Source of the DNA: a bacterium
GTDB lineage: Bacteria > Hydrothermota > 32-111
Direction of reading: 5' to 3'
Length of the DNA stretch: 47,659 nucleotides
Assembly: GCA_050239825.1 (NCBI GenBank)
Contig: JBFXGO010000013.1
Location: 1-47,659 of the forward strand
Positions 1 through 47,659 of the stretch are shown piece after piece. Each line of letters begins with the position of its first letter. Positions within the stretch are counted from its first letter, which is position 1. Made by a program: the position numbers and the translations under genes. The notes beneath the pieces were generated by a model, which was not told the origin of the DNA, ran no database searches, and worked only from the letters and a program-made list of their open reading frames with translations.

Positions 1-337
1 AATCTATTCCAGTTTCAAACATTCTTTTATTAATCACATATTTACTATCGAATTCGATAGAATGCAATGCATAAATAGTTGCGGCAAGCAATTCAAAAGG
101 ATCCAAAGTGGGATCCCCATGATTCACCATATATGAATTTTCTTCTCCCCTGTAGCATACTCCTAAATTATACCCTATTGAAAAATGCGGTTTCTCTTTC
201 TTTGTCTGAGGGTTTATAATTGATATTGAAACTGTATCTGTTGTAATAGAATCAGGAGTAATTGTATCCTGCAAGTCATCTGAAAATAACCAAGTACTTA
301 ATAAAACAATCAGAAAACCACACAAAACCTTTTTCAT
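1..337 (-). CDS. Exported hypothetical protein, 3' end runs off the window
   Basis: Read manually: ATG at 337, AAGGAG RBS upstream, open frame MKKVLCGFLIVLLSTWLFS-DDLQDTITPDSI... to the window edge; signal-peptide-like N-terminus. Confidence 0.75.
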   Translation of the reverse strand, partial: MKKVLCGFLIVLLSTWLFSDDLQDTITPDSITTDTVSISIINPQTKKEKPHFSIGYNLGVCYRGEENSYMVNHGDPTLDPFELLAATIYALHSIEFDSKYVINKRMFETGID

Positions 338-358
338 AAACTCTCCTTCATTAAGAAA

Positions 359-386
359 ATTATACTATTAGTTTGTTAAATGTCAA
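359..386 (-). promoter_or_regulatory. Sigma70-type promoter for the 1..337 gene
   Basis: Minus strand TTGACA (386-381), 16-nt spacer, TATAAT (364-359). Confidence 0.7.
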
Positions 387-489
387 TGTATACAAAATAA
401 CAAATCTATAGAAAGCATTTTTTAAGTATTTTCTAAGTTAAGAATGAGAGTGTTAAGGAAGAAATAGTATTGGTCTGAATTTGAATTAC

Positions 490-515
490 AAAAGAGCGGG
501 GATGCCCGCTCTTTT
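490..515. terminator. Intrinsic terminator, probably bidirectional, after the V-ATPase operon
   Basis: AAAAGAGCGGG-gatg-CCCGCTCTTTT perfect hairpin with A/T tracts on both sides. Confidence 0.8.
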
Positions 516-524
516 TATTTTTTC

Positions 525-548
525 AGCTCATGGCGCAAGGCACACGGC
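525..548 (-). repeat. Short heptamer run GCCNTGN
   Basis: Minus strand reads GCCGTGT GCCTTGC GCCATGA GCT, the same family as the runs at 30740 and 47059. Confidence 0.6.
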
Positions 549-558
549 TTACTGCGTT

Positions 559-1017
559 TTATTCTCCTGAAAGCGCCTTTTCAACCTTCTTCTGAATCTC
601 TGTGTTGAGAGGGTCTGTAAGGCCTGCCGCCACCCATTCAAACTCCGAAGGAGACATATTGTTTGTCTTGTAGATGTTCGCCTCTTTCTGTTCCCACTCC
701 TTCATTATCGCCTCAAAATCGCTCTTCGCGCCGGGACCGAATTTGTCGAGATTTTCAAGGTCTGTCTCATCCTTCATTCCGTATTTTGCCTTGAATGCCA
801 TCACCTTTTCGCTTATCACAAGCAATTCTTTTGACATCATGCTTGCAGTTGAGATATAGCGGTTCATCTGCTCTTCCGTTATCTTTCCGTCTGAAGGCGG
901 AGTGTACTGCTCAACCTGTGATTCCGCCTCATTCAGATTCTTCGCCGAATCCGACGGGGTGCATCCGAACACAAAGAGAAGAGCCAAAATCATCAAAACA
1001 AAAATCATATTTTTCAT
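559..1017 (-). CDS. Lipoprotein, hypothetical
   Basis: ORF 559..1041, likely start 1017 (GGAGGA RBS); MKNMIFVLMILALLFVFG-C lipobox. Confidence 0.75.
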   Translation of the reverse strand: MKNMIFVLMILALLFVFGCTPSDSAKNLNEAESQVEQYTPPSDGKITEEQMNRYISTASMMSKELLVISEKVMAFKAKYGMKDETDLENLDKFGPGAKSDFEAIMKEWEQKEANIYKTNNMSPSEFEWVAAGLTDPLNTEIQKKVEKALSGE

Positions 1018-1037
1018 AAATCCTCCTGTTATTTTTT

Positions 1038-1658
1038 TCAATGTTCCCTTACCACGTCTTTCACTTTCATCAGACGAGTGAGATTTGACCTTTCAAGCTC
1101 CGCAAGCTTCATTGTGATGAATTTTATCGTATCGCGGAGAGACGGAATGAGCTTGTACTCAAGAGCATTCACTCTTCTCCTTGTCTTATCAATTTCATCC
1201 GCAAGAAGTTGTATTCTCTTCTCCATCTCTGCAAGGTTAAAGAGTGTTTCTATGAGTCTGTCAAATCTAATCAGAGCGACATCCATCTCGCCGGATGTGT
1301 TCATATATCCGTATGAGATGATGTTGCCTGTTACTTCACTCTTAAAAAGCGGCATTTTAACAGACATTACGATCTTCGTCTCCACATTAACCGTCATTTT
1401 CTTTGTCGGCAGAGATAGCGCCTCCTCCATCTGCATCCTTCCAAGCTCGCTCTGCGACAATACAAATGATTGAAGAATCGATTGGAAGTTGGTCTCAATC
1501 TCCATTCTCTTCTCTTTCACCTCATTTATCTGCGAGAGCATCTGCCTCATCAGCTCATCCTGTTTGTCTTTCAGCAGTTTGTGTCCCCTTACTGCTATCT
1601 TCAGTCTCTTCTTCAGCTGTTGCAGCTCCATCCTTGTCGCATTGACATTTAAAACCAC
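1038..1658 (-). CDS. atpD: V/A-type ATP synthase subunit D
   Basis: NATRMEL, RGHKLLKDKQDEL and KTRRRVNALE motifs. Confidence 0.95.
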   Translation of the reverse strand: MVLNVNATRMELQQLKKRLKIAVRGHKLLKDKQDELMRQMLSQINEVKEKRMEIETNFQSILQSFVLSQSELGRMQMEEALSLPTKKMTVNVETKIVMSVKMPLFKSEVTGNIISYGYMNTSGEMDVALIRFDRLIETLFNLAEMEKRIQLLADEIDKTRRRVNALEYKLIPSLRDTIKFITMKLAELERSNLTRLMKVKDVVREH

Positions 1659-3034
1659 TATTCAGCCCTCTTATAGTACTTATCGAGATTTTCATCGCGC
1701 ACCCTTTTAAGCTCTTCGCGCGGGAATATTGAGAGAAGCTTCCATCCAAGATTCAAGGTCTCTTCAATTGTTCTGTTTTCATACTCTCCCTGAGAGACAT
1801 ACTCTCTTTCGAAGTCCTCCGCGAACTTAAAATAAAGTTTGTCAATATCAGTTAGTGCCGACTCTCCGAGTATCACAGCAAGCTCCTGCGCCTCTTTGCC
1901 CCTTGCATAAGCGGCATAGAGCTGATTGAATAAATCAGCATGGTCCTCTCTTGTCTTTCCCTTTCCTATACCTTTGTCTTTTAGACGGGAGAGTGAAGGA
2001 AGAACATCAACAGGAGGTGAAATCTTCTTTCTGTGCAGAGAGCGCGAAAGAATTATCTGACCCTCCGTTATATATCCTGTCAAATCGGGTATCGGATGCG
2101 TTTTGTCGTCTTCAGGCATTGTGAGAATTGGAATCAATGTTATAGAGCCCTTCTTATTCTTTATCCTTCCTGCTCTTTCATATATCATTGAAAGGTCAGT
2201 GTAAAGGTATCCCGGATATCCTCTTCTTCCGGGTATCTCTTTTCTTGCCGCAGAGACCTCTCTTAATGCTTCGCAGTAATTGGTCAAATCTGTGAGTATT
2301 ACAAGAACATGCATGTCTTTTTCAAAGGCAAGATACTCTGCTGTTGTGAGAGCGACTCTCGGTGTCGCTATTCTCTCGATTGCAGGGTCGTCAGCAAGAT
2401 TCAAGAATAGAACGCTTCTTGTCAAAGCTCCGGTCTTTCTGAAATCATCTATGAAAAACTGCGCCTCTTCAAATGTTATTCCCATAGCTCCAAAAACTAC
2501 TGCGAACTGTTCATCCTTTCCGAGAACAGTCGCCTGACGAGCTATCTGTGCCGCCATACGGTTGTGCGGCAAACCCGAGCCCGAGAAGAGCGGAAGCTTC
2601 TGCCCTCTCACAAGAGTATTGAGTCCGTCAATAGTCGATATTCCGGTCTGTATGAATTCATTCGGATAATCCCTTGCAAAAGGATTTATCGGCGAACCAT
2701 TTATGTCGAGAAACTGCTCAGGCAGTATTTCATCATTCTTTGTCTTCGGCTTTCCCAGTCCGGTATAAACCTTTCCAAGCATCTCTTTTGAAAGGGCAAT
2801 CTGTATTCCCCTTCCCAAAAAGCGCGTTTTTGTCTTGTCAATATCTATACCCGAAGTCCCTTCAAAGACCTGCACGAGCGCCTTGTCCCCGTTTACTTCG
2901 AGAACTTTGCCCGTACGCCTGCTCTTGTCCGCGAGTTCAATTTCAACAAGCTCTTCATACTTAACATCCTTTACATTCTCAACGAGAATAAGGGGTCCCA
3001 CTATGTTAACGAGTCCTTTGTATTCTTTAATCAT
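1658..3034 (-). CDS. atpB: V/A-type ATP synthase subunit B
   Basis: [46 protein letters not shown]. Confidence 0.97.
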
Positions 3035-3046
3035 TTGATGCCCCTG

Positions 3047-4813
3047 TTATATGTTTTTAGCCAAGAGCTCAAGCTCTTTGTCTATTTCATTCTTTATATC
3101 GTCTATAGATGATATTGACTCTTTTGGAGTGTACTTCATTCTTGCTATTCTGTCCTTCACTTTCACGCTCTCCAACGAAGAGATTTCAACTCCCTTCTGC
3201 AGAGTCTCCTTTGCCTTTAAGTAGAAATAATTAATTACTGATATCATCTTGTACTGTTTCTCTACCGATGAGTATGTGTCAATTTCATGGAATGCATTCT
3301 GATGCAGAAAATCCTCTCTTATCATCCTTGCAGTGAGAAGTATCAATCTGTCAGTTCCGCTTAACGCGTCAACTCCGACAAGTCTCACTACTTCATCAAG
3401 CTCCGACTCCTCTTCAAGTATGCGCATGGAGCTTCCCTGAAGGTCAAAGTAATCCTCAGCTACATTCTTCAAAATATACTCTTTTATATTTTCATTGTAA
3501 AGAGAGTACGAATTCAGCCATGAAATTGCAGGGAAATGACGGCTGTATGCAAGTTGCGCCTCCAATGACCAGAAGACCTTTACCACTCTAAGCGTTGACT
3601 GGACTACAGGGTCTGAGAGGTCTCCGCCGGGAGGAGAGACTGCTCCTATTACCGAGAGAGCTCCCTCGCGTTCTTCTGTCGAAAGGCATTTTACTCTTCC
3701 CGCCCTTTCGTAAAATGATGCTATCTTAGCTCCAAGGTATGCAGGATATCCCTCTTCTCCGGGCATCTCTTCAAGACGGCCGGAAATTTCTCTCATCGCC
3801 TCAGCCCACCTTGATGTGGAATCAGCCATGAGAGCGACTGAATAGCCCATATCCCTGAAATACTCTGCTATTGTTATTCCCGTGTAAACCGACGCTTCTC
3901 TTGCCGCAACAGGCATATTTGAAGTATTTGCAATAAGAACCGTGCGCTTCATCAGAGGTTCGCCTGATTTCGGGTCAACAAGCTCCGGAAATTCAAGAAG
4001 AACATCAGTCATTTCGTTTCCTCGTTCTCCACAACCTATGTAAACAATCACCTCTGCGTCAGCCCACTTTGCAAGCTGGTGCTGTATGACTGTCTTTCCA
4101 GAACCGAAGGGACCGGGAACACAGGCTGTGCCTCCCTTTGCTATCGGGAAGAACATGTCAACCACTCTCTGTCCGGTAAATAGCGGCATTTCAGGAGAAA
4201 GTTTTTCAAAATACGGACGGGGCTTTCTTACAGCCCATCTCTGTAGCATCTTTATTTCAATGTCTTTGTTTTCATCGGTTAAAACAGCGACTGTCTCTTC
4301 AACAGTGAAATCTCCCTCTTTAATCTCTTTTACCTTGCCTTTTTTGTACGGAGGAACCATTATGTAATGCTTTATAAGCGTCGTCTCCTGCACATAACCG
4401 AGTTTGTCCCCCTCGTTGACAATGTCATTCTTCTTTACAAGGGGGATGAATTTCCATTTTTTTTCTCTGGAGACTGATTTGACCTGAATTCCTCTTGTGA
4501 TGAAGTTTCCCACCATATCATAAATTTTGTCGAGGGGTCTCTGTGTGCCGTCATAAATTGATTCTATAAGCCCGGGTCCGAGCTCTACCGAAAGCGGCTC
4601 TCCTGTCGGGAAGACCGGCTCTCCCACTCCTATTCCTTCTGTTTCTTCATAGACCTGAATGTACGCCTTGTCTCCATTGAGTTCAATTATCTCCCCCATC
4701 AGTCTTTTTTCAGAGACAGAGACGACATCAAACATCTTGCTTCCCAGCATATTATCTGCAATCACGAGCGGTCCGGCAACTTTGATGATTCTTCCGTTTT
4801 TATCCATGTTCAC
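3047..4813 (-). CDS. atpA: V/A-type ATP synthase catalytic subunit A
   Basis: Walker [43 protein letters not shown]; no intein. Confidence 0.97.
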
Positions 4814-4817
4814 TCCA

Positions 4818-5141
4818 TTATTTTTCTTTCATTACATCAGCCCCCACAGCCTTTATTATTGACTGACGCAACTTTTCGAGGGCATAATTATTGCGCTCTT
4901 TAAGCCCGGGAACAACTACTATCGAAGGCAGCATTTTTGAAGAGTGTTTCTTTATTTCACTGTCCAAAGAGGCGGCTATCGATTCAGTTATGAAAATCAC
5001 CGCATACCCTTCCTTTGCGAGTTTGGCGAGTGTTTGAGCTGCATCCTGTCTGTCTTCTGATGGAAAGACATCCACTCCCACAGCTTTGAATATGAGCATA
5101 ACATCATTTTCGCCGATTGCGCCTATTTTTGCGGCAGTCAT
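4818..5141 (-). CDS. atpF: V/A-type ATP synthase subunit F
   Basis: KIGAIGE...FKAVGV, C-terminal IIKAVGAD, 107 aa, operon position. Confidence 0.9.
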   Translation of the reverse strand: MTAAKIGAIGENDVMLIFKAVGVDVFPSEDRQDAAQTLAKLAKEGYAVIFITESIAASLDSEIKKHSSKMLPSIVVVPGLKERNNYALEKLRQSIIKAVGADVMKEK

Positions 5142-6157
5142 AGTCCGGGTATCCTGTGTTTTATCTTTTCTTTGCTTATATTGTTGATGATTCCATTATA
5201 GATTATGTTGAGACTGCGGGCTTCAAAGCGTTTTCTTATGAAAAAGCCGAGAACCCGCTCTAAAGAGGCGGATGCCTTTGAAGCTTCGCTGAAGAATTTA
5301 AGTATGAATTCCTCCTCATTCTTTTCAAATGAAGCAAAGGTCTCCTCAGAGTAGAGAAGATGTGTGCCCTGCATTATCATCTTTGTGTATTCTCTCTTTT
5401 CTATAGACTGAGCAAAATAATCAATGCTCTCCTGTTCAAATTGTCTGAAAAAATCAACATCAAGATATCCTCCGATGTAGAGGAACTCTTCGTACCTGAA
5501 CTTTTCTCCGGCAACCTTTGACCTGTACACATTCTTTATGTTGAGCATATCCACTCTGTGCTTCATAAGTTCGATCAAGGGAGCTGATTTGGATGAAGCA
5601 ACATACTTTTCAAGTTTTGTAAAGAAAAACTGTTCAAGCTTCAACTCTATTATTCTGAAATCTTCGGTTTCGGATGTAATCTCAAACATCCTCTCCATCA
5701 GGTCTCTTATCGGACTTTCAAGTTTCGACGCGTCCTTTGATTCATAGGCGTATTTGAGGTCTTCAAATCCGTATGAAGATGTCAGAAATATCTGTTTCAA
5801 ATCTCTTTTCAGCGCGGATGACTTTAAAATCACTTTGACATTGTGCAGGTCCCTGTCGAGTATTAAAAATTCAATCAGGTTCTTGTGCGCATCCATCAGA
5901 TGTTCCCTAAGATACTCTATTGCAAGCAATGTCTCCTGCTCCATCATAAACTCGGTTGTTCCGCTTTTCTTAACATCATCAATATACTTTGAATAGCAAG
6001 ATTCATTGAGTATTCTTAGAAAATCATCCTTTGACTGCGATGACAATAATCTTTCAAGCTCCTCTCTTGTCAGAAACTCCGCCTCTCTCTCGGTGAGCTC
6101 TCCTGATGAGAACAGATAGTCCCCGAAATCCTTTGCTTCAATTTCAAAGAGACTCAA
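5138..6157 (-). CDS. atpC: V/A-type ATP synthase subunit C (d)
   Basis: DLHNVKVILK, D-x-x-N-I-K and GGYL motifs; 339 aa; operon position. Confidence 0.88.
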   Translation of the reverse strand: MSLFEIEAKDFGDYLFSSGELTEREAEFLTREELERLLSSQSKDDFLRILNESCYSKYIDDVKKSGTTEFMMEQETLLAIEYLREHLMDAHKNLIEFLILDRDLHNVKVILKSSALKRDLKQIFLTSSYGFEDLKYAYESKDASKLESPIRDLMERMFEITSETEDFRIIELKLEQFFFTKLEKYVASSKSAPLIELMKHRVDMLNIKNVYRSKVAGEKFRYEEFLYIGGYLDVDFFRQFEQESIDYFAQSIEKREYTKMIMQGTHLLYSEETFASFEKNEEEFILKFFSEASKASASLERVLGFFIRKRFEARSLNIIYNGIINNISKEKIKHRIPGL

Positions 6158-6738
6158 TTATTCTCCCCTTTGAAGAGTTCGCTGTTTATCAAGGATAGCA
6201 TCTTCTCTCTTCCGTATTCAATGTCGGTCAGAAGGGAGAGTGTGTAGTGGGTTCTCCCGGATATAATTTTTATGCCGTATTCAAAATCCGCGGGATCCTT
6301 TGACTCCTGAATTTTAGCAGGCTTGAAAATCTGTTTAATAAAAGCGGCGTCTATATGCTCTTCTTTTGAGCCTATCAGAAACTCGCCTTCAGTTATATTT
6401 ATCTGCGACGCATTCTTTTTAAAATACTCCCTATACTCATCCTTTGGAAGTTTCACCGCCTCATCTCTGACTTTTTTCAGAACTTGCTCCACCATCTCCA
6501 TTTTTTTTCTAAGAATCTGCTGTCTTCTCAAAGAATCATTCTGCGATATTCTTTTTGCATAAGCTTGTTTATAGAGAGTTTCAGAGATTTTCTTTGCTTC
6601 ATCAAGAAGATCATTAGCAGATTCCCTGCTTTTGTTTACAATTGATTTTGCCTGGGCTTTCGCCTCATTTTTTATCTCTTCCGCTTCTTTCAAAGCATCC
6701 TCAATTATTTTTTTCGAGAGATTCTCTAACTCAGCCAT
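6154..6738 (-). CDS. atpE: V/A-type ATP synthase subunit E
   Basis: N-terminal coiled coil KIIEDALKEAEEI; lies between K and C. Confidence 0.85.
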   Translation of the reverse strand: MAELENLSKKIIEDALKEAEEIKNEAKAQAKSIVNKSRESANDLLDEAKKISETLYKQAYAKRISQNDSLRRQQILRKKMEMVEQVLKKVRDEAVKLPKDEYREYFKKNASQINITEGEFLIGSKEEHIDAAFIKQIFKPAKIQESKDPADFEYGIKIISGRTHYTLSLLTDIEYGREKMLSLINSELFKGENN

Positions 6739-6747
6739 TTTTTTTCC

Positions 6748-9302
<2,555 letters not shown>

Positions 9303-9614
9303 TTATTTCAAAATCTCCTTAATAATTACTGAAACCGCGCTCTGGGAATTCTTTTTTGCCAATGTTTCAAGGCTCTTGATATATTTTTCATCCTCTGATT
9401 TCTGAGTCTCATAAATTTTCATTGCTTCAGCTTCTCCCGCCACCTGCGCCTCCTTAAACATCTTCGTCTTTTGTTCCAAAGCAGACTTGCTTATCTGCTT
9501 TGACTCAATAGAGGCCTTGGAAATTATCTCATGCGCCTCAATTTTGGCATCAGATATAATATTCTTTGCTTTTTCTTCAGCATTTTTAATTGATTCTATT
9601 ATATTATCTATCAT
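9303..9614 (-). CDS. V/A-type ATP synthase peripheral stalk subunit G/H
   Basis: 103-aa coiled coil IKNAEEKAKNII, first gene of the operon. Confidence 0.8.
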   Translation of the reverse strand: MIDNIIESIKNAEEKAKNIISDAKIEAHEIISKASIESKQISKSALEQKTKMFKEAQVAGEAEAMKIYETQKSEDEKYIKSLETLAKKNSQSAVSVIIKEILK

Positions 9615-9641
9615 AGCGCTCCTTATATTTTTAAAAAGAAG

Positions 9642-9669
9642 ATTATATCATTTAAAATTACCATGTCAA
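9642..9669 (-). promoter_or_regulatory. Sigma70-type promoter of the V-ATPase operon
   Basis: Minus strand TTGACA (9669-9664), 16-nt spacer, TATAAT (9647-9642), with an extended TGn. Confidence 0.75.
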
Positions 9670-9732
9670 TAAAAACATAGTTGTACAAAATAAATTTGAA
9701 GAGAATGCCGGAGCGGCTATTTTTTTGCTTCT

Positions 9733-10227
9733 TCAGGGCGCAAAAATAGTATTGTTCATCCACACCATCAAAGTTGATATGCCAAGCACCCCCAAACAGC
9801 AGCCGCCCACTCCGCCGAGGAGACAGCAGGCGCTTGTTCCTCCCTTCTTTTCCGCCAGAAGCGTGTTGGTTTGTTTATTTTTAATTATTATCGTCTTGTT
9901 CTCATCCGGTTTGATGAATACAGACTCTGTGCCGAGAGATACAGCTTCATTGATTTTTTTCCCGCCAAGCGCTCTCGCTTTCTTGTCATTTTCAGAAAAA
10001 ATCGAATCATCATTCTCATCAAAAACCCTTCCTGAAAACATGCTTATCTTGTAGCTTCCCTCACCGACATCCTCAAGAAGAATGGAATCTTTCACAGTTC
10101 CCATTGAAGAGTTGTTTATAAAGATTTCGCTCGGTTGCGCAGAATCTTCAAGAACTATTGTTAATTTAGATGAAAACACACTGACTGCAGAAATCATGAT
10201 GCAGAGAAACGAAATAAGTCCTTTCAT
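9733..10227 (-). CDS. Hypothetical exported protein (PEGA-like beta domain, Cys/Gly-rich C-terminal membrane segment)
   Basis: Signal peptide; EIFIN..SMGT...GSYKI pattern; CCLLGGVGGCCLG tail; GGAGG RBS. Confidence 0.6.
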   Translation of the reverse strand: MKGLISFLCIMISAVSVFSSKLTIVLEDSAQPSEIFINNSSMGTVKDSILLEDVGEGSYKISMFSGRVFDENDDSIFSENDKKARALGGKKINEAVSLGTESVFIKPDENKTIIIKNKQTNTLLAEKKGGTSACCLLGGVGGCCLGVLGISTLMVWMNNTIFAP

Positions 10228-10285
10228 TTTTCCTCCGGTTTCAAATATAAAGATACATTTAAGTTCATATCCGTAGAGATGTTAT

Positions 10286-10756
10286 TCATTCAGCGGCTTT
10301 TTTTGAAAGAATCAGGGAGAGAGAGAAAAGACCGTAAAGAATGAAGAGAACAAGTGAAGCCCAGTATGCAAACTGGTAATTAACTGTTATTAAACCGAAT
10401 GACTCTTCTGTCTGGACAACCCGTGTTTCAAGATTGTTTTTAAAGAGAAGAAGCATTGTCATCCCTGCAAAAGAGACAACTCCATTCAAAAGCAGAAGAG
10501 CTGTTTTTGAAGAGAATGAAAGAATAAGTCCTATTATTGCAGTTGCAAATGCAAATATCATGTAGATGTTTGGATCAATTTTCGACGGAGCGTCGGAATC
10601 TATTTTTTCGGTTTTAAGCTCTTTGCCTGTCACGAACTCTATTCCCTTCACCTCGCTGATTATTGTAGAATCGCACCGTATCTGTGCAAATGGAAGAAAA
10701 AAAAGGATTATTATCAAAATGAATATTGACGGTTTTATATTTATAATTGTTTTCAA
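10286..10756 (-). CDS. Hypothetical membrane protein (about 4 TM)
   Basis: Hydrophobic segments, FFLPF..C motif; AGGAG RBS; alternative start codon. Confidence 0.7.
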   Translation of the reverse strand: MKTIINIKPSIFILIIILFFLPFAQIRCDSTIISEVKGIEFVTGKELKTEKIDSDAPSKIDPNIYMIFAFATAIIGLILSFSSKTALLLLNGVVSFAGMTMLLLFKNNLETRVVQTEESFGLITVNYQFAYWASLVLFILYGLFSLSLILSKKAAE

Positions 10757-10876
10757 GACTCCTCCTTAAAGTTGTATTATTCTATCAGTAAATAGATTTT
10801 TTTTCAATGAAAATTTCACTTAAATTTCGTCTTGAATTTTTCTGTTTTAGGGTGTATATTTTTTAAGGAGGTATTT

Positions 10877-12928
10877 ATGAGAAAATCAGTTCTATTGCTC
10901 TTATTTCTTTTCTTAACAGTGGCTTCTATATCCATATCGGCGGAAAGAACTCTCCTTATAGGCATAACTGACACGCCTCCTCTCGTTTATGAAGAAAACG
11001 GAAAGACAGCGGGATTCTTCATTGACATAATTGAGAAGATAGCAGATGAGGAGAATTGGACTGTTTTTTACAAGCCTGCATCATTAGAAGAGTGCATAGA
11101 GCTTCTCTCGGAGAGCAAAATCGATCTTATTGCGGATATAGGATATTCGGCAGAGAGAGAAAAAAATATGAATTTCAATGAAACAAATGTTCTGATGACT
11201 TGGGCGGCTTTTTATACAAAGAAGGGAGTAAATATAGTAAACTTCAACGACTTGTCCGAAAAAAGAATCGCCGTCGAGAAAAGCGATTTTTTCATTTTTG
11301 ACAAACAGCTCGGTTTGGAATCGACTCTAAAGCGGCTTGGAATAAATTATTCTTTTGTCGTGGTTGAAGGGTACAGGGAGGTTTTAAATGCTGTTAAGGA
11401 GAACAAAGCCGATGTCGGAGTAGTCAATAAAATTTACGGCGCATATACTTCTTCAATACACCGCCTTTCACCTTCTGACCTTATATTCCTGCCTGTTTCG
11501 CTCAGATACGCCTCTCCCAAAAATGACAGCTCAGTAATAAAGGCGATTGACAGACAGCTAAAGAAACTAAAGGAAGACAAAAATTCGATTTATTACAAAT
11601 CTCTTTCAAAACATATTCTGCCGCGAAAACCGATTGTTCCAATTTGGTTTTTGATTTTTTCCATAGGATTGATATCTGCGCTTGTCATTGCATCGGTTTA
11701 CCTTCTTGTCAAATCAAGACAGGCTAAATTGACAGCCGAATCGACTCTAAAAACAGAAGAGTCAAGCCATGCATACACAAGAGTGATTCTTTCACAGCTA
11801 AACAAAACGCTTTATGACATCCTTGATGCAATGCCTATAGGTATATTGAGCATAAATGAAAATTACGATGTGGAATATTCAAACAGAGAGGCTGACAAAA
11901 TACTCTTCTTAAAAAATGTCAGAAAGGATATCTCAGAAATAATATTTATGGATTCAGAGGGTAATAAGCTCGAGAGACTGTTACCTTTTAAAAATCTGAA
12001 AAACTCAAGCCACTATTTGTATGCTGAAAAATTTATGGCTGAGATTGATGGAAACAGAAAGATGGTCATCATCTCTGGAGTGGAATTTTATGACCCGATC
12101 AAAAAGAAGAAGCACGGATTGTTCACAATTGAGGACCTGACCGGGATAAGCCGTCTGGAAGAGGAAAAACGGGCAATGGAAGACAAACTTTTGGAATCTC
12201 AAAGAATAGAGTCAATGGGGCATCTTGTGGGAGGAATCGCCGATGACTTTGACCTTGTTTTGTCTGCGATTCAGGGAAATGCCGAGAGAGCATTGAAGAG
12301 TCTGCCGGAAAATTGCTATGAAACATCGGAGCATCTTAACAGCATAATCAACTCAGCCGCGCTTGCTTCAAATTTTGCCAATCAGCTATTCCTATTCGGT
12401 AGAAAACAGTTGTATGCAATCGAAACGTTGAACATAAACAAGATAACACAGGAGTTTGTCAAACCCATAGGGAAAGTAATAAGAAGCGACATAGAGATTG
12501 AAACGAACCTTTCGGATGAAACATATTTCATCAAGGGAGATTTCAACTTGCTGAGACAGACACTGTTGAATCTGGTAATCAATGCAAGGGATGCAATAGG
12601 CGAAGGCGGCGGTAAGATAAAGATAGAGACATTCAACAGAACAATAAAAAAGGAATACTCTTCGATTTTCGGAATTGTAAATCCCGGGAATTATGCGTGC
12701 ATTTCAGTTTCAGATACCGGAAAAGGCATGGACAGTGAATTCTTCAAAAAAACAATTCAATCGATTGCATCTGAAAATATCGATGGAGGAAGACTCGGGT
12801 TGTCCATTGTCAATAAAATCGTAAAAAGAGAGGGCGGTTTTTTGGAGATTGACAATATCGAAGGAGCCGGTTCAACAGTCAGAGCATGCTTTCCAGATGC
12901 GGGAAATAGGCAAAAGCAGGGAAATTAA
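10877..12928 (+). CDS. Membrane sensor histidine-kinase-like protein (family-3 solute-binding sensor, PAS-like, HisKA, HATPase) with a degenerate H-box
   Basis: Start 10877 (AAGGAGG RBS); PP...GFFIDI sensor; N-box NLVINARDA, DTGKGM, LGLSIV; H-box reads GGIADDFD. Confidence 0.85.
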   Translation: MRKSVLLLLFLFLTVASISISAERTLLIGITDTPPLVYEENGKTAGFFIDIIEKIADEENWTVFYKPASLEECIELLSESKIDLIADIGYSAEREKNMNFNETNVLMTWAAFYTKKGVNIVNFNDLSEKRIAVEKSDFFIFDKQLGLESTLKRLGINYSFVVVEGYREVLNAVKENKADVGVVNKIYGAYTSSIHRLSPSDLIFLPVSLRYASPKNDSSVIKAIDRQLKKLKEDKNSIYYKSLSKHILPRKPIVPIWFLIFSIGLISALVIASVYLLVKSRQAKLTAESTLKTEESSHAYTRVILSQLNKTLYDILDAMPIGILSINENYDVEYSNREADKILFLKNVRKDISEIIFMDSEGNKLERLLPFKNLKNSSHYLYAEKFMAEIDGNRKMVIISGVEFYDPIKKKKHGLFTIEDLTGISRLEEEKRAMEDKLLESQRIESMGHLVGGIADDFDLVLSAIQGNAERALKSLPENCYETSEHLNSIINSAALASNFANQLFLFGRKQLYAIETLNINKITQEFVKPIGKVIRSDIEIETNLSDETYFIKGDFNLLRQTLLNLVINARDAIGEGGGKIKIETFNRTIKKEYSSIFGIVNPGNYACISVSDTGKGMDSEFFKKTIQSIASENIDGGRLGLSIVNKIVKREGGFLEIDNIEGAGSTVRACFPDAGNRQKQGN

Positions 12929-12942
12929 AATACTTTTTAAAA

Positions 12943-14502
12943 TTAAAACTGCTTTACGAGTTTCAACAGCACATAGTAAGGTCTTTCATATACAGAGTAC
13001 TCTAATTCAAACCAGTCTTCATGGCTCAAGAGAAATTTGTTTATGGTGAGATTTGCCAAACGGTTGTTGTTCTTTGTATTCTCATACATCACATAGCCGA
13101 TGTTTCTCTCTTTCATGTATTCAATTATCAGAGAATCTGTATCCGTATAAGGGAATATCTCGGTTTTTCTGTTTGAATGGATGTAGAACAACTCCGGCTT
13201 CATACTCATCACCACCGCATCTTCGGGTAAAGAGTCCTTTGCCCATATCGCCACATCGAAGAATGTTCTGATTCCTATTTCCTGCCTCATCACATTGTCA
13301 TGCCTGAAATTTAAATCCGTCTCGCCAAGCATATAAACCCGGCTTGGAATTTCTTTTGAAACAGTATATATGTTGAGAAAAATAGAGATGAATATGAATC
13401 CGACAGAAAGATAATATATTATGTCCACCTTTTTGTAAATTGATATTGCTACTCCGACAAATAGAAGAAGAAGCGCTATAAAAGGAGAGAAGAATCTGTC
13501 AGTGGTGAAATTTTCAGGCCAGAACAAAAGCATGCACATGTTGACAAAAAACCAGACAGGTTCAAAATACATGCGCCTCTTTATGAACACAACCGCGCCC
13601 CATATAAGCGAGACGATGTAAACAATAAGAACAGCCACATATTTAAGCTCCGGAGCAATATATACGCAGAAAGTTTTGGGAATTATGGTTGTAAAATAAT
13701 TCACTGTATTTATAAGCAGTCTCTGCGCAAAAGCCGCTTTATCTATCATCCCGAGATGCGGAAGATACCAGTTTTTATAGAGCACCTGCCTGAAATATAC
13801 AGACCCCTCTCCGGTGGAGAGATAAATATAGAAACTCCATATCTGAGACAGAAGCGCGAATCCGAACATTATAAGAAGGTTCTTCCACTCTCTCTTTATT
13901 ATAAAATAGAGAGTCATGGGGATAAAGACAAGAAAGCCGTTGCCTCTTATAAAGACAGAGAGAGTTGAGAAGAGCAGAAGAAGAAAATAATGCCTTCTGC
14001 TCTTAGTGCTGTCATACATTTTGAATGAATAAAGAATCAGGATTATAACAAGAATAAATAGTGATTCCGTCAGTATAAGAGACGACCAATCCACTATGTT
14101 TTTGCAGAAAATAAAAAGCCCCGTTAAAGACAAAACAATGACATTCTCCTTTAAATATAGTTTGAGAGTCTTGTAAAAGAAGAGAACCGAGAGCAGATAG
14201 AAAATCATTGAGAATATCTTCATCATAAATATATTTTCTCTTCCGAAGAGAGCCATTATCGCCGACAGAACAAGAGGAAAGAGAGGGGGGTATTGAGTGT
14301 GCAGATTCTCTTTGAAGGTGCTTATCTCTCTCATGAATTTTCCATCTAAAATCGAACGGCCGAGCATAATGTAGCGCCCATTGTCACCGCCCTGATTCAG
14401 CAGGATATCAAAATTCAAGACTCCCCAGATAAGAGCGGCTCCCATAATTCCTATTAGTATTAGCGCACCTTTTTTTTCAATGATTCTATTCAGCATCATC
14501 AT
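12943..14502 (-). CDS. GT-C fold (ArnT/PMT-like, family 39/83) membrane glycosyltransferase
   Basis: GGDNGRY, YPPLFP, LTESLF, R.NG and RFF.P motifs; many TM segments. Confidence 0.75.
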   Translation of the reverse strand: MMMLNRIIEKKGALILIGIMGAALIWGVLNFDILLNQGGDNGRYIMLGRSILDGKFMREISTFKENLHTQYPPLFPLVLSAIMALFGRENIFMMKIFSMIFYLLSVLFFYKTLKLYLKENVIVLSLTGLFIFCKNIVDWSSLILTESLFILVIILILYSFKMYDSTKSRRHYFLLLLFSTLSVFIRGNGFLVFIPMTLYFIIKREWKNLLIMFGFALLSQIWSFYIYLSTGEGSVYFRQVLYKNWYLPHLGMIDKAAFAQRLLINTVNYFTTIIPKTFCVYIAPELKYVAVLIVYIVSLIWGAVVFIKRRMYFEPVWFFVNMCMLLFWPENFTTDRFFSPFIALLLLFVGVAISIYKKVDIIYYLSVGFIFISIFLNIYTVSKEIPSRVYMLGETDLNFRHDNVMRQEIGIRTFFDVAIWAKDSLPEDAVVMSMKPELFYIHSNRKTEIFPYTDTDSLIIEYMKERNIGYVMYENTKNNNRLANLTINKFLLSHEDWFELEYSVYERPYYVLLKLVKQF

Positions 14503-14506
14503 CCTC

Positions 14507-17500
14507 TCATTTGAGTAAATTCAATCTAACCTTCCTGCATTTTCCATCATTCTCTCCCATCATAAAATAGAATCCAGAAGTAACTTCTCTTCCGGTTTTG
14601 TCAGTCAAGTCCCAGTCAAAAAGGAATCCTCCCCGCCCTATCTTGGAGTCAAAAAGGACCTTCACCACCGAGCCTTTGATATCCACAATGTAAAGCTTCA
14701 GATTCGACTGTTTCGGCACATTCACATTTATAATAGCCTTTTTGTTTTTCACCATATTTGATTTCATTGTTATGTTGAACTGAGAGTCATTCTCGGCAAG
14801 ATTGTATGAAGCGTTTATACCCTGATACCCGCAGGTAAAGGATCCTGTCGCGGATGACGCATAGGATAAAGGATCATAAACTCTCGCTCTCCAGAAGTAT
14901 GTTGATTCAAGATTGAGTTCGTTTGCTTCGTCAATTGTCAGTACCGCATTCTCTCCTGAAGCGTAAGCCGCCTTTGACCAGAGGTCGGAACTCACTCTCA
15001 TGTCAAAAGTGCGCACGATGTTTGAGAACATATTATCAGTCGATATTTCAATCACATACTTCAAGATTGTATCAGGGTCTCCGTCAGATGAAGTAACCGT
15101 CAGAACAGGTCTGTTTGAAACCATCTCGCTGTCTGAAGGAGAAACAAGAACAATGTCTGCCGGTGGGGTATTCATTACTATTCCGTCAGAGGCCACAATA
15201 GCAGACAACATATTTGCATTATTTTTTGAGTAAACTCTAAGATAGTATGTTTCATATCTTGCATAGAAATTTGTGCGGGTGCACCCGATGTTTTGCGGAT
15301 TTACGGTAAATGATTCCAGAAGTCCGCTTGAACTGCCGTAAATTTCTCCGTAAACTCCCTCTATTCCGCTCTCATTGTCATAGGGGGTTCCTCCCCATAA
15401 AAAGGAAAGCGAATTTGTGTAAGGAATCATCGAACCTCCGTCAGTCACATAATCCATTCCCGTCGGTTTTGTGGAATCAACATAAGCAGAGAGAACTGAG
15501 CGGGTGACATGGCCGTAATTATCTTTCAGTTCAACAAAAAGAGTGTGCGCAAATCTGTCTGCGAGAAGAGTGCAGACATAGGAGCTTTTATAAGGCTTGT
15601 AGATTCCCTTGTCCATTATATCCTCCGAGAATCGCACAGAGTCTGCTGTCACTGATTTTGAAGTGTTTATGTTGAGCGTGGGATATCTTGACTGGATGTA
15701 TTTTGACGGTGAATTATTGAACAGGGGCGTAAATGAGATTCCGTTTTTGTCATAGTCTATGTATTTGGTTATGGGAGAAGAATAGTTCCCCATATCATCA
15801 TAGAATCTTGCAGTTACAGTCTTTGTTCCTGCAACAGTGTCGCTGAACGGCACAACGATGGAGTAACCGCTCTGCATAGCTCCGCAGGGAACACTGTTTA
15901 TTTCAACAGATGCCATCTCTGAAACATTTTCCTGATAGTAGCAGAAGACGGTGCAGTAAGGTTCATTTGTATATACCGCGCCTCTGTTAACAGAAATAGA
16001 GCATGCGGATGGTGGAATATTGTCAAAAATAAGACCGTCTGAAATCACTCCTGTTCCCGCACCGCCTGAAAAGTACTGCCCGTAAACAGTTTTATATCCG
16101 CTTCCGGAGAGAAGATCCCACGATGTTGGAAAATTGTTAGTATAGGTGGAATGTGAAGACAAATCCGAATAATTTGAGATCCACAGGGAATCAACCGAAG
16201 TATATATTTTGAAAGCCATATCGACGAAAAGGTTGTACCATCCCATTGAAGTGGGATTGTAAAGCATTGTGCCTGATGGATATGATGCATCATCTGTCGA
16301 GACTCTCACCCCTCCGTTAAGATTATAATAATTGAAATAATCGCTGTAAAGCACAAGATGGTGAAGAGATGAAGAGTTGACCGAAATTGTTGAATCAAAC
16401 ATTGCATATTTCCACCCGTATCCTGCGGAGTCTATAAAGGTTTGTCCGAGAAGTGTCTTCGGGGTGTGCCAAGATCCGTCAAAAGAATCCGTGTATATTG
16501 CCACATACACTCCCGCAGAATCAACAAAAGTAAAGAAGATTTCGACTGCCTGAATTTTATCTGTATTTGGAATGAATGTCTGGGAGTAGCTTGTTCCCTC
16601 CCTCTTGTCATCATTGATATTGTTTGATACGCTCAATGCTTTGGGATAGGTCTCAATGGGCACATTAAGCGTATTTGTCAAATTTGCCCCGTCATTGAGA
16701 ACAAGAGAGCCCCTTTCGTTGAATGTAACTGTATCAAGAGCGCTCTCTCCCCAGCAGTTTTCGCTATTCACAAATGACGCGGTTATTTCATAGACGCCCG
16801 TGTTCTCCGGAAGAGTGAGTGATATCGGAGATGTTGAATACGGCATGTATTGTCCGAGGGATGGATAGCCGGAGACATTAAGTTGTACGAATCTCACCGG
16901 AAACATTGTATCTGCCGCAGAGAGAAGCAGATTGACAGAAGGGGAATATACTGTCGAGTTCTGAAGATTAATTGTCCCTGACGGCCCATCAACAACCATT
17001 ACTATGGAATCTTTTATAGAGTCAGAAACATTGCCGGCAAGGTCTTTAAACCTGTAGTAATAGCATGTCCAGTCATTTGAAGCCGGCTCATCAAGATTCA
17101 GTGAGATTATCACGGTTGAATCTTCTCCCGGTTCTGACATTTTATACTCTACCCAAGATGTAGTCGGAGTGCGCATCTCTATTGAATACAAACCTGAATA
17201 ATCGTCATGACCCGTGAATTTCAACATTACATCGCGAGTTTTAACGCACATATATTTTCCGTTTATGTAAAAATACCCGTCAAAATATTGTTTTGAGCCG
17301 TATGGCGGTGTTGAATCCGCTGTAATTATTGTAAAATCTTTTACAAGCTCCTGATTTGACTCAAAACCAATATATTCAAAGTGATGCTGAAATGCAGGAT
17401 GGGACACTTCAGTTAAAAATTTGAATGTGTCGGGAAGAGGAATGACTTTTTCAAATCTGTAGAACCCCATGCTGTCAGTTGTCGTGGAGTAAGCGCCAAT

Positions 17501-19204
17501 CGAAACATTTGCATCGGGAATCGGGTCTCCCTTTGCATTAAAAACCGTTCCCTCAATAGAGCCGTACTGATACATTCTCTTCACTATCAAGTAACTGTCT
17601 ATCGGAAGAGAATTGGTTACAAGATAGAAAGAAGTCGGGGCATAATCCGTTCCTGTGTCAGGTATCATTGTGAAGAGCACGGTATCGTTTCCCGGAAGAT
17701 ATGCATGAAAAAGCGTATCCGTTCCCTTGTAAAGTCCATCAACCCCGTAATTGGAATTGACTGTAAATACGCTGTCTGCCATAATTCTCGAATCAAGAGA
17801 ATCCTTAACTTCAACCATTATATGCTTCATCGGGGGAACCACTTCAATAATGGAGGACCTTTTATTATTCGAATATACAATCTCCTCTACAGATTGATTA
17901 TAGTTTATCTCCGCCTCTATCTTGTGCGTCCCTGTCTCAGGGAAAGTGTAATTAAACATATACCATCCGCCCTCTCCGCCGGAGAGAGAATCTATTGTAG
18001 TATAAAATTTGTAAATATTGTCAACTGTTATCTCCATTATCGATGTGTCGCTTATATCATCAAATTCATTTGAAAACTGTATTCCGATATCCGTGGCAAC
18101 ACCGGCCTGCACAAAATCAACCGGATTCCCCCAGCGGTCTTTGGAAAATTGGAAAAACTGCTTCACCACAAGGTCGGGCCTGTAAAGAGGCTCTCCTACT
18201 ACTTTGATAGGCACTGCCCACACTCTGTCATAATCGGGAACGCTTGAATGAAGTTCCATATCCCTTATCCCGATAAATTCATAAAAATCCTCATCTATCC
18301 AGTATGTTGAACCGATTGTTATTCCAAATGCCTGAAGACAGAGTCCGATTCTCCTGTAAAGGTCAACCCTGTATGAAGGATTTTCAAGATAAATATAACC
18401 TAAAGAATTCTGCGGCGCGAAAGAATCGATAAAGACTCTCAAATAAAGCGTGTCGTCCCTGTTCGTAAATGATTGCGGCTCAAACCACCTTTTTACAATC
18501 GAATTGTCTGTATATGAGTTCAGACGGATTTCCCCATTCTCTATTTTGAATCCTGCTGACAAACGCAGAGAGAGTATATCAAAGAGTCCGAGAGCATCAG
18601 AACCTCCGGATGAGCCATCCTTCGGATATAAAAGTATTGTGTCTCCTTTATTGTCCAGAAGTGCTCCGACAGTCCCCTTTGCCGCCTCCGACATTTCAGG
18701 TATAAGAGAGAGAAAATCAACAACATCATCTCCCGATGCTTTTTCCCCCGGGGAAAACGGAGGATTGTCATCACATTCAATATTAAAATTGAAATCAAGA
18801 CCGAGCCCGGGACCTGACGCCCACTCTCCTCCGAGAATTCCGAAGAGACGGGTGGCGCTTCCCACTCCTGCGCATGCTCCAAAGTTGGAATATATTGTGT
18901 GATTGGGACCTTTTACCGGTTCTGCAATTATTTTGACAAGAAGCGACTCTCCCTGAATAACAGAATCTGGATCCCAGATTACATTGATTTTTATATCTGA
19001 ATATAAATTTGCCGAAGCGAATCCTGCCGCGAGTTCCGCAAAAACTTTAAACCAATCAAAGGGGTCTGTTATCTCTTTATAAAAATCAACTCCATCCATT
19101 CCATCAACGTCTTTGTGCTCAACCGGAAAAGTATTCTCATAGTTAAGCGGAAATAAAAAAATACCAGTTGACATAATCAAAAGCATAAAAATGCATTTTT
19201 TCAT
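14507..19204 (-). CDS. Large secreted multi-domain surface protein (CARDB-like, carboxypeptidase-regulatory-like and Ig-like repeats; C-terminal FlgD-Ig/T9SS-type sorting domain)
   Basis: Likely start 19204 (MKKCIF signal peptide); PDLVV...SNN; GSIEGTV...PIPDANV; D.AGN Ig motifs; tail LYIVDIKGSVVK...WDLTDKTGREVTSGFYF. Confidence 0.8.
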   Translation of the reverse strand: MKKCIFMLLIMSTGIFLFPLNYENTFPVEHKDVDGMDGVDFYKEITDPFDWFKVFAELAAGFASANLYSDIKINVIWDPDSVIQGESLLVKIIAEPVKGPNHTIYSNFGACAGVGSATRLFGILGGEWASGPGLGLDFNFNIECDDNPPFSPGEKASGDDVVDFLSLIPEMSEAAKGTVGALLDNKGDTILLYPKDGSSGGSDALGLFDILSLRLSAGFKIENGEIRLNSYTDNSIVKRWFEPQSFTNRDDTLYLRVFIDSFAPQNSLGYIYLENPSYRVDLYRRIGLCLQAFGITIGSTYWIDEDFYEFIGIRDMELHSSVPDYDRVWAVPIKVVGEPLYRPDLVVKQFFQFSKDRWGNPVDFVQAGVATDIGIQFSNEFDDISDTSIMEITVDNIYKFYTTIDSLSGGEGGWYMFNYTFPETGTHKIEAEINYNQSVEEIVYSNNKRSSIIEVVPPMKHIMVEVKDSLDSRIMADSVFTVNSNYGVDGLYKGTDTLFHAYLPGNDTVLFTMIPDTGTDYAPTSFYLVTNSLPIDSYLIVKRMYQYGSIEGTVFNAKGDPIPDANVSIGAYSTTTDSMGFYRFEKVIPLPDTFKFLTEVSHPAFQHHFEYIGFESNQELVKDFTIITADSTPPYGSKQYFDGYFYINGKYMCVKTRDVMLKFTGHDDYSGLYSIEMRTPTTSWVEYKMSEPGEDSTVIISLNLDEPASNDWTCYYYRFKDLAGNVSDSIKDSIVMVVDGPSGTINLQNSTVYSPSVNLLLSAADTMFPVRFVQLNVSGYPSLGQYMPYSTSPISLTLPENTGVYEITASFVNSENCWGESALDTVTFNERGSLVLNDGANLTNTLNVPIETYPKALSVSNNINDDKREGTSYSQTFIPNTDKIQAVEIFFTFVDSAGVYVAIYTDSFDGSWHTPKTLLGQTFIDSAGYGWKYAMFDSTISVNSSSLHHLVLYSDYFNYYNLNGGVRVSTDDASYPSGTMLYNPTSMGWYNLFVDMAFKIYTSVDSLWISNYSDLSSHSTYTNNFPTSWDLLSGSGYKTVYGQYFSGGAGTGVISDGLIFDNIPPSACSISVNRGAVYTNEPYCTVFCYYQENVSEMASVEINSVPCGAMQSGYSIVVPFSDTVAGTKTVTARFYDDMGNYSSPITKYIDYDKNGISFTPLFNNSPSKYIQSRYPTLNINTSKSVTADSVRFSEDIMDKGIYKPYKSSYVCTLLADRFAHTLFVELKDNYGHVTRSVLSAYVDSTKPTGMDYVTDGGSMIPYTNSLSFLWGGTPYDNESGIEGVYGEIYGSSSGLLESFTVNPQNIGCTRTNFYARYETYYLRVYSKNNANMLSAIVASDGIVMNTPPADIVLVSPSDSEMVSNRPVLTVTSSDGDPDTILKYVIEISTDNMFSNIVRTFDMRVSSDLWSKAAYASGENAVLTIDEANELNLESTYFWRARVYDPLSYASSATGSFTCGYQGINASYNLAENDSQFNITMKSNMVKNKKAIINVNVPKQSNLKLYIVDIKGSVVKVLFDSKIGRGGFLFDWDLTDKTGREVTSGFYFMMGENDGKCRKVRLNLLK

Positions 19205-19283
19205 AAACATCCTTATATTGAAAATCATTATAGTATTTAATATTTTATTTGCAATAGATTTATCAAAAAAATTGTTTTTTTTA

Positions 19284-19292
19284 TGGTATAAT
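19284..19292 (+). promoter_or_regulatory. Extended -10 promoter of the TonB-dependent receptor gene
   Basis: TGGTATAAT 24 nt upstream of the ATG at 19317, with an AAGGAG RBS between. Confidence 0.55.
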
Positions 19293-19316
19293 CATAAATT
19301 ATTAAAGGAGAATCTT

Positions 19317-22300
19317 ATGAAAACAAATTTCAAAAAAAATATTATCTTAACCTGTTTTATTCTCATGTTATCCTTCAATGTTTATTCAGGAACAACAGGC
19401 AAGCTGGTAGGAAGAGTGACTGACTCTCAGACTCAGGAGGGATTGCCGGGAGTCAATATCACTCTGGAGGGAGTGAATCTCGGAGCAGTGACGGACAATG
19501 ATGGCTACTATTTCATCATGAACATACCATCAGGAACATATAGAGTGAAAGCGTATATACTATCCTACAGAGAGGCTCGACAGGACAGCGTATATGTCGG
19601 AGCCGATATGACGGCAAAGCTGAATTTCAAACTTTTGGTTCAGTCAATTGAAATGGATTCCGTCTATGTGGAAGCCAATGAACTGGTCAGTAAAAGCATA
19701 ACACAGCAGGAGAAGACAATAAACAAAGAGCTTCTCACGAGAGATATCGGAACGGACATAATCGCCGCAATAAAGAGACAGCCGGGAGTAGTTGAGGATC
19801 AGGAGGGAAAAATACATATCAGAGGCGGCAGAGAGGACGAAATTGCTTACATGATAGATGGAATGTCGATAGTTGAACCGCTCTTCAGAACACAACAGCT
19901 TTCAGTAAATAAAATGTTTGTAAATGAGATAAAACTTATTACAGGCGGATTCAATGCAGAATACGGTGAAGCGATTTCAGGTGTTGTAAACATTCTTACA
20001 AATGAAGGCACTTCTACCCCATCTTTCAAATTAATTTACGAGGGAAACTCTTTTATGCCGGGTGATTTAAACAACGGAGACAATCATTTGTCTGTTGAAA
20101 GCGGCGGGCCTCTGTATAAAAATTATCTTAAATATTTTGTATCGGGTGAAGTGTATGTATCAAATTATTTCACTCCAAAATATCATTCTATCCCTACTTT
20201 CTTCTATCAGAATGACAGCACAGGATATGCATACTATTTCAATTCCTATGATTACACTATTCATCTTGACCAATACGGACGAATGATTTGGGATTCAACT
20301 CTTACTGTTTATAAATGGAGCGATGATTCTGTTCCGTACTTTCGCTGGGGAACAGATACTGTGACTTATACGGATGTTGTTTTTGGAGACACGGTGATTG
20401 ATACAATTTACAGGCAGATACCTGTAATAGATACTGTTGTGGCAAATCCTTACGGACAGGATTTTATAGATTCAATAGGACATGTGTATCCTCATAACAG
20501 GCATTCACAGTACAACGGTCAGCTGAAACTGACATTTTCACCCTTCAATGCACTGAAACTAAACGCCAATGTCATCTATTCGAAATTTTCCAGCGAGATT
20601 CTAAACAATAATCTTAAATATAATCCTGACAGGGGGCTCAATGAGAATGGGAAATCCCTTCATGGAAGCATCTCCGGCAATCTGCTCATAAACAAAGCCA
20701 ATCTGCTTGTATTCTCGATAAACCACACTAAAAATGCTTCAGTGATGACCCACGGTTTTCCTGATACCCTGTTTGTAGACGGGGGCGATGGAACTATCGA
20801 CACATTTGCTCCTCAGAGCAGGTATTATGTAGAGTGGTATGAGTTCTGGAAGGATTACAGCACTATTGATGAAACGGCGTTTGAGAATCTTCCCTCACCT
20901 GACTATAAATTCAGAAACAACAATCCGTGGGGGTTCAATCCCTATGCAGTAACCGACCCGGAAGGCGCATCGTATATGTATCCTTTTTATTACGGACTCT
21001 ACCGCAGTTATTCATCAGCGGTAACCGAGTTTAAGATAGACCTTCAAAGTGTGATAAATCAGTTCAATGAAACAAAAATCGGATTTGATTATACTATGTA
21101 TGAGGCGTCAATGCTCTCAATGATAAAGCCATGGACACCTTACTATGAACGAGACAAGTTTACAGTCTCTCCATACAAAATATCCGCTTATGCGCAGGAC
21201 AAACTTGAATTCGAGCTGATGGTGCTGAATTTTGGGGCAAGGATTGATTTATTTGATGCCAATACTCCCTACTATCTCGACAAGTTTAAGAATTATGATG
21301 AGCCTTTATATATTGTCGACACAATAATTGAAGGGAATGACACATCTTATGTATCAGCGCCGAACATAACTCCGGATACTCTCTATGCAGGAGGAGTGTG
21401 GCCTGTGAAGATGGCTGAGAAAAAGCTTTCATTCTCTCCGAGATTTGGAATATCATATCCGATGGCTCCGAAGACATATCTTCGCTTTAATTACGGACAT
21501 TTTTATCAGACTCCTCAATTCACGCACCTCTTTACGAACCTTGAGTCCGATGCTTCAACTACTGAGGACAATGTCGTTTTCGGATATCCGAACCTAAACC
21601 CGGAGCATTCGATTTCATACGAAATGGAGATTGAAAGTGAATTGAGAAAAAATGTTTACTTCTCAGTATCAGCATTTTACAAGGATTTTTTTGATCTGAT
21701 AGGCGCAAGGTCGAAAAAATCTCTTGATGAGTTTTATTTTGAATATACAAACGAGGACTATGCAAACAGCAAGGGTATAGAGCTCTCTTTTGGAATATAT
21801 GAGAGAGTTCTCTCCTTCAACGGTTCATACACTCTCATGTATGCAACGGGCACCTCCTCAAATTCAGATGAAAAATTCAACAATTACTCGTTTTTCTACG
21901 ACCCTGAGACAGGAGAGGAGCTCTCTTCAATAACATCGACAAAGTATGTTGATTTCGACCAGAGACACACATTCAATTTGTCCTACACTTTCTCTTCCGA
22001 CTATATCACAATAAACAGATATGCAAAGAATTTGGATATAACATTCTTCCATGTCATCAAATCAGGCAAACCATATACGGGAACCTTTGCAAGTTTGGCG
22101 AACCTCTTCGACAACAGTTCAAGAATGCCATGGGGATTCTATACAGATTTTAAAATTTCCAAAGAGTTCGCATTCAGCGGACACACTGCATCAATTTCTC
22201 TGAAGGCGAACAATCTCTTTGATGTCAAAAACATCATTGATGTCTATGCAGAGACAGGAATGGCTGATGCCAACGGAAATCTTGGAAGTTTGAAACTTGA

Positions 22301-22490
22301 AGATTTTACGGAAGAGTATACAATCGGAGACTCTTACTATGACAGCAGACAGGACATCAACAATGACGGCAAGGTTACTCCTCTTGAACAGTACAGCGTT
22401 TATCTTGAAGCATACAAGGATTACTCTTACAATCCCCATAATTATGCGACTCCACGCACAATCATGATTGCAATTGAATTTGGATTCTGA
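19317..22490 (+). CDS. TonB-dependent receptor with N-terminal carboxypeptidase-regulatory-like domain
   Basis: Start 19317 with RBS; GTTGKLVGRVTD; plug HIRGGR.DE..YMIDG, GGFNAEYG..SGVVN; SPRFGISYP; C-terminal F. Confidence 0.92.
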   Translation: MKTNFKKNIILTCFILMLSFNVYSGTTGKLVGRVTDSQTQEGLPGVNITLEGVNLGAVTDNDGYYFIMNIPSGTYRVKAYILSYREARQDSVYVGADMTAKLNFKLLVQSIEMDSVYVEANELVSKSITQQEKTINKELLTRDIGTDIIAAIKRQPGVVEDQEGKIHIRGGREDEIAYMIDGMSIVEPLFRTQQLSVNKMFVNEIKLITGGFNAEYGEAISGVVNILTNEGTSTPSFKLIYEGNSFMPGDLNNGDNHLSVESGGPLYKNYLKYFVSGEVYVSNYFTPKYHSIPTFFYQNDSTGYAYYFNSYDYTIHLDQYGRMIWDSTLTVYKWSDDSVPYFRWGTDTVTYTDVVFGDTVIDTIYRQIPVIDTVVANPYGQDFIDSIGHVYPHNRHSQYNGQLKLTFSPFNALKLNANVIYSKFSSEILNNNLKYNPDRGLNENGKSLHGSISGNLLINKANLLVFSINHTKNASVMTHGFPDTLFVDGGDGTIDTFAPQSRYYVEWYEFWKDYSTIDETAFENLPSPDYKFRNNNPWGFNPYAVTDPEGASYMYPFYYGLYRSYSSAVTEFKIDLQSVINQFNETKIGFDYTMYEASMLSMIKPWTPYYERDKFTVSPYKISAYAQDKLEFELMVLNFGARIDLFDANTPYYLDKFKNYDEPLYIVDTIIEGNDTSYVSAPNITPDTLYAGGVWPVKMAEKKLSFSPRFGISYPMAPKTYLRFNYGHFYQTPQFTHLFTNLESDASTTEDNVVFGYPNLNPEHSISYEMEIESELRKNVYFSVSAFYKDFFDLIGARSKKSLDEFYFEYTNEDYANSKGIELSFGIYERVLSFNGSYTLMYATGTSSNSDEKFNNYSFFYDPETGEELSSITSTKYVDFDQRHTFNLSYTFSSDYITINRYAKNLDITFFHVIKSGKPYTGTFASLANLFDNSSRMPWGFYTDFKISKEFAFSGHTASISLKANNLFDVKNIIDVYAETGMADANGNLGSLKLEDFTEEYTIGDSYYDSRQDINNDGKVTPLEQYSVYLEAYKDYSYNPHNYATPRTIMIAIEFGF

Positions 22491-23117
22491 TTATCTGCCT
22501 ACATGCTTGACATAAAACCAGAATGTCGGACTCCAGGCGGCAGGGCCAAAACTGTTCCAGCTTTGAACCCTCCAGTAGAGGGTATCAAGATTTGGGAAAT
22601 CATCATGTGGAAAGTATGTATCATCAACCATGGTCTGGTAGAGATACCTTATAAAGAGAGAGTCAAAAGCCACTTCCACCAAATAGCTATCGGCAAAGGC
22701 CGCCATTTCCCACGACACCTGAACATCCGGCTCGTTCAACAAATCACCGTTTTTAGGCCAGTTGAGATTGATTACAGGGTCGGGTTTATCACCTGTTGAG
22801 AATGTTATGACCGGAGTCTCTTTAGTTGCAACATTATTTTCGGCAGCGATTTTCCAATAGTATGTGGTGCGCGGCAAGAGGCCGGTAAGTTCATACGAAC
22901 TTGCCGTCTGCTCCGAAATGACTGCAAGAGACTCCTCTATCTCTCCAAAGTAAATCTTGAAGATGTCAGCATTTTCGCATTGCCATATAAGCTGAATGGT
23001 AGCCTGCTGTTTCTCTGCATTGTCTTGAGGAACCAATATGACTATGTCAGAGGGCGGACGGCCAAGAAAAGAACATGAGGTGAGGAGGATAATCAAAATC
23101 AAAATATTTGTTTTCAT
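22491..23117 (-). CDS. Lipoprotein with two Ig/fibronectin-III-like domains
   Basis: LLTS-C lipobox; repeated P.[ND]G...W...Y...YYW[KR][IV] pattern. Confidence 0.75.
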   Translation of the reverse strand: MKTNILILIILLTSCSFLGRPPSDIVILVPQDNAEKQQATIQLIWQCENADIFKIYFGEIEESLAVISEQTASSYELTGLLPRTTYYWKIAAENNVATKETPVITFSTGDKPDPVINLNWPKNGDLLNEPDVQVSWEMAAFADSYLVEVAFDSLFIRYLYQTMVDDTYFPHDDFPNLDTLYWRVQSWNSFGPAAWSPTFWFYVKHVGR

Positions 23118-23241
23118 TATATAATTATGATACTGAAAAATTTCAATGTCAAGATATATGTTTTCATTTTAACATTTTAACTAAGTTTTTTATTGTTATT
23201 TTGTTTATTTTAATTATAATAAATATAAAAAGGAGTGTAAT

Positions 23242-24678
23242 GTGAAAAAAATATTTTTCATTTTGATTTCTCTCGTAATCTTCACTGCTCTTTGCTCAAA
23301 TGAAATATTTGTGCAGGAGGGCGGAAAATTCTATAAGGTAGAATTAAGCGAAAACGGCGATACCCTCTCAAAAGAGGAGATTAACATAGTGCCTCTTGAC
23401 ACCCAGAAGGCAGAAGAACAGATTTATCAGCTCAAGGATGTTCCTATAGAGGATAATTCAAAGATACTTGATGAGCCTGTTGAGTCGGTAAAGCCATTAA
23501 AGACAGCAGAGCAGAACCTTTACAATCCCCAGCTTCTTAGAATTGTGCCTTTCAAGTGGCAGGCCGGCTGGTACGGAGCTTGGCAGGGATTCTTTTATGG
23601 AACCGAATTTGCATTAGGCTTGGGAATAATGGAAAAAAAATATTCTCCTTTGGTTGTTCTTTCAACTCCCGCTCTCATGTTTTTTCTTCCTCCGATTCTC
23701 ATAAAGGATGATGTGCCTGATTATTCTCTTGCATTTATAGATTGGGGTTACAGAATCGGACCTTTTGATTATCTTTCAATAAGGTCTGCCGCTTCAAAAT
23801 CAGAGTTTGGAAAAACCTACTCTGTGGGAAGTCTTGATGTTATGCCTGATGCTCTCACGGCAATGGCTTTTGGATATGCGGAATCATGGGGAGGATACAC
23901 TCTTGCAAGAAAGCTCGGACCTTTTAGAAGAGCCGCAAGCGACATGTACGCCGCAGGAGCATATATGGGCTATGTTTGGGGAGGTCTTACCGGTTTGTAC
24001 TTATCCGAAAAAATTGTCACAGATGAGTATCCTGAATATGATAATACATGGTATACGGATTCCGCAAAATGGGTTGAAGACTCCACTGAGATGGCTGCTT
24101 ATAACAGCGAGATTTCAAGGATAAATCAGGAGAAGGAGCTTTACGGCTTTTCTACGGCGCTTCTCTTCTCCCTCGGATTTAGAAGTGCGGGATTCTATTT
24201 CGGCAACAAAGAGGAGCATAAACTGAAATCTTTTGATGGATATTTCTATACATTCAACTCCATAACAGGTTTCCTTCTGGCAAATGAAATCGATAATTAC
24301 ACAAACTTTGAAGATGAGATGCTTTTGATGCACACTGCAATGTCAATGATTACAACTGGCGCAACCGCTTATCTGATGAAAGACATTCACCTTGATGACG
24401 GAAATGCCATACTCATGATGATAGGCGGAGTGGTGGGCGGCACCCTTGGACAAGGAATAGAATTGGTTATTGAAAGCTATACTAACGAGAATTTTGTTTC
24501 AGCGCCGAAATTCCACACTTCCGTTGGCGCAATATGCATGGTTGCAGGAGAGTTTGGAGTATATATGCTGAGAAAAGATGCAATACAAAGCGGTTCCGAT
24601 TTTGGTAATAATCTCGGATTCAATATTTATCCCACAAAAAACAACGGTTTGGGAGCAAACCTTTCTTACTCGTTTTAA
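23242..24678 (+). CDS. Hypothetical exported/membrane protein
   Basis: AAGGAG RBS, GTG start, signal peptide, Gly-rich hydrophobic helices, C-terminal GLGANLSYSF. Confidence 0.75.
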   Translation: MKKIFFILISLVIFTALCSNEIFVQEGGKFYKVELSENGDTLSKEEINIVPLDTQKAEEQIYQLKDVPIEDNSKILDEPVESVKPLKTAEQNLYNPQLLRIVPFKWQAGWYGAWQGFFYGTEFALGLGIMEKKYSPLVVLSTPALMFFLPPILIKDDVPDYSLAFIDWGYRIGPFDYLSIRSAASKSEFGKTYSVGSLDVMPDALTAMAFGYAESWGGYTLARKLGPFRRAASDMYAAGAYMGYVWGGLTGLYLSEKIVTDEYPEYDNTWYTDSAKWVEDSTEMAAYNSEISRINQEKELYGFSTALLFSLGFRSAGFYFGNKEEHKLKSFDGYFYTFNSITGFLLANEIDNYTNFEDEMLLMHTAMSMITTGATAYLMKDIHLDDGNAILMMIGGVVGGTLGQGIELVIESYTNENFVSAPKFHTSVGAICMVAGEFGVYMLRKDAIQSGSDFGNNLGFNIYPTKNNGLGANLSYSF

Positions 24679-24680
24679 TT

Positions 24681-26048
24681 ATGGATAAAAATGAAATTAT
24701 CAGGATTTTGAATGAACTGAACACCAAAAAAGCTGTGGACTATTTTGATGTGAGGGTCGAGCTGAGCTCATTGACTTCAATAGCAATGTCAAATCATGAG
24801 ACTACAAATGCAATTGAGGAGACCAACATCGGCGCATTCATAAGAGTTTACAATAATGGAAGATGGTTTTATAAATCTCTTTCTTCAGTAGAGAATATTC
24901 AGGGGGAGGTTGACTCCCTCTGCCGGATATCAAAGACCCATAAAGGAAAATCCCTTCCGATATTCGATTCGCTGGGAGAATTTTCTGCAGAGAGATTTCT
25001 CTATGAATCAAAATCATCATTTGTTTCAATCAAAGAGAAGCACTCTCTTTTGAAATCATACGATGAAATAACAAGGGAGTACCCAAAAATAAAACTGACG
25101 CAATCAACCTATATCGACAAAAAAAGCGAGGTTTATTTTTCAAATTCAAAAGGAGTAAGCACAGGGTATGATTTTTTCGGGAGCGAGGTAAGGATAGGTT
25201 ACAGATTCTCCGACAGTGACAAAAACTTCAATGACATGTATTCCTGCTATTCCGACAATTTCGCCAAATTGCTTTCTAAGGAAGAAAAGCTTCGCGAATC
25301 CATTTCGGAGAGCGAAAAATTCCTATGCGCTGATTCATGTGAAGCCGGGGTTTTTCCTATGATACTCTCTCCCGGTGCGGCAGGAGTTTTTGCCCACGAA
25401 TCTTTCGGACATAAATCGGAATCCGATTTCATGATCGGAGACGAGAACATGAAGAGGGAGTGGGCTCTCGGGAAGAGAGTGGGAAGCGATTTGTTGAGTA
25501 TTATCGATTATGGAGACATTCCGGGAAACTCCGGCTACACTCCGTTTGATGACGAGGGAACAAAATCTGAAAAGACTTACCTCATAAAAAACGGCATCCT
25601 TGCGGGAAGACTCCATTCTCTGAGCACGGCATACGACCTAAGTGAAAAACCGACGGGAAACGGAAGAGCAATTAACTTCGAGTATCAGCCCATAGTAAGA
25701 ATGACAAACACATACATAGAGAAAGGCGCATCTTCTTTTGATTCTCTTGTGTCGTCAATAGACAACGGGTATTTCATCAAATCAATAAAACACGGTTCGG
25801 GACTCTCAACATTCACAATAGCTCCTTTGAGAGCATACAGAATTGTTTCCGGAAAACTGCAGTCGCCTGTGAAAATCAATGTGATAACCGGCACTATTTT
25901 CGAAACACTGAATGATATAGAGGCGCTCTCCGACGAAGTTGAGTTGAAATCCTCTCTTATAGGCGGATGCGGCAAAAATGAGCAGTATCCCTTGAGAGTT
26001 AGTTTCGGAGGACCGCATGTCCTTGTCAAAAAAATGAATGTTTCTTAG
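24681..26048 (+). CDS. tldD: TldD family metalloprotease
   Basis: HESFGH metal motif, FDDEG, TGNGRA, RMTNTY, GGCGK, GGPH. Confidence 0.93.
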   Translation: MDKNEIIRILNELNTKKAVDYFDVRVELSSLTSIAMSNHETTNAIEETNIGAFIRVYNNGRWFYKSLSSVENIQGEVDSLCRISKTHKGKSLPIFDSLGEFSAERFLYESKSSFVSIKEKHSLLKSYDEITREYPKIKLTQSTYIDKKSEVYFSNSKGVSTGYDFFGSEVRIGYRFSDSDKNFNDMYSCYSDNFAKLLSKEEKLRESISESEKFLCADSCEAGVFPMILSPGAAGVFAHESFGHKSESDFMIGDENMKREWALGKRVGSDLLSIIDYGDIPGNSGYTPFDDEGTKSEKTYLIKNGILAGRLHSLSTAYDLSEKPTGNGRAINFEYQPIVRMTNTYIEKGASSFDSLVSSIDNGYFIKSIKHGSGLSTFTIAPLRAYRIVSGKLQSPVKINVITGTIFETLNDIEALSDEVELKSSLIGGCGKNEQYPLRVSFGGPHVLVKKMNVS

Positions 26049-26057
26049 GAGAAATAT

Positions 26058-27281
26058 ATGGACAAAGAATTTTACAAAATAAAGACAGACGAGACAAGCG
26101 CTTCCATCACAAATTCAGAGATTGATTCAGTGCGCAACAGAAAAAAAGAGCGTTCTTCTGCCAGAGTCTTTGACAATGGTTTTATAGGCATATCTTCTTC
26201 AATGAGCTTTTCCGAGAGAGAAATTCTTGAGAAAAAAGCCATAGATTCGCTTTCATTGAATATTCCTGTGCAGTTTTCCCTGCCATCGGGAACAAAGCGG
26301 ACATGGGATGTTTCAGGTGAAGTTATTACTGAGGAGACTCTGCTTAAAGCCACAGATGAACTTCTCCAAAAACTTTCAAAGAGAAACCCTGATTTCATTT
26401 TTTCCGGACTCTGCCGCACTTCAAGGACGGAGGAGCATCTTGAAAACACTCTCGGCGCAGACTACACGGTCAGAGCCTCCAACATGCTTTTGGAAATAAT
26501 GTTCAAGCACAAAAACAGCGCCTCTATAATTGACGGCGCATTCGCCAATGTCTATTACGATTATCCCGATATAGACGAGTTTGTTCAAAAATTCTCCTCT
26601 CACCTTGATGCATTCGGCAATTTGATTGTGATAGAGGATGAATCTATTCCTGTAATATTCTGGCAGGACCCCACAATAATGTCATTTTTCGCAAAGCATC
26701 TTAACGGAGAGCTTTTAGAATTAAACAGCTCTTACTTTTCTTCAAAGATAGACAAACAAATATTTTCAGAAAAGTTTTCCCTGTATGATATAAATTATGA
26801 CCCGGAACAGCGTATAGCCAATCCTTTTGACGGAGACGGATTCGTCAGAGAGAAGCACATACTTCCTCTCATAGAAGAGGGTAGAGTTAAGAGCGGCATG
26901 TATGACCTCAGAAGGGCCGCAATGTACAAGAAGGAGCCGACAGGCACATCCTCCCGTCCGTACAACCAGTCATCTGTGATTTACCCAAATTATCTTTACG
27001 CTAAGGAGACCGGAGTCTCCCTGAAGGATTTGAAGAGGGCGCTCTTCGTTCTAATAACATCGGGGGGAGATTTTCAAGATGACGGGTCAATATCTCTGCC
27101 TGTCCAGCTTGGATACCTCTATGAAGACGGATTTTTAAAGGGAAGAGTTCAGGAATTAATGCTTAACAACACTATTGAAAAAATGTTCGGAATGGAGTAT
27201 ATTGGTACACTTAAAGAAACAATGTTCAGGAATGGTTTTGAAAAGTATCTCGCTTTAAGAATGAACATTCAGAAAGGATAA
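26058..27281 (+). CDS. TldE/PmbA family protein
   Basis: PFDGDG...LIEEG, PTG, GGDF; no HExxH; adjacent to tldD. Confidence 0.85.
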   Translation: MDKEFYKIKTDETSASITNSEIDSVRNRKKERSSARVFDNGFIGISSSMSFSEREILEKKAIDSLSLNIPVQFSLPSGTKRTWDVSGEVITEETLLKATDELLQKLSKRNPDFIFSGLCRTSRTEEHLENTLGADYTVRASNMLLEIMFKHKNSASIIDGAFANVYYDYPDIDEFVQKFSSHLDAFGNLIVIEDESIPVIFWQDPTIMSFFAKHLNGELLELNSSYFSSKIDKQIFSEKFSLYDINYDPEQRIANPFDGDGFVREKHILPLIEEGRVKSGMYDLRRAAMYKKEPTGTSSRPYNQSSVIYPNYLYAKETGVSLKDLKRALFVLITSGGDFQDDGSISLPVQLGYLYEDGFLKGRVQELMLNNTIEKMFGMEYIGTLKETMFRNGFEKYLALRMNIQKG

Positions 27282-27282
27282 A

Positions 27283-27765
27283 ATGAAAAAACACAGAACA
27301 GAGATAATAAATCTCACAAAGAACATACTTATTGAAGGAATTGACTTCAAAAACAATGAGAAATACAATCCTGAGATGTATTATCTTGTCTCTCTATATA
27401 TAATGGAGACTTTGTTTGATTTTTATTCAGAGGACATATTCAAATTCCTCCTTTACAATGGTTTTCATTACTTTAAAGAGCAGAACCTCTCCAATGAAGA
27501 CAAGTCATACCTTCTTATATTTGAGAAAGAACTGAAGAACTGGAACGGCGACCTGATATATGAGGAGATTGAGAGAATATTCTTAGATCTGTTAACGAAT
27601 GAAAAGAAGAGAATTATTGAAAAGATAAAGAAGGAGAAACTCAAATCAAATAGAATAGATGAGCAGATAAATATAATGGCTGTAAGAATAAAAGAAAAGT
27701 ACACTTCAAATGTAAGACTGAACTCAGACAATCTGCTTGATGAGCTATTCGATCTTCTCGATTGA
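27283..27765 (+). CDS. Hypothetical protein
   Basis: 160-aa ORF packed in the operon; no family recognised. Confidence 0.6.
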   Translation: MKKHRTEIINLTKNILIEGIDFKNNEKYNPEMYYLVSLYIMETLFDFYSEDIFKFLLYNGFHYFKEQNLSNEDKSYLLIFEKELKNWNGDLIYEEIERIFLDLLTNEKKRIIEKIKKEKLKSNRIDEQINIMAVRIKEKYTSNVRLNSDNLLDELFDLLD

Positions 27766-27778
27766 AAATTGCCTAAAA

Positions 27779-30004
27779 ATGCCTGCTAAAACAAAATTTT
27801 TCATTTTAATCCTTCTTAGTTTTGTTATAATCAACTCGTCGTCAATCTCAGGATATGTGTACGATAAAGATACAAAAAAACCAATTCCTTTCTGCAATGT
27901 CCTTGTGCAGGGGGGAACTGTGGGAGATATCGGAGATGAAAGCGGCTATTATTCTTTAAGCAATCTTCAGGAAGGCAGATATACTCTGATAGTCAATATC
28001 ATCGGATACTCTTCCGACACTCAGAGCATTATGCTCGGAAAAGACGATTTTAGAAAAGTTGACTTCACAATAAAACATATTGCCATCGAGATGAAGGGTC
28101 AGGAGATTACAGGAGAGAGGGCAGATTTCACAAAGACCATATCCATAAGCAAGGATGTCTATAAGAAGGAGAATTTTGATTTTTCTCCTCAACTCATTGA
28201 ACCGGACATCATGAGGGTTCTCCAGCTACTGCCATCTGTTGTAGCATCAAGCGACTTTTCTTCTGCTCTTTATGTAAGAGGCGGGTCACCCGACCAAAAT
28301 CTTATTCTCTACGACAACTCTCCCATAATGAATCCCTTTCACCTTGGCGGAGTACTATCTACATTTGAAACAAATGCAGTTAAAGAGGCAGAATTCTACG
28401 CCGGAGGTTTTCCTCAAAGCTATCCAAACAGACTATCATCTGTGATTGATGTTAAAAGCATCAACCCGACCAAAGATGACTTTCACGCTGTCTTAGATGC
28501 CTCTATACTCGCCGTAAATCTTTTTCTGGAATCAAAAATCTATGACGGCCTCTCTTTTTTTGTATCAGGTAGGCGTACATATTTTGACAAAATATTACCT
28601 CTTATAAACTTCGATTTTCCATACTATTTTTATGACATTACAGCAAAGCTTGACTATTCTCCAAACAAAAATACAAGAGCGGCTTTTACATATTTCAATT
28701 CCTCCGATATTCTCAAACTTTCCATTGATGATACTGTTGATATAATCTCACTCAATTGGGGCAACAGATTGTATGCTCTTAATCTTTCCAGAATTATATC
28801 AGAAAACAAGTCTCTAAATCTCAATGCTTATTCATCCTCCTATCATAACACGATGAACCTCATTAATATTTTCAAGGCGCACTCTTTTATAAATGAGTAT
28901 GGAGTCAAAAGTTCATTCTCTGTTGAAACGGAACAATTGAAGACAAGGATTGGAATCGATGCGTTTTTAGACTCATTTGATTATTATGTATTAATTGCGG
29001 ATACATTTACCATGTTTGATATCAAGCGCTCTCCATTCACACTCTCTGCGTACATAGACGCCTCATATAATTTCAATAAACAGTTTATAGGGCAATTTGG
29101 ACTCAGATTTGATAAATACCAATTTGATGAAGATATCAGCATAAACCCGCAGACTGGAGTCAAGTTTTTCCTGACAGATTATCTGGCGATGACTCTCAGT
29201 CTGGCAAAATACTCCCAGTATATAACCTCCATTCGACAGGAGGACAATTCATTCGCGTCAATATTCGGTGAGATGTGGCTGCCCATTGAATCTCTATATA
29301 AGCCACAGGAGTGCATACACACTATTTCAGGAGTGGAATATTACCTTACGGACGATCTCTTTATTACTGGAGAATTCTATAAAAAAGATTACCCGCGGAT
29401 ATTGTACACAACACTGGGTCAATTAATGATAAACAGGGAGCATCCTGAGTACAGTTATACCGAATCAAGCGCCAAGAGTAGCGGCTACGAAATTATGCTG
29501 AAATCTACATACAGCAGATTCTCAGGATGGTTGGGGTACTCATATTCAAAAACACTATTCTTTAAAGACTCTTCTTATGTATTACCATACTATGACAAAA
29601 CGCATAATTTCAATTTGACTTTTACTCTTCCTCTCTTCTACAAACTATTCCTGACAGTATCAGGAAATTATGGCTCCGGTCTTCCATATACCGCCGTTGT
29701 CGGCAAGTACAGAAATTATTTTTATAGTCCTGCCACTGACTCTGTCGGTGTGGCAGGATGGAATGAAATACAGAGCGGATACAATGAGAGCCGTTTTCCC
29801 GCATATAAAAGAGTTGATATATCTTTGGCGCGTAAATTTAAGATTGACCAGTTATCTCTTAAAATCAACCTAAGCATAATAAATTTATTCAATTTCCGGA
29901 ATGTATATTTTTATTACTATGACCATGAAGCAACTCCTTCAGTAAGATACGAATTTACCATGCTACCTATAGTTCCATCAATAGGAGTCTCAGGTGAATT
30001 CTAA
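27779..30004 (+). CDS. TonB-dependent receptor
   Basis: Likely start 27779; ISGYVYD...PIPFCNV; plug YVRGGSPDQNLILYD, RLSSVID; C-terminal GVSGEF. Confidence 0.92.
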   Translation: MPAKTKFFILILLSFVIINSSSISGYVYDKDTKKPIPFCNVLVQGGTVGDIGDESGYYSLSNLQEGRYTLIVNIIGYSSDTQSIMLGKDDFRKVDFTIKHIAIEMKGQEITGERADFTKTISISKDVYKKENFDFSPQLIEPDIMRVLQLLPSVVASSDFSSALYVRGGSPDQNLILYDNSPIMNPFHLGGVLSTFETNAVKEAEFYAGGFPQSYPNRLSSVIDVKSINPTKDDFHAVLDASILAVNLFLESKIYDGLSFFVSGRRTYFDKILPLINFDFPYYFYDITAKLDYSPNKNTRAAFTYFNSSDILKLSIDDTVDIISLNWGNRLYALNLSRIISENKSLNLNAYSSSYHNTMNLINIFKAHSFINEYGVKSSFSVETEQLKTRIGIDAFLDSFDYYVLIADTFTMFDIKRSPFTLSAYIDASYNFNKQFIGQFGLRFDKYQFDEDISINPQTGVKFFLTDYLAMTLSLAKYSQYITSIRQEDNSFASIFGEMWLPIESLYKPQECIHTISGVEYYLTDDLFITGEFYKKDYPRILYTTLGQLMINREHPEYSYTESSAKSSGYEIMLKSTYSRFSGWLGYSYSKTLFFKDSSYVLPYYDKTHNFNLTFTLPLFYKLFLTVSGNYGSGLPYTAVVGKYRNYFYSPATDSVGVAGWNEIQSGYNESRFPAYKRVDISLARKFKIDQLSLKINLSIINLFNFRNVYFYYYDHEATPSVRYEFTMLPIVPSIGVSGEF

Positions 30005-30719
30005 ATTCGTATTCATTGCATTACTTTTCTTTATATTTTCATGTTCTTTTGTAAACGATGATAATACATATATAAAAGACAAAATAAATATTTTCGGACT
30101 CATTTCTCCGGATAAGAGAGAAAACTTTGTAATCATAGACTCAATTGCTTCAATTTCAAGTTCTGATTCAGAGTCAATTCACACTGTCACAGATGCATTG
30201 GTGTTAATGAACGGCATAGAGTGCCCCTATACGGCAAGCCAAACAAACATTTACAATGGTTACTATCTGATAACGGAAAATCCTCGTGAAGGAGATGTGT
30301 GTTCTCTCTTTATAGTATACAGAGGAGATACATTAAATGCATCAACAAGAGTTCCTTCATCTCCGGTGCTCATCGGTATTGAGGATTCACAAACAATCTT
30401 TTATGACAGCTCCTCTATATTCTTCTGGAAATCTTCAAATACATCCTTTTATAGAGTAGAGTTCATGGCTTATTCTGATACTTTTTATACAAACTATTTC
30501 ATGATATATTCCATAGATGACACCTTCATGACGGGAGGAATGTTCAGATATTTTCTTCCTGAGACAATTACTGTTGATATTATTGTATCAGCTTTGGATA
30601 CTAATTATGCAATTAAAGAGTTTTATGGTGAATCCACTATAAAAGACGGTTATGGCATTTTCGGCTCCTTCTCAAAGAGCATAACCAAGGGCGTCCGCCT
30701 CATCACGAACCTCTATTGA
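29994..30719 (+). CDS. DUF4249-like lipoprotein
   Basis: FIFS-C lipobox, STRVP, C-terminal STIKDGYGIFGS; directly follows a TonB-dependent receptor. Confidence 0.7.
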   Translation: MNSKFVFIALLFFIFSCSFVNDDNTYIKDKINIFGLISPDKRENFVIIDSIASISSSDSESIHTVTDALVLMNGIECPYTASQTNIYNGYYLITENPREGDVCSLFIVYRGDTLNASTRVPSSPVLIGIEDSQTIFYDSSSIFFWKSSNTSFYRVEFMAYSDTFYTNYFMIYSIDDTFMTGGMFRYFLPETITVDIIVSALDTNYAIKEFYGESTIKDGYGIFGSFSKSITKGVRLITNLY

Positions 30720-30725
30720 CCGTAT

Positions 30726-31990
30726 AGCCCCCCAAATCAGCCTTGAGCCTTGTGCCGTGAGCCTTGAGCTTAATACGGGGAATTGATTAATATTTTGTCT
30801 TTTCAATTCCGAGTGAGAAGCCTGTCCACAGCGCTCGTCTGTCCAATGCTTCTCATGAGGATGGGGACATTCCTACGGTGTGTCCCCATAACAAATATTG
30901 AAAGTGAAAGCTCAAAGTCGGCGAGGACGCTCCGCGAAGACGCCCATCAAGTGGTTCTCTCCTTGCTACGCTTTCCCATCTTGATTAAGCGGCGAAGCGG
31001 AGTGTGTGAGCCGACGCTACGCCCGCGTGCAGCCCATCATCAATCTTCTATTAACAATAACAACAAACTGATAGACCCTTCACTCTAGTCATAACCACAG
31101 AGGCGTTCAGGGTGACTCTGCTGAGTAAATAACTTGCCTTTACAGTCCGAGGAAAAATTCCAGTGCATCATAACTCAATATACTGCTGATTAATATTTTG
31201 TCTTTACAGTAATCTTCACAAAGTTCTGGTGCAACCCGATACCTCTATCATGTGCGTTCGCGCACATTCCACCCCAGCCAATGCTTTGTGAAGATTCAAT
31301 CAATTAATTAACTTATTGATAATCGTAAGCTCAAAGTCGGCGAGGACGCTCCGCGAAGACGCCCATCAAGTGGTTCTCTCCTTGCTCCGCTAACCCATCT
31401 TGATTAAGTGGCGAAGCGGAGTGTGTGAGCCGACGCTATGCCCGCGTGTAGCCCATCATCAATCTTCTATTAACAATAACAACAAACTGATAGACCCTTC
31501 ACTCTAGTCATAACCACAGAGGCGTTCAGGGTGACTCTGCTGAGTAAATGACTTGCCTTTACAGTCCGAGGAAAAATTCCAGTGCATCATAACTCAATAT
31601 ACTGCTGATTAATATTTTGTCTTTACAGTAATCTTCACAAAGTTCTGGTGCAACCCGATACCTCTACCATGTGCGTTCGCGCACATTCCACCCCAGCCAA
31701 TGCTTTGTGAAGATTCAATCAATTAATTAACTTATTGATAATCGTAAGCTCAAAGTCGGCGAGGACGCTCCGCGTAGCCGCCCATCAAGTGGTTCTCTCC
31801 TTGCTACGCTTTCCCATCTTGATTAAGCGGCGAAGCGGAGTGTGTGAGCCGACGCTATGCCCACGTGCAGCCCCAAGCATTTCTTGACTCGAGACCAGTA
31901 ATGTTGGACTAGGGATATCTTTATCCCATCTTGATTAAGCGGCGAAGCGGAGTGTGTGAGCCGACGCTACGCCCGCGTGCAGCCCCCCAT
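30726..31990. repeat. Mosaic palindromic repeat array A: 419-bp tandem unit x ~2.3 plus extra modules
   Basis: GTCGGC...GCCGAC hairpins at 30917-31015, 31336-31434, 31755-31853 (419-bp period) plus a 3' half at 31924-31965; 8 differences between units 1 and 2. Confidence 0.95.
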
Positions 31991-31995
31991 ACCAT

Positions 31996-33750
31996 TTACT
32001 GATTCAGCAATATTGTGTCTCTGTTCCCTTCTTTATCTTTAATCACAAAGAATTCCTGCTTCCCCTTCTCCACTCGTATCTTGACATTCCCCTTTGACAT
32101 ATTCGGTTCATTGTAAAGATAGTTCGAATCTGCCACAAAGTTCCAATCTATCCCTGACTCAGAATCATAAAGAGAGTATGTAAGCCAGTTGTATCCATTG
32201 GAGGTCTTCTTCTTCAGCCTTGAGTGTTTGGGAGGTTTTATGTCATTGCCTATTATAAAGGACCTGAGATGGTCAAGTCTCACAGTGTCGGAATCTTCTA
32301 AAATACTTACAAATGTTTGCACACCATTATTATACAAATAAAAAGCCTTTCCCTTGTAGCCTGTCAGAATAATCTTCACCGATCTTTCCAGATACTGGTC
32401 GCAAAGTTGTATTTTAAATAAATCTGTTGAATAAATCATGCCCCTCTTCTCCTTCACTTCTCTATTGAAAAGAAATGAAAGCTCGTTATCAGAGAAAATA
32501 GAGATTGAATCAGACAATTTTAATGATATAGTATTATCTATGTGTGCAATATTCTCTTTAACAGTCAATCCGTCAACTGCAAATCCATTCTCAGTCACAC
32601 CCCACCTCTCATATACAAAGTATTTATACCTATCATCAACATCATACTCTAAGAAATAACTCTTCACTTTCTCTGAAACAGAATACTTTGCATAGGAGCC
32701 AGACATAAGAACAACTATCTTATTGTTCACCTTCTTCATCTTGACGAATGAGTCATACTCCTTTTTCTTCTCCTTAGATTTCACTATTGGTATATCGCAC
32801 CTTGAAGTGTTTCCACTAAAATCTGTTAAGTTTGTCGTAATTAATGTATCAATATCTGGCGACAATATACCGGTTGCCGAATGGTAGAGAAAATTTTCAA
32901 AGGGCTTTCTAAAGGTAAATAGGTAGTTGGAATTCTTAACAGGCACATCTCCCCTGAAGAAGAGCGGTGATTTCCTGCTCAGCTCAAAACTTATTGAATC
33001 AAGGGAGAATGTTAGCAGAGTCCTTTCACCCGACTGGAGCGATGCCTCATAGACAAAGAGCTTTGCTGATTGGGAATTAGCTTTGTCAATCACTTTAACT
33101 GAAATAGAGAATGGACCATATATGTTTACCGGCTTCACCCTGAATGTAGAATCATTGACTTTTGTAGCTTGTATGTATACATTATCATGTTTTCCGTTTA
33201 TTAGAGTCGAATCAGAGGCGCATTCAAAGAGAACACCGTATATATATGGATACTCTCTGTCCTCAATACTGAATATGGAAAGCGGATTTAATGGATTATT
33301 CATTTTTGAGCGCACTTCAAAGTGCAGATGGGGATTTGATGTACCTGACGAACCTGTGTATGCAAATACTTCTCCCTTCTTAACCTGAATTTCATTCTTT
33401 CCCGGATAGATCGTCTGTCTGAATTTATTCTCCGAAAGTCTAATGCTCAAAGGTTCATTGAATTTTTGAAGATGGGCAAAAACATATATGTATTTCCCAT
33501 CCTCTATGAAGACAGTATTTCCATAACCTGTAAAATCCCTTTTTATGTATGATACCCAGCCGTCAACCGGAGCATATACCGGTTTCCCCTCAACTCCGCC
33601 AGTTGAAAGATCAAGCCCCGCGTGCAGGTGGTTCCACCTGAACTCTCCGAATGATCCCGTAATGATGGATTCGTCCAAAGGAAAGCGCGCCTCATCGGCG
33701 AATAAAGCCAGAGATGACAGTATCAGAATGAGAGAGAGTATCCGAGCCAT
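31996..33750 (-). CDS. M23 family metallopeptidase
   Basis: SFGEFR..HLHAGLD, YGN, FAHL, TGSSG...PHLHFEVR. Confidence 0.9.
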   Translation of the reverse strand: MARILSLILILSSLALFADEARFPLDESIITGSFGEFRWNHLHAGLDLSTGGVEGKPVYAPVDGWVSYIKRDFTGYGNTVFIEDGKYIYVFAHLQKFNEPLSIRLSENKFRQTIYPGKNEIQVKKGEVFAYTGSSGTSNPHLHFEVRSKMNNPLNPLSIFSIEDREYPYIYGVLFECASDSTLINGKHDNVYIQATKVNDSTFRVKPVNIYGPFSISVKVIDKANSQSAKLFVYEASLQSGERTLLTFSLDSISFELSRKSPLFFRGDVPVKNSNYLFTFRKPFENFLYHSATGILSPDIDTLITTNLTDFSGNTSRCDIPIVKSKEKKKEYDSFVKMKKVNNKIVVLMSGSYAKYSVSEKVKSYFLEYDVDDRYKYFVYERWGVTENGFAVDGLTVKENIAHIDNTISLKLSDSISIFSDNELSFLFNREVKEKRGMIYSTDLFKIQLCDQYLERSVKIILTGYKGKAFYLYNNGVQTFVSILEDSDTVRLDHLRSFIIGNDIKPPKHSRLKKKTSNGYNWLTYSLYDSESGIDWNFVADSNYLYNEPNMSKGNVKIRVEKGKQEFFVIKDKEGNRDTILLNQ

Positions 33751-34568
33751 TCTCCGAGAACCTTTTTTTCTATTATTTTCATTCCCATCAATTTAAAGTA
33801 CTTTTCTATTTCACTCTCCTCGGAGAGAAGAATTCCGGAGACGAGAACAGAACTTCCCACTCTTGCGTGCGGCATAAGGTTGGCAAAGAAGGTCTTGAAT
33901 TCGTGCGACAGCATATTGACGAGAAAGATGTCGAACATTTCGCTCTTCTTTATCCTGTCGAGAGTGCCGAGAATGAATCTTGCATTCTTTGTTCTGTTCA
34001 GCTTTGCATTCTCCTCTGTCGAAACAACTATAGAGTCGTCAATGTCAAATCCGACAACTCTCCCTGCACCGCTCTTCGATGCCGCTATTGAGAGAATTCC
34101 GGAGCCTACTCCGCAGTCCAAAACATCAAGGCCTGTCAGATCAAGGTCAGACATCAACAGAAGCACGAGCTTTGTAGTGGGATGCTCACCTGTGCCGAAG
34201 GAGAATCCCGGATTCATTATTATCTCAGTTTTGCGGGATTTGACTTTTGTTTTGTGAAAATATGGTATGACCCTGTACTTTCCCACATTGAAGGGCTTGT
34301 ATGTCTTGAGGTACTTCAGAAGATAATTCTTTTCGAATATTTTTTTCTTTTTGTAATGTTCAAGATTGAAATTACCGCTTATTACCTTTGCCGAGGTGAG
34401 TATGTCATCATAAGTTCTTCCGTAAATGTAAAGAGTCTTCTTCCCTGTCTCGCGGTTTTCGAGGAGGGAATAATAGATTCTCTGCACATAAGAGAGAGTC
34501 TCGAGTTTCTCCTCGTCAATTTCGGCATTTGTTATATCGAACTCCGCCTGAATGTATTCTTTATTCAT
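33723..34568 (-). CDS. prmA: Ribosomal protein L11 methyltransferase
   Basis: PGFSFGTGEHPTT, VLDCGVGSGILSIAA, SGIL, GEW. Confidence 0.92.
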   Translation of the reverse strand: MNKEYIQAEFDITNAEIDEEKLETLSYVQRIYYSLLENRETGKKTLYIYGRTYDDILTSAKVISGNFNLEHYKKKKIFEKNYLLKYLKTYKPFNVGKYRVIPYFHKTKVKSRKTEIIMNPGFSFGTGEHPTTKLVLLLMSDLDLTGLDVLDCGVGSGILSIAASKSGAGRVVGFDIDDSIVVSTEENAKLNRTKNARFILGTLDRIKKSEMFDIFLVNMLSHEFKTFFANLMPHARVGSSVLVSGILLSEESEIEKYFKLMGMKIIEKKVLGEWLGYSLSF

Positions 34569-34624
34569 GCGGATTATTTTATATCATATAGTTTATATGT
34601 CAAGAAAAAATGAAAATTCGGATA

Positions 34625-34813
34625 TCATAAAATAATTCTATATTTTCGCCTGGAAATTTTTATTATTTCTGATGACTTTGCTTTCTTACTTATCTCAAGA
34701 AGCCCTGACCAGTGGCTCTCTTTTCTTTTTCTGTTTCTTGATTCTCTTCTTAAAGAAACTGCTTCTTTAGATTTCAATTCCATGGTGTACTCTTCAAAAT
34801 GCAATTTTCTCAT
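34625..34813 (-). CDS. Small basic hypothetical protein
   Basis: 62 aa; its ATG overlaps the upstream stop (ATGA), suggesting translational coupling. Confidence 0.45.
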   Translation of the reverse strand: MRKLHFEEYTMELKSKEAVSLRRESRNRKRKESHWSGLLEISKKAKSSEIIKISRRKYRIIL

Positions 34814-35526
34814 TTTATTTCCTTCTTAAGCTTTTCAAATGCCTCCGCTGTTTTTTCTTCAGTGCTTCTTTTTTTTAGATATTTCCAGTCAATCTCTTTT
34901 TTATTCAAAACAGCCATCTGCTTAGCCCACTCAAAGTCATCCCTTGATTTCCAGTGTATATATGCATTCAACCTGTCCTGAATTATATCCTCTATACCTA
35001 TAATGAAGACTCTATATTCTTCTATTTCCACTTCAACCACTCTCTCCATACTTCCAGCGAGAGTGCCCGACGGAAATTTCACAAATAAATCAAGTTCCTT
35101 TGAGATATATCCTTTCCCCGATTTTTTAAAACCGATGCTTTTCATTATTTTTTCCGCCTTCTTTGTGTCTCCTATGACAATATCGATATCTCCTGTAGCA
35201 TATCCTCCAGCCGTGTAGAAAGCTACTGCATTGCCACCAACTACAATGGGTTTAATTCTTTCTTTCTTTAACATATTCGTAAGGAATCCTGCGAACAATA
35301 GCCTTTTTTTGTATGTGTTTTCCATCAATTTCATTCTTTCAAGAATAGGCGCTTTTCCTTTTTTCATCGAATCAATGACTTCCTGTGAATCAAATCTGTA
35401 TTGCTTTCCCACCTTTATAAATGGGACGGAACCCTCTTTGACCATTTTATAAATTGTCTTTTTGTTCACGGAAAGAAGCTCTGCCAACTCTTCTATGGTC
35501 AAATATCCGGTCTTTTTATTTTGCAC
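34810..35526 (-). CDS. Excisionase-like HTH (HTH_17) fused to a nucleotidyltransferase-fold domain
   Basis: YLTIEELAELL.V.KKTIY.MV..G.VP..KVG.QYRF; VVGGNAV.FY....ATGDIDIV. Confidence 0.85.
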   Translation of the reverse strand: MQNKKTGYLTIEELAELLSVNKKTIYKMVKEGSVPFIKVGKQYRFDSQEVIDSMKKGKAPILERMKLMENTYKKRLLFAGFLTNMLKKERIKPIVVGGNAVAFYTAGGYATGDIDIVIGDTKKAEKIMKSIGFKKSGKGYISKELDLFVKFPSGTLAGSMERVVEVEIEEYRVFIIGIEDIIQDRLNAYIHWKSRDDFEWAKQMAVLNKKEIDWKYLKKRSTEEKTAEAFEKLKKEIK

Positions 35527-35573
35527 TTTAGTACCCTTTGTTATACTTTAGTATATATTAGTATATTTTTCAA
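35527..35573 (-). promoter_or_regulatory. Promoter overlapped by four 10-bp phased direct repeats (putative autoregulatory operator)
   Basis: Minus strand TTGAAA-17-TAAAGT; plus strand TTTAGTACCC/TTTGTTATAC/TTTAGTATAT/ATTAGTATAT at 35527-35566. Confidence 0.6.
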
Positions 35574-35678
35574 TTTATTTCAAGAGAAAAGAAATTATTA
35601 TCCATGTATTCAGATAAAGACAACTCTCCCACTTGACTATAATTCATATAATAGTAATATCTATGTAGAGATAAAATT

Positions 35679-36524
35679 ATGAAAAAAATCATTTATTCTG
35701 TTTTCATTCTTTTGCTCTTTGTTTCCTGCGCAAAGAGCATTCAGGAAAAGTCAGATTACAGGGTCTTTTCGACAGCAGATTACAGAGAGATATCCTTCTC
35801 TGATTTCATGAAGGATTTAGCATCATCGGATGTTGTTTTAATCGGAGAGACTCATGATTCTCCATTTGACCATTATGTTGAGGAGGACCTCTTCAAAAGA
35901 GTTTTAAAGATGAGAAATATAACTCTCTCTCTTGAGATGTTTGAACGCGATGTGCAGAGAGTTCTCAACTCTTATCTTGCAGGAGAAATAACTGAGGACA
36001 GCTTCCTGAAAGCTTCGAGGCCTTGGGAAAATTACGAATCAGATTACAGAAACCTTGTAGAATTCGCAAAGAAGAATAAGATTCCCGTCATTGCCGCCAA
36101 TATACCGCGCAGTCTCGCATCCCTTGTTTCAAAGCACGGGTCAGACACCTTAAATTCCATCTCTGACATAAAGGATTTCTTTGTGAAGCCATTCTCTACT
36201 CCGGATGACTATAAGCAGAGGTTCTTCGATTTCTTCTCAATGATAGTCCCCGGCATGCCCATGTCGGCAATGTCACAGGAAAACATTTTCCTCTCACAGC
36301 TCTTTAAGGACGCCACAATGGCATTTTCAATCAATAAGGCGTTAAGCGAATATCCGGACAGACTCGTCTTCATGGTCTGCGGAGAGTTTCACTCGGATTA
36401 TCATCAGGGAATATATCAGCAGCTTAAGTCTATAAATCCCGGCATAAAAATAACCACTATCTCCATATCCGTCGATTCTGCGGATTTCGATCCTCTTAAG
36501 GCGGATTATCTGATACTCAAATGA
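35679..36524 (+). CDS. ChaN/PhuW-like lipoprotein
   Basis: LFVS-C lipobox; DVVLIGETHD, LSLEMF, AANIPR, DATMA, GEFHSDY. Confidence 0.85.
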   Translation: MKKIIYSVFILLLFVSCAKSIQEKSDYRVFSTADYREISFSDFMKDLASSDVVLIGETHDSPFDHYVEEDLFKRVLKMRNITLSLEMFERDVQRVLNSYLAGEITEDSFLKASRPWENYESDYRNLVEFAKKNKIPVIAANIPRSLASLVSKHGSDTLNSISDIKDFFVKPFSTPDDYKQRFFDFFSMIVPGMPMSAMSQENIFLSQLFKDATMAFSINKALSEYPDRLVFMVCGEFHSDYHQGIYQQLKSINPGIKITTISISVDSADFDPLKADYLILK

Positions 36525-37759
36525 CAGAAGATTTTAAAGTTCAGATTGAGAAGATTGTTTCCGACGGAAGGGGGCTGGGACGCATGAACGGCATAGCATG
36601 CTTTGTGCCCAAAACCGCTCCGCTTGACGAAATTACTGTGAGAGAGACAAAGAGGAAGAAGAATTATGTTGAGTCTGAAATTGTATCCATTGAAAAGCCC
36701 TCTCCAATGCGCATTGAGCCGAAGTGCGCATACTACGAAGAGTGCGGCGGGTGCGACATCCAGCATATTGATTATAAGAATCATGCGGAGATAAAGACAT
36801 CCATACTCAAAGAGCTTCTTTCAAAGAACGGAGGAATAGAGTTATGCAAAGAGATAAAGTACTTCTCTAAGGAGGAGTTCGGCTACAGAAACAAGATTAC
36901 ACTCTCGATAAGCGAAGGAAGGGTGGGGCTATTAAAGGAAAAGACTAACAGAGTCATAGAGATAAAAGAGTGCCTCATCTGCTCTGATAAGATAAACGAG
37001 GTTATTGCAGACATTAGAAGCAAAATTATCTTTGATTCAAGAACCGAAAAGATTGTCATAAAATCATCCCGCTTCGGAAAGACCCTTGCGGCATTCTATA
37101 CTGACTGCGAGAGGGAGGAGAATGTACCTCCTTTTATCCGGGAAATAAAGGCCGACAGCATCGTTGAGCTTCTTAAAGATAGGACTGCGCTCTATATAAA
37201 GGGAAAGGGAACCCTCTCGGAGATAATAGACGGAAGAGTCTTTACATACTCATACCCGACATTCATGCAGGTTAACCCCGGCATTGCGAACGAGATGGTC
37301 TCCTTTATCACAAAGAAGATAAAGAGAGGTGGGAGTATGATAGACCTTTTTTCGGGGGTCGGAATATACTCTATTCTCTTTTCAAACCTGTTTGGCGAGG
37401 TTGTCTCCGTAGAGTCAAACAAAGCCTCCGTGCATTACATGAGGAAGAACATTGCCGAGAATAAAGCAAAGAATGTGAATCCCGTGCAGAGATTCGTTGA
37501 TGAAAAGCTTGAATTTGACGATAAGGGGTTCGATGTATGCATAATAGACCCTCCGCGCGAAGGAGTTCACCCGATGGCAATGAAGAGAATCTTTGACGGT
37601 GTGTCAAAACAGATTATCTACATTTCCTGTGATGCGGCTACTCTTGCGAGGGACCTTAAAATGGCCGCCGGAAGCGGATTTGAAATCAAGGATATAGCAA
37701 TATTCGACATGTTCCCCAACACGATTCATTTTGAAACAGTAGTTATACTGGAAAAGTAA
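36521..37759 (+). CDS. rlmD: 23S rRNA m5U methyltransferase, RlmD/TrmA family
   Basis: TRAM domain, C...ECGGC Fe-S motif, FMQVN, DPPREG, YISCD, DMFP.T.HFE. Confidence 0.9.
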   Translation: MTEDFKVQIEKIVSDGRGLGRMNGIACFVPKTAPLDEITVRETKRKKNYVESEIVSIEKPSPMRIEPKCAYYEECGGCDIQHIDYKNHAEIKTSILKELLSKNGGIELCKEIKYFSKEEFGYRNKITLSISEGRVGLLKEKTNRVIEIKECLICSDKINEVIADIRSKIIFDSRTEKIVIKSSRFGKTLAAFYTDCEREENVPPFIREIKADSIVELLKDRTALYIKGKGTLSEIIDGRVFTYSYPTFMQVNPGIANEMVSFITKKIKRGGSMIDLFSGVGIYSILFSNLFGEVVSVESNKASVHYMRKNIAENKAKNVNPVQRFVDEKLEFDDKGFDVCIIDPPREGVHPMAMKRIFDGVSKQIIYISCDAATLARDLKMAAGSGFEIKDIAIFDMFPNTIHFETVVILEK

Positions 37760-37806
37760 CCAAATGCAGAAAAGGTTTGGAACACATTGACAATTTCAAT
37801 AGTAGA

Positions 37807-38475
37807 GTTGAGTAATATTTTGTCTTTACATTAATCTTCTCAAAGTTCTGGCGCAACCCGTTTTTTCTATTATGTGCGTTCTCGCACATTTCTCCCTCGC
37901 CAATGGTTTTAGAAGATTTGGGGACATTCCTTCGGTGTGTCCCCATAACAAATATTGAAACACGAAAGCTACAAGTCGGCGAGGACGCTCCGCGAAGACG
38001 CCCGTCGAGGTTTGCCGAGACAAAGCGGCGAAGCGGAGTGTGTGAGCCGACGCTACACCCGCCAGCAGCCCCAGCTCAATCTTCAATTATCAACAAACAA
38101 TAACCAATCAAATGATATACCCTTCACGATAGTCATAACCACAGAGGCGTTCAGGGTGACACGGTTGAGTAAGATTTTGTCTTTACAGTTCCGAGGAAAA
38201 ATTCCAGTGCATCTCCGCACTGCTATTCGATGTTTTTCCGAGGACAAGCAATTCAATTTTTATTGAAAGTGAAAGCTACAAGTCGGCGAGGACGCTCCGC
38301 GAAGACGCCCGTCGAGGTTTGCCGAGACAAAGCGGCGAAGCGGAGTGTGTGAGCCGACGCTACACCCGCCAGCAGCCCCAGCTCAATCTTCAATTATCAA
38401 CAAACAATCTGCGATTAACAATAAAAATGATAGATTCTTCACATGAGAAGAACGAATAGAGAACTTCAGAATGTC
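37807..38475. repeat. Mosaic palindromic repeat array B
   Basis: Same modules as array A; 138-bp identical direct repeat at 37964-38101 and 38271-38408 (307-bp period). Confidence 0.95.
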
Positions 38476-38497
38476 GGAACTTTTTGGGGGATAATGA

Positions 38498-39424
38498 TTA
38501 TTTCTTTGCGGTTTTAAGGAGAAGTTTGACCGATTCGAGGGTTGAACCGGCACTAAGGTCATTTGAAAAAACCTTGTCGCATGCGGGTCCATGGTCGGGA
38601 GAGACTCTCAGGTATGAGAGTCCGCATGTCACATTTACTCCATTATTGAATGAGAGCATTTTGAATGGAATCAGAACCTGATCATGGTACATTCCGAAAA
38701 AGACATCATACTTTTTCATATTCTCTTCTGTAAATGCGGAATCCGCACAGAGAGGAGAAGATACATCAAAATCCTTTTTCAATTTCTCTGCTATTTTCAA
38801 AATCTTCTCATCAGCTTTTCCAAGAAGTCCCCTGTCGGAGCAGTGGGGATTCAAGCACAATATCGCAAATTTCGGAGTTTTTTTAAGACGCTTCCGATAA
38901 AACTCCTGAACTGCCGCAATTTTGGGATAAATATTTTGATAATTTATCATTGATTCAACATCTGAAACAGAAATATGAGTAGTGATAGGCGCAACGGATA
39001 TTTTTTTGGAATAGAGAAGCATCGCCGCCTCTCTCCCGTCTCTCTTTTCGAGGTACTCTGTGTGTCCCCTGAATCCCCTGCAGTATAAACTCACACTGCT
39101 CTTTATCACAGGAAGCGTCAGAAGCCCCAGATAATCCTTCTTCTTTTTCTCTATGATGTCAACCGATCTTTTAAGGGATTCATAAGCAAGAAGTCCGCTC
39201 TCTCTGTCAGGCCTCCCGGGAGTAATTTTAAAATTGCGCCTCTCTGTCTGAATCATTGAAATGTTTTTCGGAAGAATTGTCTTTGTCTCTCTGCAGTAAT
39301 CGTTTGTCGCTTTTTCATCTGAAACCAAATCGAATTTTACGGAGGGATTTTTAAGGGCTGCGGCGGAGAGAAGCCGCAGGTTTGCTCCTGCCGCCTCTCC
39401 TGCCGAAACAAGTATTCTTTTCAT
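38498..39424 (-). CDS. pdxA: 4-hydroxythreonine-4-phosphate dehydrogenase
   Basis: GHTEYL, TTHI, LNPH, MYHDQ.LIPFK, VN.T.GL..RVSPDHG; next to surA. Confidence 0.92.
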   Translation of the reverse strand: MKRILVSAGEAAGANLRLLSAAALKNPSVKFDLVSDEKATNDYCRETKTILPKNISMIQTERRNFKITPGRPDRESGLLAYESLKRSVDIIEKKKKDYLGLLTLPVIKSSVSLYCRGFRGHTEYLEKRDGREAAMLLYSKKISVAPITTHISVSDVESMINYQNIYPKIAAVQEFYRKRLKKTPKFAILCLNPHCSDRGLLGKADEKILKIAEKLKKDFDVSSPLCADSAFTEENMKKYDVFFGMYHDQVLIPFKMLSFNNGVNVTCGLSYLRVSPDHGPACDKVFSNDLSAGSTLESVKLLLKTAKK

Positions 39425-40704
39425 TCGAGGACTTTTACAAGAACTCTCTTCTTCTCTTTGTCGATAAGAGAGTTTATCTCTTTTTCCACCTTCTTGTTTT
39501 CGAGAATTGAAGCAATCATATTCTTCACATCTTTGTATTCGCTTATGTAACCGCCCTCTTTGTTCTTCATCTGGAATATTTCGTACCCAAAATCTCCGAG
39601 AATCACTCCGGAGACAGAGTCGGATTCAAGCTTTAAAAGAGTATCTTTTATCTCTTCGGACAGCATTTCAATAGCTACTCTTCCCAGAAAACCGCCCGCG
39701 TCCTTTGTTGACGGGTCGTCCGAATATTTTTTTGCCGCCTCTTCAAAAGATATCTTTGAAGATTTTATTTCACCTGCTATGAACTCCGCCCTCTTCTTTG
39801 CATCGGTGGAATCGGATTTCGTTACAGGCATTTTAACGACAACCTGTTGAAATTTGATTGAATCTGCTTCTGCCTTTATTATTTTTATCAGATGAAACCC
39901 CGAACGGGATTGTGTTACAAGAAGAGTATCCTCTTTTGAATTCATGTATAGGAAAGCGGCAAGTTCCTGAGGCAAATCAGTGTATTTTACATATCCAACG
40001 ATTCCACGATTCTTCGCCGATTCGTCTTCGGAATACTCTTTCGCCGCCTCTCCCATGTCATTGCCTGATTTAATATACATGAAGACAGACTCTATCTTTT
40101 GAAGTGCTGAAATCATGGCTTGCGAGTCCGGCTGCACCACCACTGTTATATGGTAAAGGTCTGCGGAGAGAGGTGTAAAGAAAGAATCCTTGTTTTCTTC
40201 GTAGAATTTTTTCATCTCATTTTCGTTTACCATTATGTTCAGCTGTTTTTTCATCAAAAGCTGTTGCTTGAGAGCCATCTTTATGGCCTGTTCAAGGTAA
40301 TTCTTTTTAAGAGCCTCTTCCGTGAGATTGTTTTGTTCAAGGTATGAAAGAAATTCTTCATCACTCTTGAAATTTTTCTTTGCATCTTCAATTCTCTTAT
40401 CCACATCTTCCGATAAAAGAACCGTGTCTATGGAGATTGAATCTTTGTCTGCGATTATCTGAAGTATTTTATCTCCGACCATTATCTCGAGCATGCTGTT
40501 TTTAAGAGAATCCGCGACCTCTTTTGAAAATAACGTTGAATTCTCAAGAAGCTCTATTCTCTGGTCATATTCTGATTTTAGAATAATAGAATCATTGACA
40601 ACCGCGAAAATTTTGTCCGCACCCGAGCTTGATGCGGACAAAACTGTAAATAACGATATTAAAACACAGAGTAAAGCGGGTTTACTGCTGAATTTCCTGC
40701 TCAA
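39421..40704 (-). CDS. surA: SurA-like chaperone / peptidyl-prolyl isomerase with two PpiC domains
   Basis: DKIFAVVND..ILKSE; AKEYSED; FEEAAKKYSDD...GGFLG. Confidence 0.85.
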   Translation of the reverse strand: MSRKFSSKPALLCVLISLFTVLSASSSGADKIFAVVNDSIILKSEYDQRIELLENSTLFSKEVADSLKNSMLEIMVGDKILQIIADKDSISIDTVLLSEDVDKRIEDAKKNFKSDEEFLSYLEQNNLTEEALKKNYLEQAIKMALKQQLLMKKQLNIMVNENEMKKFYEENKDSFFTPLSADLYHITVVVQPDSQAMISALQKIESVFMYIKSGNDMGEAAKEYSEDESAKNRGIVGYVKYTDLPQELAAFLYMNSKEDTLLVTQSRSGFHLIKIIKAEADSIKFQQVVVKMPVTKSDSTDAKKRAEFIAGEIKSSKISFEEAAKKYSDDPSTKDAGGFLGRVAIEMLSEEIKDTLLKLESDSVSGVILGDFGYEIFQMKNKEGGYISEYKDVKNMIASILENKKVEKEINSLIDKEKKRVLVKVLE

Positions 40705-41551
40705 TGTATTCCACCTTTGATTTGTCTTTCAGGGTGCTGACAAATGAAGCTATGTATGTTTTATTCCTGTCCGCATAAAGCAGGTTCAAGAGGTATCCCT
40801 TTCCTGATGCGGCGTCTATGTTGGAAGGAAGATAATCAATAAGCTTCACTATCATGATTGCGCCGTTAAGCTCCATGAAAGGAGCTGATATATCGCCTTT
40901 GTTCTTCAATGAAAATGCCATTGAATCAAGAATTGCAAGGCCGTTTGATGCCCACTGTTTGTAAACCACATAGTCCGGAAGTATTCCGCCGTTCTTTGAA
41001 GTGCTTTCGTCAAGTGAGACTTCTTTTGCCATTGCTTCAAAGGATTTTTTCCCTGATTTTATTACTTTGTATATTGAATCGGCATAAGCCGCATTGGGTG
41101 CAAGAACTATTATGCCGAGCTTCACCTTTTTCATCAGTTTTTCTTTATTGTTTTCATAATAAGCCGTGATGTCTTCTTCCTTTATCGGAGCAAGCTCTGC
41201 AATTTTCTTTTCCATGAATTTATTCGCCACAAGAAGTCTCTTCTGCATTTCAAGCTGATTGACTATCTCCGGATCTTTGTCTGTTCCTGCCTTAACAGCC
41301 TCCTGATAAACAATAAAATTATCTACCAGTTCGTCAATGACGACCTTCTTATTCTCTTCTGTAAGTTGTCCGCCCTGCATAACAAGATTTACAAGCTCAT
41401 CGGTTATCGCCTCTCCGTTTACTTTGGCAAGGGGCTTTCCTGTCGTTACAAATGATGTCTTGGAGCTGTTGTTTGTTACAAGATAGGCTATTGCAAGAAC
41501 AAGAATAATTGCAACTGCCAGCAGAATTACCACTGTATTGTTCTTTTTCAT
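40682..41551 (-). CDS. PrsA/PpiC-type peptidyl-prolyl isomerase
   Basis: N-terminal TM, LAKVNGE.IT, FEAMAKEVSLD...NGG.L. Confidence 0.85.
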   Translation of the reverse strand: MKKNNTVVILLAVAIILVLAIAYLVTNNSSKTSFVTTGKPLAKVNGEAITDELVNLVMQGGQLTEENKKVVIDELVDNFIVYQEAVKAGTDKDPEIVNQLEMQKRLLVANKFMEKKIAELAPIKEEDITAYYENNKEKLMKKVKLGIIVLAPNAAYADSIYKVIKSGKKSFEAMAKEVSLDESTSKNGGILPDYVVYKQWASNGLAILDSMAFSLKNKGDISAPFMELNGAIMIVKLIDYLPSNIDAASGKGYLLNLLYADRNKTYIASFVSTLKDKSKVEYIEQEIQQ

Positions 41552-43221
41552 TTTGTCTCCTTTGTCTTTGCTAATATTTCTTCGAGCAGTTTTTCGTATT
41601 TGTCTTTATATACGACAAACTTCATCTCTGTTTTTGCTTTTTCATATTCAGTATTTATAATTGAATCTGTTACACTCTTCAGGTAATCATTCTTCAGCAT
41701 TCCATTTTTAAATGCATCTGTCAGCTCCGTCGGTTTCGGAGGAACTATCTCCATGACCTTAATCATGTTGAAGCCGCCCTCATTCCTGAATATTCCGGAA
41801 ACTTTATTTACTTTGCCCAGAGAAATCGCCTGCTGATAGTATCCGGTTGAGTCATCTTCAGTATAAATGTAATAATCCGGTTTTGAAAATTCTTTCGGTT
41901 TTACCTTTGAATAGAGTTTGGAGAAGTGTCTGAAATCATTTTTCTTGGCAAGAGAGTCCTTCACCATCTGAACCTTCATGCTGTCGTCATTTATCATAAT
42001 GTATATTCCGACTCTGCCTTTTTCGGTAAATTTAGCTATATTTGACTTATAGTAATTTACAAGCGTAGTATCGTCAGTGACAATGCTCGCTCGAATATCT
42101 TTGACAATCTGCTGTTCGGTTATTATCGCCATCTTAAGCTCTATGTCCTTCTTAAAACCAGAAGCCATGTCGGCTCCCATTCTCTTTCCCTTTTCATATA
42201 TTGTTTTGAAAAATACCACTCTGTCAATGTGGGCTTTTAGAGCGTCAGGGCTGTTGTAAGGAACCTTGCCGAATCCCTCTCTTGCGGTTATACTGTCTAT
42301 TGTCCTTATGTTCCATTTTCCAAGTGTGGAGGAGACAAGAATAAGATCTTTCTCTTCTTTAAGAGAATCAATCATTACCGCTCCGGTCGAGTCCCTCTTT
42401 AGGGAACTCAACACTTTTCCTATATTCTCTACATTTATCTCCATTTTGGCAAGGTCTCTCAGTCTCTTTTCGCTCTTAACAACCTCATCAGTTGTCAGCT
42501 TCTTTTTGAGACTCGCCTCTATCGCCTTTTTCTCTGTCGCATAATTTGACATATCCTTCAATTCGCGCTTTTTTACTCTTATTATATGATATCCAAAGGG
42601 AGTCTGAATGGGTTTTGATATTACACCGACAGGCATCTTCATGCATGCGTCTTCAAACTCCTTTACAAATGTGCCGCCTGAAAACTCTCTGAGATTTCCC
42701 TCGTTGTTTTTATTGTTTGTGTCCTCTGAAAAGAGTGCCGCCATCTCTCCGAACCTTTCGGGAGACCTTTTCAGGATCTGATAAATGCTGTCTGCCAGGG
42801 CTTTTTCCTTTGTCAGAATATGCTGCGACCAAATGGTTGTCTTTTGCCTTTTGTATGTCTCATGAATTTCTTTTTCACTCACCCTTATTCTGTCAAGAAC
42901 TTCCTGCTTGTAGACAGATTCAATAAGCTTATTGTTTTCCTGTTGAATCCTCATCTGCACAACATTCTCCGGAATCATGTTGTTCTTTTCAAGATAAGCG
43001 TAAGCAGTAATCTGTTTGAGGGTATTCTCAAAAACCTGATCCGCTTTTATTTTATTCTCTTCATATGTCGCGTTTGGCATTGGTACGAATAATTTTTCGA
43101 AATAACTCTTGTAGAAGACTTTTCCCCCAACCTCTGCGAGAGGATAATCTTTCTCTGCGCATCCTGAAACTGCAAGAAGCAGTGTCAGAAAAATCAGCGC
43201 TGTTATATAACGTCTGAGCAT
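41548..43221 (-). CDS. PpiC-type peptidyl-prolyl isomerase lipoprotein
   Basis: VSG-C lipobox; QHIL, F..MA..FSED, FVKEFE, PIQTPFGYHII. Confidence 0.88.
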   Translation of the reverse strand: MLRRYITALIFLTLLLAVSGCAEKDYPLAEVGGKVFYKSYFEKLFVPMPNATYEENKIKADQVFENTLKQITAYAYLEKNNMIPENVVQMRIQQENNKLIESVYKQEVLDRIRVSEKEIHETYKRQKTTIWSQHILTKEKALADSIYQILKRSPERFGEMAALFSEDTNNKNNEGNLREFSGGTFVKEFEDACMKMPVGVISKPIQTPFGYHIIRVKKRELKDMSNYATEKKAIEASLKKKLTTDEVVKSEKRLRDLAKMEINVENIGKVLSSLKRDSTGAVMIDSLKEEKDLILVSSTLGKWNIRTIDSITAREGFGKVPYNSPDALKAHIDRVVFFKTIYEKGKRMGADMASGFKKDIELKMAIITEQQIVKDIRASIVTDDTTLVNYYKSNIAKFTEKGRVGIYIMINDDSMKVQMVKDSLAKKNDFRHFSKLYSKVKPKEFSKPDYYIYTEDDSTGYYQQAISLGKVNKVSGIFRNEGGFNMIKVMEIVPPKPTELTDAFKNGMLKNDYLKSVTDSIINTEYEKAKTEMKFVVYKDKYEKLLEEILAKTKETK

Positions 43222-43263
43222 TGAACCTCCTTTTAATCTATTTCAATTTTTTATTTTATCAGA

Positions 43264-46233
43264 TTATAGCAAACTTTTCAATAGAGAACTTGTGAATGGA
43301 TACAGTTTTCTTGAATCCACATTCTTTATTACAATTGTGAAGGATGGCTGGTGCTTTACCTCAAGAGGATTTTCAATCTTTGCAAGCAGAGATCTCACCT
43401 CATCTATTCCGGGTTCATATCCCACCATGAACTCTATATATAGGTTCTTTCCAAGCATCTCAACTTTTCCTATAAGCTTCTCCTTGCATATTATTTTCAT
43501 CTCTTGTAGCAAAAACATGTTTTTTATCTCGTCTGGCATCTTTCCGTACCTGTCAATGAATTTCAACCTCTCTTTTTCAATATTTTCTCTCTTGCTTATC
43601 TGCGAAATATCTCTGTAGAGCTTCATTTTTCCGCTCTTTGTAAGGTTGAATCCGTCGGGAACAAATGTGTTGCCGGGAATATTTATTGTTGGTTCTATCA
43701 AACTCGCCTTCTTGACGCCTTTTACCTCGTCTATTGCTTCATTGAGAATCTTGAAGTAGAGGTTGTATCCTACATTTCCAATGAATCCGTGTTGCTGTGT
43801 CCCCAAAATTTTTCCGGCTCCCCGCATCTCAATATCCTTGATGGCGAGGTTTATTCCGGCTCCCAGCGAGGAGTATGATTTGAATGCCGAGAGCCTTTTT
43901 TTGGCATTCTCAGTTATCTGTGTCTTTTCCGGCACGATAAGATAGCAGTACGCCTCCCTCTGAGAGCGTCCGATTCTCCCTCTCAGCTGATGGAGTTCGG
44001 CTAAACCGAACATGTCCGCCCTGTTGATTATCATTGTATTTACATTGGGATTGTCTATTCCGGACTCAATAATGGCTGTGGACAGAAGAATGTCAAAGTT
44101 TCTATCTCTGAATGCCCGCATCTTCTCTTCAATCTCAATTGAGTGCATTTTTGCGTGCATGGATACGATTCTCACTTCCGGAAAAAGCTCTTTCAGTTTT
44201 TCCTCAAGACTCTTCAGGGTCTCTATCCTGTTGTGCAGGAAATAGACCTGTCCCTGCCTTGAAAGCTCTTTTAAAACTGCTGTTTTTATTGTATCCTCTG
44301 CCCACTTCACCACAAATGTCTTTATCGCCTTTCTGCCGGCCGGAGGAGTCATAATGTTTGAAATATCCTTTATTCCTGTCAAAGCCATTTCAAGAGTTCT
44401 CGGAATCGGGGTTGCCGACATTGCCAAAACATCAATGCTCTTCTTCAGTTCCTTTATTTTCTCTTTCTGTTTCACTCCGAACCGGTGCTCTTCGTCAACA
44501 ATATAGAGCCCCAAATCAAAAAATTCAATGTCGCTTGATAAAAGAGCGTGCGTTCCTATAACAAGATCAACATCTCCATTCCGTATCCTTCTTTTGACCT
44601 CTGTCTTCTCCTTCTCGCTTTTGAAGCGTGATAGAGTTTCAATCCTTATCGGAAAGGCGCTGAGTCTCTCCCTAAGCGTCTCAAAATGCTGTTGGGCGAG
44701 AATTGTCGTGGGAACAAGAAACGCAACCTGTTTTCCGCTTAAAAATGCTTTAAACGCCGCTCTCGCGGCTACCTCTGTCTTTCCGTATCCCACCTCTCCC
44801 GATATCAGCCTGTCCATCGGCTTATCCTTCATCATGTCTTTTTTTACTTCTTCAATCGCCTTCAGCTGGTCTTCAGTCTCTTCATGTTCAAACATCTCCT
44901 CCATTTCAATCTGTCTTTCATCATCCTGCTGAAACCTGAATCCTGCGACAACCTCTCTTTCAGCATACAATCGGAGAAGTTCGCCGGCTATTCTCTTTAC
45001 GGATTCACGCACCTTCTCTTTTTGTTTCTCAAATGAATTTTTCGCAAGAGAGGAGAGCTTTGGTTCTCTCTCCTTTCCACCGATATACTTATCTATCAGC
45101 CTTATCTGATCGACAGGAACAAAGAGTTTGTCGTTATTGTCATAAAAAATTTTAATGCAGTCTGTATACCTCTCTCCGTATGTCACCCTCTCTATGCCCG
45201 CATATCGCCCCACACCGTATGTCTGATGCACAATTATGTCGCCCATCTCAAGGGAATCAAGCTCTTCGAGTGCTATAGGAGAGAGGGGAACCTCGTAAAA
45301 CTTCGAAAATCTCTTCCTTGAAAAGACTTCAAAATCATTTATAAAGACCTCTCTCTTTTCGGGAAGAGAGAATCCCGCAATTATGTTTCCCCTGTAATAC
45401 TCAGCATCAGCTGAAGTAATCTTCTTTATTCTCTCCTCTTCATAATCATTCGCGCAGAAAATCCTTACTTTCCAGCCTCTGTAGTTTGCATCAATGTATG
45501 AACTGAGAGATCCCGACTGAAGCGACAGAGGCTTCAATTCCTCGCACACTGAATAATCCGTATTCTGAGAGAGCAGAATATCCTCCATGTCATATGAAAG
45601 ATAACCGCTTAAAAAAACCTCTGCTTTCGTCTCCGCCTCTTCAATTGCTGTTTTTTCAGGAAGGAAATACTCCTCAATCCTTTTCACCGATTCCTGCGTC
45701 TGTGTTGAAATCTCTCTTATGTCTTCAACTGTTTCATCATACAACTCTATCCTCACACAAGGTCCGACGATTCCGTATATGTCAAGAATGAACCCCCTGA
45801 CCGCATACTCCTTTCTCTCATATACATTGTCCTGTCTCTCAAAAGAGAAAGAGGAGAGGATTCTTTCAATTTCATTAAAATCCAATTTCTCGCCTCTTCT
45901 TATGGTGATTCCATTTTTCATGAAATTTGATTTTTCAGGAAATTTTATTGACGAAAAATTTTTGTCAGAGACAATCGATTTGCCTGTCTTCATGGCATAA
46001 AGGGCAAGGTACACAGCATCTTCATTTGATGCATCTATCAGAAGGTATGATTCCTCTTCAAAAAGTTCAAGATTCTCCGCCAGCATTGAGGCGGTCTCAA
46101 AGTCGCTCTCCAGAATGAGCTGTTTTTCTCCCTTCAATTCTCTGTTTTTAAGCAAAAATGGAATTAGCCCCCTTACGGATTTTTCGGGGGGTATATTTGG
46201 GATTATATCCAGAAGTTTATTAAATCTTGACAT
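43264..46233 (-). CDS. mfd: Transcription-repair coupling factor
   Basis: YAVRG.ILDIY, RID VH..YGVGRY, GEVGYGKTEVA, DEEHRFGV, SATPIPRTL, QLRGRIGR, TRG motif. Confidence 0.96.
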   Translation of the reverse strand: MSRFNKLLDIIPNIPPEKSVRGLIPFLLKNRELKGEKQLILESDFETASMLAENLELFEEESYLLIDASNEDAVYLALYAMKTGKSIVSDKNFSSIKFPEKSNFMKNGITIRRGEKLDFNEIERILSSFSFERQDNVYERKEYAVRGFILDIYGIVGPCVRIELYDETVEDIREISTQTQESVKRIEEYFLPEKTAIEEAETKAEVFLSGYLSYDMEDILLSQNTDYSVCEELKPLSLQSGSLSSYIDANYRGWKVRIFCANDYEEERIKKITSADAEYYRGNIIAGFSLPEKREVFINDFEVFSRKRFSKFYEVPLSPIALEELDSLEMGDIIVHQTYGVGRYAGIERVTYGERYTDCIKIFYDNNDKLFVPVDQIRLIDKYIGGKEREPKLSSLAKNSFEKQKEKVRESVKRIAGELLRLYAEREVVAGFRFQQDDERQIEMEEMFEHEETEDQLKAIEEVKKDMMKDKPMDRLISGEVGYGKTEVAARAAFKAFLSGKQVAFLVPTTILAQQHFETLRERLSAFPIRIETLSRFKSEKEKTEVKRRIRNGDVDLVIGTHALLSSDIEFFDLGLYIVDEEHRFGVKQKEKIKELKKSIDVLAMSATPIPRTLEMALTGIKDISNIMTPPAGRKAIKTFVVKWAEDTIKTAVLKELSRQGQVYFLHNRIETLKSLEEKLKELFPEVRIVSMHAKMHSIEIEEKMRAFRDRNFDILLSTAIIESGIDNPNVNTMIINRADMFGLAELHQLRGRIGRSQREAYCYLIVPEKTQITENAKKRLSAFKSYSSLGAGINLAIKDIEMRGAGKILGTQQHGFIGNVGYNLYFKILNEAIDEVKGVKKASLIEPTINIPGNTFVPDGFNLTKSGKMKLYRDISQISKRENIEKERLKFIDRYGKMPDEIKNMFLLQEMKIICKEKLIGKVEMLGKNLYIEFMVGYEPGIDEVRSLLAKIENPLEVKHQPSFTIVIKNVDSRKLYPFTSSLLKSLL

Positions 46234-46261
46234 ACATTCTGCTTTAAGTTAAAGTATTATA

Positions 46262-46723
46262 ATGAAGAAAATATTTATTTCAATGATTTTTTTGGCATCC
46301 TTGTTTTTCTCATGCTATTTCATGGGAGAGGCGGATGAGGGAACAATCTATTACTATGGATTCGACTTCTCGATAGGAAACCTCAATTCCAATTTTTCAA
46401 AAAACGACATTGTCGCAATAGTGGATTACAATCCTTCAATCGAAAACAGCGCGAGGGGGATGAATGTTTATCTCCTCCTCGACACACTCTCTCTGAGGCA
46501 GGATATAAAGGACTATGGAGAGGAGTCCTTCAATTTCATCGACAGAATAGAACCAAATATGCAATTTGATTCAATATGCGCCCCAATCACAGTCGGTCAC
46601 CTCTATGTTATGAGATGCAGAGACGGCTTTGTAAAGTTCAGAGTCATGTCTATATCCGGTCCGAACCTATATAAAAAAGAAATAGGCGTAATCTACGAAT
46701 TCACAGACGATTCAGTCTTTTAA
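46262..46723 (+). CDS. Lipoprotein, hypothetical
   Basis: FFS-C lipobox; GFDFS, GHLYV..C.DG.VKFRV. Confidence 0.7.
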   Translation: MKKIFISMIFLASLFFSCYFMGEADEGTIYYYGFDFSIGNLNSNFSKNDIVAIVDYNPSIENSARGMNVYLLLDTLSLRQDIKDYGEESFNFIDRIEPNMQFDSICAPITVGHLYVMRCRDGFVKFRVMSISGPNLYKKEIGVIYEFTDDSVF

Positions 46724-46730
46724 ACAATCA

Positions 46731-47608
46731 GTTTCGAGTTACGAGTTACGGGTTACGAGTTTAAATACAATACAGAGTGCTGATTAATATTTATTCTTTT
46801 CATTAATCTTCTAAAACTTCTGGTACAACCCGTTCTTTTCTATCATGTGCGTTCGCGCACATTACACCCGCGCCAATGGTTTTAGAAGATTCAGGCAATT
46901 AAATAACTTATTGATACACGAAAGCTCAAAGTCGGCGAGGACGCTCCGCGAAGACGCCCATCGAGTGGTCGCCCCCTTGCTCCGCTATCCCATCTTGATA
47001 AAGCGGCGAAGCGGAGTGTGTGAGCCGACGCTACGCTATTCATCAGCCCACCAAATCAGCCCTGAGCCTTGTGCCGTGAGCCTTGAGCTTAATACGGAGA
47101 GCCGAGTAAATAACTTGTCTTTACAGTTCCGAGGAAAAATTCCAGTGCAGTCATAACTCAATATACTGCTGATTAATATTTATTCTTTTCAATAATCTTC
47201 TAAAACTTCTGGTGCAACCCGAGGCGTCTATCATGTGCGCTCGCGCACATTTCACCCTCGGCAATGGTTTTAGAAGATTCAATCAATTAAATAACTTATT
47301 GAAACACGAAAGCTACAAGTCGGCGAGGACGCTCCGCGAAGACGCCCATCAAGTGGGCGACCCCTTGCTCCGCTAACCCATCTTGATAAAGCGGCGAAGC
47401 GGAGTGTGCGAGCCGACGCTACACCCGCCATCAGCCCATAAACAATCTTCAATCATCAACAATCAATAAACAATAATCAATAAACTGATAGACCCTTCAC
47501 GATAGTCATAACTACTGAATAGTTCAGGGTGACTCGATTGAGTCATAACCATAGAGGCATTCAGGGTGACACTGCTGAGTAAGATTTTGTCTTTACAGTA
47601 ATCTTCAC
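46731..47608. repeat. Mosaic palindromic repeat array C
   Basis: Same modules; GC hairpins at 46931-47029 and 47319-47417 (388-bp period); long stem-loops at 46805-46891 and 47194-47279. Confidence 0.95.
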
Positions 47609-47659
47609 TAGCCGCCAGTTAAAAAGCTACAATTTGGCTTTAATTTTTCCCATCCTGAA
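47608..47659 (-). CDS. Possible 3' end of a convergent gene
   Basis: Open frame ...SGWEKLKPNCSFLTGG-TAG ends where array similarity stops; too short to verify. Confidence 0.35.
   Translation of the reverse strand, partial: SGWEKLKPNCSFLTGG

Follow-up and report, generated by a model that had tools for sequence, protein, structure and literature searches.

The closest described systems are summarised first. BIMEs with TnpA-REP are intergenic tandem mosaics of hairpins and linkers that make up about 1-2% of a genome (PMC3333891, PMC3733652). Their copy number varies by site, the genome encodes a Y1 enzyme, and amplification driven by TnpA-REP, in which ssDNA is proposed to be cut and joined, is a published model (PMC3333891). 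NIMEs and the NTS/SRM-Ssn system combine mosaics carrying SRM-like hairpins with a small GIY-YIG gene flanked by such hairpins (PMC1797815, PMC11893778). The nuclease SsnA tolerates loop changes, needs the hairpin base, cuts upstream of its hairpin, and is encoded in an SRM-ssnA-SRM layout (PMC11893778). TIRtrons carry class 2.1 TnpA-Y1 (TIRYT) genes, and the motif GGGGWSAS has been reported in the TIRs of TIRYT genes (PMC3733652); the accessible parts of PMC3733652 and PMC6006769 describe no hairpin substrate for the class 2.1 enzymes. Finally, attC is a structure-encoded site with a conserved base, a variable terminal structure and a folding strand that lies on the leading-strand template (PMC5371416).

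The window, by which we mean the whole 47,659-nucleotide stretch analysed, contains three arrays in which a long nested hairpin, called G, recurs. The G arrays share with BIMEs the intergenic mosaic of hairpins and linkers, the genome share, the variation of copy number by site, a Y1 enzyme in the genome and a proposed ssDNA cut-and-join amplification. They share with NIMEs the SRM-like hairpins, and a 95-aa GIY-YIG gene flanked by T-type repeats matches the SRM-ssnA-SRM layout. As to TIRtrons, TIRs and a GGGGACA mini-hairpin are modules of the arrays and occupy the tip of G. G resembles attC in its structure-encoded design and conserved base, in length (57-141 nt range), in its variable terminal structure and in a folding strand on the leading-strand template, the replichore being an inferred one.

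G also departs from each of these systems. It is a multi-stem hairpin of 77-141 nt and not an inverted REP dimer, and the module inventory of the arrays contains neither REP dimers (BIME) nor dRS3 units (NIME) as building blocks. Unlike in GTAG-type REPs, no GTAG lies 5' of the hairpin on the folding strand (GTAG-C precedes the - strand stem in 69/104 copies), and no cognate RAYT/Y1 gene is flanked by G. The SRM-like piece of the arrays is module T, and the GIY-YIG gene is flanked by T-type repeats, not by G; neither strand carries the HGTCWY tag at the foot of G, and the tag is present in T and in the GIY-YIG flanks. Breakpoints in G fall inside the right arm, whereas SsnA cuts upstream. TIR identity was found for the TIR module and not for G. 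The attC R boxes RYYYAAC/GTTRRRY are absent, the basal stems being of the GTCGGC, GCCGGC, GCTCAT and GCGAAT types; there are no extrahelical bases, P2 consisting of nine uninterrupted pairs, and neither an integron integrase nor gene cassettes between the sites were found. G works like the core of a BIME or NIME and resembles attC in design, and it lacks the defining features of attC, GTAG-REP and SRM.

The host genome (G000; 2.1 Mb, 67 contigs) was searched for G and its neighbours. Forty-five oriented intergenic arrays were identified, comprising 42,078 bases or 2.0% of the genome. They are high-copy tandem mosaics with a fixed grammar, as in BIMEs and NIMEs, and G is their most common building block. 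The cyclic unit has the order G-(S or T)-J-(F1, F2 or F3)-L. The left arm was followed by the right arm in 104/104 G copies, and the next module was S (44) or T (41). Module junctions sit at shared stretches of 7-9 nt. Read depth over the arrays in one public run was far above the single-copy depth of 27x, which shows that the multiple copies were not created by the assembly. The arrays and modules of the window are as follows.

30720..31995, + strand: array A, S-J-F3-R-G-T-J-F1/J-F2-L-G-T-J-F1/J-F2-L-G-D-half G, located between convergent genes; the related genome G001 has an empty site here
37760..38497, + strand: array B, flanked by the stop codons of a trmA-like gene and pdxA; the related genome G002 has an empty site here
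46724..47659, + strand: array C, reaching the contig end
31070..31116, - strand: T module, an SRM-like hairpin; other copies near 31489, 38114 and 47487, and a degenerate copy at 38429-38475
30808..30861, + strand: F3 hairpin (TCC-GA ... GA-GGA), which alternates with two others in the F slot
31211-31296: F2
38190-38245: F1
30862..30888, no strand assigned: R mini-hairpin with GGGGACA arms; second window copy at 37919-37945

F3 and F1 have TCC-GA ... GA-GGA in common and fully different inner stems, and the F3 arm sequence recurs, in reversed order, in a sister form of G; the tandem-GA motif therefore recurs in three slots. Host genes next to arrays were not AT-richer than genes at other gaps (78 vs 554 genes, p=0.77), and a reading of the arrays as devices of cassette capture was dropped on this result. 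Several arrays or end-pieces adjoin MazF/RHH, ParE/Phd, RhuM, BRO-N, ORF6N, Fic, DUF6036 and AAA_14 genes. A duplicated, contig-truncated ORF (G000:C44:3-374 and C47:3-374, 97% identical) lies 165 nt upstream of two arrays and had no NCBIfam match. Two more tandem repeat families are unrelated to G (G000:C7 right end; C27:42850-43200; C7:59480-59900), one of which repeats a tRNA-like sequence end together with the R hairpin.

The first-pass annotation of the window had listed seven full copies of G and one half copy, and all were recovered at the same positions.

30917..31015, + strand: G hairpin, 99-nt form, with P1 of 6 bp, tandem G.A, P2 of 9 bp, a GNA/GNA loop, P3, P4 and the tip
30923..30929, + strand: left half of the invariant core (GA-GG-A-C-G) in the first copy; GA in 51/51 and A in 51/51 distinct basal haplotypes, both partly demanded by the search pattern
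31003..31009, + strand: right half of the invariant core (TGT-GYGA) in the first copy; T 50/51, G 51/51, T 51/51; orphan right arms start here
31336..31434, + strand: G hairpin, 99-nt form, with G.T in P3
31755..31853, + strand: G hairpin, 99-nt form, with a GTA loop and the P3 mismatch repaired to C-G
31921..31965, + strand: right-arm half copy of G, fused to the heptamer module D (31886-31917) at a short common stretch; same junction in other arrays
37975..38051, + strand: G hairpin, 77-nt form
38282..38358, + strand: G hairpin, 77-nt form
46931..47029, + strand: G hairpin, 99-nt form, with G.T in P4
47319..47417, + strand: G hairpin, 99-nt form

The full copies in the host genome number 104, of which 91 measure 99 nt, 8 measure 114 nt and 5 measure 77 nt. 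Four copies of the sister form, 124-141 nt long, occupy the same slot with wholly different stem letters. The sister form has some likeness to a hammerhead ribozyme (CUCAUGA...CGAAU against the hammerhead consensus); this candidate was rejected, as the core G is changed and there is no Rfam match.

Folding of the copies, a check proposed in the first-pass annotation, gave a more stable + strand in 81/104 copies with DNA parameters, and the consensus energy was -39.0 for the + strand vs -23.0 for the - strand. Folding z-scores of the + strand for three copies were -1.5 to -2.9 (DNA) and -2.9 to -4.3 (RNA). The + strand is the folding strand of G. From the foot upwards it forms P1 (6 bp), tandem G.A/A.G pairs, a G.T or G-C pair, a G.G mismatch, P2 (9 bp), a loop of about 3x3 (GNA/GNA in the main family), P3 (5 bp), a CC/WWA loop, P4 and the tip. 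RNAalifold added three pairs between the conserved flanks.

This fold redraws parts of the earlier one. The stretches gagg and gtga, formerly taken as a plain internal loop, form the tandem G.A pairs, the G.T or G-C pair and the G.G mismatch, so that the change of gtga to gcga turns G.T into G-C (35/91 copies). The third stem had been drawn as CGCC/GGCG, which pairs about as well as GACGC/GCGGC over a mixed alignment (83.0% vs 80.8%). The latter, flanked by the 3x3 GNA/GNA loop and the CC/WWA loop, is the better drawing because ViennaRNA and RNAalifold choose it and the variants of relatives keep all five pairs only there. The array B copies are indeed 77 nt long with a short GA-GG-loop-CC-GA tip; their apex is not replaced as a whole, since the fourth stem is kept and covaries (ATC/GAT vs GTC/GAC). 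The G.T change in the copy at 46931 lies in P4 and was seen again. The outer stems, described as identical in all full copies, are so in 7/7 window copies (GTCGGC/GCCGAC and ACGCTCCGC/GCGGAGTGT); genome-wide, 19/58 paired columns of the 99-nt copies vary, mostly by rare transitions.

The claim that substitutions fall mainly in loops held across the genome. Among the 91 99-nt copies, substitutions per site and copy were 0.014 in paired positions, 0.060 in internal loops, 0.135 in the tip and 0 at the four tandem-GA positions, which means that within this genome paired columns vary ten times less than the tip. Common polymorphisms affected 3/58 paired vs 12/41 unpaired columns of these copies (Fisher p=0.0014). 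Covariation was examined in 25 sequences from G000, its relatives and two stray contigs; 14/24 pairs had changed on both sides and 94.7% of cells were paired, with kinship ignored and four sister-form rows supplying many of the changes. None of 500 shuffles did as well, and slid controls reached 20-40%. The base of G may be read, as suggested earlier from the letters, as a recognised structure; two-sided, multi-base compensatory stem changes can also be made by template switching (PMC8794818).

Fifty-one distinct basal haplotypes were found in several subfamilies of the genus. Their stem cells comprised 640 Watson-Crick, 80 G.T, 15 A.C and 30 other combinations. The near-invariant letters were G1, the tandem GA on both arms, A11-T89, G88 and T87, where the left GA and A were demanded by the search pattern. 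T87 stays T opposite G in 46/51 haplotypes and is never C, and TGT is thus conserved beyond what pairing needs. The fixed part of G is narrower than the whole base and corresponds to a GA/GA plus TGT core.

Both GNA triloops and tandem G.A pairs lend stability to hairpins of DNA. C(GNA)G loops with an extra pair numbered 121 on the + strand and 270 on the - strand vs about 38 in shuffled sequence, a three- to sevenfold excess, whereas C(UNCG)G loops numbered 0 and 2 vs 8-11, the copies not being independent in either count. The loops of G are of the DNA type, with GNA triloops abundant and UNCG absent.

The apex had been called a tolerated variable region, and at least five tip types were found (77, 99, 114, 124/125 and 141 nt). 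The 77-nt form ends in a short GA-flanked hairpin and the 99-nt form in a pyrimidine-rich loop, while the tip of the 114-nt form and the 141-nt sister form is the 27-nt mini-hairpin R with its GGGGACA arms. A further type is a longer nested hairpin. R also occurs by itself in arrays, and in G002 it takes the place of the left portion of the sister hairpin. The arms of R match GGGGWSAS fully or almost so. The occurrence of R in the tip and elsewhere and its TIR-like arms indicate that the tip acts as a landing slot and is more than a tolerant loop. The G tip often carries a second mobile mini-hairpin.

Arrays A and B are missing at the orthologous sites of G001 and G002, respectively; the exact junctions at these empty sites are blurred by sequence divergence. 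When four public DNA runs were mapped on two stretches, no empty site was seen. The copies themselves are thoroughly shuffled. Eighty-five of the 91 99-nt copies are distinct, carrying a few multi-base alleles in nearly all combinations. All four gametes were present in 85/91 site pairs, and r2 was close to 0 for sites more than about 5 nt apart (about 0.02 above 10 nt). Neighbours within one array are almost as divergent as copies from different arrays (5.2 vs 6.5 differences). Because linkage is near zero everywhere, no crossover hot spot is visible at the core.

Breakpoints were traced from orphan right arms, which fell into 30 clusters; one was dropped as a spurious antisense match, leaving 29 lineages. 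Of these, 20/29 have their start 8-17 nt short of the G end, inside or immediately before TGT-GYGA (p=6e-9 vs a uniform null), a cluster that lies close to the detection limit, as arms shorter than 8 nt escape detection, and that depends on coarse clustering. Sixteen of the 18 arms with extents of 10-17 have T before GYGA. A looser, earlier count placed 8/43 array starts of the host genome in these same positions. Longer orphan arms are joined to TIR, D or R modules at short common stretches, in junctions that recur, and other arrays start in the next small hairpin or before J. Given these other starts, the nearby detection limit and the coarse clustering, erosion or polymerase stalling could make part of the cluster. 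No array ended with a left arm plus tip, an ending that a simple circle-insertion model would predict. The C^T cleavage rule of TnpA-REP was rejected since, by reasoning from the orphan-arm starts, it does not fit the modal breakpoint.

The arrays are oriented with respect to replication. With replichores inferred from codon-position skew in the 67-contig draft, the folding strand coincides with the C-rich strand, the predicted nascent lagging strand and leading-strand template, in 38/45 arrays and 28/32 contigs. The same orientation was found in 13/17 transcription-neutral (divergent or convergent) gaps (p=0.049). The folding strand is antisense to co-directional neighbour genes in 16/18 cases. 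The relatives lean the same way (31/47 short loci), and stand-alone SRMs and TIRs had no orientation bias (20:15 and 9:7).

A covariance model of G, R1, gave 113 matches in G000, 19 in G001 and 11 in G002, which represent three species, two of the genomes being fragmented. It found no G in 11 other genomes of the family, nor in the 148 others among 151 genomes of the phylum when 23 candidates were scored per genome. G is confined to one genus of candidate division WOR-3, a group of uncultured bacteria. A wider genome collection gave 43 loci, of which only those in two records of the host genus and on two contigs filed under other phyla have real paired stems; the others failed the stem check. 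In metagenomes 7 real G loci were identified among 80 of at least 119 loci, all 7 beside genes of close relatives. One strict G pattern had 0 matches in viral contigs. Rfam 15 gave no gathering-level match in the window and no worthwhile weak match in four array loci. In a literature search aimed only in part at this question, with subscription papers mostly outside its reach and supplements excluded, no description of the element was found.

One of the two contigs, 3.4 kb long and filed under Gammaproteobacteria, carries a G copy and is probably mis-binned, because three genes beside the copy share 79-85% identity with G000 proteins. The other (G151:C28; 30 kb, from a genome titled as a Bacillota genus) has arrays nearly identical to those of G000, interleaved with AbiE pairs, AAA_14/DUF4143 and NTP_transf_8 genes and a duplicated block. 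It also holds a polysaccharide-like gene cluster, judged from N-termini. Its junctions are marked by TIR-SRM-TIR clusters and its genes match G000 only distantly. This contig is either a mis-binned strain island or the result of transfer.

No enzyme gene flanked by G was found, as R1 had 0 matches in 52 loci around Y1, GIY-YIG, integrase, IS110, DUF559 and reverse transcriptase genes. IS110 is absent from G000, and Y2 transposases (IS91 type) had 0 matches in the 3 genomes and likewise 0 in 14 controls. A stand-alone, AT-rich reverse transcriptase of 498 aa (G000:C17:34300), likely of the defence type, has no G nearby, and G001 and G002 have none. The T module belongs to the same family as the inverted repeats flanking the 95-aa GIY-YIG gene of G000 (G000:C27:46085-46369), which is syntenic in G002 and whose product we take, from its size, flanks and motif, to be a member of cd10448. 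Four Y1 proteins of 259-301 aa in G000 (contigs C14, C5, C56 and C18) have NHYH and Y---NP motifs and short TIRs, and were assigned to class 2.1 (TIRYT) by the motifs given in PMC6006769. The TIRs of the Y1 genes are array modules and often abut the right arm of G. A TIR forms the 3' end of 7 arrays, which end at the TIR tip, and an eighth ends in a degenerate TIR; in G001 an array end adjoins, across a gap, a whole TIR-flanked Y1 gene. The TIR-flanked Y1 genes of G000 have counterparts at the corresponding sites of G001 or G002, and two directly follow tRNA-like sequences, which suggests that Y1 genes have been resident for a long time. The best candidate enzymes are the four TIRYT proteins, favoured because TIRs abut G right arms and end arrays and because of the G001 array beside the Y1 gene, and then the Ssn-like GIY-YIG nuclease.

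The best reading of these results is that G sits in BIME/NIME-like mosaics as a structure-selected element. On balance it is probably a selfish ssDNA element whose fold and core are read by a putative cutting enzyme. This proposal takes as established the + strand fold, the core, the free tip, the module order, insertion, allele shuffling, orientation and the breakpoint cluster. Only copies with an intact fold and core would be cut and copied. The cut would fall within the core, and the strand 3' of it would be joined to new DNA, which would explain why arrays start with an orphan right arm. Freed + strand pieces would then anneal to the exposed lagging-strand template at other copies. Such annealing would account for the orientation bias, the junctions at short shared stretches and the base-by-base shuffling, and for tip exchange, with new tips arising as looped-out inserts. 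Single-strand annealing is known to favour the lagging strand. Evidence against the proposal includes the 0 matches of R1 around candidate enzyme genes, the limits of the orphan-arm cluster, the missing left-arm-plus-tip endings, linkage that gives no sign of a hot spot at the core, and replichores drawn from skew in a draft genome. IS608-type enzymes act on the lagging-strand template (PMC3333891), which is the other strand than the folding strand of G. In addition, the presence of G (3/14 family genomes) is narrower than that of Y1 genes (13/14) and Ssn-like genes (6/14). A bolder version, which we regard as unlikely, makes G a structure-encoded site of single-strand recombination that belongs to a new class, analogous to attC without an integron and nicked in the tandem-G.A core at TGT/GYGA by a class-2.1 Y1 enzyme; recombination of the freed strands at the lagging strand would shuffle modules base by base, with other elements carried along in the tip.

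It is doubtful, though well worth weighing, that G is a passive product of replication with no dedicated enzyme. A polymerase would stall at the foot of the 9-bp stem and switch template there, correction of quasi-palindromes would produce the two-sided stem changes, and arrays would survive mainly where the stronger hairpin is off the lagging-strand template, an orientation that stabilises large attC arrays as well (PMC5371416). Multi-base compensatory changes can arise by template switching (PMC8794818). In line with this reading, subfamilies differ by whole stems, in blocks nested on the two arms, module junctions lie at 7-9-nt shared stretches and the breakpoints fall at the base of P2. 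Correction, however, would remove mismatches, and the G.A/A.G, G.G and G.T combinations persist in 46-51 of the 51 haplotypes; jumps to distant empty sites and linkage equilibrium across 45 loci are left unexplained. Some features also fit an RNA. The + strand folds well as RNA, its G.U-type wobbles favour one strand, and tandem G.A pairs and 3x3 purine loops are RNA motifs too. That G is a structured RNA or RNA-level stabiliser made from the + strand, with arrays as tandem RNA genes, is nevertheless improbable in view of the Rfam results, the absence of a promoter or terminator excess in array A, the DNA-type GNA triloops in place of UNCG, the folding strand antisense to co-directional neighbours in 16/18 cases, and a copy number and position that vary between species.

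Orientation bias as strong as this, over about 2% of the genome, might also be expected of a host-selected, replichore-oriented chromosome site, such as a landing pad for a nucleoid or segregation protein. We consider this highly improbable for an element that is found in one genus only (3/151 phylum genomes), in 113, 19 and 11 copies in the three species (two genomes being fragmented) at sites they do not have in common, and with a conserved fold that needs single strands. The conserved base, variable terminal structure, length of 77-141 nt and folding strand on the leading template match attC (PMC5371416), so the arrays could be read as cassette clusters that have lost their integrase. This reading is hardly credible, as there is no AAC/GTT box and P2 has no extrahelical bases, the spacers are a few recurring modules and not diverse cassettes, and the only recombinases, XerC, XerD and a 133-aa fragment, are far from the arrays and none scores above the integron cut-off.

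The reach of the finding is limited to one genus of uncultured bacteria. Within it the 51 basal haplotypes form a natural substitution series, which reveals the fixed bases of a mobile ssDNA hairpin and where the hairpin breaks. G offers a ready, specific substrate for testing class-2.1 Y1 (TIRYT) proteins and Ssn nucleases. Should no enzyme take part, G would still be a clean case of structure maintained in junk DNA. It bears on how arrays of the BIME/NIME type spread and on why they are oriented to replication.

Follow-up and report, generated by a model that had tools for sequence, protein, structure and literature searches.

How are the long modular tracts that lie between genes of this bacterium built, and what holds their modules in one order? 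The window, the whole 47,659-nucleotide stretch analyzed here, contains three such arrays on the plus strand, termed A, B, and C. We refer to the genome as G000, to its congeners as G001 and G002, and to contigs of G000 by C-numbers. A sequence-only reading had described the three as a three-locus family; its coordinates, shared orientation, module order, and periods of 419, 307, and 388 bp are all present in the sequence, but the genome holds about 45 such arrays, amounting to 41 kb or 1.9% of its length. We favor, with moderate confidence, the interpretation that these arrays are a selfish, NIME/BIME-like mosaic of single-stranded DNA hairpins, on which enzymes encoded elsewhere in the genome may act. 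As had been remarked, the window itself encodes no candidate enzyme.

Array A (30726..31990) reads H-L-S2-P-G-R-L-S3half-L-S1-G-R-L-S3half-L-S1-G-x-G(right half). It lies between a plus-strand gene for a 241-aa protein with no Pfam or NCBIfam match (29994..30719) and a minus-strand gene for an M23 peptidase-domain protein (31996..33750). Array B (37807..38475), with the order L-S1-P-G(short inner form)-R-L-S3-G-R', is flanked by genes for a TRAM-domain RNA (uracil-5-)-methyltransferase (36521..37759, plus strand) and PdxA (38498..39424, minus strand); both arrays sit between convergent stops, as claimed. Array C (46729..47608) runs GAGTTAC heptamers-L-S1-G-H-L-S3half-L-S1-G-R-r-L-S1 start and follows a plus-strand gene for a 153-aa protein (46262..46723) that has no Pfam or NCBIfam match and is conserved in both congeners. 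Array C stops 51 bases before the contig end, and its surroundings are probably convergent too: a minus-strand frame ends with TAG at 47609-47611, and the next gene is convergent in a congener. Repetition is far above chance, with 300-nt copies 94-98% identical within array A and a perfect 138-nt repeat in array B. The only open reading frames of at least 40 aa that overlap tract A encode 44, 101, and 50 aa and are composed of shuffled modules.

The repeating unit is L-(S1, S2, or S3)(P)-linker-G(inner a, b, or P)-(H, R, x, or TIRYT end). All 72 complete G-to-G spacers keep this one order, with alleles interchanging within each slot to give 18 spacer types. The type example of G (30917..31015, plus strand) stacks four helices about a conserved 7x7 loop that contains tandem G.A; further plus-strand copies lie at 31336-31434, 31755-31853, 37975-38051, 38282-38358, 46931-47029, and 47319-47417, with a right half at 31923-31965. 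The long stem-loop S had been treated as a single module. It does fold, but it comprises three alleles, all on the plus strand: S1, found with its leader L at 31187..31296, 31606-31715, 37809-37918, and 47170-47279; S2, at 30808..30861; and S3, at 38190..38244, with half copies at 31146-31167, 31565-31586, and 47128-47149. The P hairpin (30863..30887, plus strand; also 37920-37944) occurs in the S slot as well as within G, and its minus strand begins with GGGGACAC, the published TIRYT terminal-repeat consensus.

The slot after G holds H in 44 of the 72 complete spacers, R in 23, x in 3, and an unclassified sequence in 2. H and R substitute for each other in this slot and never occur together in a complete spacer. 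The congeners use a GTAG-tagged REP as an allele in the same slot; G000 has no intergenic GTAGGGGC. H is a run of the heptamer G(A/T)GCC(A/G/T)T (30726..30790, plus strand; also 47045-47109). Its earlier description as a heptamer run stands for the GAGCCRT part, but two other things had been merged into it: heptamers of the form GAGTTAC, and the CAATAA-rich stretch that leads into R. R lies on the minus strand at 31069..31116, 31488-31535, 38113-38160, and 47486-47533, with a partial copy at 47541-47570, and carries a GTCA tag on that strand. The variant R' (38428..38475, minus strand) closes array B. The rarer filling x (31878..31917, plus strand) rejoins the right half of G rather than L.

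Full G hairpins number 108 across the genome. A G covariance model run against 151 genomes of the phylum matched only 3, all of the same genus, in a search that scored 23 candidates per genome under stricter filters and that weak relatives may have escaped. Judged from sequence, the family is genus-specific among the 151 genomes searched, non-coding, and, as had been proposed, non-autonomous. The 47 arrays classified by gap type divide into 8 convergent, 9 divergent, 20 co-directional, and 10 contig-edge cases, so the convergent gene ends emphasized before are not a requirement; most arrays flank ordinary housekeeping genes. The strand of the 108 full G copies is uniform within each contig. 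Contig C39 carries one pair of arrays back to back. In co-directional gaps, the plus strand of the array is antisense to through-transcription in 28 of 31, and replication calls based on skew only class 32 of the 47 arrays as lagging-like, 8 as leading-like, and 7 as unclear. Replication as the sole cause of this polarity was rejected: divergent gaps split 5:4, and both C3 arrays follow transcription against the skew. Transcription and replication are not separable here as sources of the bias. Arrays start within G, H, L, or GAGTTAC runs, and the last module is G, L, or one TIRYT end; among the ends listed, which are ragged, neither a shared cut site nor a target duplication was seen.

Comparison with the congeners indicates that the arrays in the window were gained. 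The gap of array A corresponds to a 3-bp orthologous gap in G001, and that of array B to a 3-bp gap in G002, neither with an array. The gap of array C is 0 bp in G001 and holds a 288-bp mini-array in G002. Each of the three sites is thus empty in a congener. The congeners are separate species rather than strains, 62-88% identical in protein, so the empty-site junctions are too diverged for a target-site duplication to be read.

The earlier inference of selection for structure is supported by covariation in G and S. R, which had been called a hairpin, folds alone no better than its shuffles (z +0.8). Against shuffled sequences, G gives z values of -2.4 and -2.9, and S1 gives -5.4. Two-sided changes occur at 15 of the 26 pairs of G (88% paired; 0 of 500 shuffles as high, slid controls 18-42%). 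This covariation comes from a small number of paralogous lineages, so the shuffle control is inflated, a point against our preferred reading. In the 46 copies from outside G000, 19 of 26 pairs covary, and the S stems covary too. Substitutions of the G.T and A.C types in stems stand at 11:4 in the outer helix and 6:12 in the middle one, in a count with two helices mis-registered. The motifs divide between strands: tandem G.A and G.T of G and S fall on the plus strand, and the tags of R, P, and TIRYT ends on the minus strand. No single strand explains all motifs, which counts against our preferred reading.

Variation among copies points to heavy gene conversion. Of 90 type-a G copies, 88 are distinct. 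Linkage beyond 15 nt is very low (r2 0.012-0.018), with unpaired variants 5-20 nt apart nearly unlinked, no marker pair among 55 significant after Bonferroni correction, and 54 haplotypes vs 54.8 in shuffled data. The paired arms of S1, which lie 70 nt apart, are linked at r2 0.87, exceeding the link of either arm to the intervening hairpin (0.43 and 0.28). Low linkage of unpaired variants together with linked paired arms indicates conversion plus selection for folding. Exchanges need homology, which L, the linker, and G provide, so slots swap alleles with the order unchanged. The fixed module cycle therefore needs no function, recombination between homologous anchors being enough to explain it.

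Copies flanking a GIY-YIG, four-helix-bundle, or Y1 gene, which had been suggested as a place to look, revealed kinship of R, H, and the TIRYT ends with resident genes. R is identical at 42 of 48 bases to the 5' flank hairpin of a small GIY-YIG gene on contig C27, and R' at 39 of 48 to its 3' flank hairpin. This gene encodes a single-domain protein of 102 aa (PF01541), with inverted hairpin repeats on both sides. The protein falls in no NCBIfam family, and its only PDB match is 1zg2 (E 0.001). Its orthologue in G002 adjoins tadA. The published degenerate SRM pattern matches the genome 4 times, never in arrays or GIY-YIG flanks; R has the GTCA foot in common with SRM but is longer. On contig C49, a four-helix-bundle gene has inverted arms built from the H word. 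In G002 the arms of the four-helix-bundle gene are of the AAAAG(G/A)T type, and the arrays there contain AAAAGT-type runs; no such gene was found in G001, though that genome has arrays. Four Y1 genes, on contigs C5, C14, C18, and C56, are bounded by inverted repeats and encode proteins with HuH and Y-x3-NP motifs and a long C-terminus with an HTH, which Pfam matched in one of the four; NF047646 matched all three tested, below cut-off. Within 300 bp of arrays, 14 TIRYT-type ends occur, all co-oriented; such ends also fill the slot that holds R and H. Several observations weigh against our preferred reading. Besides the SRM result, the ragged array ends, and the state of the four-helix-bundle and GIY-YIG genes in G001, Y1 genes occur in 13 of 14 genomes of family members that lack G, as do GIY-YIG genes, and no gene bracketed by G or S themselves was found. 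Another candidate for the enzyme was a gene at the start of contigs C47 and C44, whose two copies are 98% identical and both adjoin arrays. It was rejected; it encodes a PF18780 repeat protein that, with that query, was not found in either congener, and is therefore cargo.

These observations can be arranged into a route whose later steps are proposed. Arrays appear in gaps that are empty in congeners, and their post-G slot holds terminal repeats of resident small genes, judged by sequence kinship to be those of the Ssn-like GIY-YIG nuclease, the Y1-HUH TIRYT transposases, and the four-helix-bundle cassette. About 100 copies swap very short patches, and the order stays fixed because L, the linker, and G must match for an exchange. 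Exchanges that break pairing are rare, so the fold is selected. The Ssn-like nuclease, the TIRYT enzymes, or both may read the folds as single-stranded DNA; their nicks would start conversion and seed new sites, and copies that keep the fold would go on spreading. Orientation may be filtered by transcription and possibly replication, the enzyme-tagged minus strand being the non-template strand on the lagging-template side. Toxin-antitoxin-type genes would sometimes be carried between arrays as a by-product.

A somewhat unlikely alternative dispenses with enzymes: mobile-gene ends were swept in once, and a passive satellite grew and was shuffled by host RecA-dependent conversion and slippage only, its pairing kept for host reasons (transcript ends or nuclease protection) or by repair of mismatched hairpins to perfect ones. 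Order and shuffling indeed require no dedicated enzyme, G copies that share an array differ somewhat less from each other than from those in other arrays (14.0 vs 18.0 differences), array ends are ragged, and G001 has arrays with its GIY-YIG gene interrupted by a stop. A seeding route is needed, however, for gains at formerly empty sites in each species and for the lexA-amrS gap, which, like a few other gaps, carries arrays in both genomes and where those of G000 and G002 are opposite; the G loop letters, fixed while stems are replaced, also suit a protein reader. That the arrays act instead as structured RNAs, with plus-strand transcripts of G and S functional or processed and possibly recopied by a reverse transcriptase, appears quite improbable. 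For 88 of 97 distinct G copies, RNA parameters give the plus strand the better fold; only on that strand does tandem G.A take the place of Watson-Crick pairs in G, and P reads there as a UNCG loop. That same strand is, however, mostly antisense to flanking transcription, promoter- and terminator-like sites in A are not in excess (5 vs 2.7, sd 2.0; 1 vs 1.2), and arrays start and end mid-module. Rfam gave no match in the arrays, either for the whole window at gathering thresholds or for tract A at E up to 1, where the one weak match lies outside the array. Of 89 inner loops, 83 conserve on their minus strand a GC-GNA-GC mini-hairpin, a motif described as stable specifically in DNA (PMC13037366). 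This motif and the folding motifs on both strands lean toward single-stranded DNA over RNA.

We consider it highly improbable that the arrays are a domesticated platform of host-kept recombination pads, integron-like without an integrase, for acquiring and exchanging defense and toxin-antitoxin cassettes. Paired arrays do enclose an AbiE pair, AAA/DUF4143 genes, and nucleotidyltransferase genes, and ParE-Phd, Fic, PIN, RhuM, and ORF6N genes lie near arrays. The same AbiE pair (80% identical) is found at a different site in G002, on an independently assembled contig AbiE and AAA genes bounded by arrays are duplicated in tandem, and site C contains, besides two arrays, a gene that was found in neither congener. 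Against this, the neighbors of most arrays are housekeeping genes, a symporter is bracketed too, and tolerant gaps gather both repeats and accessory genes. An artefact of collapsed repeats has scarcely any probability: several contigs do end inside arrays, and contig overlaps are 127 bp, but shuffling occurs at 5-100 nt, below those overlaps, and both congeners, as well as two other assemblies made independently, show the same grammar and alleles. The number of copies within long arrays could nevertheless be wrong.

Returning to the selfish hairpin mosaic, we find its closest relative in the NIME arrays of Neisseria (dRS3/NTS and RS elements), described as long intergenic arrays in which a conserved hairpin alternates with families of 50-150-bp spacers, with other repeats inserted and dynamic between genomes (PMC1797815). 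With spacers of that size, the likeness to NIME/BIME is closer than the sequence-only reading, which rightly called the units larger, had allowed. The small single-domain gene whose flank hairpin recurs in arrays resembles the Neisseria SsnA GIY-YIG ssDNA nuclease (PMC11893778). Unlike in NIME, the dRS3 delimiter ATTCCC-N8-GGGAAT is absent from the module sequences as read, the anchor is a covarying hairpin of 77-130 nt, three slots keep a fixed order entirely head to tail, and the arrays are not syntenic between species at the three sites in the window. The nuclease-flank hairpin is here one slot allele rather than the anchor, and the arrays also incorporate ends from genes of two other types. 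REP/BIME systems with RAYT and TIRYT (TnpA-Y1 subclass 2.1) are likewise described as extragenic palindromes that are not autonomous and have their Y1-HUH genes in trans, and as in TIRYT families, where terminal repeats form a repeat family, the GGGGWSAS consensus is present in P (10.1101/279083, PMC3733652). Units here are 290-420 bp, with G and S of 55-130 nt, vs REPs described as 20-40 bp; alternating inverted pairs are absent, and TIRYT ends are only a minor module. Pneumococcal BOX is also described as an intergenic repeat whose modules are ordered but vary in number, with predicted stem-loops, in a genome of about 2 Mb; it has, however, a closed A-Bn-C form with inverted repeats at its termini and target duplications (PMC3049150), whereas the present cycle is open, with ragged ends and alternative slot alleles. 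Unlike MITEs, the arrays are not bounded by terminal inverted repeats, and unlike CRISPR spacers, theirs are not unique but recur genome-wide as few alleles.

Mosaic repeat arrays are known from Neisseria and E. coli; the present shuffled two-hairpin mosaic with mobile-nuclease-gene ends is a new form of such arrays. A literature search of main texts found nothing on REP-associated GIY-YIG palindromic repeats, heptamer-flanked four-helix-bundle genes, or conversion in hairpin arrays; supplementary SRM tables (PMC11893778) and TIR lists (PMC3733652) may hold R- or P-like motifs. It has long been asked how REP, BIME, and NIME arrays are assembled and maintained, and parts of that question become testable with this family. 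Its roughly 100 copies in one genome give population-genetic evidence for very short-patch exchange and selection on pairing, and it joins Ssn, TIRYT, and four-helix-bundle repeat systems in one structure. Because three named gene types in the genome have flanks to which modules can be traced, enzyme-substrate pairs are directly assayable. If the enzymes are inactive on the arrays, the family remains a lineage-specific repeat of modest interest.

A pattern search of viral contigs gave 0 matches, and blastn of phage and plasmid records with 605 bases of A gave none. Spread to another phylum was considered from the sole matching contig in a Vulcanibacillus-labeled bin, where misbinning is likely, and was not counted. 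One gene on that contig is 42-44% identical to genes of the present genome. A broader proposal, which we judge unlikely, is a self-maintaining recombination network on single-stranded DNA, in which GIY-YIG and Y1-HUH nicks would drive conversion of patches below 20 nt across about 100 copies, the post-G slot would capture the ends of invading mobile genes, and paired arrays would move toxin-antitoxin and defense genes: an integrase-free counterpart of the integron that arose separately in two sister genera. In a sister genus, an unrelated modular family occupies the same gap as array A (102 and 91 matches), which also counts in favor of our preferred reading.

The three arrays in the window (contig C26 of a 2.12-Mb genome in 67 contigs), namely tracts A (30726–31990), B (37807–38475), and C (46729–47608), all written on the plus strand, share one orientation and one module order with periods of 419, 307, and 388 bp, and A and B lie between convergent stop codons, as the sequence-only reading had stated. 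Their neighbors encode an M23 protein, an RNA methyltransferase, PdxA, and two proteins without an assigned family. BLAST of the modules against the genome returned 59 loci, 45 of which contain the nested hairpin G and amount to 40,906 bp (1.9% of the genome). Of 150 candidates scored with a covariance model of G, 108 are full copies. Across 151 genomes of the phylum, the model detects G in three, all members of the source genus, and BLAST is concordant (3 of 41 genomes). Pattern scans added one metagenome with 13 loci and a single contig, probably misbinned, from a bin labeled Vulcanibacillus. Viral, phage, and plasmid collections gave no match to the arrays. The match to a described Rfam family that the sequence-only reading had allowed for was not found, nor was a published description in the literature searched.

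In NIME arrays, according to the accessible part of the source, dRS3 hairpins part families of 50–150-bp spacers (PMC1797815). The present family works like NIME, BIME, and BOX elements but differs from them in the sequences and ends by which they are recognized, and we therefore do not file it as a member. Two genomes of a sister genus, G004 and G007, carry an unrelated modular family at approximately 100 loci each. In G004, one of its arrays (L180:7418–7920) fills the gap that tract A occupies here, and its hairpin recurs in sequence flanking the small GIY-YIG gene of that genus. This unrelated family suggests a recurrent process.

The arrays follow a strict grammar. Among 145 right-half anchors of G, which include a few spurious ones because two mismatches were allowed, 72 lead to the next full G, 16 rejoin a G right half, and 57 reach the array end. 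The 72 complete spacers all follow the order G, slot C, AT-rich leader L, slot A, linker, G. The filling of slot C is a heptamer run H (44), the hairpin R (23), the rarer filling x (3), or unclassified sequence (2), and no spacer has both H and R. The long stem-loop S occupies slot A as allele S1, S2, or S3, with the short hairpin P frequently substituting for its right arm; a half S3 or an additional S precedes the last S in 12 of the 72. Adjacent units match in type in just 7 of 39 cases, so the arrays are mostly not local tandem copies; array A partly is.

Folds are conserved beyond sequence. The stems of G are replaced across paralogous types while its 7×7 loop stays. Sixteen chosen sequences show two-sided change in 15 of 26 pairs, and 88% of cells pair, compared with 18–42% in slid controls; 46 distinct copies from other genomes, in an alignment made to the model and hence biased toward it, show two-sided change in 19 of 26. 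Many unpaired cells are tandem G·A swaps, workable on the plus strand only. The S stems covary about a constant C(A/G)ATG. The minus strand of G's inner loop carries GC-GNA-GC in 83 of 89 copies, a motif that the accessible part of its description presents as far stabler as DNA than as RNA (PMC13037366). Folding signals on both strands would suit DNA better than a single RNA.

Sequence variants within these folds are extensively shuffled. Type-a G copies are nearly all distinct (88 of 90), and their mean r2 falls from 0.36 at 1–5 nt to 0.14 at 6–15 nt and 0.012–0.018 beyond, where independence expects 0.011. Of 468 pairs more than 15 nt apart, 465 show all four gametes; Bonferroni correction leaves no significant association among 55 marker pairs, slots included; and six-site haplotypes number 54 against 54.8 (sd 2.7) in shuffles. 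Linkage persists between the paired S1 arms, 70 nt apart (r2 0.87; counts 29, 1, 0, and 9, omitting two odd rows and 23 P-replaced rows), and between the inner hairpin halves (0.64), with lower values for the S1 arms versus the hairpin between them (0.43 and 0.28). These distances are shorter than the 127-bp contig overlaps, so assembly does not explain the shuffling. Part of the signal may come from recurrent mutation at tolerant sites, but multi-base alleles also assort freely. Homology-dependent exchange accounts for the fixed module order without any function.

Orthologous sites in two congeners, G001 and G002, show gain of arrays. The gap at site A measures just 3 bp in G001, as does that at site B in G002. 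At site C, the gap is 0 bp in G001, and G002 has a 288-bp mini-array pointing the same way. In both congeners, site C is followed by a gene that the source genome, G000, carries on C47, behind another 1.6-kb array and a PF18780 repeat gene that was found in neither congener. The two 98% identical copies of this gene (G000 C47:3–374 and C44:3–374, minus strand) each adjoin an array start and are cut by the contig end. The lexA-amrS gap holds oppositely oriented arrays in G000 and G002, and the G002 array is nearer to other G002 arrays than to its orthologue (best scores 384 vs 145), a pattern of concerted evolution. An HTH_17–DUF6036 nucleotidyltransferase fusion gene (window 34810–35526, minus strand) is absent from the G002 syntenic block and has no adjoining array.

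Most arrays adjoin housekeeping genes. A survey of 42 proteins selected from 17 loci and from the Y1 genes placed AbiE, AAA/DUF4143, and nucleotidyltransferase genes between paired arrays, with ParE-Phd, Fic, PIN, RhuM, and ORF6N genes near some arrays. The AbiE pair is at another site in G002. On the contig binned as Vulcanibacillus, AbiE and AAA/DUF4143 genes separated by arrays form a 5.9-kb block that occurs as a tandem duplication (stretches L025, L027, and L028).

Several modules are kin to the ends of resident small mobile genes. The single GIY-YIG gene (102 aa) has inverted hairpins on either side, a layout like that of ssnA with its repeats in the available part of the source (PMC11893778). 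Counted on an alignment, R is identical to the 5′ hairpin at 42 of 48 bases; for the module that ends array B, the match to the 3′ hairpin is 39 of 48. R does not fit the SRM pattern as given in that part of the publication (PMC11893778). Four Y1-HUH genes have long C-termini and terminal inverted repeats at their bounds, the TIRYT layout in the portions available of its descriptions (PMC3733652; 10.1101/279083). Arrays contain or adjoin 14 ends of the CACCGTCCC type, co-oriented throughout, six of them between two G right halves, and P on the minus strand starts with the TIRYT consensus. H repeats the arms of a four-helix-bundle gene on C49; in G002 the arms of this gene are of AAAAG(G/A)T type and the arrays have AAAAGT-type runs. 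A GTAG-tagged REP also fills slot C in G001, G002, and the metagenome relative. Counting against a tight gene–array link, the G001 GIY-YIG gene is interrupted by a stop, the four-helix-bundle gene was not found in G001, Y1 and GIY-YIG genes are common among family members without G, and no gene is bracketed by G or S.

Gene-less elements of 115–290 bp, bounded by the inverted repeats of the Y1 (TIRYT) genes, occur in G000 at C14:36255–36457, C28:13896–14098, C41:22136–22337, C47:6392–6595, C22:10781–10895, C9:37880–38170, C19:6836–6973 and 9972–10109, and C33:9180–9443, and are putative MITE-like TIRtron derivatives. P hairpins also lie inside degenerate tRNA-like sequence beside a tRNA gene (G000 C27:45200–45390, which is L029:600–790, and C7:59631–59828), and a different 64-nt tandem repeat is found upstream of the GIY-YIG gene (L029:1780–2166). 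Several ORFs (G000 C49:187 and 4296, C25:47651, C63:17142 and 18846; stretches L168, L169, and L170) open with a shared N-terminal sequence, MKNIFN...FTVILKSAVV..., whose reading frame runs through an SRM-like GTCATTCTGAAG hairpin repeat, placing the repeat within predicted coding starts. A RAYT gene of G002 (C138; L218:2250–3073) has its GTAG-type REP upstream and two further in-frame copies of that REP within the gene, as described for subclass 2.4. ORFs also lie within the rRNA region of G000 (C5:1441–1929 and 5253–6467); one is LAGLIDADG homing endonuclease-like by eye and another, of 404 aa, adjoins a TIRYT gene.

Array orientation is strongly polarized. Within each contig, every full G copy is on one strand. 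In co-directional gaps of G000, 18 of 20 arrays run antisense, in the written strand, to their flanking genes; the figures are 8 of 9 for G002 and 2 of 2 for G001, among 36 regions chosen for having hits. By codon skew alone, 32 arrays are lagging-like, 8 leading-like, and 7 unclear, with splits of 7:1 in convergent and 5:4 in divergent gaps. Replication is no better a predictor of array orientation than transcription. All three tags (GTCA, GGGAC, and GTAG) belong to the minus strand, which is exposed as the non-template or lagging-template strand; the lagging template is the target of IS200/IS605 elements, according to the available part of the source (10.1101/279083). In G000 C3:52533–62672, near a 1.8-kb array (55303–57143), codon skew changes to the right of dnaA-dnaN, not before.
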